Assembly: GCA_002269645.1 (NCBI GenBank)
Contig: NIVC01002022.1
Location: 1-64,000 of the forward strand
From: Macrostomum lignano
Taxonomy: Eukaryota
Reading direction: 5' to 3'
DNA: 64,000 nucleotides
Of the stretch, positions 1-64,000 are shown piece by piece. The notes beneath the pieces are model-generated. The model was not told the DNA's origin. It searched no databases and saw only the letters and a list, made by a program, of their open reading frames with translations. Made by a program: the position numbers and the translations under genes. Each line of letters starts with the position of its first letter. Within the stretch, counting starts at the first letter, position 1.

Positions 1-1559
1 TGCAAAGACCTCTTTTCTGCATTTTTAGTGAAAACATTTTTCTTTTTTCTGAGAGCATTAACATGGAAAGCATGCATTATAAAAATTATGTTGTTAATAG
101 ATTTAGTTTACTCTTATAATTGTATATTTTATTTTTTGTTTTTTTCTTAAACAAGAAGATAAATTAAATGTTTTTTAGCAAAAAAGACAATACCAAAATA
201 AAATGACAATTTTTATAATAATCATAGAGCTCAATGGAAGCTAAATGACCTTTTGCATGGCCATGGCATTTTGCAAAGTTGTTATTTACTATAATAATAA
301 ATTGCTAGCTTATCTAGCTATCAGCAGAACCCTATAAATTGTGGTAGGCCTATGCTTAGACCTAGGTAAGCCTAAATAGCAAAACTGATAACTTTTGTCA
401 AAATTTAATTTTTTACTTTTTTATAAAATTTGACAATGAATTAAATGTTTTTTGGCTAAGCAAAAAGCAAATATAGCCTTTATTATTCACTTAGCATAAT
501 TATAGACTATTAGAGGTTGCAAATGTATAATATCTGGGCTAATTGCCTTTTGGAATAAGAACTACAACTAGAATTAGAATAGGCCTAGTTCCTATAAAAT
601 AAATAAATAGTTGAATGCATTTGATATAACAATCTTTAGTGTCATTTGTATGCAATTTTAATTCTAATCTTTAGTGTTAAAGTATCATAGATAAAAAATT
701 ATACTTGCCTCTTCATAGACCTTTATGCAGTCTTATAAAATTCTTATGATATAATCTTTAGAAGACTTTAAATAAAAAGCAAAAAGTTAAAATTCTTTTA
801 TATAATAGTTTTCACTTACTAATTAGACTTTAAACTTGATTTGTTTAATTGATTTGATTATAATAATATTTCTCCTTAAGCCAAATAACCTAGTAACTAA
901 TTCTTATCAAAATATGTTACGAACTTTTTACTTGAAGGTTGTTGCAGCTAATTCAATTGCATGCTATACTCCAAGTTGTCTACTATATATTCTAGGGCAT
1001 ATAGACTATCCAATATAGCAATGCTTTCTAATATGGTTTCTTTCAAAATGTGGAAAGCATATGAAATAGGCCTAGGGATACTTGTAGGCTGGCATTTATA
1101 TGCCCTTGAAAATGAATTGCTCTTTATAGTCTTTGTCCATTATAATCATCTTTGTTAACAACCAACACTTATTTATTACCAAGAGATACAGAGGCATGTT
1201 TAAATTCAATCAATATGTTGAATCTATAATCAGAACTCTAAAAATGCCTTATAGGCTACTTCTGTATCTATATATTGTTATAAAATTTCCTTGATTTCTA
1301 CCTGCTCTTTGCTAAAATATTTGTTAAAATATCCATTAGAGGTCTTAAATTGAATGTCACTCTCCTATCTCTTTTAAGGCCAGTGCACTTTAAAAAGCTG
1401 TTTGTTGCAATCAAGGATGGCCATCAACTGCACTGCTACTTATTATTTTTGTGTAACTTTATTTCATGCAGCAATGCTTAGTAAAGTTCTTGACAAAGAC
1501 CTGTGTATTATAATTATAATCCAAAGCATAGTAGTAGCATACATAAAAATCTAAAATAT

Positions 1560-2300
1560 CAAATTAGGGTTGCATTGATTGCTTCTGGTTTGCACTGACT
1601 ATGCTGCAGGTGTAGAGAGTGGTGCATATGCAGGGGTACATGTGGTACATGAGAAGAGACAGACTTGTTTCTTGCAGTTTCTGCCAGTCAGTGTCATGTA
1701 ACATGGCACTGGCCCAGGGCCAGGCATTACCAGCATTCCAAGCCAACTGGCACAGCAATTGGCTAGCTCCAGCTAGGCACCACAGTTTCCCTTAATCTCT
1801 CCCACTTTGTACCCATGTCCAGCAGTGTCTAGCTTGCTTTTTGGTAATTGCCAATGCCTCCACTAGGTGCCTCCTCTGGCACCTCTGGCACCTTCTCTTT
1901 TGCACTTTGATAAATGCATAATGTGGTATTACCTTAGAGAGGGAATTGTTTTAATCAAGTTATGCAGAATAAACCAACTGTTATCCACATTTCAATGCTA
2001 ACAGTCAGACTTACATCTGGCACCCTTTTGATAAAATATTGCTAAAGAGAGAGTAGAAACAAACAGCCAATAGTATCTTTGCATCCAGTAACCATTCACT
2101 AGCAAAATACCCTGGAAATACAGGTTAATATTTTTAACTATTTACAAGCGTACCTTGTAGATTATAGGCTTAAGAGTAATGGGTTAAATAAAATGTGTAT
2201 TTTACCACATTAATATCTGGATTCCTAAAAGTAGCTTTGCTTATTTAATGTCTTGCTCTTGATTAGTGGTCAATATATTGTAATAATTCTACTAGAATTC
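1560..2300 (-). pseudogene. Decayed multi-exon gene remnant (unidentified), C>T hypermutated
   Basis: Minus-strand GT-AG introns at 2153-2112 (42 nt) and 2014-1978 (37 nt) join one frame: ...NPDINVVKYTFYLTHYS*AYNLQ|GYFASEWLLDAKILLAVCFYSLFSNILSKGCQ|IWFILHNLIKTIPSL. Interrupting stops are TAA/TAG, as expected from C>T change. Protein family not recognised. Confidence 0.4.
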
Positions 2301-3554
2301 AATAAGCATATAAGTATATAACTTCCAAAAAAAAAATCAGTATACAAACAGATTATATCTTATCAAATATTTGCACCAAAAAATGACAAATAAAATATCT
2401 GGCTTACAAAAACTATAGCATTGCCTAGATTTGCCTTTATCCAACCTGATGTTACAATTTAGTGAGAGTACAGCCCGGTTTTGTGAATTTGATCAATCAA
2501 AAATAATGAAAAAAAAGACAATGTTGATTAAAAAGTTTAACCTTTTCTTAATCAAGCATATATCATAAGATATTAAAGCAGTGACAGCTGAGATAGCATC
2601 GGGTATTAAAGTGGCAGTAGGTTCTGGCATCCTTTCTGGCAGTATGGCAGGTTGAGGTTGATCTAATGCCAGATGCCATAAAAGGCTAGTAACTATAAGT
2701 GCTCCAACCTTGAATGGATATCTGCCTTAGCCTTTTCCTTAGTGATAGCTATCTCTGCTGCATATATTGGAATATTTGTGGCAGCAAATGAGTGGCATAA
2801 TTGCATAGCTCCAGATCTTTGTAGTGCCAATGTTTATACATGATGTACACTCCAATGCAATCAAAATAGGTGTTGCTAGACAGTTTTGACCAGGTCAAAG
2901 GTTGTTTGTCAAGAAGCTGTATAATCTAACTAAAACCCAAAATAGAAATGATAATAATTCAATTAAAATTTTATTGAATAAAACATTGATGGTAATGAAG
3001 TGGTTGATACATAAAAATATAAATAGTCAGTCTGCTAGTGCATCATATGTACAAACTTGTTGCTAAGCTTGTTCTTTATTTTGTCCTGCTGCCAGCCATT
3101 GAGTTCACGGCACAGTGTAAATCGATCCATCCTTATTTGAAAGTTTGCACTTTGCACTTTCATTGAGTTCTTTGATTTCAACCTCTTGAAAGGTCAATAT
3201 CTTGAAAGGTGTCCCTGGGTATTGCATCATGTGTACTTGTCTGCTATTGTGTTGGCTGTACCAATTTGGATGTAATACCCAGCAGTGCTGATTTTATCAG
3301 CTTGTCCATGCAACTGTCATTACTACCTCCTTTGGTTTGTAACTTTGACGGGCTTCCAGGCATCTTTACAGCAACTGCGTGCAAATTAAAGCAATAATTG
3401 AATTTTCCCACTTTGGAAACAACTTGTGAAAATATAAAAATAGCAATAATTTTTTTCAATTTAAATTGTATGTGAAATCAATTATTTAATTGGTTAATCT
3501 TAACGAAATTGCATGAGCTCTGTGTAATTTCTACAGTTGGTTAATTATTAAAAC

Positions 3555-3851
3555 ATGCAAAGATTAGCACTATGCTTAGCTCGGCAGTTGACAGTTGGTG
3601 CTTCAATTTGTCAACGACAACCAATTCGTCAGCTGTCTCTAATGGACTTCTTTGGTAACAGTCAGGACTGGGGTGTCAGTGCTGTACTGGTTGGCCGGCC
3701 TTATCGAATTGAGGAGCTTCGATTGAAAAGTTCAACCGATTTGCACAAACTCTGGTGGCTGTTAATTAAAGAGCGTAACGCTTTGATGACGCTGGAGGAA
3801 GAGCACTACAGGTGTGGAGAAGCTTTTCCCAATCCTGAGCGGCTGGAAAAG
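3555..3851 (+). CDS. MRPL47: 39S mitochondrial ribosomal protein L47 (uL29m), coding exon 1
   Basis: ORF contains GRPYRIEELRLKSSTDLHKLWWLLIKERNALMTLEEE...FPNPERLEK, the MRP-L47 signature. Phase-0 donor AAG|gtgtgg at 3851/3852. Confidence 0.93.
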
Positions 3852-3929
3852 GTGTGGTTTTGATGCTAACTTCATCTGATTCTTGTTGGCCTTTAATCTT
3901 TTGTCAGTGTGGGTGGTTTTTCAGTAAGG

Positions 3930-6900
3930 TGCCCTGGATTCTCCAATGTCCTGGATTCTTCAGTATGAATTCTCTAATGTCCTGGATTCTTTAGTAGGGT
4001 GTCCTGGATTCTTCATTGAGGGTGTCCTGGATTCTTCATTGAGGGTGTCCTGGATTCTTCATTGAGGGTGTCCTGGATTCTTCATTGAGGGTGTCCTGGA
4101 TTCTTCATTGAGGGTGTCCTGGATTCTTCATTGAGGGTGTCCTGGATTCTTCATTGAGGGTGTCCTGGATTCTTCATTGAGGGTGTCCTGGATTCTTCTG
4201 TATGGTGTCCTGGATTCTTCATTGAGGGTGTCCTGGATTCTTCATTGAGGGTGTCCTGGATTCTTCATTGAGGGTGTCCTGGATTCTTCATTGAGAGTGT
4301 CCTGGATTCTTCATTGAGGGTGTCCTGGATTCTTCATTGAGAGTGTCCTGGATTCTTCATTGAGGGTGTCCTGGATTCTTCATTGAGAGTGTCCTGGATT
4401 CTTCATTGAGGGTGTCCTGGATTCTTCAGTTGGGTGTCCTGGATTCTTCAGTTGGGTGTCCTGGATTCTTCATTGAGGGTGTCCTGGATTCTTCATTGAG
4501 GGTGTCCTGGATTCTTCATTGAGGGTGGCCTGGATTCTTCATTGAGGCTGGCCTGGATTCTTCATTGAGACTGGCCTGGATTCTTCATTGAGACTGGCCT
4601 GGATTCTTCATTGAGGCTGGCCTGGATTCTTCATTGAGACTGGCCTGGATTCTTCATTGAGGGTGTCCTGGATTCTTCATTGAGGGTGTCCTGGATTCTT
4701 CATTGAGGGTGTCCTGGATTCTTCATTGAGGGTGTCCTGGATTCTTCATTGAGGGTGTCCTGGATTCTTCATTGAGAGTGTCCTGGATTCTTCATTGAGG
4801 GTGTCCTGGATTCTTCAGTTGGGTGTCCTGGATTCTTCATTGAGGGTGTCCTGGATTCTTCATTGAGGGTGTCCTGGATTCTTCATTGAGAGTGTCCTGG
4901 ATTCTTCATTGAGGGTGTCCTGGATTCTTCATTGAGGGTGTCCTGGATTCTTCATTGAGGGTGTCCTGGATTCTTCATTGAGGGTGTCCTGGATTCTTCA
5001 TTGAGGGTGTCCTGGATTCTTCATTGAGGGTGTCCTGGATTCTTCATTGAGGGTGTCCTGGATTCTTCATTGAGGGTGTCCTGGATTCTTCATTGAGGGT
5101 GTCCTGGATTATTCATTGAGGGTGTCCTGGATTCTTCATTGAGGGTGTCCTGGATTCTTCATTGAGGGTGTCCTGGATTCTTCATTGAGGGTGTCCTGGA
5201 TTCTTCATTGAGGGTGTCCTGGATTCTTCATTGAGGGTGTCCTGGATTCTTCATTGAGGGTGTCCTGGATTCTTCATTGAGGGTGTCCTGGATTCTTCAT
5301 TGAGGGTGTCCTGGATTCTTCATTGAGGGTGTCCTGGATTCTTCATTGAGGGTGTCCTGGATTCTTCTGTATGGTGTCCTGGATTCTTCATTGAGGGTGT
5401 CCTGGATTCTTCATTGAGGGTGTCCTGGATTCTTCATTGAGGGTGTCCTGGATTCTTCATTGAGAGTGTCCTGGATTCTTCATTGAGGGTGTCCTGGATT
5501 CTTCATTGAGAGTGTCCTGGATTCTTCATTGAGGGTGTCCTGGATTCTTCATTGAGAGTGTCCTGGATTCTTCATTGAGGGTGTCCTGGATTCTTCAGTT
5601 GGGTGTCCTGGATTCTTCAGTTGGGTGTCCTGGATTCTTCATTGAGGGTGTCCTGGATTCTTCATTGAGGGTGTCCTGGATTCTTCATTGAGGGTGGCCT
5701 GGATTCTTCATTGAGGCTGGCCTGGATTCTTCATTGAGACTGGCCTGGATTCTTCATTGAGACTGGCCTGGATTCTTCATTGAGGCTGGCCTGGATTCTT
5801 CATTGAGACTGGCCTGGATTCTTCATTGAGGGTGTCCTGGATTCTTCATTGAGGGTGTCCTGGATTCTTCATTGAGGGTGTCCTGGATTCTTCATTGAGG
5901 GTGTCCTGGATTCTTCATTGAGGGTGTCCTGGATTCTTCATTGAGAGTGTCCTGGATTCTTCATTGAGGGTGTCCTGGATTCTTCAGTTGGGTGTCCTGG
6001 ATTCTTCATTGAGGGTGTCCTGGATTCTTCATTGAGGGTGTCCTGGATTCTTCATGAGAGTGTCCTGGATTCTTCATTGAGGGTGTCCTGGATTCTTCAT
6101 TGAGGGTGTCCTGGATTCTTCATTGAGGGTGTCCTGGATTCTTCATTGAGGGTGTCCTGGATTCTTCATTGAGGGTGTCCTGGATTCTTCATTGAGGGTG
6201 TCCTGGATTCTTCATTGAGGGTGTCCTGGATTCTTCATTGAGGGTGTCCTGGATTCTTCATTGAGGGTGTCCTGGATTATTCATTGAGGGTGTCCTGGAT
6301 TCTTCATTGAGGGTGTCCTGGATTCTTCATTGAGGGTGTCCTGGATTCTTCATTGAGGGTGTCCTGGATTCTTCATTGAGGGTGTCCTGGATTCTTCATT
6401 GAGGGTGTCCTGGATTCTTCATTGAGGGTGTCCTGGATTCTTCATTGAGGGTGTCCTGGATTCTTCATTGAGGGTGTCCTGGATTCTTCATTGAGGGTGT
6501 CCTGGATTCTTCATTGAGGGTGTCCTGGATTCTTCATTGAGGGTGTCCTGGATTCTTCATTGAGGGTGTCCTGGATTCTTCATTGAGGGTGTCCTGGATT
6601 CTTCATTGAGGGTGTCCTGGATTCTTCATTGAGGGTGTCCTGGATTCTTCATTGAGGGTGTCCTGGATTCTTCATTGAGGGTGTCCTGGATTCTTCATTG
6701 AGGGTGTCCTGGATTCTTCATTGAGGGTGTCCTGGATTCTTCATTGAGGGTGTCCTGGATTCTTCATTGAGGGTGTCCTGGATTCTTCATTGAGGGTGTC
6801 CTGGATTCTTCATTGAGGGTGTCCTGGATTCTTCATTGAGGGTGTCCTGGATTCTTCATTGAGGGTGTCCTGGATTCTTCTGTATGGTGTCCTGGATTCT

Positions 6901-7090
6901 TCATTGAGGGTGTCCTGGATTCTTCATTGAGGGTGTCCTGGATTCTTCATTGAGGGTGTCCTGGATTCTTCATTGAGGGTGTCCTGGATTCTTCATTGAG
7001 GGTGTCCTGGATTCTTCATTGAGGGTGTCCTGGATTCTTCATTGAGGGTGTCCTGGATTCTTCATTGAGGGTGTCCTGGATTCTTCATTG
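3930..7090 (+). repeat. 23-bp minisatellite (GTGTCCTGGATTCTTCATTGAGG)n filling the MRPL47 intron
   Basis: About 135-140 direct tandem copies with variant monomers (CTGTATGG, CAGTTGGG, GAGACTGG). Confidence 0.98.
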
Positions 7091-7178
7091 AAGCGTCTGC
7101 TGTAACTCTAACTCCCTTAATAGGAAGTTACAATGCAAAAATTACTATATTTTCACCCGGTCACCCAAACTCACCCAG

Positions 7179-7528
7179 GTGGAAGAGTCAATGGAGAACA
7201 TCCTACTAACAGTAGAGGAGCGAAATCGCGCAGTTAACGAACTGGAACGCGGCCATTCGCCGGCCCAGAAGTGGTGGAAGACGTCGATCAGCTGTTTAGG
7301 CCGACAGTGAAGGTCACCCGAGAGTACGCAGTGCCCCGTCACGCCAATCCCGAGTTTCGTCATCGAGATAAGCCTGATCAATTCTTCTCAAGCAGAAATT
7401 TGGCCCTACTTCAGGCTGAACGAGAGACTAAAATTCGAAGCCAGGTGCACGAGGAACGCGAGGCGAGATTAGCCGAGAATGAGGCCGCCTATCAGGATAT
7501 GCTGTTCAAAGAGGATAACTATAATTAG
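7179..7528 (+). CDS. MRPL47: MRPL47 coding exon 2 (1-nt frameshift near 7260)
   Basis: Acceptor cacccag|GTG at 7178/7179 continues exon 1 as VEESMENILLTVEERNRAVNELERGHS, the conserved L47 continuation. The rest (EVVEDVDQLFRPTVKVTREYAVP...stop 7528) lies in the -1 frame. Confidence 0.85.
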
Positions 7529-7616
7529 ATTTTTTATTACTATTACAATCTGAGTGTCCTAATTAGCATTTTTATTAATCCATTTGTGTTTCATTGTTCT
7601 ATGGTTTATTGGTCAT

Positions 7617-8140
7617 GAATTCTACTCCCCAGATCCTGAGTTCTACTCCCTAGATCCTGAGTTCTACTCCTCAGATCCTGAGTTCTACTCCCTAGATCCT
7701 GAGTTCTACTCCTCAGATCCTGAGTTCTACTCCTCAAATCCTGAGTTCTACCCCCCAGATCCTGAGTTCTACTCCCTAGATCCTGAGTTCTACTCCCTAG
7801 ATCCTGAGTTCTACCCCCCCCTCAGATCCAGAGTTCTACTCCCTAGATCCTGAGTTCTACTCCTCAAATCCTGAGTTCTACTCCTCAGATCCTGAGTTCT
7901 ACCCCCCAGATCCTGAGTTCTACTCCTCAGATCCTGAGTTCTACCCCCCAGATCCTGAGTTCTACTCCTCAGATCCTGAGTTCTACTCCTCAGATCCTGA
8001 GTTCTACCCCCCAGATCCTGAGTTCTACTCCTCAGATCCTGAGTTCTACCCCCCAGATCCTGAGTTCTACTCCTCAGATCCTGAGTTCTACTCTCTAGAT
8101 CCTGAGTTCTACTCCTCATGTTCTAAGTTCTACTCCCCAC
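7617..8140 (+). repeat. 21-bp minisatellite (AGATCCTGAGTTCTACTCCTC)n
   Basis: About 24 tandem copies. Explains the spurious DPEFYSL ORFs. Confidence 0.95.
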
Positions 8141-8459
8141 ATCTTAAGCTCTTCGACTTTCTAGAGTACATCAGAAAGTACCATAATTTCGATAGACTTA
8201 GCTAAAATCTTAGCGCTGCTTTTTTTGCTAGTTTGAAATGCGGTTTCTATTACAGGGCCATTTTGATGCTGCTCTTTAAGTTAACATCAAGTAGCTTCGA
8301 ACTTGTTGGCAATGCAATCTTGCTGGTAGTTTTGTTGCTAATAAAGAAATATTGTTAACGCCTAGGTTGTAGGCACTATCGTGTCAAAGATGACTTTGAT
8401 TTCTTATATTTAATTGTGTTCAACCAGCTGTTTATTGAGATGCTTTAAGTAGACATTCA

Positions 8460-8570
8460 GCCTCTCAGATCCTCAATTGCTAGGCCAGCCTTCCAGATCC
8501 TCAGTTGCTGGGCCAGCCTCCCAGATCCTCAATTGCTAGGCCAGTCTCCCAGATCCTCAGTTGCTAGGCC
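8460..8570 (+). repeat. Short array of the 28-bp CCAGATCCTCAGTTGCTGGGCCAGCCTC satellite
   Basis: About 4 copies, same monomer as 13770-14390. Confidence 0.85.
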
Positions 8571-8724
8571 ACCGTTTAATGTACTTTTCCATTTTCAGTT
8601 AGCTGGGTATCTTGATTTAACCAAAAAAATCCAATTTGAAGAAAATCTCTTTTTTTCTACTTACTAAGTAGGCGAATAAGGACATGAATTGATTTATTTA
8701 ATATCCGCATGCGCAGCAATTAGA

Positions 8725-9042
8725 ATGGCTCCAGCCTATGAGATCTGCGTCGGCCTAAAGAAGGGCCACCGTGTAACGACCAACGCGCCTCGCGAGAAGC
8801 CCGCAAACAGGCGCGGAAAATCCACAAAGAATAACAAATTCGTTCGCTCGGTTATTCGCGAAATTGTTGGCTACGCGCCCTACGAGCGTCGAATTGTTGA
8901 ATTGTTGAAGATCTCCAAGGATAAGCGCGCGTTGAAGTTTGCTAAGCGCCGTCTCGGCTCGCATCTGCGCGCCAAGAGGAAGCGCGAAGAGATGGTCCGC
9001 GTGGTGCAGGCCCAGCACCGCAAGAAGGAGACCAAGGAGTGA
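8725..9042 (+). CDS. RPL36: 60S ribosomal protein L36 (eL36), intronless CDS, 105 aa
   Basis: [18 protein letters not shown]...[51 protein letters not shown] is the eL36 signature. ATG at 8725. Confidence 0.97.
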
Positions 9043-9384
9043 CAATATATTGTGTAGTTAAGCTATGGCAGACTAGCTGATCGAGTGCGAAATTCTGTTG
9101 GAAGTAAATAATAATTGAAGCTGTGTTAGTTGACAATTTTTTTGCAATGAAAAAAATCAACTGACCCATTGTCTTGTTGATTGGTTGGAGAAATGTTGAT
9201 TAACATTTTTGCTTGGTTTTTTTCTTTTTTTACTTCTCTTTTCTGTTTCTTTCTGTAATATCTTAGTAGATTTTAGGCGTTAGGTAACTTCAAGCTCGGT
9301 AAGGGTTATTCAACGAGTTCAGGTTTTCCGGGCACAGATAATGTCAGATGTTTTCCCCGTCAAGGTTTTCTTGTTGAGTTTCCC

Positions 9385-9870
9385 CATCGATTTTTCCCTC
9401 CCAAGGTCACCTGTCCAGTTTTCCACCCCAAGTCACCCATGGAGTTTTCCACCTCGAGGTCACCCGTCGAGTCCTTCCCAAGGTCACCCATGGAGTTTTC
9501 CACCTCTAGGTCACCCGTCGAGTATTCCTTCAAGGTCACCCATGGAGTTTTCCACCTCGAGGTCACCCGTCGAGTCCTTCCCAAGGTCACCCATGGAGTT
9601 TTCCACCTCGAGGTCACCCGTCGAGTCCTTCCCAAGGTCACCCATGGAGCTTTCCACCTCGAGGTCACCCGTCGAGTCCTTCCCAAGGTCACCCATGGAG
9701 TTTTCCACCTCGAGGTCACCCGTCGAGTCCTTCCCAAGGTCACCCATGGAGCTTTCCACCTCGAGGTCACCCGTCGAGTATTCCTTCAAGGTCACCCATG
9801 GAGTTTTCCACCTCGAGGTCACCCGTCGAGTATTCCTTCCCAAGGTCAACACGTCGAGTTTTCCCCACCG
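9385..9870 (+). repeat. 51-bp minisatellite (two related 25-26 bp halves, each ending AGGTCAC)
   Basis: CCATGGAGTTTTCCACCTCGAGGTCACCCGTCGAGTCCTTCCCAAGGTCAC repeated about 9 times. Explains the RSPMEFST ORFs. Confidence 0.93.
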
Positions 9871-10254
9871 AGATATCAGCCTCCTCTGTGACAATTCCAC
9901 TAACAATCAGTATCAAGTGTCTGCAGAATTGAAGTTCTTCGGCCAGAATACTTGGTTTGAATTTCTCTATTTGATTGTCTTTTAACCATAGAGAAGTGCC
10001 CGATTGGGCTTTTTTATGGCCGAGTACAGTTCTGTGGCAGCAAATAAGGATTCTTCACTTATCAAACCATCCAATTGAGTGACAATGTCTAGTACGTAAG
10101 AGAATTAGCTCGTAATCTCACACAGTACAGTTCATACTGTACTTTAATTTTTGCTGCTTCCTTTCTAGATGTATTTTTAGCTCTCTTAGACTTGATTGAT
10201 TAAAGTGAACACTGAAAAGCTGAATCTGGAGTATAGAATTCTGAGGTTTATTAG

Positions 10255-10895
10255 AGGTACGTTGTCACAACCGACGAGAGGCATTGCTGCCCATTCCGCC
10301 GACTCCCCTGAGCAGGCACACAAGCGCGCGGATACGTACGCAGTAATATGGGGTCGCTTTCATAAGACCGAAATTTCAAAACGCCAAAAACTCAAAATGC
10401 AGGGCCCCTCACAAGACCAAAACTTCATAAGACCGAAGTTTCACAACGACGAAAACTCAAAATGCAGGGCCCTTCACAAGACCGAAAACTCAAAATGCAA
10501 AATGAACAATCAATTTCACTACTCACTGTTCACAAAAAGTTGAATGCTTCGTTCCTGCTTGCTTCTGACGTAACAAATTTTATAATGACCAAGAACATTT
10601 ACATGCCAGCTCCATTATGAAGTTTCGGTCTTGTGAAGGGCCCTGCTTTTTGGTTTTTGGCGTTGTGAAATTTCGGTCTTATGAACCCCCCCCGTCATAC
10701 GCGCAGGCACACACTCACACAGGAGTACATGTACATTTCACTGTGCCTTGGGATTGTCCCCCGACCTCAAGGCCGTTAATTGCACGAGCAGAGCGAAGCC
10801 AAGATTCAAATTTAGCTCAAAATTATTGTGACTGCACTTGGAATCGAGCCTGGGCCGCTGGCACATAAGATTGTCGCGCTAGACCAGTAGGCTAC
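10255..10895 (-). mobile_element. tRNA-derived SINE interrupted by a MITE
   Basis: Minus strand begins GTAGCCTACTGGTCTAGCGCG...GGCTCGATTCC (A/B-box-like). Body matches 49893-50190, which lacks the 10350-10693 insertion. Confidence 0.7.
10350..10693. mobile_element. MITE with long imperfect terminal inverted repeats
   Basis: Left end GGGGTCGCTTTCATAAGACCGAAATTTCAAAACGCCAAAAA is inverse to right end TTTTTGGCGTTGTGAAATTTCGGTCTTATGAACCCC. Internal sub-repeats CACAAGACC..CTCAAAATGCAGGGCCC. Empty site (CGCAGT|CATACG) seen in the SINE copy at about 50.1 kb. Confidence 0.8.
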
Positions 10896-10954
10896 TATAA
10901 AACCATAAAACCAATATTTCAGGTGCCAGTCTATCATAATACATATCAAACACA

Positions 10955-11423
10955 ATGGCAAATCCAGCTAACAGTGCATCCAGCAGGATGCCCATTGCCA
11001 GTCGGGATCATCAGTTTGCCATACCAATTCGAATTGTGTACGTCAACTCGTTGAATAATTTTCATTTCATTTTGGAGGAAGACTACGCCAAATTGAACGA
11101 ATTAATGTCGGCTATGTACCAATTCTACTCGTCACCCAACAGTGCCAGTGTAGTTTGTACATCCAAACTCAAACTCGGCAGTCTGTACTCTCTATACGCC
11201 TATAATGAATGGTATCGAGCCCGGCTGTTGTCCGTTGACCAGCAGCAGCCAATACCCGACCAACAGGTGGTGGGCAGTATGCAGTTTGAACTGATCGATT
11301 TCGGAGAACTTATCGCTGTGCCGTGTATGGAGCTGCATCGAGTGGCCAGGCTGCTTGTGAGATTTGCCGAGATGAAACCGGCCGCTCTTCTGGGCAGGTT
11401 GGCCAGCGTCTATCCTAAGCCTG
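10955..11423 (+). CDS. Extended Tudor-domain protein (TDRD-like), coding exon 1
   Basis: IRIVYVNSLNNFHF...LYAYNEWYRARLL...FELIDFGE...ALLGRLASVYP is an extended Tudor (Tudor + SN) pattern. Phase-1 donor CCTG|gtgggt at 11423/11424. Confidence 0.8.
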
Positions 11424-11529
11424 GTGGGTTGGTTTGTTCCTGATTCATCTGCTTATATCTTTATGTAAATCAGGCAGTTATTGGGTATGGCTGTCATTAA
11501 GCACTGTCACTCTATGTATACCCTTCACT

Positions 11530-12613
11530 AGCACTCTCAGCCCATTGACACTCTAAACCCTCCACTGGCACTCTAAACCCTCCATTGGCACTCTACACTC
11601 TCCATTGGCACTCTACACCCTCCATTGGCACTCTACACTCTCCATTGGCACTCTACACCCTCCATTGGCACTCTACACCCTCCATTGACACTCTACACCC
11701 TCCATTGGCACTCCGCACCCTCCCAACACTCTAAACCCTCCATTGGGACTCTACACTCTCCATTGACACTCTACACCCTCCATTGACACTCTACACCCTC
11801 CATTGACACTCTACACTCTCCATTGACACTCTACACCCTCCATTGGCACTCTACACTCTCCATTGGCACTCTACACCCTCCATTGGCACTCTACACCCTC
11901 CACTGACACTCTACACCCTCCATTGGCACTCTACACCCTCCATTGGCACTCTACACCCTCCATTGGCACTCTACACTCTCCATTGACACTCTACACCCTC
12001 CATTGGCACTCTACACTCTCCATTGACACTCTACACCCTCCATTGGCACTCTACACCCTCCATTGACGCTCTACACCCTCCATTGGCACTCTACACTCTC
12101 CATTGCACTCTACACTCTACACTCTCCATTGCACTCTACACCCTCCATTGGCACTCTACACCCTCCATTGGCACTCTACACCCTCCATTGCACTCTACAC
12201 TCTCCATTGACACTCTACACCCTCCATTGGCACTCTACACCCTCCATTGGCACTCTACACCCTCCATTGCACTCTACATCCTCCATTGGCACTCTACACT
12301 CTCCATTGACACTCTACACCCTCCATTGGCACTCTACACTCTCCATTGCACTCTACACCCTCCATTGGCACTCTACACTCTCCATTGGCACTCTACACTC
12401 TCCATTGACACTCTACACCCTCCATTGGCACTCTACACCCTCCATTGACGCTCTACACCCTCCATTGGCACTCTACACTCTCCATTGCACTCTACACACT
12501 ACACTCTCCATTGACACTCTACACTCTCCATTGGCACTCTACACCCTCCATTGACGCTCTACACCCTCCATTGACGCTCTACACCCTCCATTGACGCTCT
12601 ACACCCTCCACTA
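11530..12613 (+). repeat. 20-bp minisatellite (CTCTACACCCTCCATTGGCA)n in the Tudor-gene intron
   Basis: About 50 tandem copies. Explains the ALYTLHWHST ORFs. Confidence 0.96.
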
Positions 12614-12914
12614 GAACTTTGTTATTCATTGGTACAATGAAATGGAAGACTTTTAAAAACATTTTTTCTAGCACTATAGTTACGATTTTAACTTTTAATA
12701 TGTATGTAAAGCTCTTATGCGTGTTTCATTTGATGTTTACTTATTTATTTACAAGTTTAGAATTAGAAATTTTATTAAAAGTTTCATTAGTGGTAAAAGC
12801 ATCTTACATGCCCGCTGTACACCCTGTGGGAGCGCTTGAGTGTGCTCAGGGAGTCTGCGTAATAAGCAGAATTGCCGTCAGCTATGAGTGTCGCTTTTAT
12901 TCCTCCACCAACAG

Positions 12915-13249
12915 AAGAGACATTCAACGCCGCTCAGGCCCTTCACAATCTGGTGAACAAACGCGTTATGTACGCCTTCTGTCGGCGAGCAGTCAATCCT
13001 GCAAGCCCGACTGAACAGGTGGCCAATGAGAACGGTGTTTCTTTGGCAGCTAAACAATCGCAAACTATTATTTACCATTTGGATCTGTTCTTTGTACCAA
13101 CTGGTTGGTTCCAAACCGAGTGCCACTACAACGGAGTTGATGGTAAACTATTGAAGGCCGGTCTAGTGCATAATCGTCAGGATCATTTGGAGGTCATGCA
13201 CATTGGCGCGGTTCCGTGCGAGTACTGCGGCAATGGCAAGGAAAACTGA
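12915..13249 (+). CDS. Extended Tudor-domain protein, coding exon 2
   Basis: Acceptor ttttattcctccaccaacag|AA at 12914/12915 is in phase (G|AA=Glu), giving PKPEETFNAAQALHNLVNKRVMYAF...LLKAGLV, which fits the SN-like C-terminal half. Total 267 aa. An alternative in-frame acceptor exists at 12869. Confidence 0.7.
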
Positions 13250-13769
13250 TCGTCAATAATAACTTTGATATCAATTCTAGAAATTTTAGCTTAGACAGCA
13301 TCATTTTCTTGGCATATTCTTGCATTTTTACTGTCAGTAGTCTAGTTAGTAGTAGTTTCGTTTTGTTATTTTACTCAGAGAGTGCTTCTCTCTGGTATTT
13401 TGCACCGTTTAATCTCTTTCCAAAAGTTTTCATCAACGTATTCTTTCATTTCTACTTGCAGTAGTTTTTTTAGGTTTTGTAGTTTATCGCACAATTCTGG
13501 CGGCCGCGTTTAAAGTTGTGTGCGTTCTTGTATTTGCATTTGTTTAATTAAAAGAGTTTGGTTCTTTGTTTTTATTATATTTTCTCAATTGTTTGATCTA
13601 GTGCTGACTAAATAATGACTAAGTAATAAAACAGCATTTGTATTCAATCTTTCGTGTGTTTTAGAACTTTGTGAGCTGCATCAACTTAAAGTAGTAACTG
13701 CTAGAGAAGTTTTTCAGCTTTGCTGTTCATTCGATTAAATTTGATTTCAAGATCCGAGGCTCTTTAATT

Positions 13770-14390
13770 GTCTAGGCCAGCCTCCCAGATCCTCAGTTGC
13801 TGTTGCTGGGCCAGCCTCCCACAGTGTCAGTTGCTGGGTCAGCCTCCCAGATCCACAGTTGCTGGGCCAGCCTCCCAGATCCTCAGTTGCTGGGCCAGCC
13901 TCCCAGATCCTCATTTGCTGGGCCAGCTTCCCAGATCCTCATTTGCTGGGCCAGCTTCCCAGATCCCCAGTTGCTGGGCCAGCCTCCCAGATCCCCAGTT
14001 GCTGGGCCAGCCTCCCAGATCCTCATTTGCTGGGCCAGCTTCCCAGATCCTCATTTGCTGGGCCAGCTTCCCAGATCCCCAGTTGCTGGGCCAGCTTCCC
14101 AGATCCCCAGTTGCTGGGCCAGCCTCCCAGATCCTCATTTGCTGGGCCAGCTTCCCAGATCCTCATTTGCTGGGCCAGCTTCCCAGATCCCCAGTTGCTG
14201 GGCCAGCTTCCCAGATCCCCAGTTGCTGGGCCAGCCTCCCAGATCCTCAGTTGCTAGGCCAGCCTCCCAGATCCTCAGTTGCTGGGCCAGCCTCCCAGAT
14301 CCTCAGTTGCTGGGCCAGCCTCCCAGATCCTCAGTTGCTGGGCCAGCCTCCCAGATCCTCAGTTGCTGGGCCAGCCTCCTAGAAATCCTC
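13770..14390 (+). repeat. 28-bp minisatellite (GCTGGGCCAGCCTCCCAGATCCTCAGTT)n
   Basis: About 21 tandem copies. Explains the CWASLPDPQLLG ORFs. Confidence 0.96.
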
Positions 14391-14909
14391 ATTTCTTGAT
14401 AAGAAATTTCTGACAGTTGCTACAGCCTGTTCATTGTCGTGTCATCTGTTGAAGGTGCCGACAGCGTCGGGGTGACGACTGAATGTTTGAGAGACTAGCT
14501 GAGGATGTCTCGCAGTTGTGATTTGCCTAATGTCGAGGCTTGATCAGTGAAACTAGAAATTTGCAACAGCGTGTCAATAGTCACCTGGTGCCATCTGTTG
14601 AAGGTCCAGAAGCTCCGCTTGGGTGAAACCCAGGGACCAACGAAGATGCAGACACATGTGGTAGACGTGCTGATGAATTTTGGTCTTGGAGACTTTGGCA
14701 AGGCCGCACTGAAACGCAGTGCTGATTGGCGCACATGTGTACTGAATACACTAGCGCTTATATGGGAAAAATCCGACTTGGCAGAATCGTCGAATATCTC
14801 TTGTTTGAGAAGGTGTGCAAATAAAGTTAGTGAGTTCTTGGCGAGTTCATTCACCAACTCGATGTCCAGATCACTTTTGATCCTATTAAACATCCCTTAG
14901 CGCCCTTAC

Positions 14910-15278
14910 CAGTAGCGTAGCTAGGATTTTGAAAAGGGGGGATAACTGTAAGGGACAAAATTGTAGACTAATAAAATAGTTTTTTTGGCAATTTTTCTGC
15001 TAAAAATGCATTTAAAAAGTATCAAAACCATGCTTATTAGGCTAAAATCATAATAAAGCCGGCAGACGTCTGTCCTGACTATGGCATTTTAGGAACTAGG
15101 GATTCGTGGAAATATCGTTTAAAACATTTTAATAGTAATTTACGAGTGAAATAGGCCTATTTTGGTAGTTTTGGTAGGTCTAAGCCGCTTTATCTTGCAT
15201 TTTTTCAAATCTTTTTGTTTTCTATAAATCATCCAAATGGGGGGATATATCCCCGTATCCCCCCTAGCTACGCTACTG
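14910..15278. mobile_element. hAT-type MITE
   Basis: Perfect 16-bp TIR CAGTAGCGTAGCTAGG / CCTAGCTACGCTACTG. 8-bp TSD GCCCTTAC / GGCCTTAC (1 mismatch). Confidence 0.88.
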
Positions 15279-16118
15279 GGCCTTACTATCATAGTAGGAA
15301 TTTAAATGTCAAAAGTTACTTGATGTTAGCTTTATACAGCTGCTCAGCACATTTGGCTGATGGCCGGGATTTCGATTGAAAAATCAAGACATCTCAAATT
15401 AGCCAGGTCGTCGCACAAGGATCATTCGTCAGTGAAGCAGTGAATGCTCTGAATTCTCCGATTTACGTTACCACGCGGCAGATTGGTGTACTCGTACTTG
15501 AATTCCTTACTGTGTGATAATGAGCGGAGGGCGCTGGAAGTCCACCTCACTAAGGTTGAGATTAGTGTGGTTAAAGATAGCAACCGTTATAATCTATGTG
15601 GGGAATAAATGTCTTCTCAGGCATGAGAGTTACTAATAAATTTATCACAGATAAGGCGCATATGGCATCCTTCACGCAGAGGCATGTTTAGAATTACCCC
15701 CCCCCCTCCCTTCTCCTGAAGAGTCCTCTTTGTCTCTGTATGACCAATGCGGTCCGCAGTCCCAGCAGTGTCCCTGTTCAGTCCGGCTGCCATTTTCCTA
15801 GACTGAAATCCGATCCTTCAAAACAGCTGGTTTGGCTCAGGACATGCAGTTGCAATCGTCACATCTTTGCTACTATGGGGCTGATCATCCTCATCAGCTA
15901 CTAAGCTATTCATTCTGGATGCGTATTTCCGGAGTAGCGAAAACATTCCACGGCTTAAAAATCAGAAAAAAAGAATTATTTTTGATTGCCGATTAACTTA
16001 ATTAGCGAAACTCTTAGGCGATTCGCTTGGACGAGACGAGTGGCATCGGTTCTTTAAACGAGAGATAAGGCGGTAGAATTCAGTATTGCACAGTTAGCAG
16101 CTATGCAATAGCTACGTC

Positions 16119-16823
16119 TCAGTACTTCTTGACGAACTTGGCCCAGCTCGGGTCGGTCTCGATGGCGTCGCCGACGCTCGAGTCAGCGAAGTCCAGCATG
16201 CGGCAGGCGCCGCTGGCCCGGTTGAACAGGACGGCCCGGCACTCCCAGCGCTGCACGCAGAGCCACAGGCAGTGAAGCTCCGAGCTCACCGAGGCGTCAG
16301 TGTAGCAGTAGACAGGACTGATGTTGCCCAGCCTCAGGAACTCCGCTCGTCGAAGGTATTCGCTGTTCGGCGTCGCGATTGGCTGGCAGACGAATGTTTT
16401 GTCCCAATTCGCGGGTCTGTCTCTCAAGCCGGTAATGCTGACCACTACAAAGTCATCGTCTTCCGAAAGGCGGTTCGGCAAGCCAGACTTCCAGTCGCTG
16501 TCATCCAAAGTCGGAAACAGCGAGCCGTTGGCAAATCTCCAGCCGCTGCGAGACGTGCCCGCCTCAACCAGGAGGTCCGTCACTCCGATGAAATAAGTAT
16601 CATTCCAGTGATTGACGGCTCGGATGGCAGTCAGGTCCATCAGCAGCTCTCCGCCGATGCCCAGGCACAGTCTGGCTGCGTCGCACCAGCTGGAAATGCT
16701 GGTGTTGTTGCCGATGAAGACGCAGCTGCCCAGCCTGTCGATGAACGGAGCGACGCAGGCGGCAGAGGCGATGGCTGCCAGCCCCGCAAACAGCGTCAGC
16801 TTGAGCAGCTGCTTCGGTGGCAT
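16119..16823 (-). CDS. Secreted C-type lectin-like + PAN/Apple domain protein, copy 1 (234 aa)
   Basis: Signal peptide, then CTLD pattern (C..PF...GSC, SW.DA.R.C..IGGEL, YFIG.TD, W.SGLPN, FVC), then PAN-like C-x3-C..C..V.FN...G.C. Intact single exon. Confidence 0.9.
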   Translation of the reverse strand: MPPKQLLKLTLFAGLAAIASAACVAPFIDRLGSCVFIGNNTSISSWCDAARLCLGIGGELLMDLTAIRAVNHWNDTYFIGVTDLLVEAGTSRSGWRFANGSLFPTLDDSDWKSGLPNRLSEDDDFVVVSITGLRDRPANWDKTFVCQPIATPNSEYLRRAEFLRLGNISPVYCYTDASVSSELHCLWLCVQRWECRAVLFNRASGACRMLDFADSSVGDAIETDPSWAKFVKKY

Positions 16824-16949
16824 CAGCGATTCTCAAATCGGTCAGTTTGGAGCAGCTTGATTTGTGAGCAATTTGAAATTTTCTTGGTTGCAAACTAGTG
16901 GTATTTCTGCAAAATTTGAGGTTAAATCTACAGTCAGTCTGTACGCTCG

Positions 16950-17000
16950 CATTTATAGAGAGCTGCAGCCAATGACTCGTAGCCAACCAATCGTCCAGTG
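16950..17000 (-). promoter_or_regulatory. Conserved TATA + CCAAT promoter of the lectin genes (shown for copy 1)
   Basis: CTATAAATGC on the minus strand about 90-140 nt upstream of each ATG (TATAAA at + coordinates 16952, 27497, 36162, 39698, 55440; TATGAA at 49644). Adjacent GCCAAT...GCCAACCAA motifs are kept in all six units. Confidence 0.65.
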
Positions 17001-17167
17001 CAGCAGCGCTGACTTCTTGGACTGGCTTTGAAAGGCGCCCAATAGGTTTCACAGCATTTTTGCCTCGACACGTAGCTGCTAAACAAGTAAAGAAGTTAAT
17101 TTTTTAATTAACTGACTAAAGAGGTTTGTAGGAGACTATTAAAATAAAATTAATTTAAAAAATATCG

Positions 17168-17340
17168 CAGAGTGGGGCCGTATAGTCTATCGCTGCAATC
17201 TGATGAGCCAGCGGCCCAGGCTCGATTCCAACTGCAGTCGCATTAATTTGGGGCTGAATTGGAATCTCGGCTTTGCAACTCGATCGCTCGAACGTACTGG
17301 GTCTGGGTGGTGGTTTTCCATGTTGCTGAGTAAAAATAAA
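17168..17340 (+). mobile_element. tRNA-derived SINE upstream of lectin copy 1
   Basis: GGGGCCGTATAGTCTATCGC...GGCTCGATTCC head. Homologous copies at about 27718 and 49893. Confidence 0.6.
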
Positions 17341-18269
17341 CGATAAAGTTGAGTACTCTTCGCACTTTTGCAGTTCCGGCGAACCCAACCTGTTGAGTAG
17401 TTGAGTCTAGACTCATTCAAAGAGCCCTTGATGAGACATTCCATGCATATTAATGCAGTTCGGGAATCATTACTAATGCACATACTTAGCGAAATTGTAT
17501 ATTGCCGCAAAGTGACCCACCCAATAAGCGCGTTTAAATAACATGTAAAACTGTGAATTGGTAAGTAAAAAATACACCCAGCAACAGTTAACCCTTCCCC
17601 GAAATCATGTGCAGGGACCACTAGCAAGTAAAAGGGTTGCCACTCGTCAGCACCCCACTGAACTCTTCGCTTTCCGAAGTCCCAGATATGCTCGGTGGGG
17701 TTCCTGTCTTGCTATGTCTGGAGTTAAGCTGCTGCTGGGTATAAAACCTTCACTGGCTGACTCAAGAAACGAGAGAGAGAGTTTCTCTAAGGCGTCAATC
17801 GTCAGTCCTAAAACTGCGTGGATTAGATGAAAATGCGCTTGACAAGAAAATATCTGTCTTTTGCCACAATATGGGAACTTTCTCAGTCGGTTTCAATTGA
17901 TTGGCATTTAATAAGATAAGAAAGCTGACGAAACAATTGAGAGAATAAAAAATTGTTGGCAAATAGCAGCGAGTTAAGTCAATCGATCGCACAGTCTTTG
18001 TCTTCTTGATTTTGTCTCGATCAAGTCTACTGACAGTCGTGTCAACATTGACATATTGAAAGCAGCTCCTCTGAGTCTGACAAGAGGAAAACCTCTCTGC
18101 TTGCTTTGCTAAAACAATGCGATATGCTTCCCAGACTCTTATTCAGCCTCATGTGTCAGAGCCGTTCAAATTTGACTTTTTCGACAAGACTTGTCAGTTT
18201 TGTGACTTCGACGCTTTGTTACCTTAGCTTTAGCCACGACTAACCTACCTTTCCTATGTGTCCTTCAAA

Positions 18270-18635
18270 CAGGGGCGTCGCAATGGATTTTATGATGGGG
18301 GACGAAGCCAAAAATTCTACATTACTAAATTCCTACATTATTTTTGGAATGGGTGTTGTTAGCACTCATTTTGGCGCCGCTAACAGGCACTCGTTTTGGA
18401 ACCGCAGGCACTCATTTTGGCGCCGCAGGCACTCATTTTGGCGCTGCAGGCACTCATTTTGGCGCTACAGGCACTTATTTTGGCGCTGCAGGCACTTATT
18501 TTGGCGCTGCAGGCACTCATTTTAGCGCTGCAGGCACTCATTTTGGCGCTGCAGGCACTCATTTTGGCGCCACAGGCAGTCATTTTAGCCCCGAAGCGCT
18601 ATATTTTGTCGGTCTGAAGCAAAATTATTGATTCA
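18270..18635 (+). mobile_element. hAT-like MITE 5' part with expanded 21-bp array (GGCACTCATTTTGGCGCTGCA)n
   Basis: Starts CAGGGGCGTCGCAATGGATTTTATGATGGGG like the complete copy at 31793. About 10 internal 21-mers at 18362-18590. 3' end missing. Confidence 0.75.
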
Positions 18636-18816
18636 TATATCGAGTGGTAATTTGCAACGATTGCCAGCCGCTATCTGCCTAGGTACGTCACGATTTACAA
18701 GTGCTTATCCAGTTTGTGTGATGAATTTGCAACGCTTAGAAAGTAAATCAACAGGGGTATTACCTTTGATTTACCTTTTTTCAAAGGTAATACCCCTTGA
18801 ATTACCTTGACATGCA

Positions 18817-21800
18817 TGCAGATCTTTCAAGAAGTAACTGAGTTCTTGTACTTAGGATTATACTGATGTGTTCCTTATTACCAGTCCTCGACTGTAATCA
18901 AGGAACAATCACTTCTAGCTCTGTAGCTACTCAACCCAGTAAGTCAACTACAGGTACTCAAATACCTTAAATCCGGTTGAGCTGTTCTCTTCCTCGAGTA
19001 GTTCTCGCAATAGGTCTCTCAGTGGATCCGTAGGTCTCGCTTTTCTTCCGGAAGACTCTGTTGCTCTGGTCCGATTTCTTCTTTGTGTCTCGCCGCCCGG
19101 TATCTGTCTTTCGGACCAATGGGAAGCTTCCAATTACAATGGGTACCCTGCGCCAACTGCGGTTCAATATAAGCCTCCTTCTTCTAGCAGTGCCTCTATG
19201 CACTCTAGGTATAGCTCCGTTATTCTCTAGCAGATCTTCTAAGATCTACTAGGGTAGTCCTTCGGGCAACTACAGCCAATGGAGTCTCAAATGGACTCAA
19301 GAGTATCAACAGACTCAACACTATATCACAAGTGAGTCGACTCAACCACAACGGGCGCAAATAAGGAAGGCTTACCGCAAGTCACTCGACTAAGTCTCGA
19401 GTAGATCTAGGAAGTCTTGGCTAAAGCTTCCTCTTCGGAGCTCCTTCTCCTTCCGGAGACCGGTTTCTTGGCTCCGGGTCCGCTTCGGACCACTTGTATT
19501 TATAGACGACGAGGCCAACTCCTCCGTTGGCGGAGTAAGGGGATAGAACTCCCATCGCCAGAATTTCATTCCCTGAAATCCATCAGCTAAATCCAATGAC
19601 ACGAATCCCATCGTCCAAATCCTCTCCAAATCCTCTATTAACCTCCAAAAAACCATGTTGTTTTACCTGTTAGCAAAAATTGACTGCCTGCCATTGTCCA
19701 GACTGAGACTCTCGTCTGTCCCTCTCTCCTCTTTGCTCTCTCATCTCTAATCTCTCCTATCTCCTCTCATCTCTCATCTCTACTCTCTTATCTCTCCTTT
19801 CTGCGTTCTCATATCTACTCTCTTCTTTCTCCTCACTACTTTCTCCTCTCTACTTTTTCGTCTCTCCTCTTTTATCTCTTCTCTCTCCTCTCCTTTATCT
19901 CCTCTCTGCTCTCTAATCTCTCTACTTTCTCCCCTCTCCTTTCTCCCTTATCCTCTCGCTTCTCTCTCCTCTCTCTCCCCTCATCTCTACTCATTTATCT
20001 CTTCTCTCTCGTCTTTTGGCTCTACTCCCTCCTGTCTCCTTTTTCTCCTCTCTTACCCCTTCTCCTCTCTCCTCTCAATTTCCTCATCTCTTCTCTCGCC
20101 TTTATTCTCTTTTTCTTTTCTCTAATTTGTCCCTTTTGATTCTCTCTTTTCATGTTCTCTTTCATCTAATCTTTTATCTACTCTTTCCTTTTCTCTTTTC
20201 TCTATTCCCTTTCATGTAGCCATTTCATCCTCTCCATAAAACAGATATCATCAAAATCATTTTCGTTAAATGCAATCCAGTGTGTATCATCTCCTTCAAG
20301 CTACAATCCATCAATTTAAAAAATATTATCTCTATCAAATTTCAGTCACTCAAGACTATGAAACTGAAGTCTATAAAAATATGCTTTTTACTTATCTAGG
20401 TATACGTCAAAAAAATTAAAAAATCCTCCATAAAATCTCTGAAATATCATAGCATGTTTTCCCTGTTTGCAAAAATTGACTGCCATCGTCCAGACTGAGA
20501 CTCTCTCCTGTCTCCTCTCTCCTCTTTGCTCCTTTATCTAATCTCTTCTCTCTGCTCTTATCTCCTCTCTCATCTCTACTCTTACTTTCTTATCAATCAC
20601 CTCCCATCTCTCATCTCTCCTCTCTGCGCTCTTATCTCTATTTTCTCATCTCTATTCTGCAGGGCTGTCCCGGAGGGGACACAGCGGGAAGGCGCGGGCG
20701 CCCATTCCGCTACTCATCTCTATTCTCTCATCTTTCGCCTTTGCTCTCTCATTTCTTTTCTCATCTCTCTCCTGAGTCCTCTCTCCTTTCTCTTCTCGCT
20801 TCTCTCTCTCCCGTCTTCTCTCTTATCTCTTCTCTCCTGTCTTCTCTCAATTCTCTCTTATCTCTCCTCTTCTCTCCCATCTCTCATCTCTACTCGCTTA
20901 TCTATCGCCTCTCCTTTAACCCTGCCCTCTCTCTCTCTTCTCTTTTCTCTTTCGTCTCTCCTCTGCTCTCATTTCTCATACTCCTATTTTCTCTCTTACC
21001 CTCTCCTTTTTCATCTCTCATCTTTCCCCTCTCCTCTCTACCGTCTCCTGTCTCATCTCTCTTCTCTCTTCTCTCTCCTCTGTACTCTCTTATCCCTCTC
21101 TGCTCCCATCTTTCATCCCTCCTTTGCTCTCTCATTTTTCCTCTCTCCCCTCCTTTCTTCCCTCTACATTCTCTTCTCTTCGCTCTCCCTCTATCATTCC
21201 CGCCTCACTCCACTCTTCTCTCCCCTCTGTCGTCGATTCGTCTTTAATCTCTCAGCTCTCATATCTACTGTCTTTTCTATCATCTTTCTATCCTCTCTTC
21301 TCCTTGAAATCTCTGTTCTCTCTACTCTCTACCCCCCAACTACAATCTTGGCAGAAAGTTTAAAAGTATGGAAATCGTTTTTTCAATGCTGTGCTTTTTG
21401 TTTTCATATTTAAAGCAAATACCTTATATCCCCAAACTCAGCGTTGCAAGATCTTTCCAGCAATATAATTCTCTCCTCTCAAAGCTTAAAACTCAAGAAA
21501 CAGTTAGCGTTTGAACTTCCTGATTTAAAGCATTGAAGTATCGAGTGTACATTCACTGCCTGCTACAGTAAGAGGCTCGCAAGTTTATTCATTGAATTTC
21601 ACTGCTCAGCTAATACACAGGACTGCCTTTTGAAAGACGCCGATAATAAAACCAATTGAATCTCGACACAGTCCTTATCTATCTGTTTACACAGTACATT
21701 GCTATGTACACTCAGCCCAAACCAACCCCCCCCCTATTCCGGGGGAATCATTAAATTTTACTGCACCCCCAACACGCGGGGGTTTTATTAGCATTGAACC

Positions 21801-23748
21801 CAGAACACGCGGCGTCACCCACCCCTCCAAAACACAGCGACCCGCGGGAGGAGGTTGGGTTGGTTGTTTTTACAATTATGCCACTACCCCTCCGCCTCCA
21901 CTGGAGAGGCAATGTGGCCAAAGAAGGTTAAGAAAACAGTTTTCTGCTTTTTTAACAGACTTAATTTTGAAAATTTCAACATTAAAATAGCCTATTTGTT
22001 GCGTAGGAAAATTCTGCATTGATATATATAAGTCCCGCATTTGAGTTGCCAGCCGTTTAGGAGATGATACGCGTTAAACCCGGCCGGTCGATCGATCCAC
22101 TCAGCTTTAGATATAACGAGGCCAACTCCTCCGTTGGCGGAGTAAGGGGATAGAACTCCCATCGCCAGAATTTCATTCCCTGAAATCCATCAGCTGAATC
22201 CAATGACACGAATCTCATCGTCCAAATCCTCTCCAAATCCTCTATTAACCTCCCAAAAACCATGTTGTTTTACCTGTTTGCAAAAATTGACTGCCTGCCA
22301 TCGTCCAGACTGAGAATCTCTCCTGTCTCCTCTCTCCTCTTTGCTCCTTTATCTAATCTCTTCTCTCTGCTCTCATTTCTCATACTCCTATTTTCTCTCT
22401 TACCCTCTCCTTTTTCATCTCTCATTCTTCCCCTCTCCTCTCTACCGTCTCCTGTCTTATCTCTCCTCTCTCTTCTCTCTCCTCTGTACTCTCTTATCCC
22501 TCCTCTCTCCTCCTATCTTTTTTTCTCCCTCCTTTGCTCTCTCATTTTTCCTCTCTCCCCTCCTTTCTTCCCTCTACATTCTCTTCGCTCTCCCTCTTCA
22601 TCATTCCCGCCTCACTCCCCTCTTCTCTCCCCTCTGTCGTCTTTAATCTCTCATCTCTCATATCTACTGTCTTTTCTATCATCTTTCTATCCTCTCTTCT
22701 CTCTACTCTCTTATCTGACGGACTGAAAGCGCCGATAATCAAGCCAATTGAAATTTGTCACCCGCCTCCTCCATTACTGAAATTACTCAAATGAAAGCTG
22801 GCTTGAATTTGTGTACGCAACCCCCGCCGCCCAACTACAATCTTGGCAGAAAGTTTAAAAGTATGGAAATCGTTTTTTCAATGCTGTGCTTTTTGTTTTC
22901 ATATTTAAAGCAAATAACTTACATCCCCGAATTCAGCGTTGCAAGATCCTTCCAGCAATATAAGTCTCTTCTCTCAAAGTTTAAAATTCGAGGAACATTT
23001 AACGTTTGAACTTCCCGATGTAAAGCATTAAGTATCGCGTGTACATACACCTGCCTTCTGTTTATTCATTGAATTTCACTGTCCAGCTAATACACAGGGC
23101 TGCCTTTTAAAAGGCGCCGGTAATAAAACCAATTGAATCTCTCTGTTTACAATGTACTTTGCTATGTACACTCAGCCCAAACCCTCCCCCCCCCTATTCC
23201 TGGGGAATCATTAAATTTTACTGCACCCCCACCCCAACACGCGGTTTTATTAGCATTGAACCCAGAACACGCATCACCCACCCCTCCAAAACACAGCGAC
23301 CCGCGGAAGGAGGTTGGGGTGGTTGTTTTTACAACTATGCCACTGGAGAGGCAAAGTGGCCAAAGAAGGTTAAGAAAACAGTTTTCTGCTTTTTTAACAG
23401 ACTTAACTTTTAAATTTTCAACATTAAAATAGCCTATTTGTTGCGTAGGAAAATTATACATTGATATATATAAGTCTCGCATTTGAGTTGGCAGCCGTCT
23501 AGGAGGAGATACGCGTTAAACCCGGCCGGTCGATCGATCCACTCAGCTTTAGATATAAGAAGAAAGAGAAGAAAGAGAGAGAGATTTCGTAGGCCAAAAA
23601 TAGTAGCATGACTCATGTGCTAAAATAGCAACGTGATTCATCTGCTATAAATAGTAGCATGATTCATCTGCTAAAAATAGTAACATGAATCATCCTTAAA
23701 GTTAAGGTGCGCATGCGTGCACTTACTTACTTATAGTAGCATTCTACA
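18817..23748 (-). mobile_element. Solo-LTR-like element with internal tandem duplication and purine/pyrimidine-biased tracts
   Basis: Termini TGTAGA...TCTGCA on the minus strand. CTATAAATA near 19500. Segment about 19510-22115 is repeated in shorter form at about 22115-23555. No TSD found. Confidence 0.45.
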
Positions 23749-24323
23749 ATTGTCAATTTACTTTTGCGGGAGGTAGAACACTCTACAATACTTCATAAGC
23801 GTCCAATGTTTAAGGCTACACCAGCACAATATGAGTGCTCATACGTTTGAGGAAGCATTAACAGTTGTTTCAGACGCAGCTATGAACAAGGACCACTGTA
23901 AGTATAACAGGACGTAAAACTCACAGATCGTGTAATTTTTAGGAGGCCAATTTTCTGAAAAAATACATTGCAGAAATAGAAAAATGCCTTTTCATCACAT
24001 CATCAATGACTGCATTTTATCTGGTGAGGTGAAGAGTACCATTTCTTTAATTTAGTATGCACAACAGGTTACTCTGTTATATTTTATATAACTGTATAGA
24101 GAAACCTTCATTTTCATATTCTTTTATTTTTATTCCATAAGCCCAATTGAAAGTTTTAAATATTCGCAAGTGAAAGTTTAGTTGCTTGAAATAAGCTTCC
24201 GCAGCGTACTTTTTACAGTGAATTGGTCTCCTAAAAATTACAATCTTTGAGTTTTACGTCCTGTTATACTGAGAGCTACAGTGGTCCTTGGCTATGGACT
24301 GCAGCTATGAGCAGTGATCCGCC

Positions 24324-24450
24324 TTGCCCAATGATACGGCACCCTGGCTTTTCCCTTGTGGGTTAAGCGATTTTCAACTGCTCCGGAAGCTGACTGATGC
24401 TTTTGATGAGGCGCTGGAGGGAGCCGGTGTCCGCTTCTGGGCCTCGACTA
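24324..24450 (+). pseudogene. LicD/FKRP-like nucleotidyltransferase fragment
   Basis: LSDFQLLRKLTDAFDEALEGAGVRFW resembles the helix and GV(R/K)YW motif preceding the GTLLG signature of LicD/FKRP. The signature itself is absent. Homologous pieces at about 28992-29110 and 56086-56190. Confidence 0.4.
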
Positions 24451-24524
24451 ACAACCCCATTTGGGTTCAGGATCCGTTCAATAAGGAATGGCTTCTGTCG
24501 TCTCTGTTGACAGAGTCGATGGCA

Positions 24525-24780
24525 GGGTGAGATTTAGAGAGTGGATAGGAGGGTGAGATGTAGAGAGAGAGAGTGGATAGGAGGGTGAGATGTAGAGAGA
24601 GAGTGGATAGGAGGGTGAGATGTAGAGAGAGAGAGTGGATAGGAGGGTGAGATGTAGAGAGAGAGTGGATAGTAGGGTAAGATGTAGAGAGTGGATAGGA
24701 GGGTGAGATGTAGAGAGAGAGAGTTGATAGGAGGGTGAGATGTCAAAAGTGGATAGGATGGTTAGATGTAGAGAAAGAAA
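24525..24780 (+). repeat. About 30-bp GA-rich satellite (GGATAGGAGGGTGAGATGTAGAGAGAGAGT)n
   Basis: Also present at 25937-26080 and 29170-29440. Confidence 0.88.
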
Positions 24781-24941
24781 AGGAGACCGAGAGGAGGGCA
24801 TCTCCAATCTCAGGCACTGACTCGATAAAAAAGACTGATGAAAGTCAGTTTAGTTTAATTTGCCGATATCTCGAATATTGTATATTCTTCGTCAGGGCAG
24901 ATTGCAATATTAAAAGGCGATAACGCCAGGGAGGGAAATCG

Positions 24942-25935
24942 TTATGGAGGCTCCTCCCCTTGGTGCAGGCGGGCAGCACCGGGGGCTCGCAGTGCCGAGT
25001 CACCCTGTCCTTCACCTTGGCAGCCAGGGCGTCGGAGATCGCACAGTGCGACAGGATCAGCGGGACGACCGGGTTGTGCAGTACGCCGGCAAGTTCGTTG
25101 GCGCCGTGTGGAATTTTGAGTCCTCAGGACCTCGATGAGCTTGGCCTCCTGGCGCTGACGCCGCTCGTTAGCTCTGGGTCCTGTGCCCTCCCGTGTCCAG
25201 ATGCCGGTGAAGGCGAAGTCCGCCAGGCTGTGGCCACCGCAGTGTCGCGGACGTGCCAAATGTCGCCGATGTGCGCCAGCATGCGACCGCGGATGCTGTT
25301 GACAGTCTCGCTGACGTAGACCGTGTGGTCGCACCGGCGGCAGACACGGCATAGACGGCGTTCGTGGCGTTACAGTCGATTCTTTGGCTGATGAGTATCT
25401 GTACGGTGGTGGCTGCGGAACCGGGGCAGACGGTGCTGAACTGGGCGTGCGCCTGGCAGCACTTGCAGAGCCGGGCCGGGTTGCACGGCAGAAAGCCGAA
25501 CTCCCACCGACTGGTCGGGTAGAAGCCCAGCTCAGTCAGCACGTCGTACTTGATGGTGCGGAGGAAACGCCGGCTGTAGCCTTGGTGCTGCACCAGATTC
25601 GACCTCAGCCCGGTGCACGCTGCGACGAAGTCGGCCATCCGAGCGCACCACCGGGCGTACCTGATGAGCTGGGACTTCACCACGCCTTGGAAAGTCCGCT
25701 TAGGATGGAAGGAGCCGCGATGGATGAGGGCTCGGCTGTCGGTGGGCTTGAAGTACACCATAATTGCCAGGCTCTCGCTGTCGCCACCGCGGTCCCAGAA
25801 GACGGTGGTGTCAAGGAAGTAGACCTCTGTACTGCTGTAGCTCAGTTGAATCCGGATGTTCGGGTCGAGGGTGTCCAGGTGTTGGTGGAACTTGACCTGC
25901 TCCGCCTCGGTGCCCCGCCACACTCCAAAGTAAAT
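24942..25935 (-). mobile_element. Penelope-like retroelement, 5'-truncated and frameshifted (RT thumb + GIY-YIG endonuclease)
   Basis: FGVWRG...FHQHLDTLDPNI...FLDTTV...VYFKPTDS...SFHP...VKSQLIRY is the PLE RT C-terminus. NAVYA/VCRRCDHTVYVSET is GIY-YIG-like, followed by RRQRQEAKLIEVLRT. At least two frameshifts. Confidence 0.9.
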
Positions 25936-25979
25936 ATAAGGAGGGTGAGATGTAGAGAGAGAGGATAGGAGGGTGAGAT

Positions 25980-26016
<37 letters not shown>

Positions 26017-26659
26017 GAGAGCGAGAGTGAGAGAGAGATAGTGAATAGTAGGTTGAAATGTAGAGAGTGGATAGGAGGGTGGGACAGACAGCAACACAGC
26101 CTGTGAGCTCGTAGACAGTTGCGCAATGCAACGTGCTCCCTAGTAGAAAGGAACTCAGTAAAGTTTCTGTCCCAACAGACAGGGCTGGACATGTACAGAG
26201 CAGACAGTGTTTGAATAATATGTGAACACTTCTGTGAAAAATTAACACTTTGGTACGAGCATTGACAAATTGACAATACTTAAACCAATGGCCGTGACCA
26301 GCATTTAAAGATTGACAGCAAAAAGACTCAAGTTGGCAGGTCAACTCCCTAGTTAGAAATCCGATTCCTTCGAAAAACCTTGTTGGCTTAGGACATATAG
26401 CTCTAATCGTCACATCTTTGCTACCTTGATCAGCAATCTTACTCTGCTGTTCATTCTGGATGCCTATTATCTTACTAGTATAATATTCCGAAGAAAAAGA
26501 TGTGAAGATATTTTTCTTGCCGATGGCTTTCTGCCAAAGTAATTAGAGAAACTCTTCAGGGATTCGCGTAGACGAGACGAGTGGCTTCGGTTCTTTAAAC
26601 GAGAGATAAAGCGGTAGAATTCAGTATTGCACAGTTAGCAGCTATGCAATAGCTACGTC

Positions 26660-27364
26660 TCAGTACTTCTTGACGAACTTGGCCCAGCTCGGGTCGGTCT
26701 CGATGGCGTCGCCGACGCTCGAGTCAGCGAAGTCCAGCATGCGGCAGGCGCCGCTGGCCCGGTTGAACAGGACGGCCCGGCACTCCCAGCGATGCACGCA
26801 GAGCCACAGGCAGTGAAGCTCCGAGCTCACCGAGGCGTCAGTGTAGCAGTAGACAGGACTGATGTTGCCCAGCCTCAGGAACTCTGCTGGCTCCAGGTAC
26901 TCGCTGTTCGGCGTCGCGATCGGCTGGCAGACGAACTGTGTACGCCCAGACCCTGGTTGGTCCCACAAACCAGCAATGCTGACCGCTAAAAAATAATCAT
27001 CTGCTGAATAGCGGTTCGGCAAGCCAGACTTCCAGTCGCTGTCATCCAAAGTCGGAAACAGCGAGCCGTTGGCGAATCTCCAGCCGCTGCGAGACGTGCC
27101 CGCCTCAACCAGGAGGTCCGTCACTCCGATGAAATAAGTATCATTCCAGTGATTGACGGCTCGGATGGCAGTCAGGTCCATCAGCAGCTCTCCGCCGATG
27201 CTCAGGCACAGTCTGGCTGCGTCGCACCAGCTGGAAACGCTGGTGTTGTTGCCGATGAAGACGCAGCTGCCCAGCCTGTCGATGAACGGAGCGACGCAGG
27301 CGGCAGAGGCGATGGCTGCCAGCCCCGCAAACAGCGTCAGCTTGAGCAGCTGCTTCGGTAGCAT
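26660..27364 (-). CDS. C-type lectin-like + PAN/Apple protein, copy 2 (234 aa)
   Basis: Intact paralogue of copy 1 with distinct loop RYSADDYFLAVSIAGLWDQPGSGRTQ. Confidence 0.9.
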   Translation of the reverse strand: MLPKQLLKLTLFAGLAAIASAACVAPFIDRLGSCVFIGNNTSVSSWCDAARLCLSIGGELLMDLTAIRAVNHWNDTYFIGVTDLLVEAGTSRSGWRFANGSLFPTLDDSDWKSGLPNRYSADDYFLAVSIAGLWDQPGSGRTQFVCQPIATPNSEYLEPAEFLRLGNISPVYCYTDASVSSELHCLWLCVHRWECRAVLFNRASGACRMLDFADSSVGDAIETDPSWAKFVKKY

Positions 27365-27717
27365 CAGCGATTCTCAAGTCGGTCAGCGTGGAGCAGCTTG
27401 ATTTATGAGCAGTCAGACTTTTTCTTGGTTGCCAACTAGAGGTATTTCTGCAAATTTTTGAGTATTTAATCTGTAGTCAGTCTGTATACGCTTGCATTTA
27501 TAGACAACTGCAGCCAATCAGTCGTAGCCAACAAACCGTCCAGTGCAGCAGTTCCAACTTCGGAGACTGGCTTTGAAAGGCGCCCAATAGGTTTCCTAGC
27601 ATTTTGCCTCTACACGTAGCTGCTAAACAAGTAAAGAAATTAACTTTTTTAAATTGACTGACTAAAGAGTTTTCTAGGAGACTATTATAAAATAAAAAAG
27701 ATTTGAAATATGTCGCC

Positions 27718-27895
27718 AAGTGGAGCCGTGGTCTAGCGCGGCAATCTGATGTGCCAGCTGCCCAGGCTCGATTCCAAGTGCAGTCACATTAATTTGGGGC
27801 TACATGTAAATTGGAATTGATATTTTGCCACTCGATCGCTCAGACGTACTGGGTCTGGGTGGCGGTTTTCCATGTTGCTGAGTAAAAAAAACAAA
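27718..27895 (+). mobile_element. tRNA-derived SINE upstream of lectin copy 2
   Basis: GTGGAGCCGTGGTCTAGCGCG...GGCTCGATTCC, same body as the 17.2 kb copy. Confidence 0.62.
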
Positions 27896-29929
27896 TAAAC
27901 AGGTCGGTGAACGGGCCATCCTGTTGAGTAGTCGAGTCTAGACTCATTCAAAGAGCCATGATGGGGCATTCCATGCATATTCATGCATTGAGGTAATCAT
28001 TACGCTCGTACTAATGCATATACTTGTCCTCCTCCATAAAAATCCATAATCCATATTATGCATTATGCATTAGTCCATAATGCATAACCCTCCCCCGAAA
28101 TCATGTGCAGGAACCACGAGCAAGTAATAGGGTTGGCACTCGTCAGTAAGGGTTGGCAGTCCCAGACATGCTCGGTGGGGTTCCTGGCTGGCTTATCTGG
28201 GTAGCTGTTGCTGGGTGCTTGACAAGAAAATGTCCGTCTTTTGCCACAATATAGGAACTTTCTCAGTCTGTTTCAATTGATTGGCATTTAATAAGACAAG
28301 AAAGCTGACGAAGCAATAGAAAGAATTAAAAATTTGGTAAATATCAGTGAGTTAAATTCAATCGATCGCACACACAGCCTTTGTCTTCTTGCATTTGTCT
28401 CGACCAAGTCTTCTGAGGGTCGTGTCAACATTGACAAATGGAAACCAGCTCCTACTGAGTCTGACAAGAGGGAATTGCCTCTCTGCTTGCTTTGCTAAAA
28501 CAATGCGAATGGTTTCCCAGACTCTTATTCAGCCTTTTGTGCCAGACTGGTTCAAGCTTGACATTTTCGACAAGACTTTTCAGTTTTATGACTTCGACGC
28601 TTTGTGTCGCAGGCACTCACTTTAGCGCCGTAGGCACTCATTTTAGCGCTGTAGGCACTCATTTTTAGCTTACTCCATACTTTTCGCCGAAAAATACACT
28701 ACAGAGATAGGAGTTTTTAATTTTTTCAGCACAAAAATTGTTATTGCTTTTGATAGGAGGTAGTGTATTTTTTCGGCGAAAAGTTGCCTTCAAAACTTTT
28801 ACCATAGATTTCGAGCGTTGCATCCTTCTACTTAAGTTGTCCTTGACTCGCAAGTGAAAGTCTTGTTGTTTGGAATGAGCTTTCGCAGCGTACTTTTTAC
28901 AGTGAATTGGTCTCCTAAAAATAACGATCTTAGGATATTACGACTACAGTGGTCCTTGGCTATAGACTGCAGCTATGAACAGTGATCCGCCTTGCCCAAC
29001 GATACGGCACACTGACTTTTTCCTAGTGGGTTAACCGATTTCCAACTGCTGCGAAAGCTGACTGATGCTTTTGATGAGGCGCTGGAGGGAGCTGGTGTCC
29101 GCTTCTGGGCCTCGATCAACAACCCCGTTTGGGCTTAGGATCCGTTCAATAAGGAATGGCTTCTGTCGTCTCTGTTGTTAGAGTGGATGGCAGAGTAAGA
29201 TTTAAAGAGAGTGGATGATAGTAAGGTGAGGTGTAGAGAGTGAATGGGAGGTTGAGATGTAGAGAGAGAGAATGGATAGTAGAATGAGATGTAGAGAGAG
29301 AGTGGATCGTAGGGTGATATTTAGTTAGTGGATAGGAGGGTGAGATGTAGAGAGAGAGTGGATAGTAGGATGAGATGTAGATAGTGGACAGGAGGGTGAG
29401 ATGTGGAGAGAGGTAGAGAGAGAGAGAGAGAGAGAGAAAGGAGGGCACTTCTAATCTCAGACACTGACTCGGTAAAAAGGACTTATGAAAGTCAGTTTAG
29501 TTTAATTTGCCGATATTTCGAATACTGAATACGAGTATTCTTCGTCAGGCAAAATGCGAGTCAAATGTTTTTGGCGCGGATTGCCGTCAATATTAAAAGT
29601 CGATAACGCCAGGGAGGGAAATCGATAAAAGGGTGTGCACAAGCGCATAAAACAGTACGCATGGCCAAGTACATTAAAACGAGTCAGAGACTCTGAGAAA
29701 TACAGAGAGGGTGCATGGCGGCCAAAAATTTTTACAAGCGGGACTAAAAGACCCTTAAGTGTAGGAAAAAAAATGGAAAAATAAAAGGCAAAATAAGTAG
29801 GCAAGGTAAATAAAAAGTTAGTAAATGTTCAGTACAAAGAGTGCAGGTCAACCGTAGCTCGTAGTACACAGTGTCAGAAAAACCTTAGAATAAAAAAGCA
29901 TAGGAAAAAATCATGAGCGTGTAGGCTTA

Positions 29930-31272
29930 TCTGCTACGCCACCAGGTCCACGCCCTTTGCTGGCATGGGGGCCTTCGTTGATCTGCCTCTCTCGACCTCT
30001 TCGTCAGGGGTGAGGTGGCTGGAACGACGCGGCGTCTACTTGATGCCGGCCTCAATTTCCTCTACATGAGAGCACCTGCTAAACGGAACCTTGTTACACA
30101 TAGCGACCTGTGCCTCAACATTCTCAGCGAGTGTCAGGCCAATCGCGTCTTCACCGATGGCATTGTCTCAACCCTGAACCTGAGACAACGCTACTCCGTA
30201 GCTATCGACTCGCGCGATACCATCAATGACCACTGGAACCCTGATGAGCTTCACTGCTACACCGATGGTTCTAAGCAGTCAGCCAACACCGGCTTTGGTG
30301 TTGGGACCTTCCTGAACGATAGGGTCATCGCTACCCACGCTCAGTATACTGGGGTCAGGTCAACTCCAGTGTCTTCCAAAATGAAGTTCTCGCCATCAAC
30401 ACTTGCACTGCAGAGCTCCTCGCCACTGGCGTTACTGGTAAGAACATCATTTTCCATTCGGTCAGCCAAGCTGCCTTGCACGCCATCAGTGGCTGCAGCG
30501 TCAACTCTGCTACAGTCCTTGAGTGTAGCAAACTCCTAAAATATGTTGGGCTCCACCAACAAAATTACCCGTTAGTGGGTTCCGGGGCATGTGGGGATTC
30601 GAGGGAATGAGTTAGCTGACGCCCTTGCAAAAGTTGGCGTCTCCGGCTCCCCTCTCGGGCCTGAACCCCTTGTCCCGATTCCCGGCTGTGTCATCGACTC
30701 GCGCATCAAAGCGTGGATCAGGACCCAGCACCGCTCAGCCTGGGCGAACTGCACTACCTGCAGTCGATCCAGAGGCGCTGTCCCTCAGCCCTCTCACCAG
30801 CTCCGGAAGCTCCTCTTGCGCCTCTCGCGCAGAGACATCCGGGCTGCCACCATGACTCTCAGGTCGCGGCTGCTTTTCCAGGCAACAGTACCTCCAGGGC
30901 AACGCCACCAACGCCATCTGCAGTTTTTGTAACTCAGATGACGAAACCGCTGAACATTTTGTCAGCGTCTGTCCCGCCTTCATGCGAGCCAGACTCACTT
31001 ACCTCGGGCCACACAAGCATCAATTACTGAAGCGTGCAAATCTGAAGATTTTAAATCATCTCATGCTCTACCTCCGGGCCACCCGCAGGGCTGAACTCGA
31101 TCCCTTTCAGAGAGCATCATGGCTGCTGGCGACACTGGGGGACCTCCCTGGGCGGCGCCAACCCTTCGTCCATAGCGATGCGTCGGCCGTTCAGGGATTA
31201 GCGGAATGGCCGTTCGCGCCTTCCCGCTGTCCCCCTCTGGGACATCCCTGCAGCTAAGTCAAGTAAGTCAAG
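29930..31272 (+). mobile_element. 5'-truncated non-LTR retrotransposon (I-superfamily-like) with RNase H and CCHC finger
   Basis: HCYTDGSK...VFQNEVLAI...WVPGHVGIRGNELADALAK (RNase H, frameshifted), then CSFCNSDDETAEHFVSVC. Ends in an (AAGTC/AAGT) tail. Confidence 0.85.
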
Positions 31273-31284
31273 AGGGGGCTACAG

Positions 31285-31660
31285 AGAGGGAGTGGTGCTA
31301 ATCTGGAAGGAGTGGTGCTAATCTGGAAGGAGTGGTGCTACTCTGAGGGAGTGCAGGTGCTAATCTTGCATTATATTAAGTATTAAGTATTAAGTATGTT
31401 AAGTATTACGAGTATATGCGTTTTTTGCGACAAAGTATCCCAAAAACGACCCTTTTTTGCACGCTGAGTACCGATTTCAACCAAAAAAGAAGCATCATGT
31501 CAAACATAAAAGAAGCATCATGTCAAACATAAAAGAAGCATCATGTCAAACATAAAAGAAGCGTCAACTCAACCATAAAAGACTCATGGAGGAATTCCTG
31601 AGATTTCAAGACTCATGAGGGAATTGCTGAAACCTTGTTAACTCATGGGAGCGGGGCTTG
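31285..31660 (+). repeat. Cluster of short tandem arrays
   Basis: GGAGTGGTGCTAATCTGGAA x3-4, (ATTAAGT)n, AAAAGAAGCATCATGTCAAACAT x3-4, GACTCATG..GAATT x3. Confidence 0.7.
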
Positions 31661-31923
31661 CTGAGATGCCAGGGGTCAATTGGAAGTTGTTGTTAGATCG
31701 AAGGGAGAATTAGTGTTAAACCATGGCTTAAAGGGAGTCTTTGATGCGAGAGCTCACAGAGGGTGCTGATATCTTATAGTCTAGATAGCTGGCAGGGGCG
31801 TCGCCATGGATTTTATGATGGGGGGGGACAAAACCAAGAATTCAACATGTACATGTACATCAACTAAATTTTGGCACCCCAGGCACTCCTTTTGGCGCCG
31901 CAGGCGCTATATTTTGGCACCCT

Positions 31924-34300
31924 TGTAGTGCACTGCTATTGCGGGTCTCTCCTCCGCTCTCTCACTTTAGCCTTCCCCCACGTGCGTGTACGCCCTCGCA
32001 CTGTTACGCAACAGTGGCACGTTGTGCTCATTAGCTCGTTGTGCTCACTACTATATATATGCTTTAAATATACGGCCATGAGAGGCCAACTTCTGCACTT
32101 ACACAAGCGCACTACAATGGCGTCGCAAGCAGGATTACCCACACCGCCCCCATTGAACTTGCGCGAGGAGCCCCATGCGGCACATACAAAGTGGAGCAAG
32201 TGGCTGGCTCAGTTCCAGCTGTTCGCCACGGCCGCTGACATCTCTGACAAGAAGCGACTTCGCCAACTGCTGCTGTACACAGCGGGCGAGGACCTGCAGG
32301 CCATTGCAGCCGGACTCGCCGACACCGGCGATGACGTCGACAAGCTAATCCAGGCTCTCAATGAGCACTTCACCAGCCAGCTCAACCTGCCCTTCACACG
32401 CTACCAGTTCCGGCTGTGCACCCAGCAGACCGGGGAGTCCCTGGACGACTGGCTACGGCGGCTCAACGACACCGCGGACTGCTGCAAATTCGAAGGCCTC
32501 CGGGACTCGCTGATCCGCGACCAGCTGATCGCCGGCTGCAGCTCCGAGCAGCTCCGCAGGAAGCTGCTGGCCATGGACAACGTGGACCTGGGCCAGGCAG
32601 TCCGGGTGGCCAGGGCCATGGAGGCAGCGGAGTCGCAGGCCAGCCTCATGGAGACCAGCGCAGCGACCGTGCAGCGGCTGCGCAAGCGCGAGTCCAGCCC
32701 GCCAGAGCAGCCGCAGAAAACATCCACGCAGACAGCCGATCGCACGCAGCCAAAGTGCATCCGCTGCGGCAACTTCGGCCACCGCAGCTGCAGCGCAGCG
32801 GTAGGCAAGACCTGCAACCGATGCGGCAAGCCGAATCACCTCGCCAAGGCCTGCTTGTCCCGGCCAGAGGACGTGCGAGCACTGCGGGTCGGCAGCGACA
32901 GTTCGGGCGAAGAGGACGACGTCTTCTGCCTGACCGTGATGGCCTCCGACAAGAACGCAACAGCGGCTCTGGCCACCGTGCTGGTAGAAGCGACTCCAGT
33001 GCAGGTGGTGGTGGACAGCGGAGCCGACTGTAACATCCTCACCGAGGCAGCCTGGCGAAAGCTCCCGGGGCCCTTAGGCCTGCAGCCGACGACAAAGAGG
33101 ATCTTTCCATATCGCTCAGCAAAACCTCTGCGCACTCTGGGAGTCTGCAGCCTGCGAGTCTCGGTGGGCCGAGGGTTCAGCGTGCCAGCTTCATCATCGT
33201 CCCCGGTAGCGGCATCAGTGTACTCGGCCGTGCAACCTCTACATCCCTGCAGCTGCTGAGTCTGGAGACGCAGGCCCGGGCAACGGCCAGAGAGGCTACA
33301 AGTCTGACTGATGCTCTTAATGACGAGCAACCAGTCCACGACAGAGTATCGCTGCAGCAGCTCAGCACCGGCGAGTCCGCATCGGAAGGCCCGACCATCA
33401 ACAGCATCCGCGAGGCCACTGCTCGGGACCCGGCTCTGAACTTCGTCATGCAGTCTCTGGCGACTGGCAACTGGCGCTTCGGCGCTACAGCCCAGGCGAG
33501 CAGCTTCCACTCGCTCAAGCGAGAGCTTCTGGTGCGGGACGGCATGCTGCTCAGGGGCGGCAGGATCGTTGTACCCGCAGCGCTTCAGCAGCAGACCATC
33601 AGTTGGGCCCACCAGGGTCAATTCGGCAGGAGAAAGGCCATCGACCGGCTGCGGAAGGAAGTCTGGTGGCCCGGCATGGTCCGGCAGGCGCAGGCGGCTC
33701 TGTCAAGGCGACGCCTGCATCAGAACTTCGGAGGCGGTGACGCGCGCGAGACACTCCCAGCCGGCCAACAGCGGACGGCAGACACAGCAGGAGACGTTCA
33801 GCAGCCGTCAGAGCGCGACTGGAAGCTGGTGACCAGACGGCGCGCCGCTAATTTCAATCGGCGCTGCGCCAGCAAGTAACCGAAGCTGTGCGATTGGCTA
33901 TCGGCTGGGCGGCAACACGTCAGCGAGACACAATGCCACAGCAACACAGCCGGGCTCTATTAATTAAACAAACTACATATGCGCAAATTACATAAATTTA
34001 CTTAAATGTATCAAATGTTTCAGTTTTCGTTATGCTTAATCTGCGAAATTATCTAATTCTACTTTCTAATTCTAAAGGGTTTGTACTTTTTTTGGTTGGG
34101 GGAGAGATGTAGTGCACTGCTATTGCGGGTCTCTCCTCCGCTCTCTCACTTTAGCCTTCCCCCACGTGCGTGTACGCCCTCGCACTGTTACGCAACAGTG
34201 GCACGTTGTGCTCATTAGCTCGTTGTGCTCACTACTATATATATGCTTTAAATATACGGCCATGAGAGGCCAACTTCTGCACTTACACAAGCGCACTACA
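31924..34300 (+). mobile_element. Non-autonomous Gypsy (Mag-like) LTR retrotransposon, 2377 bp
   Basis: Identical 193-bp LTRs (31924-32116, 34108-34300; TGTAGTG...CACTACA). 5-bp TSD ACCCT. PBS TGGCGTCGCAAGCAGGATT (tRNA-Ser-like). PPT GGTTGGGGGAGAGA. Confidence 0.95.
32117..33879 (+). CDS. Gag (CCHC knuckles) - aspartic protease - integrase Zn-finger remnant, 1-nt frameshift near 33174
   Basis: CIRCGNFGH..C and CNRCGKPNHLAKAC; protease VVVDSGADCNIL. The -1 frame from 33175 gives RASFIIVPGSGISVLGR...IREATARDPAL...GNW...LLRGGRIVVPAALQ...AHQGQFG...VWWPGM. No RT (YxDD), RNase H or DDE core. Confidence 0.85.
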
Positions 34301-35372
34301 ACCCTGAAGAAAAATTATTGATTAACACAATGGGTCACAAGGTGGGGTGGAGGGGACAAAGCATTGGCATGTCCGCCCCAAAGCTTTTACTGGGGGGGGG
34401 CATGTCCCCCCTGTCCCCCCGGTGGCGCGCGCCTGATAGCTGGCTTTCAGGCCTAATGCTTTTCTGTTTTAAAAATCACTAACGATGGGCGACTGTACAA
34501 AGTCAAAACCTACATGTAGTTGATTTATTCCTTTGTTTGCCTCCCCTACGGGGGCGCAAATTGCTAGTCCAAACATTAAATTTACTTTGCAGAACTTGAT
34601 CTTGTTACTAAAGTTGACATCAACGCAGTTTTATACAAAAGTGTGGAGAACTCCTGCTATATTCGTTTGTTCCCTATCTAAACCTAAATGTAGGCTTCGT
34701 TTCTAAGCGAGATTGAGAGATCCGGTTGCGAAAGTCAAATAAGAAATCTAAATGTATAGCAGCTACGAGCGTATTTTAGTTGTGAGATTTTGCATCCGGG
34801 ATCGGGCTACGTCAGTGCGACATGTAAACATTAGCTTGGCAACTGCAAACTCTGATATCTGACCCCGATCCAGACGCGTTCTGTGGACACTGCAAAATAA
34901 AGGATCTACATGTAGCTATTGGCAGGTCAGCTCCCTAGTTGGAACTCCGATTCCTTCGAAAGAGCTGGTTTGGCTTTGGACCATAGATATTCGCTACCTT
35001 GGGACAGACCATCCTGATCAGCTACTTGCTCAACCTTACTCTGCTGTCATTCTGGGTGCGTATTTCCTTAGTAGTAAAATCTTTGCCTGCCGGTGGCTTT
35101 CTGTCAACGGAACTGACGAAATTCTTTGGCGATTCGCTTAGTCGAGATGAATGTCTTCACTTCTTGAAACGAGAGATAAGGACATAGAATTCAGCATTGC
35201 ACTGTCGACTGAGTCACAAGACAAATTTTAACAAACTCAAGCCTAGGGTAATCAAAAAGGACAAAGCGTTGGCGTTAGCGAAGGGCAAGTGCATTCTTGA
35301 AACTTCTGACGCTAAAAACATTGTTAATTTTTATTCTCTGATTCCTGCAGAATTTAAAAAGCCATCGCAATG

Positions 35373-36071
35373 TCAGTACTTCTTGACGAACTTGGCCCAG
35401 CTCGGGTCGGTCTCGATGGCGTCGCCGACGCTCGAGTCAGCGAAGTCCAGCATGCGGCAGGGGCCGCTGGCCCGGTTGAACAGGACGGCCCGGCACTCCC
35501 AGCGATGCACGCAGAGCCACAGGCAGCGAAACTCCGAGCTCACCGAGGCGTCAGTGTAGCAGTAGATAGGACTGATGTTGCCCAGCCTCAGGAACTCCGC
35601 TCGTCGAAGGTATTCGCTGTTCGGCGTCGCGATCGGCTGGCAGACAAATTTTCTCTTCAGATAGCCGCCTTGGTCTCGCAAGCCTGCAAAGCTGATTGCT
35701 ACAAAGTCATCGTCATTCGTAATGCTGTTCGGCAAGCCGGACACCCAGTCGCTGTTATCCAAAATCGGAAACAGCGAGCCGTTGGCGAATCTCCAGCCGC
35801 TGCGAGACGTGCCCGCCTCAACCAGGAGGTCCGTCACTCCGATGAAGTAATAATCAAGCCAGTGATTGACAGCTCGGATGGCAGTCAGGTCCATCAGCAG
35901 CTCTCCGCCGATGCCCAGGCACAGTCTGGCTGCGTCGCACCAGCTGGATCGGCTGCTGCTGATGTAGACGCAGCTGCCCAGTCTGTCGATGAACGGAGCG
36001 ACGCAGGCGGCAGACGCGAGAGCTGCCAGCCCCGCAAACAGCGTCAGCTTGAGCAGCTGCTTTGGTGGCAT
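35373..36071 (-). CDS. C-type lectin-like + PAN/Apple protein, copy 3 (232 aa)
   Basis: Intact paralogue with a 2-aa deletion in the first loop (YISSSRSSW) and loop SITNDDDFVAISFAGLRDQGGYLKRK. Start taken at MPPKQ (36071). Confidence 0.9.
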   Translation of the reverse strand: MPPKQLLKLTLFAGLAALASAACVAPFIDRLGSCVYISSSRSSWCDAARLCLGIGGELLMDLTAIRAVNHWLDYYFIGVTDLLVEAGTSRSGWRFANGSLFPILDNSDWVSGLPNSITNDDDFVAISFAGLRDQGGYLKRKFVCQPIATPNSEYLRRAEFLRLGNISPIYCYTDASVSSEFRCLWLCVHRWECRAVLFNRASGPCRMLDFADSSVGDAIETDPSWAKFVKKY

Positions 36072-36334
36072 CAGTGAGTCGAATTCGTCTGGCTTGGCTG
36101 TCAACTGGAGTTTTTTATGACAAATATTTGGCCCTAAATTTAGCGAGTCTGTACGCTTGCATTTATAGACAGCTGCAGCCAATCAGTCGTAGCCAACCGA
36201 CCGTCCAGTGCAGCAGCGCCGACTTTGGAGGCTGGCTTTGAAAGATTCTAATAGGTCTTGCAGCATTCTCGTATCTACAAGTGGCTATATGCAGTAAAGA
36301 AATAGTAGACTTTACTCACTAACAAGTTTTTTAT

Positions 36335-36420
36335 GGTAGTGGGCCGAGCACCCCAGCGGTAAACGCGTCTATGATCTGACTGTGGCATTGCGACACCCCT
36401 GGTTCGACTCGCCATATAAA
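36335..36420 (+). mobile_element. tRNA-like SINE head
   Basis: CAGCGGTAAACGCG...CCTGGTTCGACTC A/B-box-like motifs without a complete cloverleaf. Confidence 0.4.
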
Positions 36421-38865
36421 TAAATCGTAATGCATAGGCTTTTGTAGCGAAAACCTGCCAACATTAACGGCTTTAACTTAGCGCTCCCCAGATGCAGGGT
36501 ACGTTATTACTACGAACACTACACAATGTAAATTGAAGTTACCACTGAATAATTATGCAATAATGCAGTAATTCTTCCAACCAAAAGGACTCTTTTGCAC
36601 TCATTGCAACTGCGATTCTCCATCTATTTCTTGATATCATAATTTTCATTCTGCACCAATTCCAACAGTAATGAGCACTTACTGTTGTGTGCTCATCTTC
36701 TTGCAGTTCCGGTCCGTTCACGAGAGCAACTTTAGTGTTCAAATAATACGTCTGAGTTTCACTTTGACACAGAGCTGCGCCCTATTGATGTCAATCAATT
36801 TACTGACAGCAATCAGGCCCTCCAGAAAGGGCATCTTGTCCCAGAAATAATGGAATAAAGTCAGGTGCCCCTATCTGTTACTCTAGGGGTATTGAAATCA
36901 ACGTCAATCAGAACTCAATGAAGCGTCTGAGAGTATCGGAATCTGTCCAGAAAGGATCCTATCCAATGCCTTAGGAATAAGGAGACCTGTAATTGTGGAA
37001 TTGACCAAAATCGGTTTATAAATGATAGGCCCATAACAACTCTGCTCTTGATAATCAACTAACAAATTAAGACTCACAAAAGGCTTATCGAATGGCATGA
37101 TTTTGTATGCTGAGAGATGCAGTCCCGGTAGCATTCTTCCTCTCTTTCAGTCTTTCTTGGGACTGCTCCGAGTCTGAGGTTTTCGGGCTCTTCCAGCGTT
37201 TGTATTAAGGAAACTTTGCAAAAACACAAGTTTATTTCAGTTCAGTTTGATTGGGTAAAAACACCAATTCTCAGGAATTTGAGCCTTTGAAAGTTGAATA
37301 GCATTTTAGTAAGCGCACAATGGGGTGCGAAGACACTGTTTACCCTACGAGCATTTGATGTCGTGATTCGTTTTTTACGCTCTAACGGGTTATCTTGGTT
37401 CATCTCTTGCGTCATACATAGCAACGTGTTTCATACTTTTAATTTTCCTGCATATGTTTAGGTTTATTCTACTTATAGTAGCATTTTATGAATGATCAAC
37501 ACTCTACACAATCAGTTAAACAAAAATTCTTACGATTTCTTAGTAATTCGATGGAGAATTTAGAAAATTTTTGCAGTTCCCGAAAACCCCGAATATCCCT
37601 GAACACCCCCAGCCTACAGGACACCGCACTGGTCTGTAGTTCGATAGCAAATCTACATTCTGACAGATCATAAATGGCTTTTAGCGTATAAAATTTTAGT
37701 CGTGAAAGTTTTGTAGCTCATCGCTATATTGTCTCACGAATGAATCAACCTATCTGCCTTCTCCATGAGTCAGTAAACAGTGAGTTCTAGTTTCTTAGCT
37801 AGCTAAACTGGCGAAAAGTTACAGAAAGCTTTTACCATGGCTTTGAAAACTTCATCAGTCTAGTCAGTGTCTCCTTTGTACTGCCTATCCATCTCCCACG
37901 GCTAGCAGTTCAATGGGAGAAATGTGGTGGAATTGAGAACCTTACCAAAAGCAAGTATTTACAGTAAGACAGCTAATGGACGACAATGCAACCAACATTG
38001 TCAATAATCGAGGGAAAGCCAAGCCAATATGGTTGTCTTCCACTAGTCTTGCTTAGACATTGATGGATCGCAATGGCTGGAATTGTCTACCTGCAGAGTG
38101 ATATCGAAACCCATCATGTCGAAAATCATTCCCAGTTGGCGCACATGTGACATTAACCCATTTGAATAGATTGATTTTTTGACGCACAAGGGAAAATAAA
38201 TTAGGAAGGATCACAGCAGATAAGTGGAGAGGATGTCACTCACCTACAATCGCCATGATGACGACTATGCTGAGTCAAACTGGAACCAGCAAATACAATG
38301 CAACCAGGAGAGCTGTTTCTGAGGATGACGCTCGCAAACCTGACTCTATTGAGCTATATGGTTTGGGAAAATGGTTTCTCATTCGAACAAAATCACCAGT
38401 AAATTTATTAGCAGGAGTAGCCCAAGAAGTAGAGCCTCTGTGTCCTGCATTCGTGCCATGCAATTTAACACTACGTACGCCACTACGTACGATAGTGACT
38501 ACATTCCTGATGATGAGATACACGTCTGAGGAATAGGCATAACTGCTGCCTATTGGATGACATTTCGCTACACTGATGATAAAAATGAGAATGTATAAGC
38601 ATTGATTAATCCATTGCAAAATGTGTTTGCAAATCATTTTGATGAATAAAAGCTTTCTAAAAACTAATAAATTTAGCCCACTTTCACTTGTGACCGGGTA
38701 CAGGGATTATTTTCCCATTTTCGAGATCGTATATTTCAGTTCTATCGAACAATAAAAGCGATACATTGAATTGCAAGCTGCAAAACACATAAGGAATACG
38801 CAAACTCCTTCTCAGCTTAATTACGAGCGTAAATTGTTTCAAAAGATTTTTTTCTTAATCATCTG

Positions 38866-39570
38866 TCAGTACTTCTTGACGAACTTGGCCCAGCTCGGGT
38901 CGGTCTCGATGGCGTCGCCGACACTCGAGTCAGCGAAGTCCAGCATGCGGCAGGCGCCGCTGGCCCGGTTAAACAGGACGGCCCGGCACTCCCAGCGCTG
39001 CACGCAAAGCCAAAGGCAGTGAAGCTCCGAGCTCACCGAGGCGTCAGTGTAGCAGTAGACAGGACTGATGTTGCCCAGCCTCAGGAACTCCGCTCGTTGA
39101 AGATATTCGTTGTTCGGCGTCGCGATGGGCTGGCAGATAAATCTTTTGTCCGAATTCGCGGGTCTGTCTCGCAAGCCCGCCTTGGTGACACCTACAAAGT
39201 CATCGTCATTCGAATCACTGTTCGGCAAGCCAGACTTCCAGTCGCTGTCATCCAAAGCCGGAAACAGCGAGCCGTTGGCGAATCTCCAGCTGCTGCGAGA
39301 CCTGCCCGCCTCAACCAGGAGGTCCGTCACTCCGATGTAGTAAAAATCAAGCTCGTGATTGACGGCTCGGATGGCAGTCAGGTCCATCAGCAGCTCTCCG
39401 CCGATGCCCAGGCACAGTCTGGCTGCGTCGCACCAGCTGGAAACGCTGGGGTTGTCGCCGATGAAGACGCAGCTGCCCAGCCTGTCGATGAACGGAGCGA
39501 CGCAGGTGGCAGAGGCGATGGCTGCCAGCCCCGCAAACAGCGTCAGCTTGAGCAGCTGCTTCGGTGGCAT
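38866..39570 (-). CDS. C-type lectin-like + PAN/Apple protein, copy 4 (234 aa)
   Basis: Intact paralogue with loop SDSNDDDFVGVTKAGLRDRPANSDKR. Confidence 0.9.
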   Translation of the reverse strand: MPPKQLLKLTLFAGLAAIASATCVAPFIDRLGSCVFIGDNPSVSSWCDAARLCLGIGGELLMDLTAIRAVNHELDFYYIGVTDLLVEAGRSRSSWRFANGSLFPALDDSDWKSGLPNSDSNDDDFVGVTKAGLRDRPANSDKRFICQPIATPNNEYLQRAEFLRLGNISPVYCYTDASVSSELHCLWLCVQRWECRAVLFNRASGACRMLDFADSSVGDAIETDPSWAKFVKKY

Positions 39571-40011
39571 CAGCGAGTCTCAAGTCGGTCAGCTTGGAGC
39601 AGCTTAATTTGTGAGCAATTTGAAATATTCTTGGTTGCAAACTAGTGGTATTCTGCAAAATGTGAGGTTAAATCTACAGTCAGTCTGTACGCTCGCATTT
39701 ATAGAGAGCTGCAGCCAATGACTCGTAGCCAACCAATCGTCCAGTGCAGCAGCACCGACTTTGGAGACTGGCTTTGAAAGGCGCCCAATAGGTTTCACAG
39801 CATTCTCGTATCTACACGTAGCTGTGAAGCAAGTAAAGAAATTGAATTCTGTATTTTATTGAGTTAGAAATTTTGTAGGACGCAAGTCCTAAAAGTGGGA
39901 ACTAGAAAAATGCTCAACAACAGTCGAAACTGCTACCCTTCAAGCAAATCGGCATATTTCGCACTTCTCTCTGCGAGTGACGCAACTTACAGCACGCTGA
40001 AGTCAATACGA

Positions 40012-40500
40012 GCACACCCTCCATTGGCACTCTACGAGCACACCCTCCATTGGCACTCTACGAGCAGACCCTCCATTGGCACTCTACGAACACACCCTCC
40101 ATTGGCACTCTACGAGCAGACCCTCCATTGGCACTCTACGAGCACACCCTCCATTGGCACTCTACGAGCAGACCCTCCATTGGCACTCTACGAACACACC
40201 CTCCATTGGCACTCTACGAGCAGACCCTCCATTGGCACTCTACGAACACACCCTCCATTGGCACTCTACGAGCAGACCCTCCATTGGCACTCTACGAGCA
40301 CACCCTCCATTGGCACTCTACGAGCACACCCTCCATTGGCACTCTACGAACACACCCTCCATTGGCACTCTACGAGCAGACCCTCCATTGGCACTCTACG
40401 AACACACCCTCCATTGGCACTCTACGAGCACACCCTCCATTGGCACTCTACGAGCACACCCTCCATTGGCACTCTACGAGCGTACCCTCCATTCGCACTC
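40012..40500 (+). repeat. 26-bp minisatellite (CATTGGCACTCTACGAGCACACCCTC)n
   Basis: About 18 copies. Equals the 20-mer at 11.5 kb plus a 6-nt insertion. Confidence 0.95.
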
Positions 40501-40699
40501 CATGAACTGTTGTGTTTTTCGCTTCTTTGATGAACCAAATTGAATTCGTGAAGACAAAAACTACTGCGAGTTGGAAAACTCAATATGAGAGCTCTTGGCT
40601 CTCTAGTGCGCTTGTATATTTTCACCTAACGATCGCTGGTTTAAAGCCCCATTGCCTGTATCGTGCGACTCCTCAGCATGTCCATGCGAAATATCTTGC

Positions 40700-41500
40700 A
40701 ACAATACAATGCATTTTAGCTATCAGTGCCAAAACACCTCCTCCCTCCTTGAATGGGATGAGTGTGCTGACTGTCAAAAAATCACTGCTTCTATGTACTC
40801 ATAGTGCTGATGCCTTGTTGAGGGGAGCCGATTGAGCCATAGACGAATCAGCACATCCGTTTCCCTGCTGCCGATACTCGGAAGTTGCAGTTGCAGTTGC
40901 CATAGAACCTTTTCGTGCACTTCCGGGTTGTCTTGTGAACCTGCTGCCAATGTTTCACCAGACTGACCGGATCCGCTCGATTCCACATCCGCTCCTGTGG
41001 ATTCAGTTGCACCTTGGTTGCACGAACGAAATCGCTGGACACAGACACAGCTCTCTCTCTCTGAGGCAGGCTCCTTGGCAGCACGACCCTGCAGAGTCCT
41101 CGCAGAAAGCGATTTCCCTGAGTTGTCATTTCATTCGAAATCGCTTTATGGCTGCGGTTTCGGCTGTCACGAAATTGACCAATTCGGATTTGCGTTCTTT
41201 AATAATTTGATTTCTTCGCTGGACCTCGAACTTGCAAATATATCTGCTTGCTTCAAGAGCGTCCCTTCTGAAAACTGAACAACGCCAATCTCGCACGTCT
41301 CTGTTGACGTAGCCGTGTCCATCAGCCTTGACAAAGCATCCAACTTCATAGCAGCTGATTTCCTAGAGGCGATTGTGTAGTTGTATCCCGACAAGATGAT
41401 CGCCCATCTCTGGGGTCTAGCTGATATGCGCTCTGGAAGTTGCTTTGACTGCCCGAAAATGAACCAAAGCCGAAACGACTTAAGGACTATTTAATTCCTT
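40700..41500 (-). mobile_element. Degenerate Gypsy pol fragment (RNase H end to integrase N-terminus)
   Basis: FIFGQSKQLPERISARPQRWAIILSGYNYTIASRK...DALSRL, then RFLRGLCRVVLPRSL. Multiple stops and frameshifts. Confidence 0.72.
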
Positions 41501-41652
41501 GATAATAAACTATCTAGCTAATGATTTGCACAACTTGTTTCTGGTTTCATCTAAGGTTTAAGGTCTGGGGGCCGTTTCGTATCCCGAGTTAAATCAAAAG
41601 CAGAATTTCAACTATTGGTACGACAAATTAAGGCATAACATAATCAAGTTGA

Positions 41653-43863
41653 TGTAACCACGCTCTGGTCGCGGGATAGGGCATGGGAACTTTTTCGAAA
41701 GTGCCTCCTATCCCGTGCACCCTCTGCACAGAGCTGTCGAGACTCGGCCAGGTCTCCGACCGGGCCTGGAGACTCCCGCTCTGCTGCACCCCTCCTGCTG
41801 CCTTGGTCCCGTCTCTCCTGCCGCCACACCTGCCTTTCCGGAGCCCCTACCCCTTTCTGTACCTCCCCCTCTACCCTATCTCTTCTGTTCCCGCCTTATT
41901 CTTCCTGTACTTTCTCTACCTCCTCCCTTTTTTTTGTCTCCCTCTGCACTCTTTTCCTGCGCTGTCCCCTCTTTCCCTGTGTCTACTTACAGTACTTTGT
42001 GTGCTCACCGTCTCCCCATCCCCTCTCAAACTCCCAAACGGTGACGCAAGTCGTGTGACCCCTTCTCCCCCTCGGTGACTCATCGATGACTCATCCCCCT
42101 CTCTTGCGCAACCTTTTCTCACGCTATTGTTCTCCTTCCCAAATTTCTCATGTGACACCCACCCCACCTCCGCTTCTATTGTTCTCGTTTTTGCTTCTTT
42201 TGTTCTCTCGACCCCACCAATTATCACATTTTCTCCGATTTTCTCTTTCTTTTGTTCTCGTTTTCGCACCTAATTATCACCTTTTCTCCAATGTTTACTT
42301 TTCCATTGTTCTCAGTTTTCCCCAATTATCCCCGATTTCCAATTCCTTTGTTCTCGACCCCAGCCCTATTGTTCTCAATGTTTGCTTGCGCAACACTTTC
42401 GCGACCACCCGCTGCGCCAATTATCCCCCCCCCACCTCCGGATTGCGCAATTTCCCGATTTCTCATGTTGCTATGCCGGTCTCATGCTTCTCATCATGAC
42501 TCATTCTGACGTCATTCTGCCGGCAGCCAATCAGAGAGAGGGAGCCATGGTAACGACCTTGAGGAGGCGGCTGTGAAGTCTATAAAAGGAAGCGATTTCG
42601 GCATGAGAATACTCAACTGAGTTTATCTCTGTTCCTCTCCTCGTCCTTCTTTGGACTTGCTGTCAGATTGAGTTCTGACCCATTCGTCTATAAGACGAAT
42701 CCCTGCCGGCCCGCGGTCTGTTACCGCCAAGTTATCCTTAGCTCCCCAAGTGAGCTCGCCTATCGGCCAGCGGTCTGATACCGCCCAGCATCATCAGCAT
42801 CGCCTGATCTACATCAGCGCCTCGTCGCTCCAGCGCATCGCCGCTTCACCGTCTGCCTGACTGCAGCCTACAGCCGCCCTCGGTCACTCCGCCTCTCTCT
42901 CTCTCTGTGCAGCTGCCGGTAAGTTCCTGCTACTAATTTGTGCTCTAATTGCCTTTGCTTATCCGGGGTTTGCCTATTTTCCATTGTCTGATTAGAGAGC
43001 TGAGCCAATTGTGATACCGTATCTTTTGCTGTATTTTACTCAATAGTGAAGCCGCCTAATTGCCTGCTTATTTGCCTAAGGGCCTAATTATTAACTATTA
43101 AACTAACTTCATCATTATTCAATCTTTCACCATCATTTCACTCATGGCTTGCTAAGCCTTTCTCCCGGGGTGGCAAAGCATAAGGAAGTTTGGGTAAGCT
43201 AATGGCCTCTCCCCGTGCAAAGCCCGCCTGTGAGGGCGTGCTGCGGGGCCGCGTGTGCGTGCAGTAGAGGGATTAGCGAGTCTTGGCACAGCATGGCAGT
43301 AGGAAGGTTGCAACCCCATGCTGACGCGTCCCTTCGCCCTGAGCAATCTAAACTGTAGACAGTACATGTTCGCCTCATACTACTCTTAGTAATCAAAGTC
43401 GCAAGTCAGCCTCGCTCACAGCCACAAAGGATCCCCTGCTGAGAAATCCTCCAGGATTGAGCCCAGAGTTCCCGATCATGCCCCAAGCAGAGTCCCTGTA
43501 CTCGGCTGCATGCGTCTCCCCTGTTAGCCTAAATCCCCTGGTAACCAATCCAGGCGGGGCTCTAGCCTCGAGAGGTCTGGTAGAAAGATCCAGGTGCGCC
43601 AGGTCACATAGAGTGGTGGCAGCCACTCGGTCATACTATGACCGAGTGACCAACTATTGCACCTTGGCTACAGGTGGGGTCCATGTGGGTCCTTGGCCCT
43701 CTGGTCACGAAGCGCTACCAAAGCTACTAATCATGTGGGCGGGACAGTCTGGTGCTGGAGGTCCGTCAGGTCATTGCCCGGTCATAGGCAGCCTACGGTC
43801 ATTGCCCCCTCTAGTCATGCGTTCGTCTCTCTACGGAGCGGACAGGCGACAAGGGCGGTTACA
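41653..43863 (+). mobile_element. 2.2-kb solo-LTR-like element
   Basis: Termini TGTAACCAC...GCGGTTACA. Pyrimidine-rich 5' half. CTATAAAAGG at about 42580. No coding capacity, no direct TSD. Confidence 0.55.
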
Positions 43864-43909
43864 TCAAAGTGCAAATTTGACTGATTCGAACACGTAATGC
43901 TTGTAATGT

Positions 43910-45740
43910 CTGCACAGTGTTCAGTGAGGTGTCTGCACTGGGTTTCAGTGAGATGCCTGCACTGAGGTTCAGTGAGGTGTCTGCACTGGGTTTCAGTGAG
44001 ATGCCTGCACTGGGGTTCAGTGAGGTGTCTGCACAGTGTTCAGTGAGGTGTCTGCACTGGGTTTCAGTGAGATGCCTGCACTGAGGTTCAGTGAGGTGTC
44101 TGCACTGGGTTTCAGTGAGATGCCTGCACTGGGGTTCAGTGAGGTGTCTGCACAGTGTTCAGTGAGGTGTCTGCACAGTGTTCAGTGAGGTGTCTGCACT
44201 GGGTTTCAGTGAGGTGTCTGCACTGGGTTTCAGTGAGATGCCTGCACTGAGGTTCAGTGAGGTGTCTGCACTGGGTTTCAGTGAGGTGCCTGCACTGGGG
44301 TTCAGTGAGGTGTCTGCACAGTGTTCAGTGAGGTGTCTGCACTGGGGTTCAGTGAGGTGCCTGCACTGGGGTTTCAGTGAGATGCCTGCACTGAGGTTCA
44401 GTGAGGTGTCTGCACTGGGTTTCAGTGAGGTGCCTGCACTGGGGTTCAGTGAGGTGTCTGCACAGTGTTCAGTGAGGTGTCTGCACTGGGGTTCAGTGAG
44501 GTGCCTGCACTGGGGTTTCAGTGAGATGCCTGCACTGAGGTTCAGTGAGGTGTCTGCACTGGGTTTCAGTGAGGTGCCTGCACTGGGGTTCAGTGAGGTG
44601 TCTGCACAGTGTTCAGTGAGGTGTCTGCACTGGGGTTCAGTGAGGTGCCTGCACTGGGGTTTCAGTGAGATGCCTGCACTGAGGTTCAGTGAGGTGTCTG
44701 CACTGGGTTTCAGTGAGGTGCCTGCACTGGGGTTCAGTGAGGTGTCTGCACAGTGTTCAGTGAGGTGTCTGCACTGGGGTTCAGTGAGGTGCCTGCACTG
44801 GGGTTTCAGTGAGATGCCTGCACTGAGGTTCAGTGAGGTGTCTGCACTGGGTTTCAGTGAGGTGCCTGCACTGGGGTTCAGTGAGGTGTCTGCACAGTGT
44901 TCAGTGAGGTGTCTGCACTGGGGTTCAGTGAGGTGCCTGCACTGGGGTTCAGTGAGGTGTCTGCACAGTGTTCAGTGAGGTGTCTGCACAGTGTTCAGTG
45001 AGGTGTCTGCACTGGGGTTCAGTGAGGTGCCTGCACTGGGGTTTCAGTGAGATGCCTGCACTGAGGTTCAGTTGTGTCTGCACTGGGGTTCAGTGAGGTG
45101 TCTGCACTGGGATTCAGTGAGGTGTCTGCACTGGGGTTCAGTGAGGTATCTGCATTGGGGTTCAGTGAGGTATCTGCATTGGGGTTCAGTGAGGTGCCTG
45201 CACTGGGGTTCAGTGAGGTGTCTGCATTGGGGTTCAGTGAGGTGTCTGCACTGGGTTCAGTGAGGTGTCTGCACTGGGTTCAGTGAGGTGTCTGCACTGG
45301 GGTTCAGTGAGGTGTCTGCACTGGGGTTCAGTGAGGTGTCTGCACTGGGTTCAGTGAGGTGTCTGCACTGGGTTCAGTGAGGTGTCTGCACTGGGGTTCA
45401 GTGGTGCCTGCACTGGGGTTCAGTGAGGTATCTGCATTGGGGTTCAGTGAGGTATCTGCATTGGGGTTCAGTGAGGTGCCTGCACTGGGGTTCAGTGAGG
45501 TGACTGTATTGGGGTTCAGTGGTGTCTGCATTGGGGTTCAGTGAGGTGCCTGCACTGGGGTTCAGCGAGTTGTCTGCACTGGGGTTCAGTGAGGTGTCTG
45601 CACTGGGGTTTCAGTGAGGTGCCTGCACTGGGGTTCAGTGAGGTGTCTGCACTGGGGTTCAGTGAGGTGCCTGCACTGGGTTTCAGTGAGGTGTCTGCAC
45701 TGGGGTTCAGTGAGGTGCCTGCACTGAGGTTCAGTCAAGT
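43910..45740 (+). repeat. 24-bp satellite (CAGTGAGGTGTCTGCACTGGGGTT)n with 144-bp higher-order unit
   Basis: Variant GAGATGCC monomer recurs every 144 bp (44235, 44379, 44523...). Explains the FSEVSALG ORFs. Confidence 0.96.
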
Positions 45741-46559
45741 GTCAATCAAGGACTGTATGCACTTTTTCACGCTTTGTGCCCGCCACAGCAGCTTGCGTGA
45801 ATCTTTTTGAGCGTAGCGTGGCGTTGGCTCATTTTTCTGTTGATATCTTTGGGCAAAGTAGGCAGTGTTGCAGCGTTTTACTTAACAGTTTTTCGTGTTC
45901 TTCTTTGTCTAGTGAGGCGCCTTCTCTTATTTAGATTAATTAGGCCTCGCATAGGAGAGCACGAGTTGCTAAGCACTCGCTTTGCTGGGCTAAGCAACGA
46001 GAGAGGCTGAGTGGCTGGGGAGCCTCAGCTACTAAGAGTAGAAATTGTGATGCGCGACGGACTAATAGCCAACAGTTCCGGGCGGCATGGACTCCCTCAG
46101 TGCCAGAGGACTATTGAGGTCATCCGGGCCTGATCACGATGCTGCACCGAGGCACCGCCGAACTGTTGGCTGCGTGCAGAGCCTGTAGGTGTTCGAAGCC
46201 GCTGGTCTTGCAGCATACAACCGCATCTGATCATCTTATTGCCGCGTGAAAGGTCACCCGCCAGCTTTGAATCTCGCCAGCGTCAGAACCCACTGCAGAA
46301 AAATTTCCCGAGTAGCGGAATCCTCCACAGCTTATACAAATTAGAAACAACATGCAAATGTTTTAATTGCCGATTAATGTAATTAGCCAAAGTTTGCCGG
46401 GACGAGTGGCTTCGGTTCTTTAAACGAGAGATAAAGTGGTGTTGGCTGGCTGAGTGACACGAAAAACTTCAACTTTAACTTCAACTTTTCTTTGAACTTC
46501 AACTTCAACTTTCAAACTTCAACAAAGGTTATTCTTTTGTTAGAATGCTCTCTGTCTTG

Positions 46560-47295
46560 GCTGCAATGTGTCCAGTTATCGGGTTGCAATGTGTCCAGTT
46601 ATCGGGTTGCAATGTGTCCAGTTATCGGGTTGCAATGTGTCCAGTTATCGGGTTGCAATGTGTCCAGTTATCGGGTTGCAATGTGTCCAGTTATCGGGTT
46701 GCAATGTTTCCAGTTATCGGGTTGCAATGTGTCCAGTTATCGGGTTGCAATGTGTCCAGTTATCGGGTTGCAATGTGTCCAGTTATCGGGTTGCAATGTG
46801 TCCAGTTATCGGGTTGCAATGTGTCCAGTTATCGGGTTGCAATGTGTCCAGTTATCGGGTTGCAATGTCCAGTCTTCGGGTTGCAATGTGTCCAGTCATC
46901 GGGTTGCAATGTGTCCAGTCATCAAGTTGCAATGTGTCCAGTCATCAAGTTGCAATGTGTCCAGTCATCAAGTTGCAATGTGTCCAGTTATCGGGTTGCA
47001 ATGTGTCCAGTCATCGAGTTGCAATGTGTCCAGTCATCGAGTTGCAATGTGTCCAGCTATCGGGTTGCAATGTGTCCAGTTATCGGGTTGCAATGTGTCC
47101 AGTCATCGGGTTGCAATGTGTCCAGTTATCGGGTTGCAATGTGTCCAGTCATCGAGTTGCAATGTGTCCAGCTATATCGAGTTGCAATGTGTCCAATCAT
47201 CGGGTTGCAATGTGTCCAGTCATCGGGTTGCAATGTGTCCAGTCATCGGGTTGCAATGTGTCCAGCTATCGGGTTGCAATGTGTCCAGTCATAGG
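46560..47295 (+). repeat. 23-bp minisatellite (GTGTCCAGTTATCGGGTTGCAAT)n
   Basis: About 31 copies, with a variant gradient toward the right end. Confidence 0.96.
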
Positions 47296-48850
47296 GTTGA
47301 AGTGAGCCCTATTTTCTAGCTTCCTAAGTCGAATTTCTCCAAGTTTAGTGAGTCTCTTCAGTCAGACCTTCTCCAGAGATACAGAAAATTGCATGGCCAT
47401 TTCAATACTTCTATCCTACCACAGACACCAATAGTTGCGACATAATTGTAGTTACTGGCTTTACCAATAGCTACACTTCCACAGTTTTACTGGTTTTAAA
47501 CATGAATTCTTTAGGTTAACTTCTGAGCACGAGTCTGTCTAAGTATTTCTTAATGCCTGACTTAGATTTCGATTTTCGTTGCTGTTGATGGGGTGGATAC
47601 AAACAGGCATGGTCAGCAAAGGCAGGGTTTTTTTAGTAACTATAATCGTAGAAAACACATATTTGCTTCAATCCATTAAACTAGTATTGTTGCTACGGGG
47701 TCGGAGGGTGGACTACTTGGTGTCAGTCATGGTGGAAGTCCCAATCGCTCTCTAACTCAACCAAGGCAAGGCAATGGCTTTGAGTCTTTTTCCCTCTCTT
47801 TCGTGCGCATCGGTCCGCAGGTCCACCCTCCCCCCCTGGTTGCTACGCTCCTCGGGGTTGGCCGTAGGTCTTCCCGGCCCGGCCATGTCAACCGCATCGC
47901 CTTTGTCTTCTGTCTAGAATGGAAGATTGGCTGCTCTGTCAGCCACCCCTTCTGTTTTGCCACGCTTCGTTGCTTTCGACTGTAGGCCTCCATTGTTTTA
48001 CTTCTTTACTTCATCTTTCTTCTTGCTTTTAACTTTTAACTTTTCTTTTGCTGCATAGCCCATTTCTTATGCATTTCTAGAGAGGAGAAGAAAGGGCAGA
48101 TGAAGGGATAGATGAGAGACGGAAGAGGAGAGGGGAGAGGTGGGGATTGACGAGAGAGGCGAGATGAGAGATGAGAGGGGAGATAAGGGGAGAGGAGAGA
48201 AGGGAGATGAGACCCGGAGGAGGGGAGAGAGGATTGCTATTGTGAAGTTTCAAAGGACCCGAGGCCCGCGGATAGAGAGGCTTCGCGGGCGGCATGTGAC
48301 CCGAGGGCCGGAGTTTTCCGACCACTGATCTACCTGAAACTGACAGCTAAAAGACTCAAGATGTCAGGTCGGTTCCTAGTTCGAAATCCGATTCCTTCGA
48401 AAGAGCTGGTTTGGGTTAGGACCTTAGCTGCTCGTCACACATCTTCGCTACCTTGGGGGCTGGCCATTCCCATCAGCTACTTACTCAATCTCGCTCTGCT
48501 GTTCATTCTGGATGCGTCTTATTCTGAGTAGCGCAATATTCTAAAGAAAAACACGTGGAGACTTTTTTGCTTGCCGATGGCTTTCTGCCAATGTAATTAG
48601 AGAAACTCTTCAGTGATACGCTTAGACGAGACAAGTGGCTTCAGTTCTTTAAACGAGAAATAAGGCGGTAGAGCTCGGTATTGCAGTGCTGGCTATGGTG
48701 ACACGACAAACTTCAACTTTAACTTCTAGAGTAAGTAAAAAGAACAAAGAGCAAAGTGAGCAAAGTGCATGTGCAGTCTTAAAACTTCTAAAATTCTTAA
48801 TTTTTACTGTCTGATTTTTTCGTAGGATTCAAGAAGCCATTTACGTCGCA

Positions 48851-49555
48851 TCAGTACACCTTGACGAACTTGGTCCAGTTTGGGTCGGTCTCGATGGCGT
48901 CGCCGACGCTCGAGTCAGCGAAGTCCAGCATGCGGCAGGCGCCGCTGGCCCGGTTGAACAGGACGGCCCGGCACTCCCAGCGCTGCACGCAGAGCCACAG
49001 GCAGTAAAGCTCCGAGCTCACCGAGGCGTCAGTGTAGCAGTAGACAGGACTGATGTTGCCCAGCCTCAGGAACTCAACTGGCTCCAGGTATTCGCTGTTC
49101 GGCGTCGCGATTGGCTGGCAGACGAATGTTTTGTCATGTTTCCCGGGTCTGTCTCGTAAACCAGCAATGCTGACCGCTACAAAGTCATCGTCATTTGAAC
49201 CCCTGTTCGGCAAGCCAGACATCCAGTCGCTGTCATCCAAAGTCGGAAACAGCGAGCCGTTGGCGAATCTCCAGCCGCTGCGGGACGTGCCCGCCTCAAC
49301 CAGGAGGTCCGTCACTCCGATGTAGTAAAAGTCAATCCAGTGATTGACGGCTCGGATGGCAGTCAGGTTCATCAGCAGCTCTCCGCCGATGCCCAGGCAC
49401 AGTCTGGCTGCGTCGCACCAGCTGGAAACGCTGGGGTTGTTGCCGATGAAGACGCAGCTGCCCAGCCTGTCGATGAACGGAGCGACGCAGGCGGCAGAGA
49501 CGATGGCTGCCAGCCCCGCAAACAGCGTCAGCTTGAGCAGCTGCTTCGGTGGCAT
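48851..49555 (-). CDS. C-type lectin-like + PAN/Apple protein, copy 5 (234 aa)
   Basis: Intact paralogue with loop RGSNDDDFVAVSIAGLRDRPGKHDKT, ending NWTKFVKVY. Start taken at MPPKQ (49555). Confidence 0.9.
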   Translation of the reverse strand: MPPKQLLKLTLFAGLAAIVSAACVAPFIDRLGSCVFIGNNPSVSSWCDAARLCLGIGGELLMNLTAIRAVNHWIDFYYIGVTDLLVEAGTSRSGWRFANGSLFPTLDDSDWMSGLPNRGSNDDDFVAVSIAGLRDRPGKHDKTFVCQPIATPNSEYLEPVEFLRLGNISPVYCYTDASVSSELYCLWLCVQRWECRAVLFNRASGACRMLDFADSSVGDAIETDPNWTKFVKVY

Positions 49556-49892
49556 CAGTGAGTCGAATTTGTGCGGCTTGGCTGTCAACTGGTTGTTTTT
49601 CTGAGAAATTAGAGTCCCCATCTAGTGAGTCTGTGCGCTTGCATTCATAGAGAGCTACAGCCAATGACTTTTAGCCAACCAATCGAGCCCGTTGCAGCAG
49701 TGCCGACTTGGAGACTGGCTTTCAATGATGCTAAAAAACTTTTGCAGCATCCTCGACTCGACACATAGCTTTTGAACAAGAAAATAAAATAATTTTTTTG
49801 ATTTAATTGAGCCCGGAATTTCGTTGAAGACTGATAAAATACGAAGTGAAGCAAGTCCAGAAAAGTGTGAACGACTAAAAACAAAACTTGCA

Positions 49893-50190
49893 AAGTGGGG
49901 CAGCGGTCCAGGTTCGATTCCAAGTGCACCAATGCAGTCACATTAATTTGGGGCTAAATTGGAATCTCTGCTTGGGTCTGCTCGTGCAATTAACGGCCTG
50001 GAGGACCAACTCCCAAGGCACAGTGAAGTGTACAAACCTAACGATAAATAAAGTTAGGGCCGATGTACACTCCTGTGAGTGTGTGCCTGTGCGTATGACT
50101 GCGTACGTATCCGCGCGCCTGTGTGCTGCTCAGGGGAGTCGGCGGAATGGGCAGCAATGCCTCTCGCCGGTTGTGTGACAATGTCGCTTA
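49893..50190 (+). mobile_element. tRNA-derived SINE (head partly deleted)
   Basis: B box GGTTCGATTCC at 49911. Body homologous to the minus-strand copy at 10255-10895. Confidence 0.65.
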
Positions 50191-51485
50191 AAGTGCGCCA
50201 GGGTGCACACAGGTCCCCTGACTCCAATAAAAGATTACGCAAGGGACGAGAACATGACATTATGTTTTCCAACTCTCAGTCGGACGCACTGCAGGGTCCG
50301 GTGTTGCGGTTTTCAGTTGTTGCTGAGAAAGATGAACAATAATGTTGATTACGTCACACACTTTGCAATGACTCTGGACTCATCCCGCTGGATTAGTTAG
50401 TCTAAACTCATTCGAAAGGACATGATGGGCAAATACCCAGCAACATCGCAAAGTCGCCATCACAGAAGATTGCGTCTGTGGTCGCCACTATTGAGAGTGC
50501 AGGTCTATAAAGTCTCTCAATCTTGCGAGTGACGCAACTTAGCTACGCCGCGGCAGACTTCTTTTTCGAGGATATTGGCATCAAATTGGGCGCCATGCTA
50601 GCGCATTCATGAATGAAAAAATAGTTTTCATTAAGGCACTCTATAGTTTGCATTGCGTTGCAAGTTCAGCAGCTGGGATCAGGTGCACAGAAGTGCAGCG
50701 TCAATTTCGCAATAAACATTGCCTCCTCAATTGTTTCAGCTTCATTGCAAGCAGCTGCACACAAATTAATTTGTCACTTGCGCTTTCTGTGAATTGGTAA
50801 GTAAAAGTACACTCAGCAACAGCCGACCCCCTCAGATTGACGCTGTCACGCACAAAAGTTAAGCCATGTGTGCAGCAACTGTTAGCATGCAAAAGTGCCG
50901 TCAAGAATGTGTTTTTTTCGAAGCTCTCATTCAACAGAGTTCTTCGATTGGACTTGAGTTCTCTCTCAGTATTCGAGAAACGAGAGAGATGCAAAGAAAC
51001 TGAGGAGTTTTCTCTACGGAGTCGATCGTCACTCGTCGACCAGCTGCGTCGCAGATAAGAAAGCACTCGACAAGAAGTCTCTTCACTTTCTTGTCTCTTG
51101 CCACAATGCCTATAGCTTAAGTTGTTCAGAATATGGAAACTTTCTAAAAAATTAGCTGGCAAACAGCAGTGAGTTGATGCCAATCAATCCAGTCCGTGCA
51201 GTCAGTTTGTTTTTGTCTCGCTCAGTCAACTGAGAGTCTTTTCGACACTCAACATTGAAACCAACTCCTACTAGTATGACAAGAGGCAAGCCTCTCTGCT
51301 TGCTTTGTAAAAGCAATCGAAGTAGCTTTCCCAGAGTCCAGACACTGATCAATTCAGCTTTTGGGACAGAGTGGTTCAAACTTTCCATTTTCGACAAGAC
51401 TGTTGGTCCGTGTGCAGTGTTGTTTGACACTTTTACCCTTTGCCTCACTCACGCCTAAACTACCTTTCCTGGATGTCAATCATTT

Positions 51486-52400
51486 AGGGGTTGTCGCCAT
51501 GGATCTCGAGGGGGGGGGGTACTTGCTATTTGAGAGAGAGCGGTACTAGCTACATGTATCTACATGTATGGGATTCTTTCTATCCAGGGATGCTTGCTAT
51601 CTGCAGGATGCTTGCTATCTGGGGGATGCTTGCTATCTGGGGGATGCTTGCTATCTGCAGAATGCTTGCTATCTGGGGGATGCTCGCTATCTGCAGGATG
51701 CTTGCTATCTGGGGGGGATGCTTGCTATCTAGGGGATGATTGCTATGTGGGGGGATGCTTGCTATTTGGGGGGTGCTTGCTATCTGTGGATGATTGCTAT
51801 GTGGGGGGATGCTTGCTATCTGGGGGAGGGGATGCTTGCTATCTGGGTGGATGCTTGCTATCTGCGGTTGCTTACTATTGGAGGGGGTGCTTGCTATCTG
51901 GGAGATGCTTGCTATCTGCGGGCTGCTTGCTACCTGGGGAGATGCTTGCTTTCCTGGGGATGTTTTCTATTTAAGGGAAAGTCTGTTATCTTTGTAAAAA
52001 CTTTTTTGTCGTCTTTGTAAATTTTAGAAAAAAAGATATTCATAGCAAGCATCTTTGTCCATGAAAATTTTACTCGAATAAGGTGATTATAAAACTGAAG
52101 AAGGAATTGGTTCTTAAGAAAATTGTCTTTTTAATGGATTTGCATGAATAATTTTCGCTCCCTGCTTCGGGCGCCCCGAATGGGGCACTGGATTGCTAGT
52201 CTACAAAACTAAATTACTACATGTAAAATACTTTGAGAATTGGTTACTAGCCCTCATTTTGGCGCCGCTGGCATTTATTGTGGCGCAGAAAGCACTATAT
52301 TTTGGCGCCCCGAAGCAAAATTATTGATTTCCATAACGGATCACAGGGTGGAGCGAGGGGACAAAGCACTGGCATGTCCGACCATAGCTTTTACAGGTTG
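51486..52400 (+). mobile_element. Degenerate hAT-like MITE containing an 18-bp satellite (GGATGCTTGCTATCTGGG)n at 51585-51960
   Basis: Start TAGGGGTTGTCGCCATGGAT and 3' part GAAGCAAAATTATTGATT...GGGGACAAAGCACTGGCATGTCCG match the 31793-34435 MITE. Confidence 0.65.
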
Positions 52401-52879
52401 CCTGCGTCACGACTCGCAACTGCATTAAGTACATATATAATATGCATTTGTAGTGACCAATTGCGACCACCAACCTACTTGGGTTCAGAAACCGTTCAAT
52501 AAGGAAGGTTTACGAGCTTTCGGCGAACAACTGAGACGAGTCCTTGCATGGTCACATGATCATCTGGATCTGATGGTGTGAGACGAACCTCTGAAAGCAT
52601 CCCAAGAGACCAAATGCGCATTGAGAAAAGCCATCAGGAGCTACCTGAAATGTTAGAAATTTGCTAAGTTAAAAGGCCAACGAAGGCATCTTAGATTCAC
52701 TGCAAAACCTAATTTAAAAAATTACATTCTATGCGCAGTTTACTACTTACGAGTAAAGATAGTCGTGTGCACGTGTAAATTTTTACTTTACCTAAAGTTG
52801 ACAGCTAAAATATGTTACTTTACTACTGGGCTCGTTCTTGGCCCCACCACATGCAATTACTGTGCGCGAGTCATCACAA

Positions 52880-53356
52880 TGGCGTCGCACCTCTCGGATG
52901 CAGACCGCGCCTCAACCTGGCTAAAAGTCTTCAAAGCTCTTGCTCGCTCGAAGAAGTGGAAAGATTCAGAATCCTCTAAAACGATTGCTGATAACTTTCC
53001 GACCTTGTGTGGACTGGACACACTTGAGAAGCTAACTCATATTGTTGCATCACGGAGCTGTATATCACTCACCGGCTGATATAGCTGCTGTTACTGGCCA
53101 TAAGGACAGCCGCTCCGTCGTGCGGTATCCGAAGAATTCTAAGCGGGCTTATTGCAAGACGGTAGAGATGTCCAAGAGCTTGGTACAATATATGGGTGAG
53201 CGCAGCGAGATTCCAGGTGAGTCAGAGAGAAGCGCTAAAGAGGGGCGGTTCGTCATAGAGTCTGAGCAAGTCAATCTAAAGGAAGGATCAGAAGAAAAGC
53301 GAGTGAAGAACGGTGGACAATTCTATTTTTCAAGCTGCTCGGTGCACTTTCATTAA
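52880..53356 (+). mobile_element. Crypton-like tyrosine-recombinase remnant
   Basis: DIAAVTGHKDSRSVVRY matches the YR C-terminal I..TGH.S....Y motif. A disrupted H-x-x-R (CAC ACT TGA GAA GCT) lies just upstream. Most of the N-terminal domain is missing. Confidence 0.55.
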
Positions 53357-54630
53357 TTTCTTCTTGTTATCCTAGAAAGACTATTACGGCTATTGAATTA
53401 ATTAATATCGAAGACCTTTATTCGTGTGTGTTGACCGATTATTTTTTACTGATCGTTGATTGTTATAATGATGTTAACATAATCAATAACTGACATAACC
53501 TATAAAATAAAAGGTCAGTAATTTGCTATTTCTTTTTTCTAATACTGTTGCTATTATTGTTTGTAATCGTACGTAAAAACTTTTCCGTGCAATATACCAA
53601 TATTGACGGGCTGCAGAGGGCAGAAACCAGCTATAACGCCGAAGCGCGTAGCGCCGTGTTAGCTCGTTTCTGACTGATGCGGCCCATCCATATTAGTGTT
53701 ATAGTTATCGGGCGTGAAACCGCGTATCACGAACCGTTGAGACTGTCTATGGTAAAATCCCATTTACTCCAATGCATTCGGTTGGTTTCACGGCCCGCTG
53801 AAAATGTCTATGGCAAAGTTAAAAGAAAGCAGGGTCAAGGGAGCCCCCACATTTGCACGCCAGCACTCAAGACAAAGAAAGAAAGAACGAAATCTAAAAT
53901 ATTGTCTATGGCCAAAACTCCTTATCTAACGAATTGAAAAAAGTAACTGATACTAAGCATTATTTAGCGGTATTAAGCTTTACTTTGAAAATCTACAGTT
54001 TTAGAACCTTTAACTAGATACTTATATGCATACGAGGTTTTTTACTTATGGAAGTCGGCCATAGATTGTTGCAGCGGGTGGGATGCCGTACGTTTCTCCC
54101 CGTTTCAACACGCCTAGACTAACTATAAAAATGCCATTGCTGCACGGCATTGATGCACGGGCCATAGACAAACAATGGGATCCTTGACGTTCACTCATGC
54201 GTGAAGGACATCGTGCAACTCGTGACTTTGCAGGATACTTCATAGTCTTACATCCTGGATGCATATTATTCTGAGTAGCGGAATATTCCAAAGAAAATGA
54301 CATGGTGAATATTTTGCTTGCCGATGGTTTTCTGCCAATATAATTAGAGAAACTCTTAGGTGAAACTCTTTGCTTAGACGAGGCGAGTAGCTTCAATTTT
54401 TTAAACGATAAATAAGGCGGTAGAATTCAGTATTCCAGTGTTGGCTATTGTGACTCGATAAACGTCAAGAGTAATTAAAAAAGAAACAAGCGGAAACTAA
54501 GTAAAACAAAGAGTTGCGTAAGCAAAGTGCATGTGCAGTCTTAAAAATTATGTACTGTCTGACGCTTCTAAAATTCTTAATTTTTACTGTCTGATTTCCT
54601 CGTAGGATTCAAGAAGCCATTTACGTCGCA

Positions 54631-55335
54631 TCAGTACACCTTGACGAACTTGGCCCAGCTCGGGTCGGTCTCGATGGCGTCGCCGACGCTCGAGTCAGCG
54701 AAGTCCAGCATGCGGCAGGCGCCGCTGGCCCGCTTGAACAGGACGGCCCGGCACTCCCAGCGCTGCACGCAGAGCCACAGGCAGTAAAGCTCCGAGCTCA
54801 CCGAGGCGTCAGTGTAGCAGTAGACAGGACTGATGTTGCCCAGCCTCAGGAACTCCGCTCGCTCCAGGTATTTGCTGTTCGGGGTCGCTATCGGCTGGCA
54901 GACAAATTTTTTGTCCTGATTCGGGGGTCTGTCTACCAAGCCCGCTTTGCTGACCCCTACAAAGTCATCGTCTTCCGAAAGGCGGTTCGGCAAGCCAGAC
55001 TTCCAGTCGCTGTCATCCAAAGTCGGAAACAGCGAGCCGTTGGCGAATCTCCAGCCGCTGCGAGACCTGCCCGCCTCAACCAGGAGGTCCGTCACTCCGA
55101 TGAAGTAATAATCAATCCAGTGATTGACGGCTCGGATGGCAGTCAGGTCCATCAGCAGCTCTCCGCCGATGCCCAGGCACAGTCTGGCTGCGTCGCACCA
55201 GCTGGAAACGCTGGGGTTGTCGCCGATGAAGACGCAGCTGCCCAGCCTGTCGATGAACGGAGCGACGCAGGCGGCAGAGGCGATGGCTGCCAGCCCCGCA
55301 AACAGCGTCAGCTTGAGCAGCTGCTTCGGTAGCAT
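54631..55335 (-). CDS. C-type lectin-like + PAN/Apple protein, copy 6 (234 aa)
   Basis: Intact paralogue with loop RLSEDDDFVGVSKAGLVDRPPNQDKK, ending KFVKVY. Confidence 0.9.
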   Translation of the reverse strand: MLPKQLLKLTLFAGLAAIASAACVAPFIDRLGSCVFIGDNPSVSSWCDAARLCLGIGGELLMDLTAIRAVNHWIDYYFIGVTDLLVEAGRSRSGWRFANGSLFPTLDDSDWKSGLPNRLSEDDDFVGVSKAGLVDRPPNQDKKFVCQPIATPNSKYLERAEFLRLGNISPVYCYTDASVSSELYCLWLCVQRWECRAVLFKRASGACRMLDFADSSVGDAIETDPSWAKFVKVY

Positions 55336-57156
55336 CAGCGAGTCTCAAGTCGGTCAATTTGGAGCGGCGTAACTTGTGAGCAATTTGAAATTTGCTTGGT
55401 TGCCAACTAGTGGTTTAATTTCTCGTCCGTACGCTTGCATTTATAGACAGCTGCAGCCAATGGCTTGTAGCCAACCAACCATCCAGTGCAGCAGCGTCGA
55501 CTTCAGGGGTTGAATTGTGAAACAAGAAAGACGTAAAGAAACTGAAGAATTTTCCCTCAGGCGTCGATCATCAGCTAAACAACTGGTTTGCTTATATAGA
55601 TAAAACAGCATTTGACAATAAAATATCTGGTAACTTTCTCAGTCGGTTTTAATTGATTGGCACTTAATAACAAATGAAACAATTGAAGGAATAATTTTTT
55701 TTCGCAAATAGAGAGAGTTAAAGTCAATCAATCGATCTCGAACAGCCTTTGTCTTCTTGCTTTTGTCCCGATCAAGTCTACTGAGAGTCGTGTCAACATT
55801 GCCGAGTTGAAACCAGCTCCACTTAGTCTTACAAGAGAGACTCTTATTCAGCCTTTTGTGTCAGACTGGTTCAAACTTGACATTTTCGACAAGACTTGTC
55901 AGTCTGTTAGCAGTTTTGTGACCTAGCTTTAGCCAAGCTTAAACTACGTTTTCTGTATGTCCCTCATTCAAGGGCGTCGTCATGGATTTTATTGTGGGGG
56001 GGGGTAAAGCCAAGAGTTTTTCTATATGACTAGAAATTCAGCTGTTTGAGACGCAGCTGAGGCCTGCAGCTGACAGATAGCCGCCTTGCCCACATGATGC
56101 GGCACCCTGACTTTTTCCTCGTACGTAAAGCGATTTTCAACTGCTGCGGAAGCTGACTGACGCTTTTGATGAAGCACTGGAGGGAGCCTTGCATGATCAT
56201 CAAGGAGGGATCTTATGGTGCGTAGGGATCAAGCCTAAAAGGATCAAGAATATTTTGGACAATCTTCACTAACTTTTGTACCGATCTTGTCAGTCTACAC
56301 CACTGCTCTTAGTTTGAGAGGATGAGGCGATGTGCCTTTTAATTAATAAATAATTATCTATTAAATATTAGCTGAGTTACAAGGCTAAAGAAGGCATCTT
56401 AAATTCGCTATCAAAGCCTAATTTCTATAATTAAATTCTATGCGCAGCTTACTACTTATGAGTAGAACTGGTGGAGTGCAGTGTAATTTACGAGCGTTTG
56501 GTCACAGCTAAATTACGCGGGTATATTGACCGAAGATCTCAGCTGTGCATTTGCGTCCATATGGTATGAAAGCGTTAATTCTTTAGCCCTTTACTCAAAC
56601 CATTTCACACTCATACCAGTCATTCTTCTTTTTGTACACGATCTGATACTGTCGTCTCCTGAGCAGAAAGCTGGAATGAAGTTGAGTCCAATTTTATGCG
56701 ATAGAGAATTACACTCATAAATACCCTGCCGCGCTGCCAATGCTTATCTGTGGCAAAGAAAAATAATTCTTTTTCTACAATGCAATGTACATTTTTCTTC
56801 GTCTATAGAGCACATTATTAAAGTTAGAGGGACTGAAGTTAGAGAAAATACCCTGAGACCGTAGTTCATTATTTCGTTCCACAGTATTAAAGTCTTTCTT
56901 GAAGTTTTTAACATACACGTTAGGCGTGAGCATTGGGAAAGATCAGGATTTTATGATTTTATGATAAGCGGTTAAAAAAGTGGTATTAACAACCAACGCT
57001 ACTGATGTTGAAGTGGTGCTCCACCAAATGTTTTATACGAGCTAGTTAGACAGCTAAAGCACTGACGTTTTAGTGAATAAATTCCGAAAATTAGGAATCG
57101 ATAAGCTTTAATAGTGCCGGTCAACTCTGCTGTCAAAATCTTCAGAAACTAGGACA

Positions 57157-59050
57157 CTAGCTATCTGAACCACTGGCCTTAACCAGCATTTCAATCTTCA
57201 GCTGTAGCCAATCGGGCACATCATCAAGCACTCTTGTGATTCGCCTGCGCAACAGTCGCAGCAGCTGCAGATCATCTCCGCAGATCGATGCAGCCACCAC
57301 CAGTTCCTGTTGGTCCGCATCCGTTCTCATTGCAACATCCCGGACCCACTGCTGCCCTACGGCATCAGTTTTGCCAGCCAATTCAAAGTGAATGGCCTGC
57401 AGCAGGGCATCGAAGTTCATGTAATAAAAGTTGGCATAGTTCTCCAGCGTCAGAGGAAACAGATTGTCGACATAATTGGTTAAAAATGAGAAGCTCAGTT
57501 TCTCGTAGAATAGAAAACAGTATTGCCAAGCGGAGTCTCGGCTCGTCAGGTGTTGCCAAACAAAGTCGGTCGTTGCTTCACTCGCCGAAGCCCCAGAGGG
57601 CCAGTCGATGCCTCTACTCACACCGATTGCTCTGCAGTCTCTCACAACTTGAGTAGCAGCCTCTCGATCGCCTGACCTGATGAGGGCCATAGCTCGGAGC
57701 GACTCTCTAGTCGATCTAGCGCAGTCTGGCAGCTTGTCAATCAGTTCATCAAGGTATTCTTGCGCCTCCGAGTTGTAGTATTCATCAGAGAGGCAAACCA
57801 AAGCCGCTTTGACGACATCGTAGATCTCGTGAAACTCACACTCGACAGTCTCAGATTCTTCAGATGCTTCTGAAGAGCTTTCCAATAGACTGGGAAGCAC
57901 GAGGAACGGATGGAAGTGAAATCGGCCCGAGTCAGTGACGGGTTGCAGATTGTCAATGAACTGCACAAGAAGCTGAGGCAGATTCGACATGGTGTCTCTC
58001 AGAGCATCGGCTGCGGCATTCAAGGATTCGCCAACCTTCTCGGATGAGCTGATGTCAACGCCTCGCAGGTACACTGAACCATCGCTCAGAAAGAAGTGGT
58101 CCATGATTCGACCGTCAGTACTGTCCAATTGGTGGGCGCTCTCAACACAGTCAATTAGCATTTGCAGTGAGCGTCTTGTGAGAGTCACGAGGTTCGTCTG
58201 ATCCCATTCTTCCGGTGGTGTCTCCTCCACCATTCGAAATGTAAGCGTCTTGGCGTGATAAGACTTAAAGCCATTGTGACGGACGGCCTTTTTTAATAGC
58301 CACTTGAGAATGACAAACAATTGGCCCTGCATAGTACTGAGACTCCGCAGTAGCCGTTTCTCCAGGAAGCTGGTGCTTACACGGAGCTGCTCCCCCGCCT
58401 TTCCGGGAGGAGCTGCGTGCACCACGTGACAAGGTGACGAATCCGAAGTTAGGTCCTGCTGGAGCAACTTCAGCACGGGCTCAGCGATGTTAGACTTGAA
58501 GACTCGGTCTTTGTGCAGCGGCGCGATAGGCGGATAGCAACACAGAAGGCGGGCGAGGACTTCGTCGAAAGCTGGTCTTAGCGTGGAGCCGAGCCACGCG
58601 GTCGATGGACTCGACGCTGCAATTTTTTCAGGCCAATGAGCGCTATTCATGAAAATTAAACGGGCTAGCAACAAATCGTTAATTTTAGGACTAAATGCTG
58701 TCTTACCGAATCCAGGGCTCAAAACGTGGCCGTTTTTATATTCCACAGTCTGCACGGCGCCGCACTCGCACAGACCTGTTGGATGCAGCAGCGGTCCTTG
58801 CACCAACTGCATCATGTCAATATCTGACTCGGTGTCAGTTTTACCGTTTAGAGTTTTCAGACTGTTGCCCCAGCCTTCGGAGAAGCTGCCTACCACGAAG
58901 TATCCGTCGTGAGTCTGCCTTCTGCGTAGAATGTCTTGCAGAACGTCAGCCACAGCGCTCTGCAATGCGGCTCTGGAGTCTACGAACCCAGATTGAGAGA
59001 GCGCAGAGTGCAGCTGTTGGCTCAGTTCTGAGTCGCAAGTTGCCGGTCTT
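57157..59050 (-). CDS. Mab-21/cGAS-like (cGLR) nucleotidyltransferase, exons 2-3 of an ankyrin-cGLR gene
   Basis: GSFSEG...SDIDMM, AFDEV, LRVSTSFLEKRLL, KSYHAKTLTF..E...W, MDHFF are Mab-21-family motifs. Probable 90-nt intron at 58706-58617 (TTCG|gtaaga...ttgcag|CG). Confidence 0.88.
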
Positions 59051-59115
59051 CTGAAAGACGAACGAAGCAATATCGAGTTCACAATAAATATTAAATCATG
59101 GGCAAGCACGCTAAC

Positions 59116-60659
59116 CTTTGTGCGATTGAGCCGTTATCGGCTGGCAAAGAATCGCCAATACTAAGCGCTAGCTGGAGCAAATTGACCACGCGGCTGTTGC
59201 CAAATTCCTGAGCGCATCGTAGAGCAGGTTGGATCGATTCCAGCTTGCACTGGAGAATGGACTCACGGACTAGCAACTCAGCCACTTCGTAGCGGCCGTT
59301 TTGCGATGCAATGTAGAGAGGCGTCTTGCCAGTCTTAGCTTGAATATTGATGTCAGCTAGCGCTTTAATAAGTAATTCGACAGTCTTCAGGTGGCCACGG
59401 CACGATGCGATGTAGACAGGCGTGCGACCATCGGCTTGCTGATGATTGACATCGACTCGAGCTCTAAGCAGCGATTCGAGCACTCCGGGATGGCCTTGCT
59501 GCGACGCGATGTACAGCGGCGACTCGCCACCGAATTTTCTAATCGCGACATCGGCCTGGGCTTTAAGTAGCGAGTTCACAATCTTATGGTGCCCCCCATT
59601 TGAGGCTACGTAGAGAGGCGTTCGGCCACTTTGTTGCTGGAGATCAACGTTGGCTTGCGCTTTGATGAGCAGGTCAACCACCGATTGATGGCCCTCTAGC
59701 GATGCGATATAGAGAGGCGTCTCGCCCGAGTTCCGTTGAATATCAATGCTGGCTTGCGCTTGTAGAAGTGAATTAACAACTTTTGCGTGACCGTTGCTCG
59801 CTGCAATGTAGAGCGGCGAGTATCCATCCTCATCTTTAAAGTCGATATCCACCAGAGTCTGCACAAGCAAGTCTACCACTTTGTGATGCCCGTTATGAGA
59901 AGCAGCGTACAGAGGCGAGGTTCCGTCATCTGCAAGAATATTAACGTCGGCTTGCGCTTCGATGAGTAAACGAACAACCTTGTGGTGACCGTTTTGCGAT
60001 GCGATGTATACGGATGAGCAGCCGTCTTGTAGTTCTTGTAGATTGACGTCAGCTCCTGCTTTGAGTAGCAAATCGACAACCTCGTAGTGGTCGTTCTGTG
60101 ATGCAATATAGAGTGGCGATTCGCCTGTGTTCCTTGGAAGGTTGACATCGGCTCGGGCATCGATGAGTGAGCTCACCACACGGAGGTGTCCTTCCTGAGA
60201 TGCTATGTAGAGAGGGGAGCAGCCAAGGACCGGCTCGCGAGCATTGACATCGGCCTGCGCTTTGATAAGCGACTTGACCACCTTGTCATGTCCGTTTAGA
60301 CACGCTATGTAGAGAGGGGAGCAGCCATTTCCTTCCAGAAGATTGACATCGGCTCCAGCTTCGATAAGTGAATCGACAATCTCGTGATGGCCTTGATGCG
60401 ATGCGAGGCAAATCGCACTATCGCCTGCCTGATTTTGCCTATTGATTTCTACTTTGGCTTGAATTAGCAGCAAAACAATGCCCTTGCTTCCGTAGTAGGA
60501 GGCCACCATTGCTGGGGTTGCTTTAGCAGACAACGCATCGAAATCGATGACATCCTCGGCAAGACTTCTCTTGGTGGCTAAAATTCCCTGGAACGCTTTG
60601 GTATCGTCGCCTTGAATGGCCGCTAGCAGCTGTTCGTCAGTGGGCGCAAGGGAGCTCAT
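59116..60659 (-). CDS. Ankyrin-repeat exon 1 (about 13 repeats) of the ankyrin-cGLR gene
   Basis: Repeated G.(S/T)PLYIAS..GH..VV..L..A.ADVN units. Donor CAAAG|gttagc at 59116/59115 and acceptor tttcag|A at 59051/59050 (65-nt intron, phase 2) join it in frame to the Mab-21 ORF. Confidence 0.9.
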
Positions 60660-62457
60660 GAATAAAAATTCTCTCTAGAGTGAACAATATTCTTTACACG
60701 AACTTTCAAGAAGTTTTTAGAAGGCTTCTATTTTGCATAGCCTTTAATTATAGCAACTCTGGCTTTCTCGTAGGGCGATTTTCATTGGCGCTTAATTACC
60801 AAGTTCTTTAACAATGCAATAATATAAGGTTTCGTCCTGACGTGCAAAATAATGCTATGCTACTCTCAGTAACTTCTAACGCTTCAAGATTGAGTCTTCG
60901 AAAAGAAGTATTGATAAATGTATTATGCATACAAACAAATACAGACCATCAGAGCATGACAAGTTTCATAGTGCGGTGATGGCAACACCAAAGTTTCACT
61001 AAAGCAATTGGATCTTATAAGATTTTTTTCCGGTCAAATAGCGAAATAGCAAACTCGAGTGCAAATCAAGGACGACTCTCCTTGAGTAAGTCTTCTCCTT
61101 GCTCGCGTACATGCGTACATATCAGTCGCTGCTTGTCCCCAGCGTATATCCTGGCTTGTGTGGCAGTCATTTTTCCTCAAGAACATTAAAAATGTGAGGG
61201 GTGAGGAGGGATTGGGAAGAGCTGAGGGCAAAGATTGGATTAATTGAAGGGCTTCCGCCCGGTGTTCATTGTTTTCTCAAGCATTTTTTTAAATATCCAA
61301 ATGGTTGGTTAGGTGATAGATGCTGGTCGAAAGACACTGCATGCTCACTGGGTCTGGGGCAAAGGGTGGCGACTTTTCGATGTTGCTGAGTATAACTGTT
61401 GAGTTGGCTTTGTTGGATTTAGAAGCGCTCCAACTGGCTAATTCATATCAGATACTTGATTTTATGCACTTACGAGCCCGTAAGATAGCTATGGAGTTGG
61501 ATAGTATGCTACTTGACCAGAAAATCTATAATACACCTTTTCACTTTCAGTTTTAAAAAATACCTGCAACAAATATTAATTTTCAGGCATCCGATTCTGA
61601 CAATTTTTGGTTGTGACAGCTTCGGGTTTCAACCAAGTTGCGACTGAGAATCGACATTTTGCATACACTTTCAACAAAAAGTGAGTCAGTTCTAACAACT
61701 GCCAACTAACTGTCAACAACTTCTAACAACTGTCAGTTCTAACAACTGACACTTAAATAGTCATTTTTGGACACTCCAAACCTTTTACATTACAATGTAT
61801 TGACTTCCTTTTACAGGTAATACAAGCGTATGTACTTACCTGAGAAGTGCTCAAGAAATCGAAACAATCAATAGAACATGAATGGCAGTTGAAGTTGCGC
61901 AGTTGTTCTCGATTTCCTTATTTTATTTGATATGAGCAGCCCGATTATATTACCTGAACAGATGGCTAAGATGTTCTTTAACTCTGGCTAACCCAGACTT
62001 GGCTGAGGGCTTTAACGATCGAAGAGTAAGGACAATGCGTAAAATACAGTTTAGTTGCTAACTAAAGAAGGTAGATTTTTAACTCTCTTTACAGAAAATT
62101 TGTAAAAGAACAAAATATAAATGCTCAATTGAGCAAAGGTCAAATATATTAATTATTGAAAAAGACTGCAGCAACACAGGACCTAGCATGGCGTGAGAAC
62201 GACTGCCTCAGTTTGCTTCCCTCATGAAAGGTGAAATTATGCAAAATGACATGAATAAATGCTTCGTTGCGTGACAAAGAATCGTCGAAAAATATGAAAA
62301 AGTAAAAAAAACTCTAAAAAACAGGAAAAGGCATTGCAGAAATACGAAATTTCTGTCGGATATGATAAAAAACACAATAAAATATTTTTGGGCACTTTTA
62401 GCGCTTGAGGCTACAATATTCATTGAATTTAACGTATTTTAATGAGACTTCATGAAC

Positions 62458-63065
62458 TGTCTGCACTGGGGTTCAGTGAGGTGTCAATCAAGGGCTGTCT
62501 GCACTGGGATTCTGTGAGGTGTCAATCAAGGGCTGTCTGCACTGGGATTCTGTGAGGTGTCAATCAAGGACTCTCTGCACTGGGGTTCAGTGGTGTCTGC
62601 ACTGGGGTTTCAGTGAGGTGTCTGCACTGGGGTTTCAGTGAGGTGTCTGCACTGGGGTTCAGTGAGGTGTCTGCACTGGGGTTCAGTGAGGTGTCTGCAC
62701 TGGGGTTTCAGTGAGGTGTCTGCACTGGGGTTCAGTGAGGTGTCTGCACTGGGGTTCAGTGAGGTGTCTGCACTGGGGTTTCAGTGAGGTGTCTGCACTG
62801 GGGGTTCAGTGAGGTGTCTGCACTGGGGTTCAGTGGTGTCTGCATTGGGGTTCAGTGGTGTCTGCATTGGGGTTCAGTGGTGTCTGCATTGGGGTTCAGT
62901 GGTGTCTGCACTGGGGTTTCAGTGAGGTGTCTGCACTGGGGTTTCAGTGAGGTATCTGCACTGGGTTCAGTGAGGTGTCTGCACTGGGGTTCAGTGGTGT
63001 CTGCATTGGGGTTCAGTGGTGTCTGCATTAGGGTTCTGAAGGTGTTCTGAGGGTTCTGAGGTGTC
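62458..63065 (+). repeat. 24-bp satellite, same family as 43910-45740
   Basis: CAGTGAGGTGTCTGCACTGGGGTT monomers. Confidence 0.94.
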
Positions 63066-63714
63066 TGAATTGGCTTTTTGGTAATTTCTGAATTTAGGCT
63101 TAAAAGTGTATGAATGACTCTGCATTTCGTATCGAGAGCCAGGAAAACTGTAGGACAAATAAATATACAATCTCTTAATCAGCTTTCCAATCCGATCCAT
63201 TGTTAATAGACAAATTTATTGACGTCATGGCAAATCCCCTATTAACCAGTCACAAACAACAAAAGTTAGTAAGCATTAAAATATGAAAACTATAACGGAG
63301 GCAGCTCTTGCCTAGACTAAGCTACAAAAGACTTATTGAATTTGTTGGAAATAAATAATTGTTTTTGGCTTCGACGACCCTAAAACAATGTAAGATGTTA
63401 AAATCAGTATTGAAGTGCATCAGGCTGCTGAATTATATACATAAAATGTGAAAAAAAGCTTGTAAAAGAACAATATAGCTAGTCGAGTGCATATAGAGTC
63501 ACGCATCGCATATGATTTGTTAACAATGACAGACTAGTAGTCAGTGGAAAAGCAAGGCATGCATAATTATAGGTATTACACCTGCTGATCCAAATACACC
63601 GTTGAGTGTTTTCCTATTCCGAAAATGCCTGCAGGTGATTAAAGAGCTCAACAGCTGTACACTTTCTAGAGTCGAACACGAAGCATCTTATTGCTGTGTA
63701 AATACGAGTCCACT

Positions 63715-64000
63715 TAGATCCCTACTTTTTGATCCCTATTCACTCACTATGATCCTTACTCTGTCACTATGAGCCCTACTCACTCAATATGATCCCTATT
63801 CACTCACTATGATCCCCTACTCACTCACTATGATCCCCTACTCACTCACTATGATCCCCTACTCACTCACTATGATCCCCTACTCACTCACTATGATCCC
63901 CTACTCACTCACTATGATCCCCTACTCACTCACTATGATCCCTACTCACTCACTATGATCCCTACTCACTCACTATGATCCCCTACTCACTCACTATGAT
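63715..64000 (+). repeat. 20-21-bp minisatellite (CTCACTCACTATGATCCCCTA)n running off the window
   Basis: More than 10 tandem copies. Confidence 0.94.

Follow-up and report, generated by a model that had tools for sequence, protein, structure and literature searches.

Gene array and protein architecture

The window analysed here, a whole 64-kb stretch of Macrostomum lignano DNA, contains six intact, co-oriented, intronless ORFs on the minus strand, each encoding a protein with a C-type lectin-like domain (CTLD) followed by a PAN domain (Table 1), at the positions that a preliminary description of this DNA had given. Each ORF is uninterrupted from Met to stop and can be aligned over its full length with ~240-aa relatives, which bears out the absence of introns. 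Exactly six copies were found in the 64 kb by tblastn, with no gene fragments or pseudogenes of the family in the window, and the spacers between copies are 3.5–10.5 kb long and different in content. Protein identity to copy c1 is 87–92%, and 174 columns of the six-copy alignment are invariant. Five copies encode 234 aa and c3 encodes 232 aa, because its patch a, one of the variable patches described below, has a two-codon deletion. The frame extends upstream of the ORF in c3 and c5, which is of no consequence. The window proteins had no exact match in the public collections searched. To judge from their predicted signal peptides, all six proteins are probably secreted.

A conserved promoter motif with TATA and CCAAT elements precedes every copy. 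The 20-nt motif CTGCAGCTCTCTATAAATGC, which includes the TATA box, has six matches in the window, one upstream of each copy (0 expected), and no further occurrence elsewhere in the 64 kb. At c1, two inverted CCAAT boxes (ATTGG) lie immediately upstream of the TATA motif; the 5' leader of c3 is shorter because of deletions.

Table 1 Coding and promoter features of the six-copy array, in window positions
Feature	Position	Strand	Details
c1, 234-aa CTLD+PAN ORF	16119..16823	-	patches a 16695-16712, b 16590-16607, c 16395-16472, linker d 16344-16364
c1 core-promoter motif CTGCAGCTCTCTATAAATGC (TATA box)	16949..16968	-	~125 nt upstream of ATG
c2, 234-aa CTLD+PAN ORF	26660..27364	-	patches a 27236-27253, b 27131-27148, c 26936-27013, d 26885-26905
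c2 promoter motif CTGCAGCTCTCTATAAATGC	27494..27513	-	upstream of c2
c3, 232-aa CTLD+PAN ORF	35373..36071	-	patches a 35949-35960, b 35844-35861, c 35649-35726, d 35598-35618
c3 promoter motif CTGCAGCTCTCTATAAATGC	36159..36178	-	upstream of c3
c4, 234-aa CTLD+PAN ORF	38866..39570	-	patches a 39442-39459, b 39337-39354, c 39142-39219, d 39091-39111
c4 promoter motif CTGCAGCTCTCTATAAATGC	39695..39714	-	upstream of c4
c5, 234-aa CTLD+PAN ORF	48851..49555	-	patches a 49427-49444, b 49322-49339, c 49127-49204, d 49076-49096
c5 promoter motif, variant TATGAAT	49641..49660	-	upstream of c5
c6, 234-aa CTLD+PAN ORF	54631..55335	-	patches a 55207-55224, b 55102-55119, c 54907-54984, d 54856-54876
c6 promoter motif CTGCAGCTCTCTATAAATGC	55437..55456	-	upstream of c6

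The two-domain architecture is supported by a profile search, a family AlphaFold model and family Pfam matches. A profile of the six copies searched against the PDB matched the lectin domains of SIGN-R1, DC-SIGN and DC-SIGNR at E = 8e-5 over residues 30–155. The AF2 model, with 46 family sequences as input, has a pLDDT of 85.5 and a pTM of 0.82, and a Foldseek search of the PDB with it returned DC-SIGNR, CD23 and SIGN-R1 at E ~2e-6 and a target TM of ~0.72. As modelled, the domain has the long-form CTLD double-loop fold and is DC-SIGN/CD23-like. Of the 46 sequences in the family alignment, among them the six window copies, 33 are matched by Pfam Lectin_C; none of the window copies is matched at E <= 1. 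PAN_1 matches 35 of the same 46 (best E = 4.8e-7), and the window copies score a borderline 19.4–22.2 bits around the cut-off of 21.4. The PAN cysteines C173, C185, C189, C195 and C207 are 90–100% conserved in the family alignment; the PAN segment alone had no PDB relative by sequence. Across the 46 sequences the predicted outer-disulfide cysteines are kept, C53 (C1, alpha1) in at least 90% and C146 (C4, beta5) in all. In the window copies the WIGL-type motif at 78–81 reads F/Y-I-G-V, aligned with WMGL.

An HMM search identified 88 related proteins. The best is M. lignano A0A1I8HX01 (residues 440–671), 87–90% identical to the window copies in the scaffold and 50–66% in the patches, and the family extends to CRM22_001245 of the liver fluke Opisthorchis felineus (UniRef name 'Apple domain-containing protein'). 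This flatworm family of ~240-aa CTLD+PAN proteins has the length and two-domain architecture of the window copies and aligns with them end to end. Most of its distant members keep the inner Cys pair and an E/Q-P-x motif, whereas the window clade and two further members (P0002 and P0003) have lost both. No published function for any member was found in the literature searched.

Variation on the predicted ligand-binding face of the CTLD

The patch sequences quoted in the preliminary description match the ORFs letter for letter, and the differences do cluster there: 29 of the 38 patch codons are variable, compared with 27 of the remaining 196 (Fisher p = 4e-14). In an unbiased scan the densest run of 26 codons is at codon 118 and holds 20 variable codons, which was reached by 0 of 20,000 permutations. 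An extra small variable patch, d, lies in the linker at codons 154–160. Codon 119 is the many-state codon (CTT/TAT/ATT/GAT/GGT) that had been pointed out, and codon 140 has six states among the six copies. Many variable codons differ at two or three positions, synonymous sites within the patches are hypervariable too, and N-glycosylation sequons differ among copies within patches a and b. Structural positions inside the variable face (D122, D123, F125, G132, L133 and D135) are fixed, and patch c is free of indels in seven sequences, the six copies and the M. lignano paralogue. Nucleotide diversity is 0.01–0.05 in the scaffold, 0.23–0.29 in patch c and 0.2–0.7 in the flanks, which contain many indels; similarity breaks off where the coding sequence ends.

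In Ca2+-dependent carbohydrate-recognition domains, the EPN or QPD motif together with WND is the source of the Ca2+-site-2 ligands; the C2–C3 disulfide is typical of CTLDs, not obligatory. The substitutions reported for these features were all found: LPN replaces EPN at 115–117, L-R/W/V-D replaces WND at 133–135, and the inner pair C2 (beta3) and C3 (after beta4), placed by alignment with the DC-SIGN family, is absent, positions 125 and 138 being Phe and A/G/P in all six copies. Only N117, D122 and D135 are retained, that is, three of the five site-2 ligand positions. With two of the five ligands gone and no inner disulfide, these proteins probably do not bind sugar in the canonical Ca2+-dependent way.

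The assignment of segment c to the ligand region also holds, given that it aligns with beta3-beta4-beta5, which contacts ligand in DC-SIGN (PMC7276794). Codons 119, 127, 130, 134, 136 and 137 align with DC-SIGN V351, E358, G361, N365, D367 and K368, and patch b corresponds in the alignment to the secondary site at Phe313 (F313 = codon 76); the roles of V351 and F313 in DC-SIGN ligand binding are described in PMC7276794. At the equivalents of the DC-SIGN contacts V351, E358, N365, D367, K368 and F313 the window copies are hypervariable. The window proteins have in common with DC-SIGN, DC-SIGNR, SIGN-R1 and CD23 the fold, the N-terminal hairpin Cys pair, the C1–C4 cysteines and a WIGL-like motif, but differ from them in LPN, in L-R/W/V-D, in the missing C2–C3 disulfide, in having neither neck nor membrane anchor and in the PAN domain that follows the CTLD.

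Another group of flatworm lectins was considered, the planarian SCARFs of Girardia tigrina, which are secreted CTLD proteins expressed in mucus glands and at the body edge (PMC7958881) and have two CTLDs with the Ca2+/carbohydrate residues kept (PMC514892). Membership was rejected: the window proteins have one CTLD plus PAN and a lost Ca2+ site, and SCARFs have no PAN domain.

Recombination and tests of selection

The four-gamete test was failed by 228 of 406 informative site pairs (Rmin = 12). Within the scaffold only, 39 of 78 pairs are incompatible (Rmin = 4), and within the patches only, Rmin is 6. Trees conflict between partitions, the N- and C-terminal scaffold blocks themselves differing in tree; c1 and c2 differ by 0.9% in the N-terminal scaffold and by 31% in the patches, and patch sub-blocks are common to different combinations of copies. 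A Sawyer-type run test was marginal for single pairs (p = 0.008–0.07 for pairs with c1). GC3 is 0.85 in the scaffold (0.76–0.99), 0.54 in the patches and 0.53–0.57 in neighbouring genes, and the GC content of the flanks is ~0.40. The history of the copies is reticulate, and their scaffold is far more alike than their flanks, silent sites included. We infer that gene conversion caused the identity of the scaffold.

Codon models were fitted with our own GY94/F3x4 implementation, not PAML or HyPhy. The constant-dS M1a/M2a site test, the equivalent of PAML M1a/M2a or M7/M8, gave 2dlnL = 108 with 7% of codons at omega ~16, but it is confounded because synonymous divergence in the patches is ~5-fold above that in the scaffold (summed tree dS 1.38 and 0.27; ratio 4.5–5.2, p ~1e-6). 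With a local synonymous rate, mean patch omega is 0.75–0.79, not different from 1, and scaffold omega is 0.26. When M1a and M2a were compared on the patches only, 17–29% of patch codons were placed at omega about 3–3.8 (p = 0.011–0.035, four topologies). This likelihood-ratio result is modest, and the data behind it are 38 codons of six clearly recombined sequences. In patch-only M2a, the posteriors of codons 119 and 140 are 0.90–1.00. In general, recombination inflates site tests of this type. Pairwise omegas range from 0.1 to 2.5, none significantly >1. Kappa is 0.69 in the patches and 5.05 in the scaffold, and forcing the patches to 5.05 costs 2dlnL = 63.

The preliminary description had read the array as a diversifying recognition repertoire and had named, as evidence that would count against that reading, a dN/dS no higher than 1 for the variable codons. 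The outcome is divided: 7% of codons have omega ~16 under constant dS, and the local-rate mean of the patches is not different from 1. Diversification of the patches as a whole is not borne out by that mean, whereas diversification of a minority of codons has modest support from the patch-only comparison. Our confidence in adaptive diversification of the array is no more than moderate.

Explanations of the pattern

A homogenised scaffold with a hypervariable binding region is known from the MHC peptide-binding region, the NK-receptor CTLDs Ly49/KLR, snake-venom C-type lectin-like proteins and conopeptides. As here, those families combine a tandem array, exchange between paralogues and amino-acid variation strongly localised to the binding surface, and in conopeptides synonymous divergence is likewise raised in the variable part. 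The window array differs from them in domain architecture and phylum, and its evidence for omega >1 is much weaker than in those classical families once local dS is used. The array is an ordinary kind of recognition-gene family.

The variable proteins of diversity-generating retroelements, which have a CLec fold, vary only where the template has adenines, and a template repeat and a reverse transcriptase gene lie next to them. Such an element was rejected here: the variable sites have no adenine bias (majority bases A16, C17, G18, T13), so that the pattern is unlike that of a retroelement; an extra patch copy is absent from the window and the host is eukaryotic.

An artefact, in which the assembly duplicated a single gene or allele or the copies are non-functional, is very improbable; apart from the absence of the exact proteins from the public collections searched, nothing specific favours it, and it is at odds with spacers unlike in length and content, flanks diverged with indels, and six intact ORFs with a scaffold omega of 0.26 and a conserved promoter motif per copy. 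We also think it unlikely that scaffold dS was lowered, and GC3 raised, without gene conversion, by strong selection for particular codons or mRNA features as in secretory genes with high expression, the copies being old throughout and only the patches free to vary. The elevated scaffold GC3 relative to neighbouring genes and the abrupt loss of similarity at the ends of the coding sequence would fit, but not the four-gamete incompatibility within the scaffold, the conflicting partition trees or the c1–c2 contrast; a 5-fold reduction of dS by codon selection alone would be extreme, and the scaffold/patch contrast is repeated in the M. lignano paralogue.

A possible account, to which we give real but minor weight, is relaxed constraint: loss of the Ca2+/sugar site would have freed the CTLD loops to drift neutrally, with no adaptive diversification, while loop mismatches stop conversion tracts at patch borders and the scaffold is still homogenised. 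Patch omega indistinguishable from 1, patches about as diverged as the flanks, patch GC3 at background level and different trees for the N- and C-terminal scaffold, as expected with conversion tracts ending at patch c, are all consistent with it. However, patch c has kept its length in seven sequences whereas equally diverged flanks are full of indels, M2a beats M1a in the patches under four topologies, fixed structural residues are interleaved with 5–6-state sites at ligand-contact-equivalent positions, and six intact copies have kept their promoters. Less probable still is a patch-targeted process that creates the variation, such as local hypermutation, multinucleotide mutation or micro-conversion from donors elsewhere in the genome. 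It would suit the patch/scaffold dS ratio, the kappa contrast, the many codons with two or three changed positions and the recombined sub-blocks inside the patches, but donor fragments or template copies were not found in the 64 kb, the variable sites have no adenine bias, and old patches in a homogenised scaffold predict the same pattern equally.

The explanation we lean towards, and think somewhat probable, is a tandem array with a homogenised scaffold, a variable CTLD binding face with a minority of codons under selection and a constant PAN body. The six paralogues of this family of small secreted proteins are apparently functional, and they would have duplicated long ago, because their flanks are 20–50% diverged. 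Purifying selection and repeated exchange between copies, by gene conversion or unequal crossing-over, would keep the scaffold (signal peptide, CTLD core and PAN) near-identical, and GC-rich third codon positions may be the mark left by that exchange. The CTLD face that binds ligand in canonical lectins (post-LPN residues, beta3-beta4 hairpin, WND-equivalent, beta4-beta5 loop and the Phe313-equivalent before beta2) would escape homogenisation and diverge at an approximately neutral rate on average with its length strictly kept, while contact-equivalent codons 119 and 140, and probably 76, 134 and 143, outpace synonymous sites, and short patch blocks are shuffled among copies. The kappa contrast counts against this explanation, because simple 'old divergence' does not predict it.

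The germline would thus encode at least six soluble proteins that have the same body but differ in the binding face of the CTLD, like exchangeable heads on a single handle. Selection would keep the patches from becoming alike, and the PAN domain, which does not vary, probably serves to dock every variant to the same partner. We give little credence to a further step, in which the array is part of a larger germline recognition repertoire and a process aimed at the patches, for example local hypermutation or templated micro-conversion between numerous dispersed paralogues, actively diversifies the CTLD binding face; this would explain the 5-fold dS, the shuffled blocks and the inversion of the transition/transversion ratio. 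If true, the repertoire might help a hermaphroditic flatworm that regenerates to discriminate self from non-self, or between mates or microbes, and the constant PAN domain would be its shared effector handle.

The six genes and their protein family

Six complete, co-oriented open reading frames lie on the minus strand (c1-c6; see the table) and span 40 kb. They bear out the preliminary description, which had reported six intact, intronless paralogues of 232-234 aa, each combining a C-type lectin-like domain (CTLD) with a PAN domain. Identity to c1 is 87-92% and 174 alignment columns are invariant. A tblastn search of the 64 kb with c1 matched c1-c6 only, so the stretch holds no fragments or pseudogenes of the family. 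The spacers between copies (3.5-10.5 kb) contain minisatellites and retroelement remains. A 20-nt TATA-box motif (CTGCAGCTCTCTATAAATGC and close variants), directly preceded by two inverted CCAAT boxes, occurs exactly six times in the window, once per copy and 86-130 nt upstream of each ATG, so that each copy looks like a putative independent transcription unit without introns. A scan for bacterial promoters and terminators, which has no bearing on a eukaryote, gave no match. Long antisense ORFs overlap c1, c3 and c4 and are probably a by-product of very high sense-strand GC3, not genes.

By fold and profile, the six proteins are members of the CTLD superfamily. In the window copies Pfam reports no Lectin_C match and a borderline PAN_1 (19.4-22.2 bits against a cut-off of 21.4). 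A profile built from the six copies matched the lectin domains of SIGN-R1, DC-SIGNR and DC-SIGN in the PDB over residues 30-155 (best E = 8e-5). Among 1.8 billion representatives, an exhaustive HMM search recovered 88 relatives, many of them ~240 aa long and alignable end to end with the window copies, including an Opisthorchis felineus 'Apple domain-containing protein'. In an aligned family set (n = 46, including the six window copies) Lectin_C is found in 33 and PAN_1 in 35 sequences, and the PAN assignment is thus sound at the family level and borderline per copy. AlphaFold (AF2) reached a pLDDT of 28.8 with the six copies alone and 85.5 (pTM 0.82) with the 46-sequence alignment; Foldseek on the latter model returned DC-SIGNR, CD23 and SIGN-R1 (E ~2e-6, target TM ~0.72). 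Most likely, c1-c6 belong to a flatworm-wide CTLD+PAN family that extends from free-living Macrostomum to parasitic flukes.

The top relative in the HMM search is M. lignano A0A1I8HX01, a 720-aa 'guanylate cyclase' model of which residues 440-671 form a seventh paralogue, 87-90% identical to the window copies in the scaffold and 50-66% in the variable patches. In A0A1I8HX01 and A0A1I8J6T3 these residues are a complete CTLD+PAN protein with a signal peptide, flanked by guanylate-cyclase segments, probably a nested or neighbouring gene wrongly fused into the model. Exact look-ups of the window proteins returned no identical entry in the collections searched, and two metagenome scans found no related loci. 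A word-indexed protein search gave nothing with c1 and three proteins with the family alignment, but it missed the M. lignano paralogue (~85% identical) present in its own collection, so a negative from an indexed search does not amount to absence. Literature on C-type lectins or PAN in Macrostomum and on the PAN domain in flatworms yielded no description or function of the CTLD+PAN family. The nearest topics were adhesive proteins, an intestinal gene with Ig and CLECT domains, a planarian yolk-gland C-type lectin and dual-CTLD SCARFs, and no sequence link leads from these proteins to the family. Planarian SCARF lectins have two CTLDs and keep the Ca2+ residues (PMC514892), unlike the window proteins, which are not SCARFs.

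Variable patches on a shared scaffold

The copies have a near-identical scaffold (signal peptide, CTLD core and PAN domain), and the clustering of their differences in three patches, a-c (codons 38-43, 73-78 and 118-143), noted at first reading, is confirmed: 29 of the 38 patch codons vary, compared with 27 of the other 196 (Fisher p = 4e-14). When the gene is scanned without regard to the patches, the 26-codon window richest in variable codons falls at codon 118 (permutation p < 5e-5). Single codons do take many states, five at codon 119 and six at codon 140. A fourth small variable patch, d, lies in the CTLD-PAN linker (codons 154-160; SEYLRRA, SEYLEPA, NEYLQRA, SKYLERA or SEYLEPV), and the block-wise sharing of its variants between copies suggests conversion tracts.

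Motif equivalences were read from an HMM alignment to SIGN-R1, with residue numbers transferred to DC-SIGN. Codons 76, 119, 127, 130, 134 and 136-137 then correspond to DC-SIGN F313, V351, E358, G361, N365 and D367-K368. V351 determines fucose selectivity from a position next to the Ca2+ site, and F313 forms a secondary site (PMC7276794). Since variable codons fall at V351/F313-type positions, patches b and c map to the canonical CTLD ligand face; the earlier placement of segment c in the ligand-binding region agrees with the alignment of codons 119-137 to V351 through K368. Patch a is the beta1-alpha1 loop, and because beta1 (33-39) and beta5 (143-148) are antiparallel partners in the CTLD fold, it probably adjoins the end of patch c. 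Within patch c the fixed residues D122, D123, F125, G132, L133 and D135 are interleaved with variable ones, and its length is the same in all seven sequences (c1-c6 and the M. lignano paralogue).

The same alignment upholds what had been said of the sugar-binding motifs: L115-P116-N117 stands in place of EPN, WND is lost to L133-(R/W/V)134-D135, and the inner disulfide is missing, with F125 and A/G/P138 at the positions of cysteines C2 and C3. Both inner cysteines are kept in the consensus of more distant family members. The six copies lack the motifs that define Ca2+-dependent C-type lectins and, as only three of the five Ca2+-site-2 ligand positions are left (N117, D122 and D135), canonical Ca2+-dependent sugar binding is unlikely. 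The copies have the N-terminal cysteine pair of long-form CTLDs (C23, C34) along with C53 and C146; C47 and the five PAN-region cysteines are conserved too, and a C47-C173 bond may join the two domains. N-glycosylation sequons N99 and N167 are common to all six copies; c1 and c2 have extra sequons at N39/N40 and N74, inside patches a and b, and c5 at N63 and N226.

Nucleotide diversity is 0.01-0.05 in the scaffold and 0.23-0.29 in patch c; in the flanks, promoter island excepted, it is 0.2-0.7 with many indels. BLAST similarity ends exactly at the stop codon in several pairs, which the alignment traces in part to a ~190-nt indel. The patches and the N- and C-terminal parts of the scaffold give differing neighbour-joining trees; the c1-c2 divergence, for instance, is 0.9% in the N-terminal part and 31% in the patches. 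Of 406 informative site pairs, 228 fail the four-gamete test, and at least 12 recombination events are required, six of them inside patches. The scaffold has a GC3 of 0.85, and its 13-codon windows lie at 0.74-0.99 except for one at 0.59 that spans patch b. GC3 is lower in patch c (0.46-0.53) and in the Mab-21 and ankyrin ORFs nearby (0.53-0.57), and GC in the flanks is ~0.40. The low scaffold diversity, conflicting trees, four-gamete failures and GC3 contrast point to old duplicates that repeatedly exchange their coding scaffold, with GC bias in the conversion, and whose patches escape homogenisation and are shuffled as short segments. The low scaffold dS and high GC3 could also owe something to strong selection on codon usage.

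Selection on the patches

Codon likelihoods were computed with our own Goldman-Yang-type implementation and F3x4 frequencies. The whole-gene comparison of M1a and M2a is hugely positive (2dlnL = 107.9, p ~4e-24; 7.4% of codons at omega ~16, namely 43, 74, 76, 119, 121, 130, 134, 136, 138-140, 143, 158 and 159), but it assumes one synonymous rate, which is false for c1-c6. Synonymous differences per site (Nei-Gojobori) are 0.34 in the patches and 0.06 in the scaffold, and under partitioned M0 the summed tree dS is 1.38 and 0.27. In a joint model with branch lengths in dS, the patch/scaffold dS ratio is 4.5-5.2 on three topologies (2dlnL = 21-27, p ~1e-6), and patch omega falls from 2.5-3.1 to 0.75-0.78 once local dS is used; partitioned M0 gives 0.79, not different from 1, and 0.26 for the scaffold. 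Most of the naive signal reflects scaffold homogenisation by concerted evolution and the higher synonymous rate of the patches rather than dN above local dS.

The diversifying selection proposed earlier is modestly supported, at a minority of sites. When the patches are fitted by themselves and given branch lengths of their own, M2a is still preferred over M1a on four topologies, one of them a star tree (2dlnL 6.7-9.0, p = 0.011-0.035), and 17-29% of patch codons fall at omega 3.0-3.8. The top sites are codons 119 and 140 on every tree, joined on some by 76, 121, 134, 138 and 143. This test uses six sequences with obvious recombination, and recombination inflates site-model selection tests. 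Hence dN/dS may exceed 1, at modest significance, for a minority of patch codons only. Comparing nonsynonymous with synonymous transition/transversion ratios in the patches, a neutrality test independent of dS, showed no significant difference by maximum likelihood (p = 0.59); the raw counts are suggestive. The patches also have an inverted transition/transversion ratio: kappa under partitioned M0 is 0.69 there and 5.05 in the scaffold, and fixing patch kappa at 5.05 costs 2dlnL = 63.

The best-supported explanation is a germline repertoire of soluble proteins with a variable, non-canonical CTLD binding face on a constant body. Each copy would present a variable face that does not bind sugar in the canonical Ca2+-dependent manner, and the invariant PAN domain probably binds a partner common to all copies. 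Selection would keep the faces variable: it would at the least oppose homogenisation, and probably also favour change at a few contact positions. The main rival is that the loops are merely unconstrained and that their own divergence blocks conversion; strict conservation of patch length, the patch site-class test and the intactness of all six copies argue against it. The sharp kappa difference fits both selection and relaxed loops poorly, no model considered accounts for it, and it leaves room for a patch-specific mutational or templated process. A diversity-generating retroelement was rejected, as there is no adenine bias at the variable sites and no template copy in the window.

Other features and significance

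Features of the window
Feature	Position	Strand	Details
Minisatellite	3978-7091		136 copies of a 23-mer
Tudor-domain ORF	10955-11443	+	162 aa, E = 5e-7
Minisatellite	11542-12610		related to 40007-40500
Minisatellite	13802-14383
c1	16119-16823	-	complete ORF, 234 aa
Antisense ORF over c1	16272-16898	+	208-235 aa (range of three)
Patch d, c1	16344-16364	-	codons 154-160
Patches a, b, c1	16695-16712, 16590-16607	-	extra sequons
ORF	25168-26097		309 aa, unassigned
c2	26660-27364	-	complete ORF, 234 aa
Patches a, b, c2	27236-27253, 27131-27148	-	extra sequons
Gag-like ORF	31871-33259	+	PNMA, zf-CCHC; c2-c3 spacer
Direct repeat	31924-32117, 34108-34301		194 nt, 100% identical
Antisense ORF over c3	35370-36077	+	208-235 aa (range of three)
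c3	35373-36071	-	complete ORF, 232 aa; two codons fewer, in patch a
c4	38866-39570	-	complete ORF, 234 aa
Antisense ORF over c4	39019-39645	+	208-235 aa (range of three)
Minisatellite	40007-40500		related to 11542-12610
Minisatellite	43907-45743		related to 62574-63036
Minisatellite	46562-47299
c5	48851-49555	-	complete ORF, 234 aa
c6	54631-55335	-	complete ORF, 234 aa
Mab-21 C-terminal-domain ORF	57157-59109	-	650 aa; PF20266, E = 1.7e-5
Ankyrin-repeat ORF	59091-60659	-	522 aa; Ank_2, E = 7e-105
Minisatellite	62574-63036		related to 43907-45743

Minisatellites with 20-28-nt units are abundant. The direct repeat found with the gag-like retroelement ORF possibly represents LTRs or a recent duplication, and the Tudor ORF is possibly one exon of a larger gene. 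The ankyrin and Mab-21 ORFs overlap by 19 nt in different frames and may be one ankyrin + Mab-21/cGAS-like nucleotidyltransferase gene in which a short intron or a frameshift separates the two parts.

Homogenised scaffolds with hypervariable binding surfaces in tandem arrays are familiar from MHC, NK-receptor CTLDs, snake-venom C-type lectin-like proteins and conopeptides, with which c1-c6 share the evolutionary pattern. The array is real, tidy and uncharacterised, and its pattern is one specialists already know. It is also a clear cautionary case, in that the standard site test would report overwhelming positive selection for these genes. We know of no well-described variable recognition molecules in flatworms. 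Defence, mucus or microbiome handling and reproduction are candidate roles. RNAi and transgenesis exist for M. lignano, as do positional, germline, social-environment and single-cell RNA-seq data sets. Six genes in 40 kb make a compact, tractable system in such a host, in which one may ask how a lectin fold that no longer has its sugar site is put to new use in variable binding.
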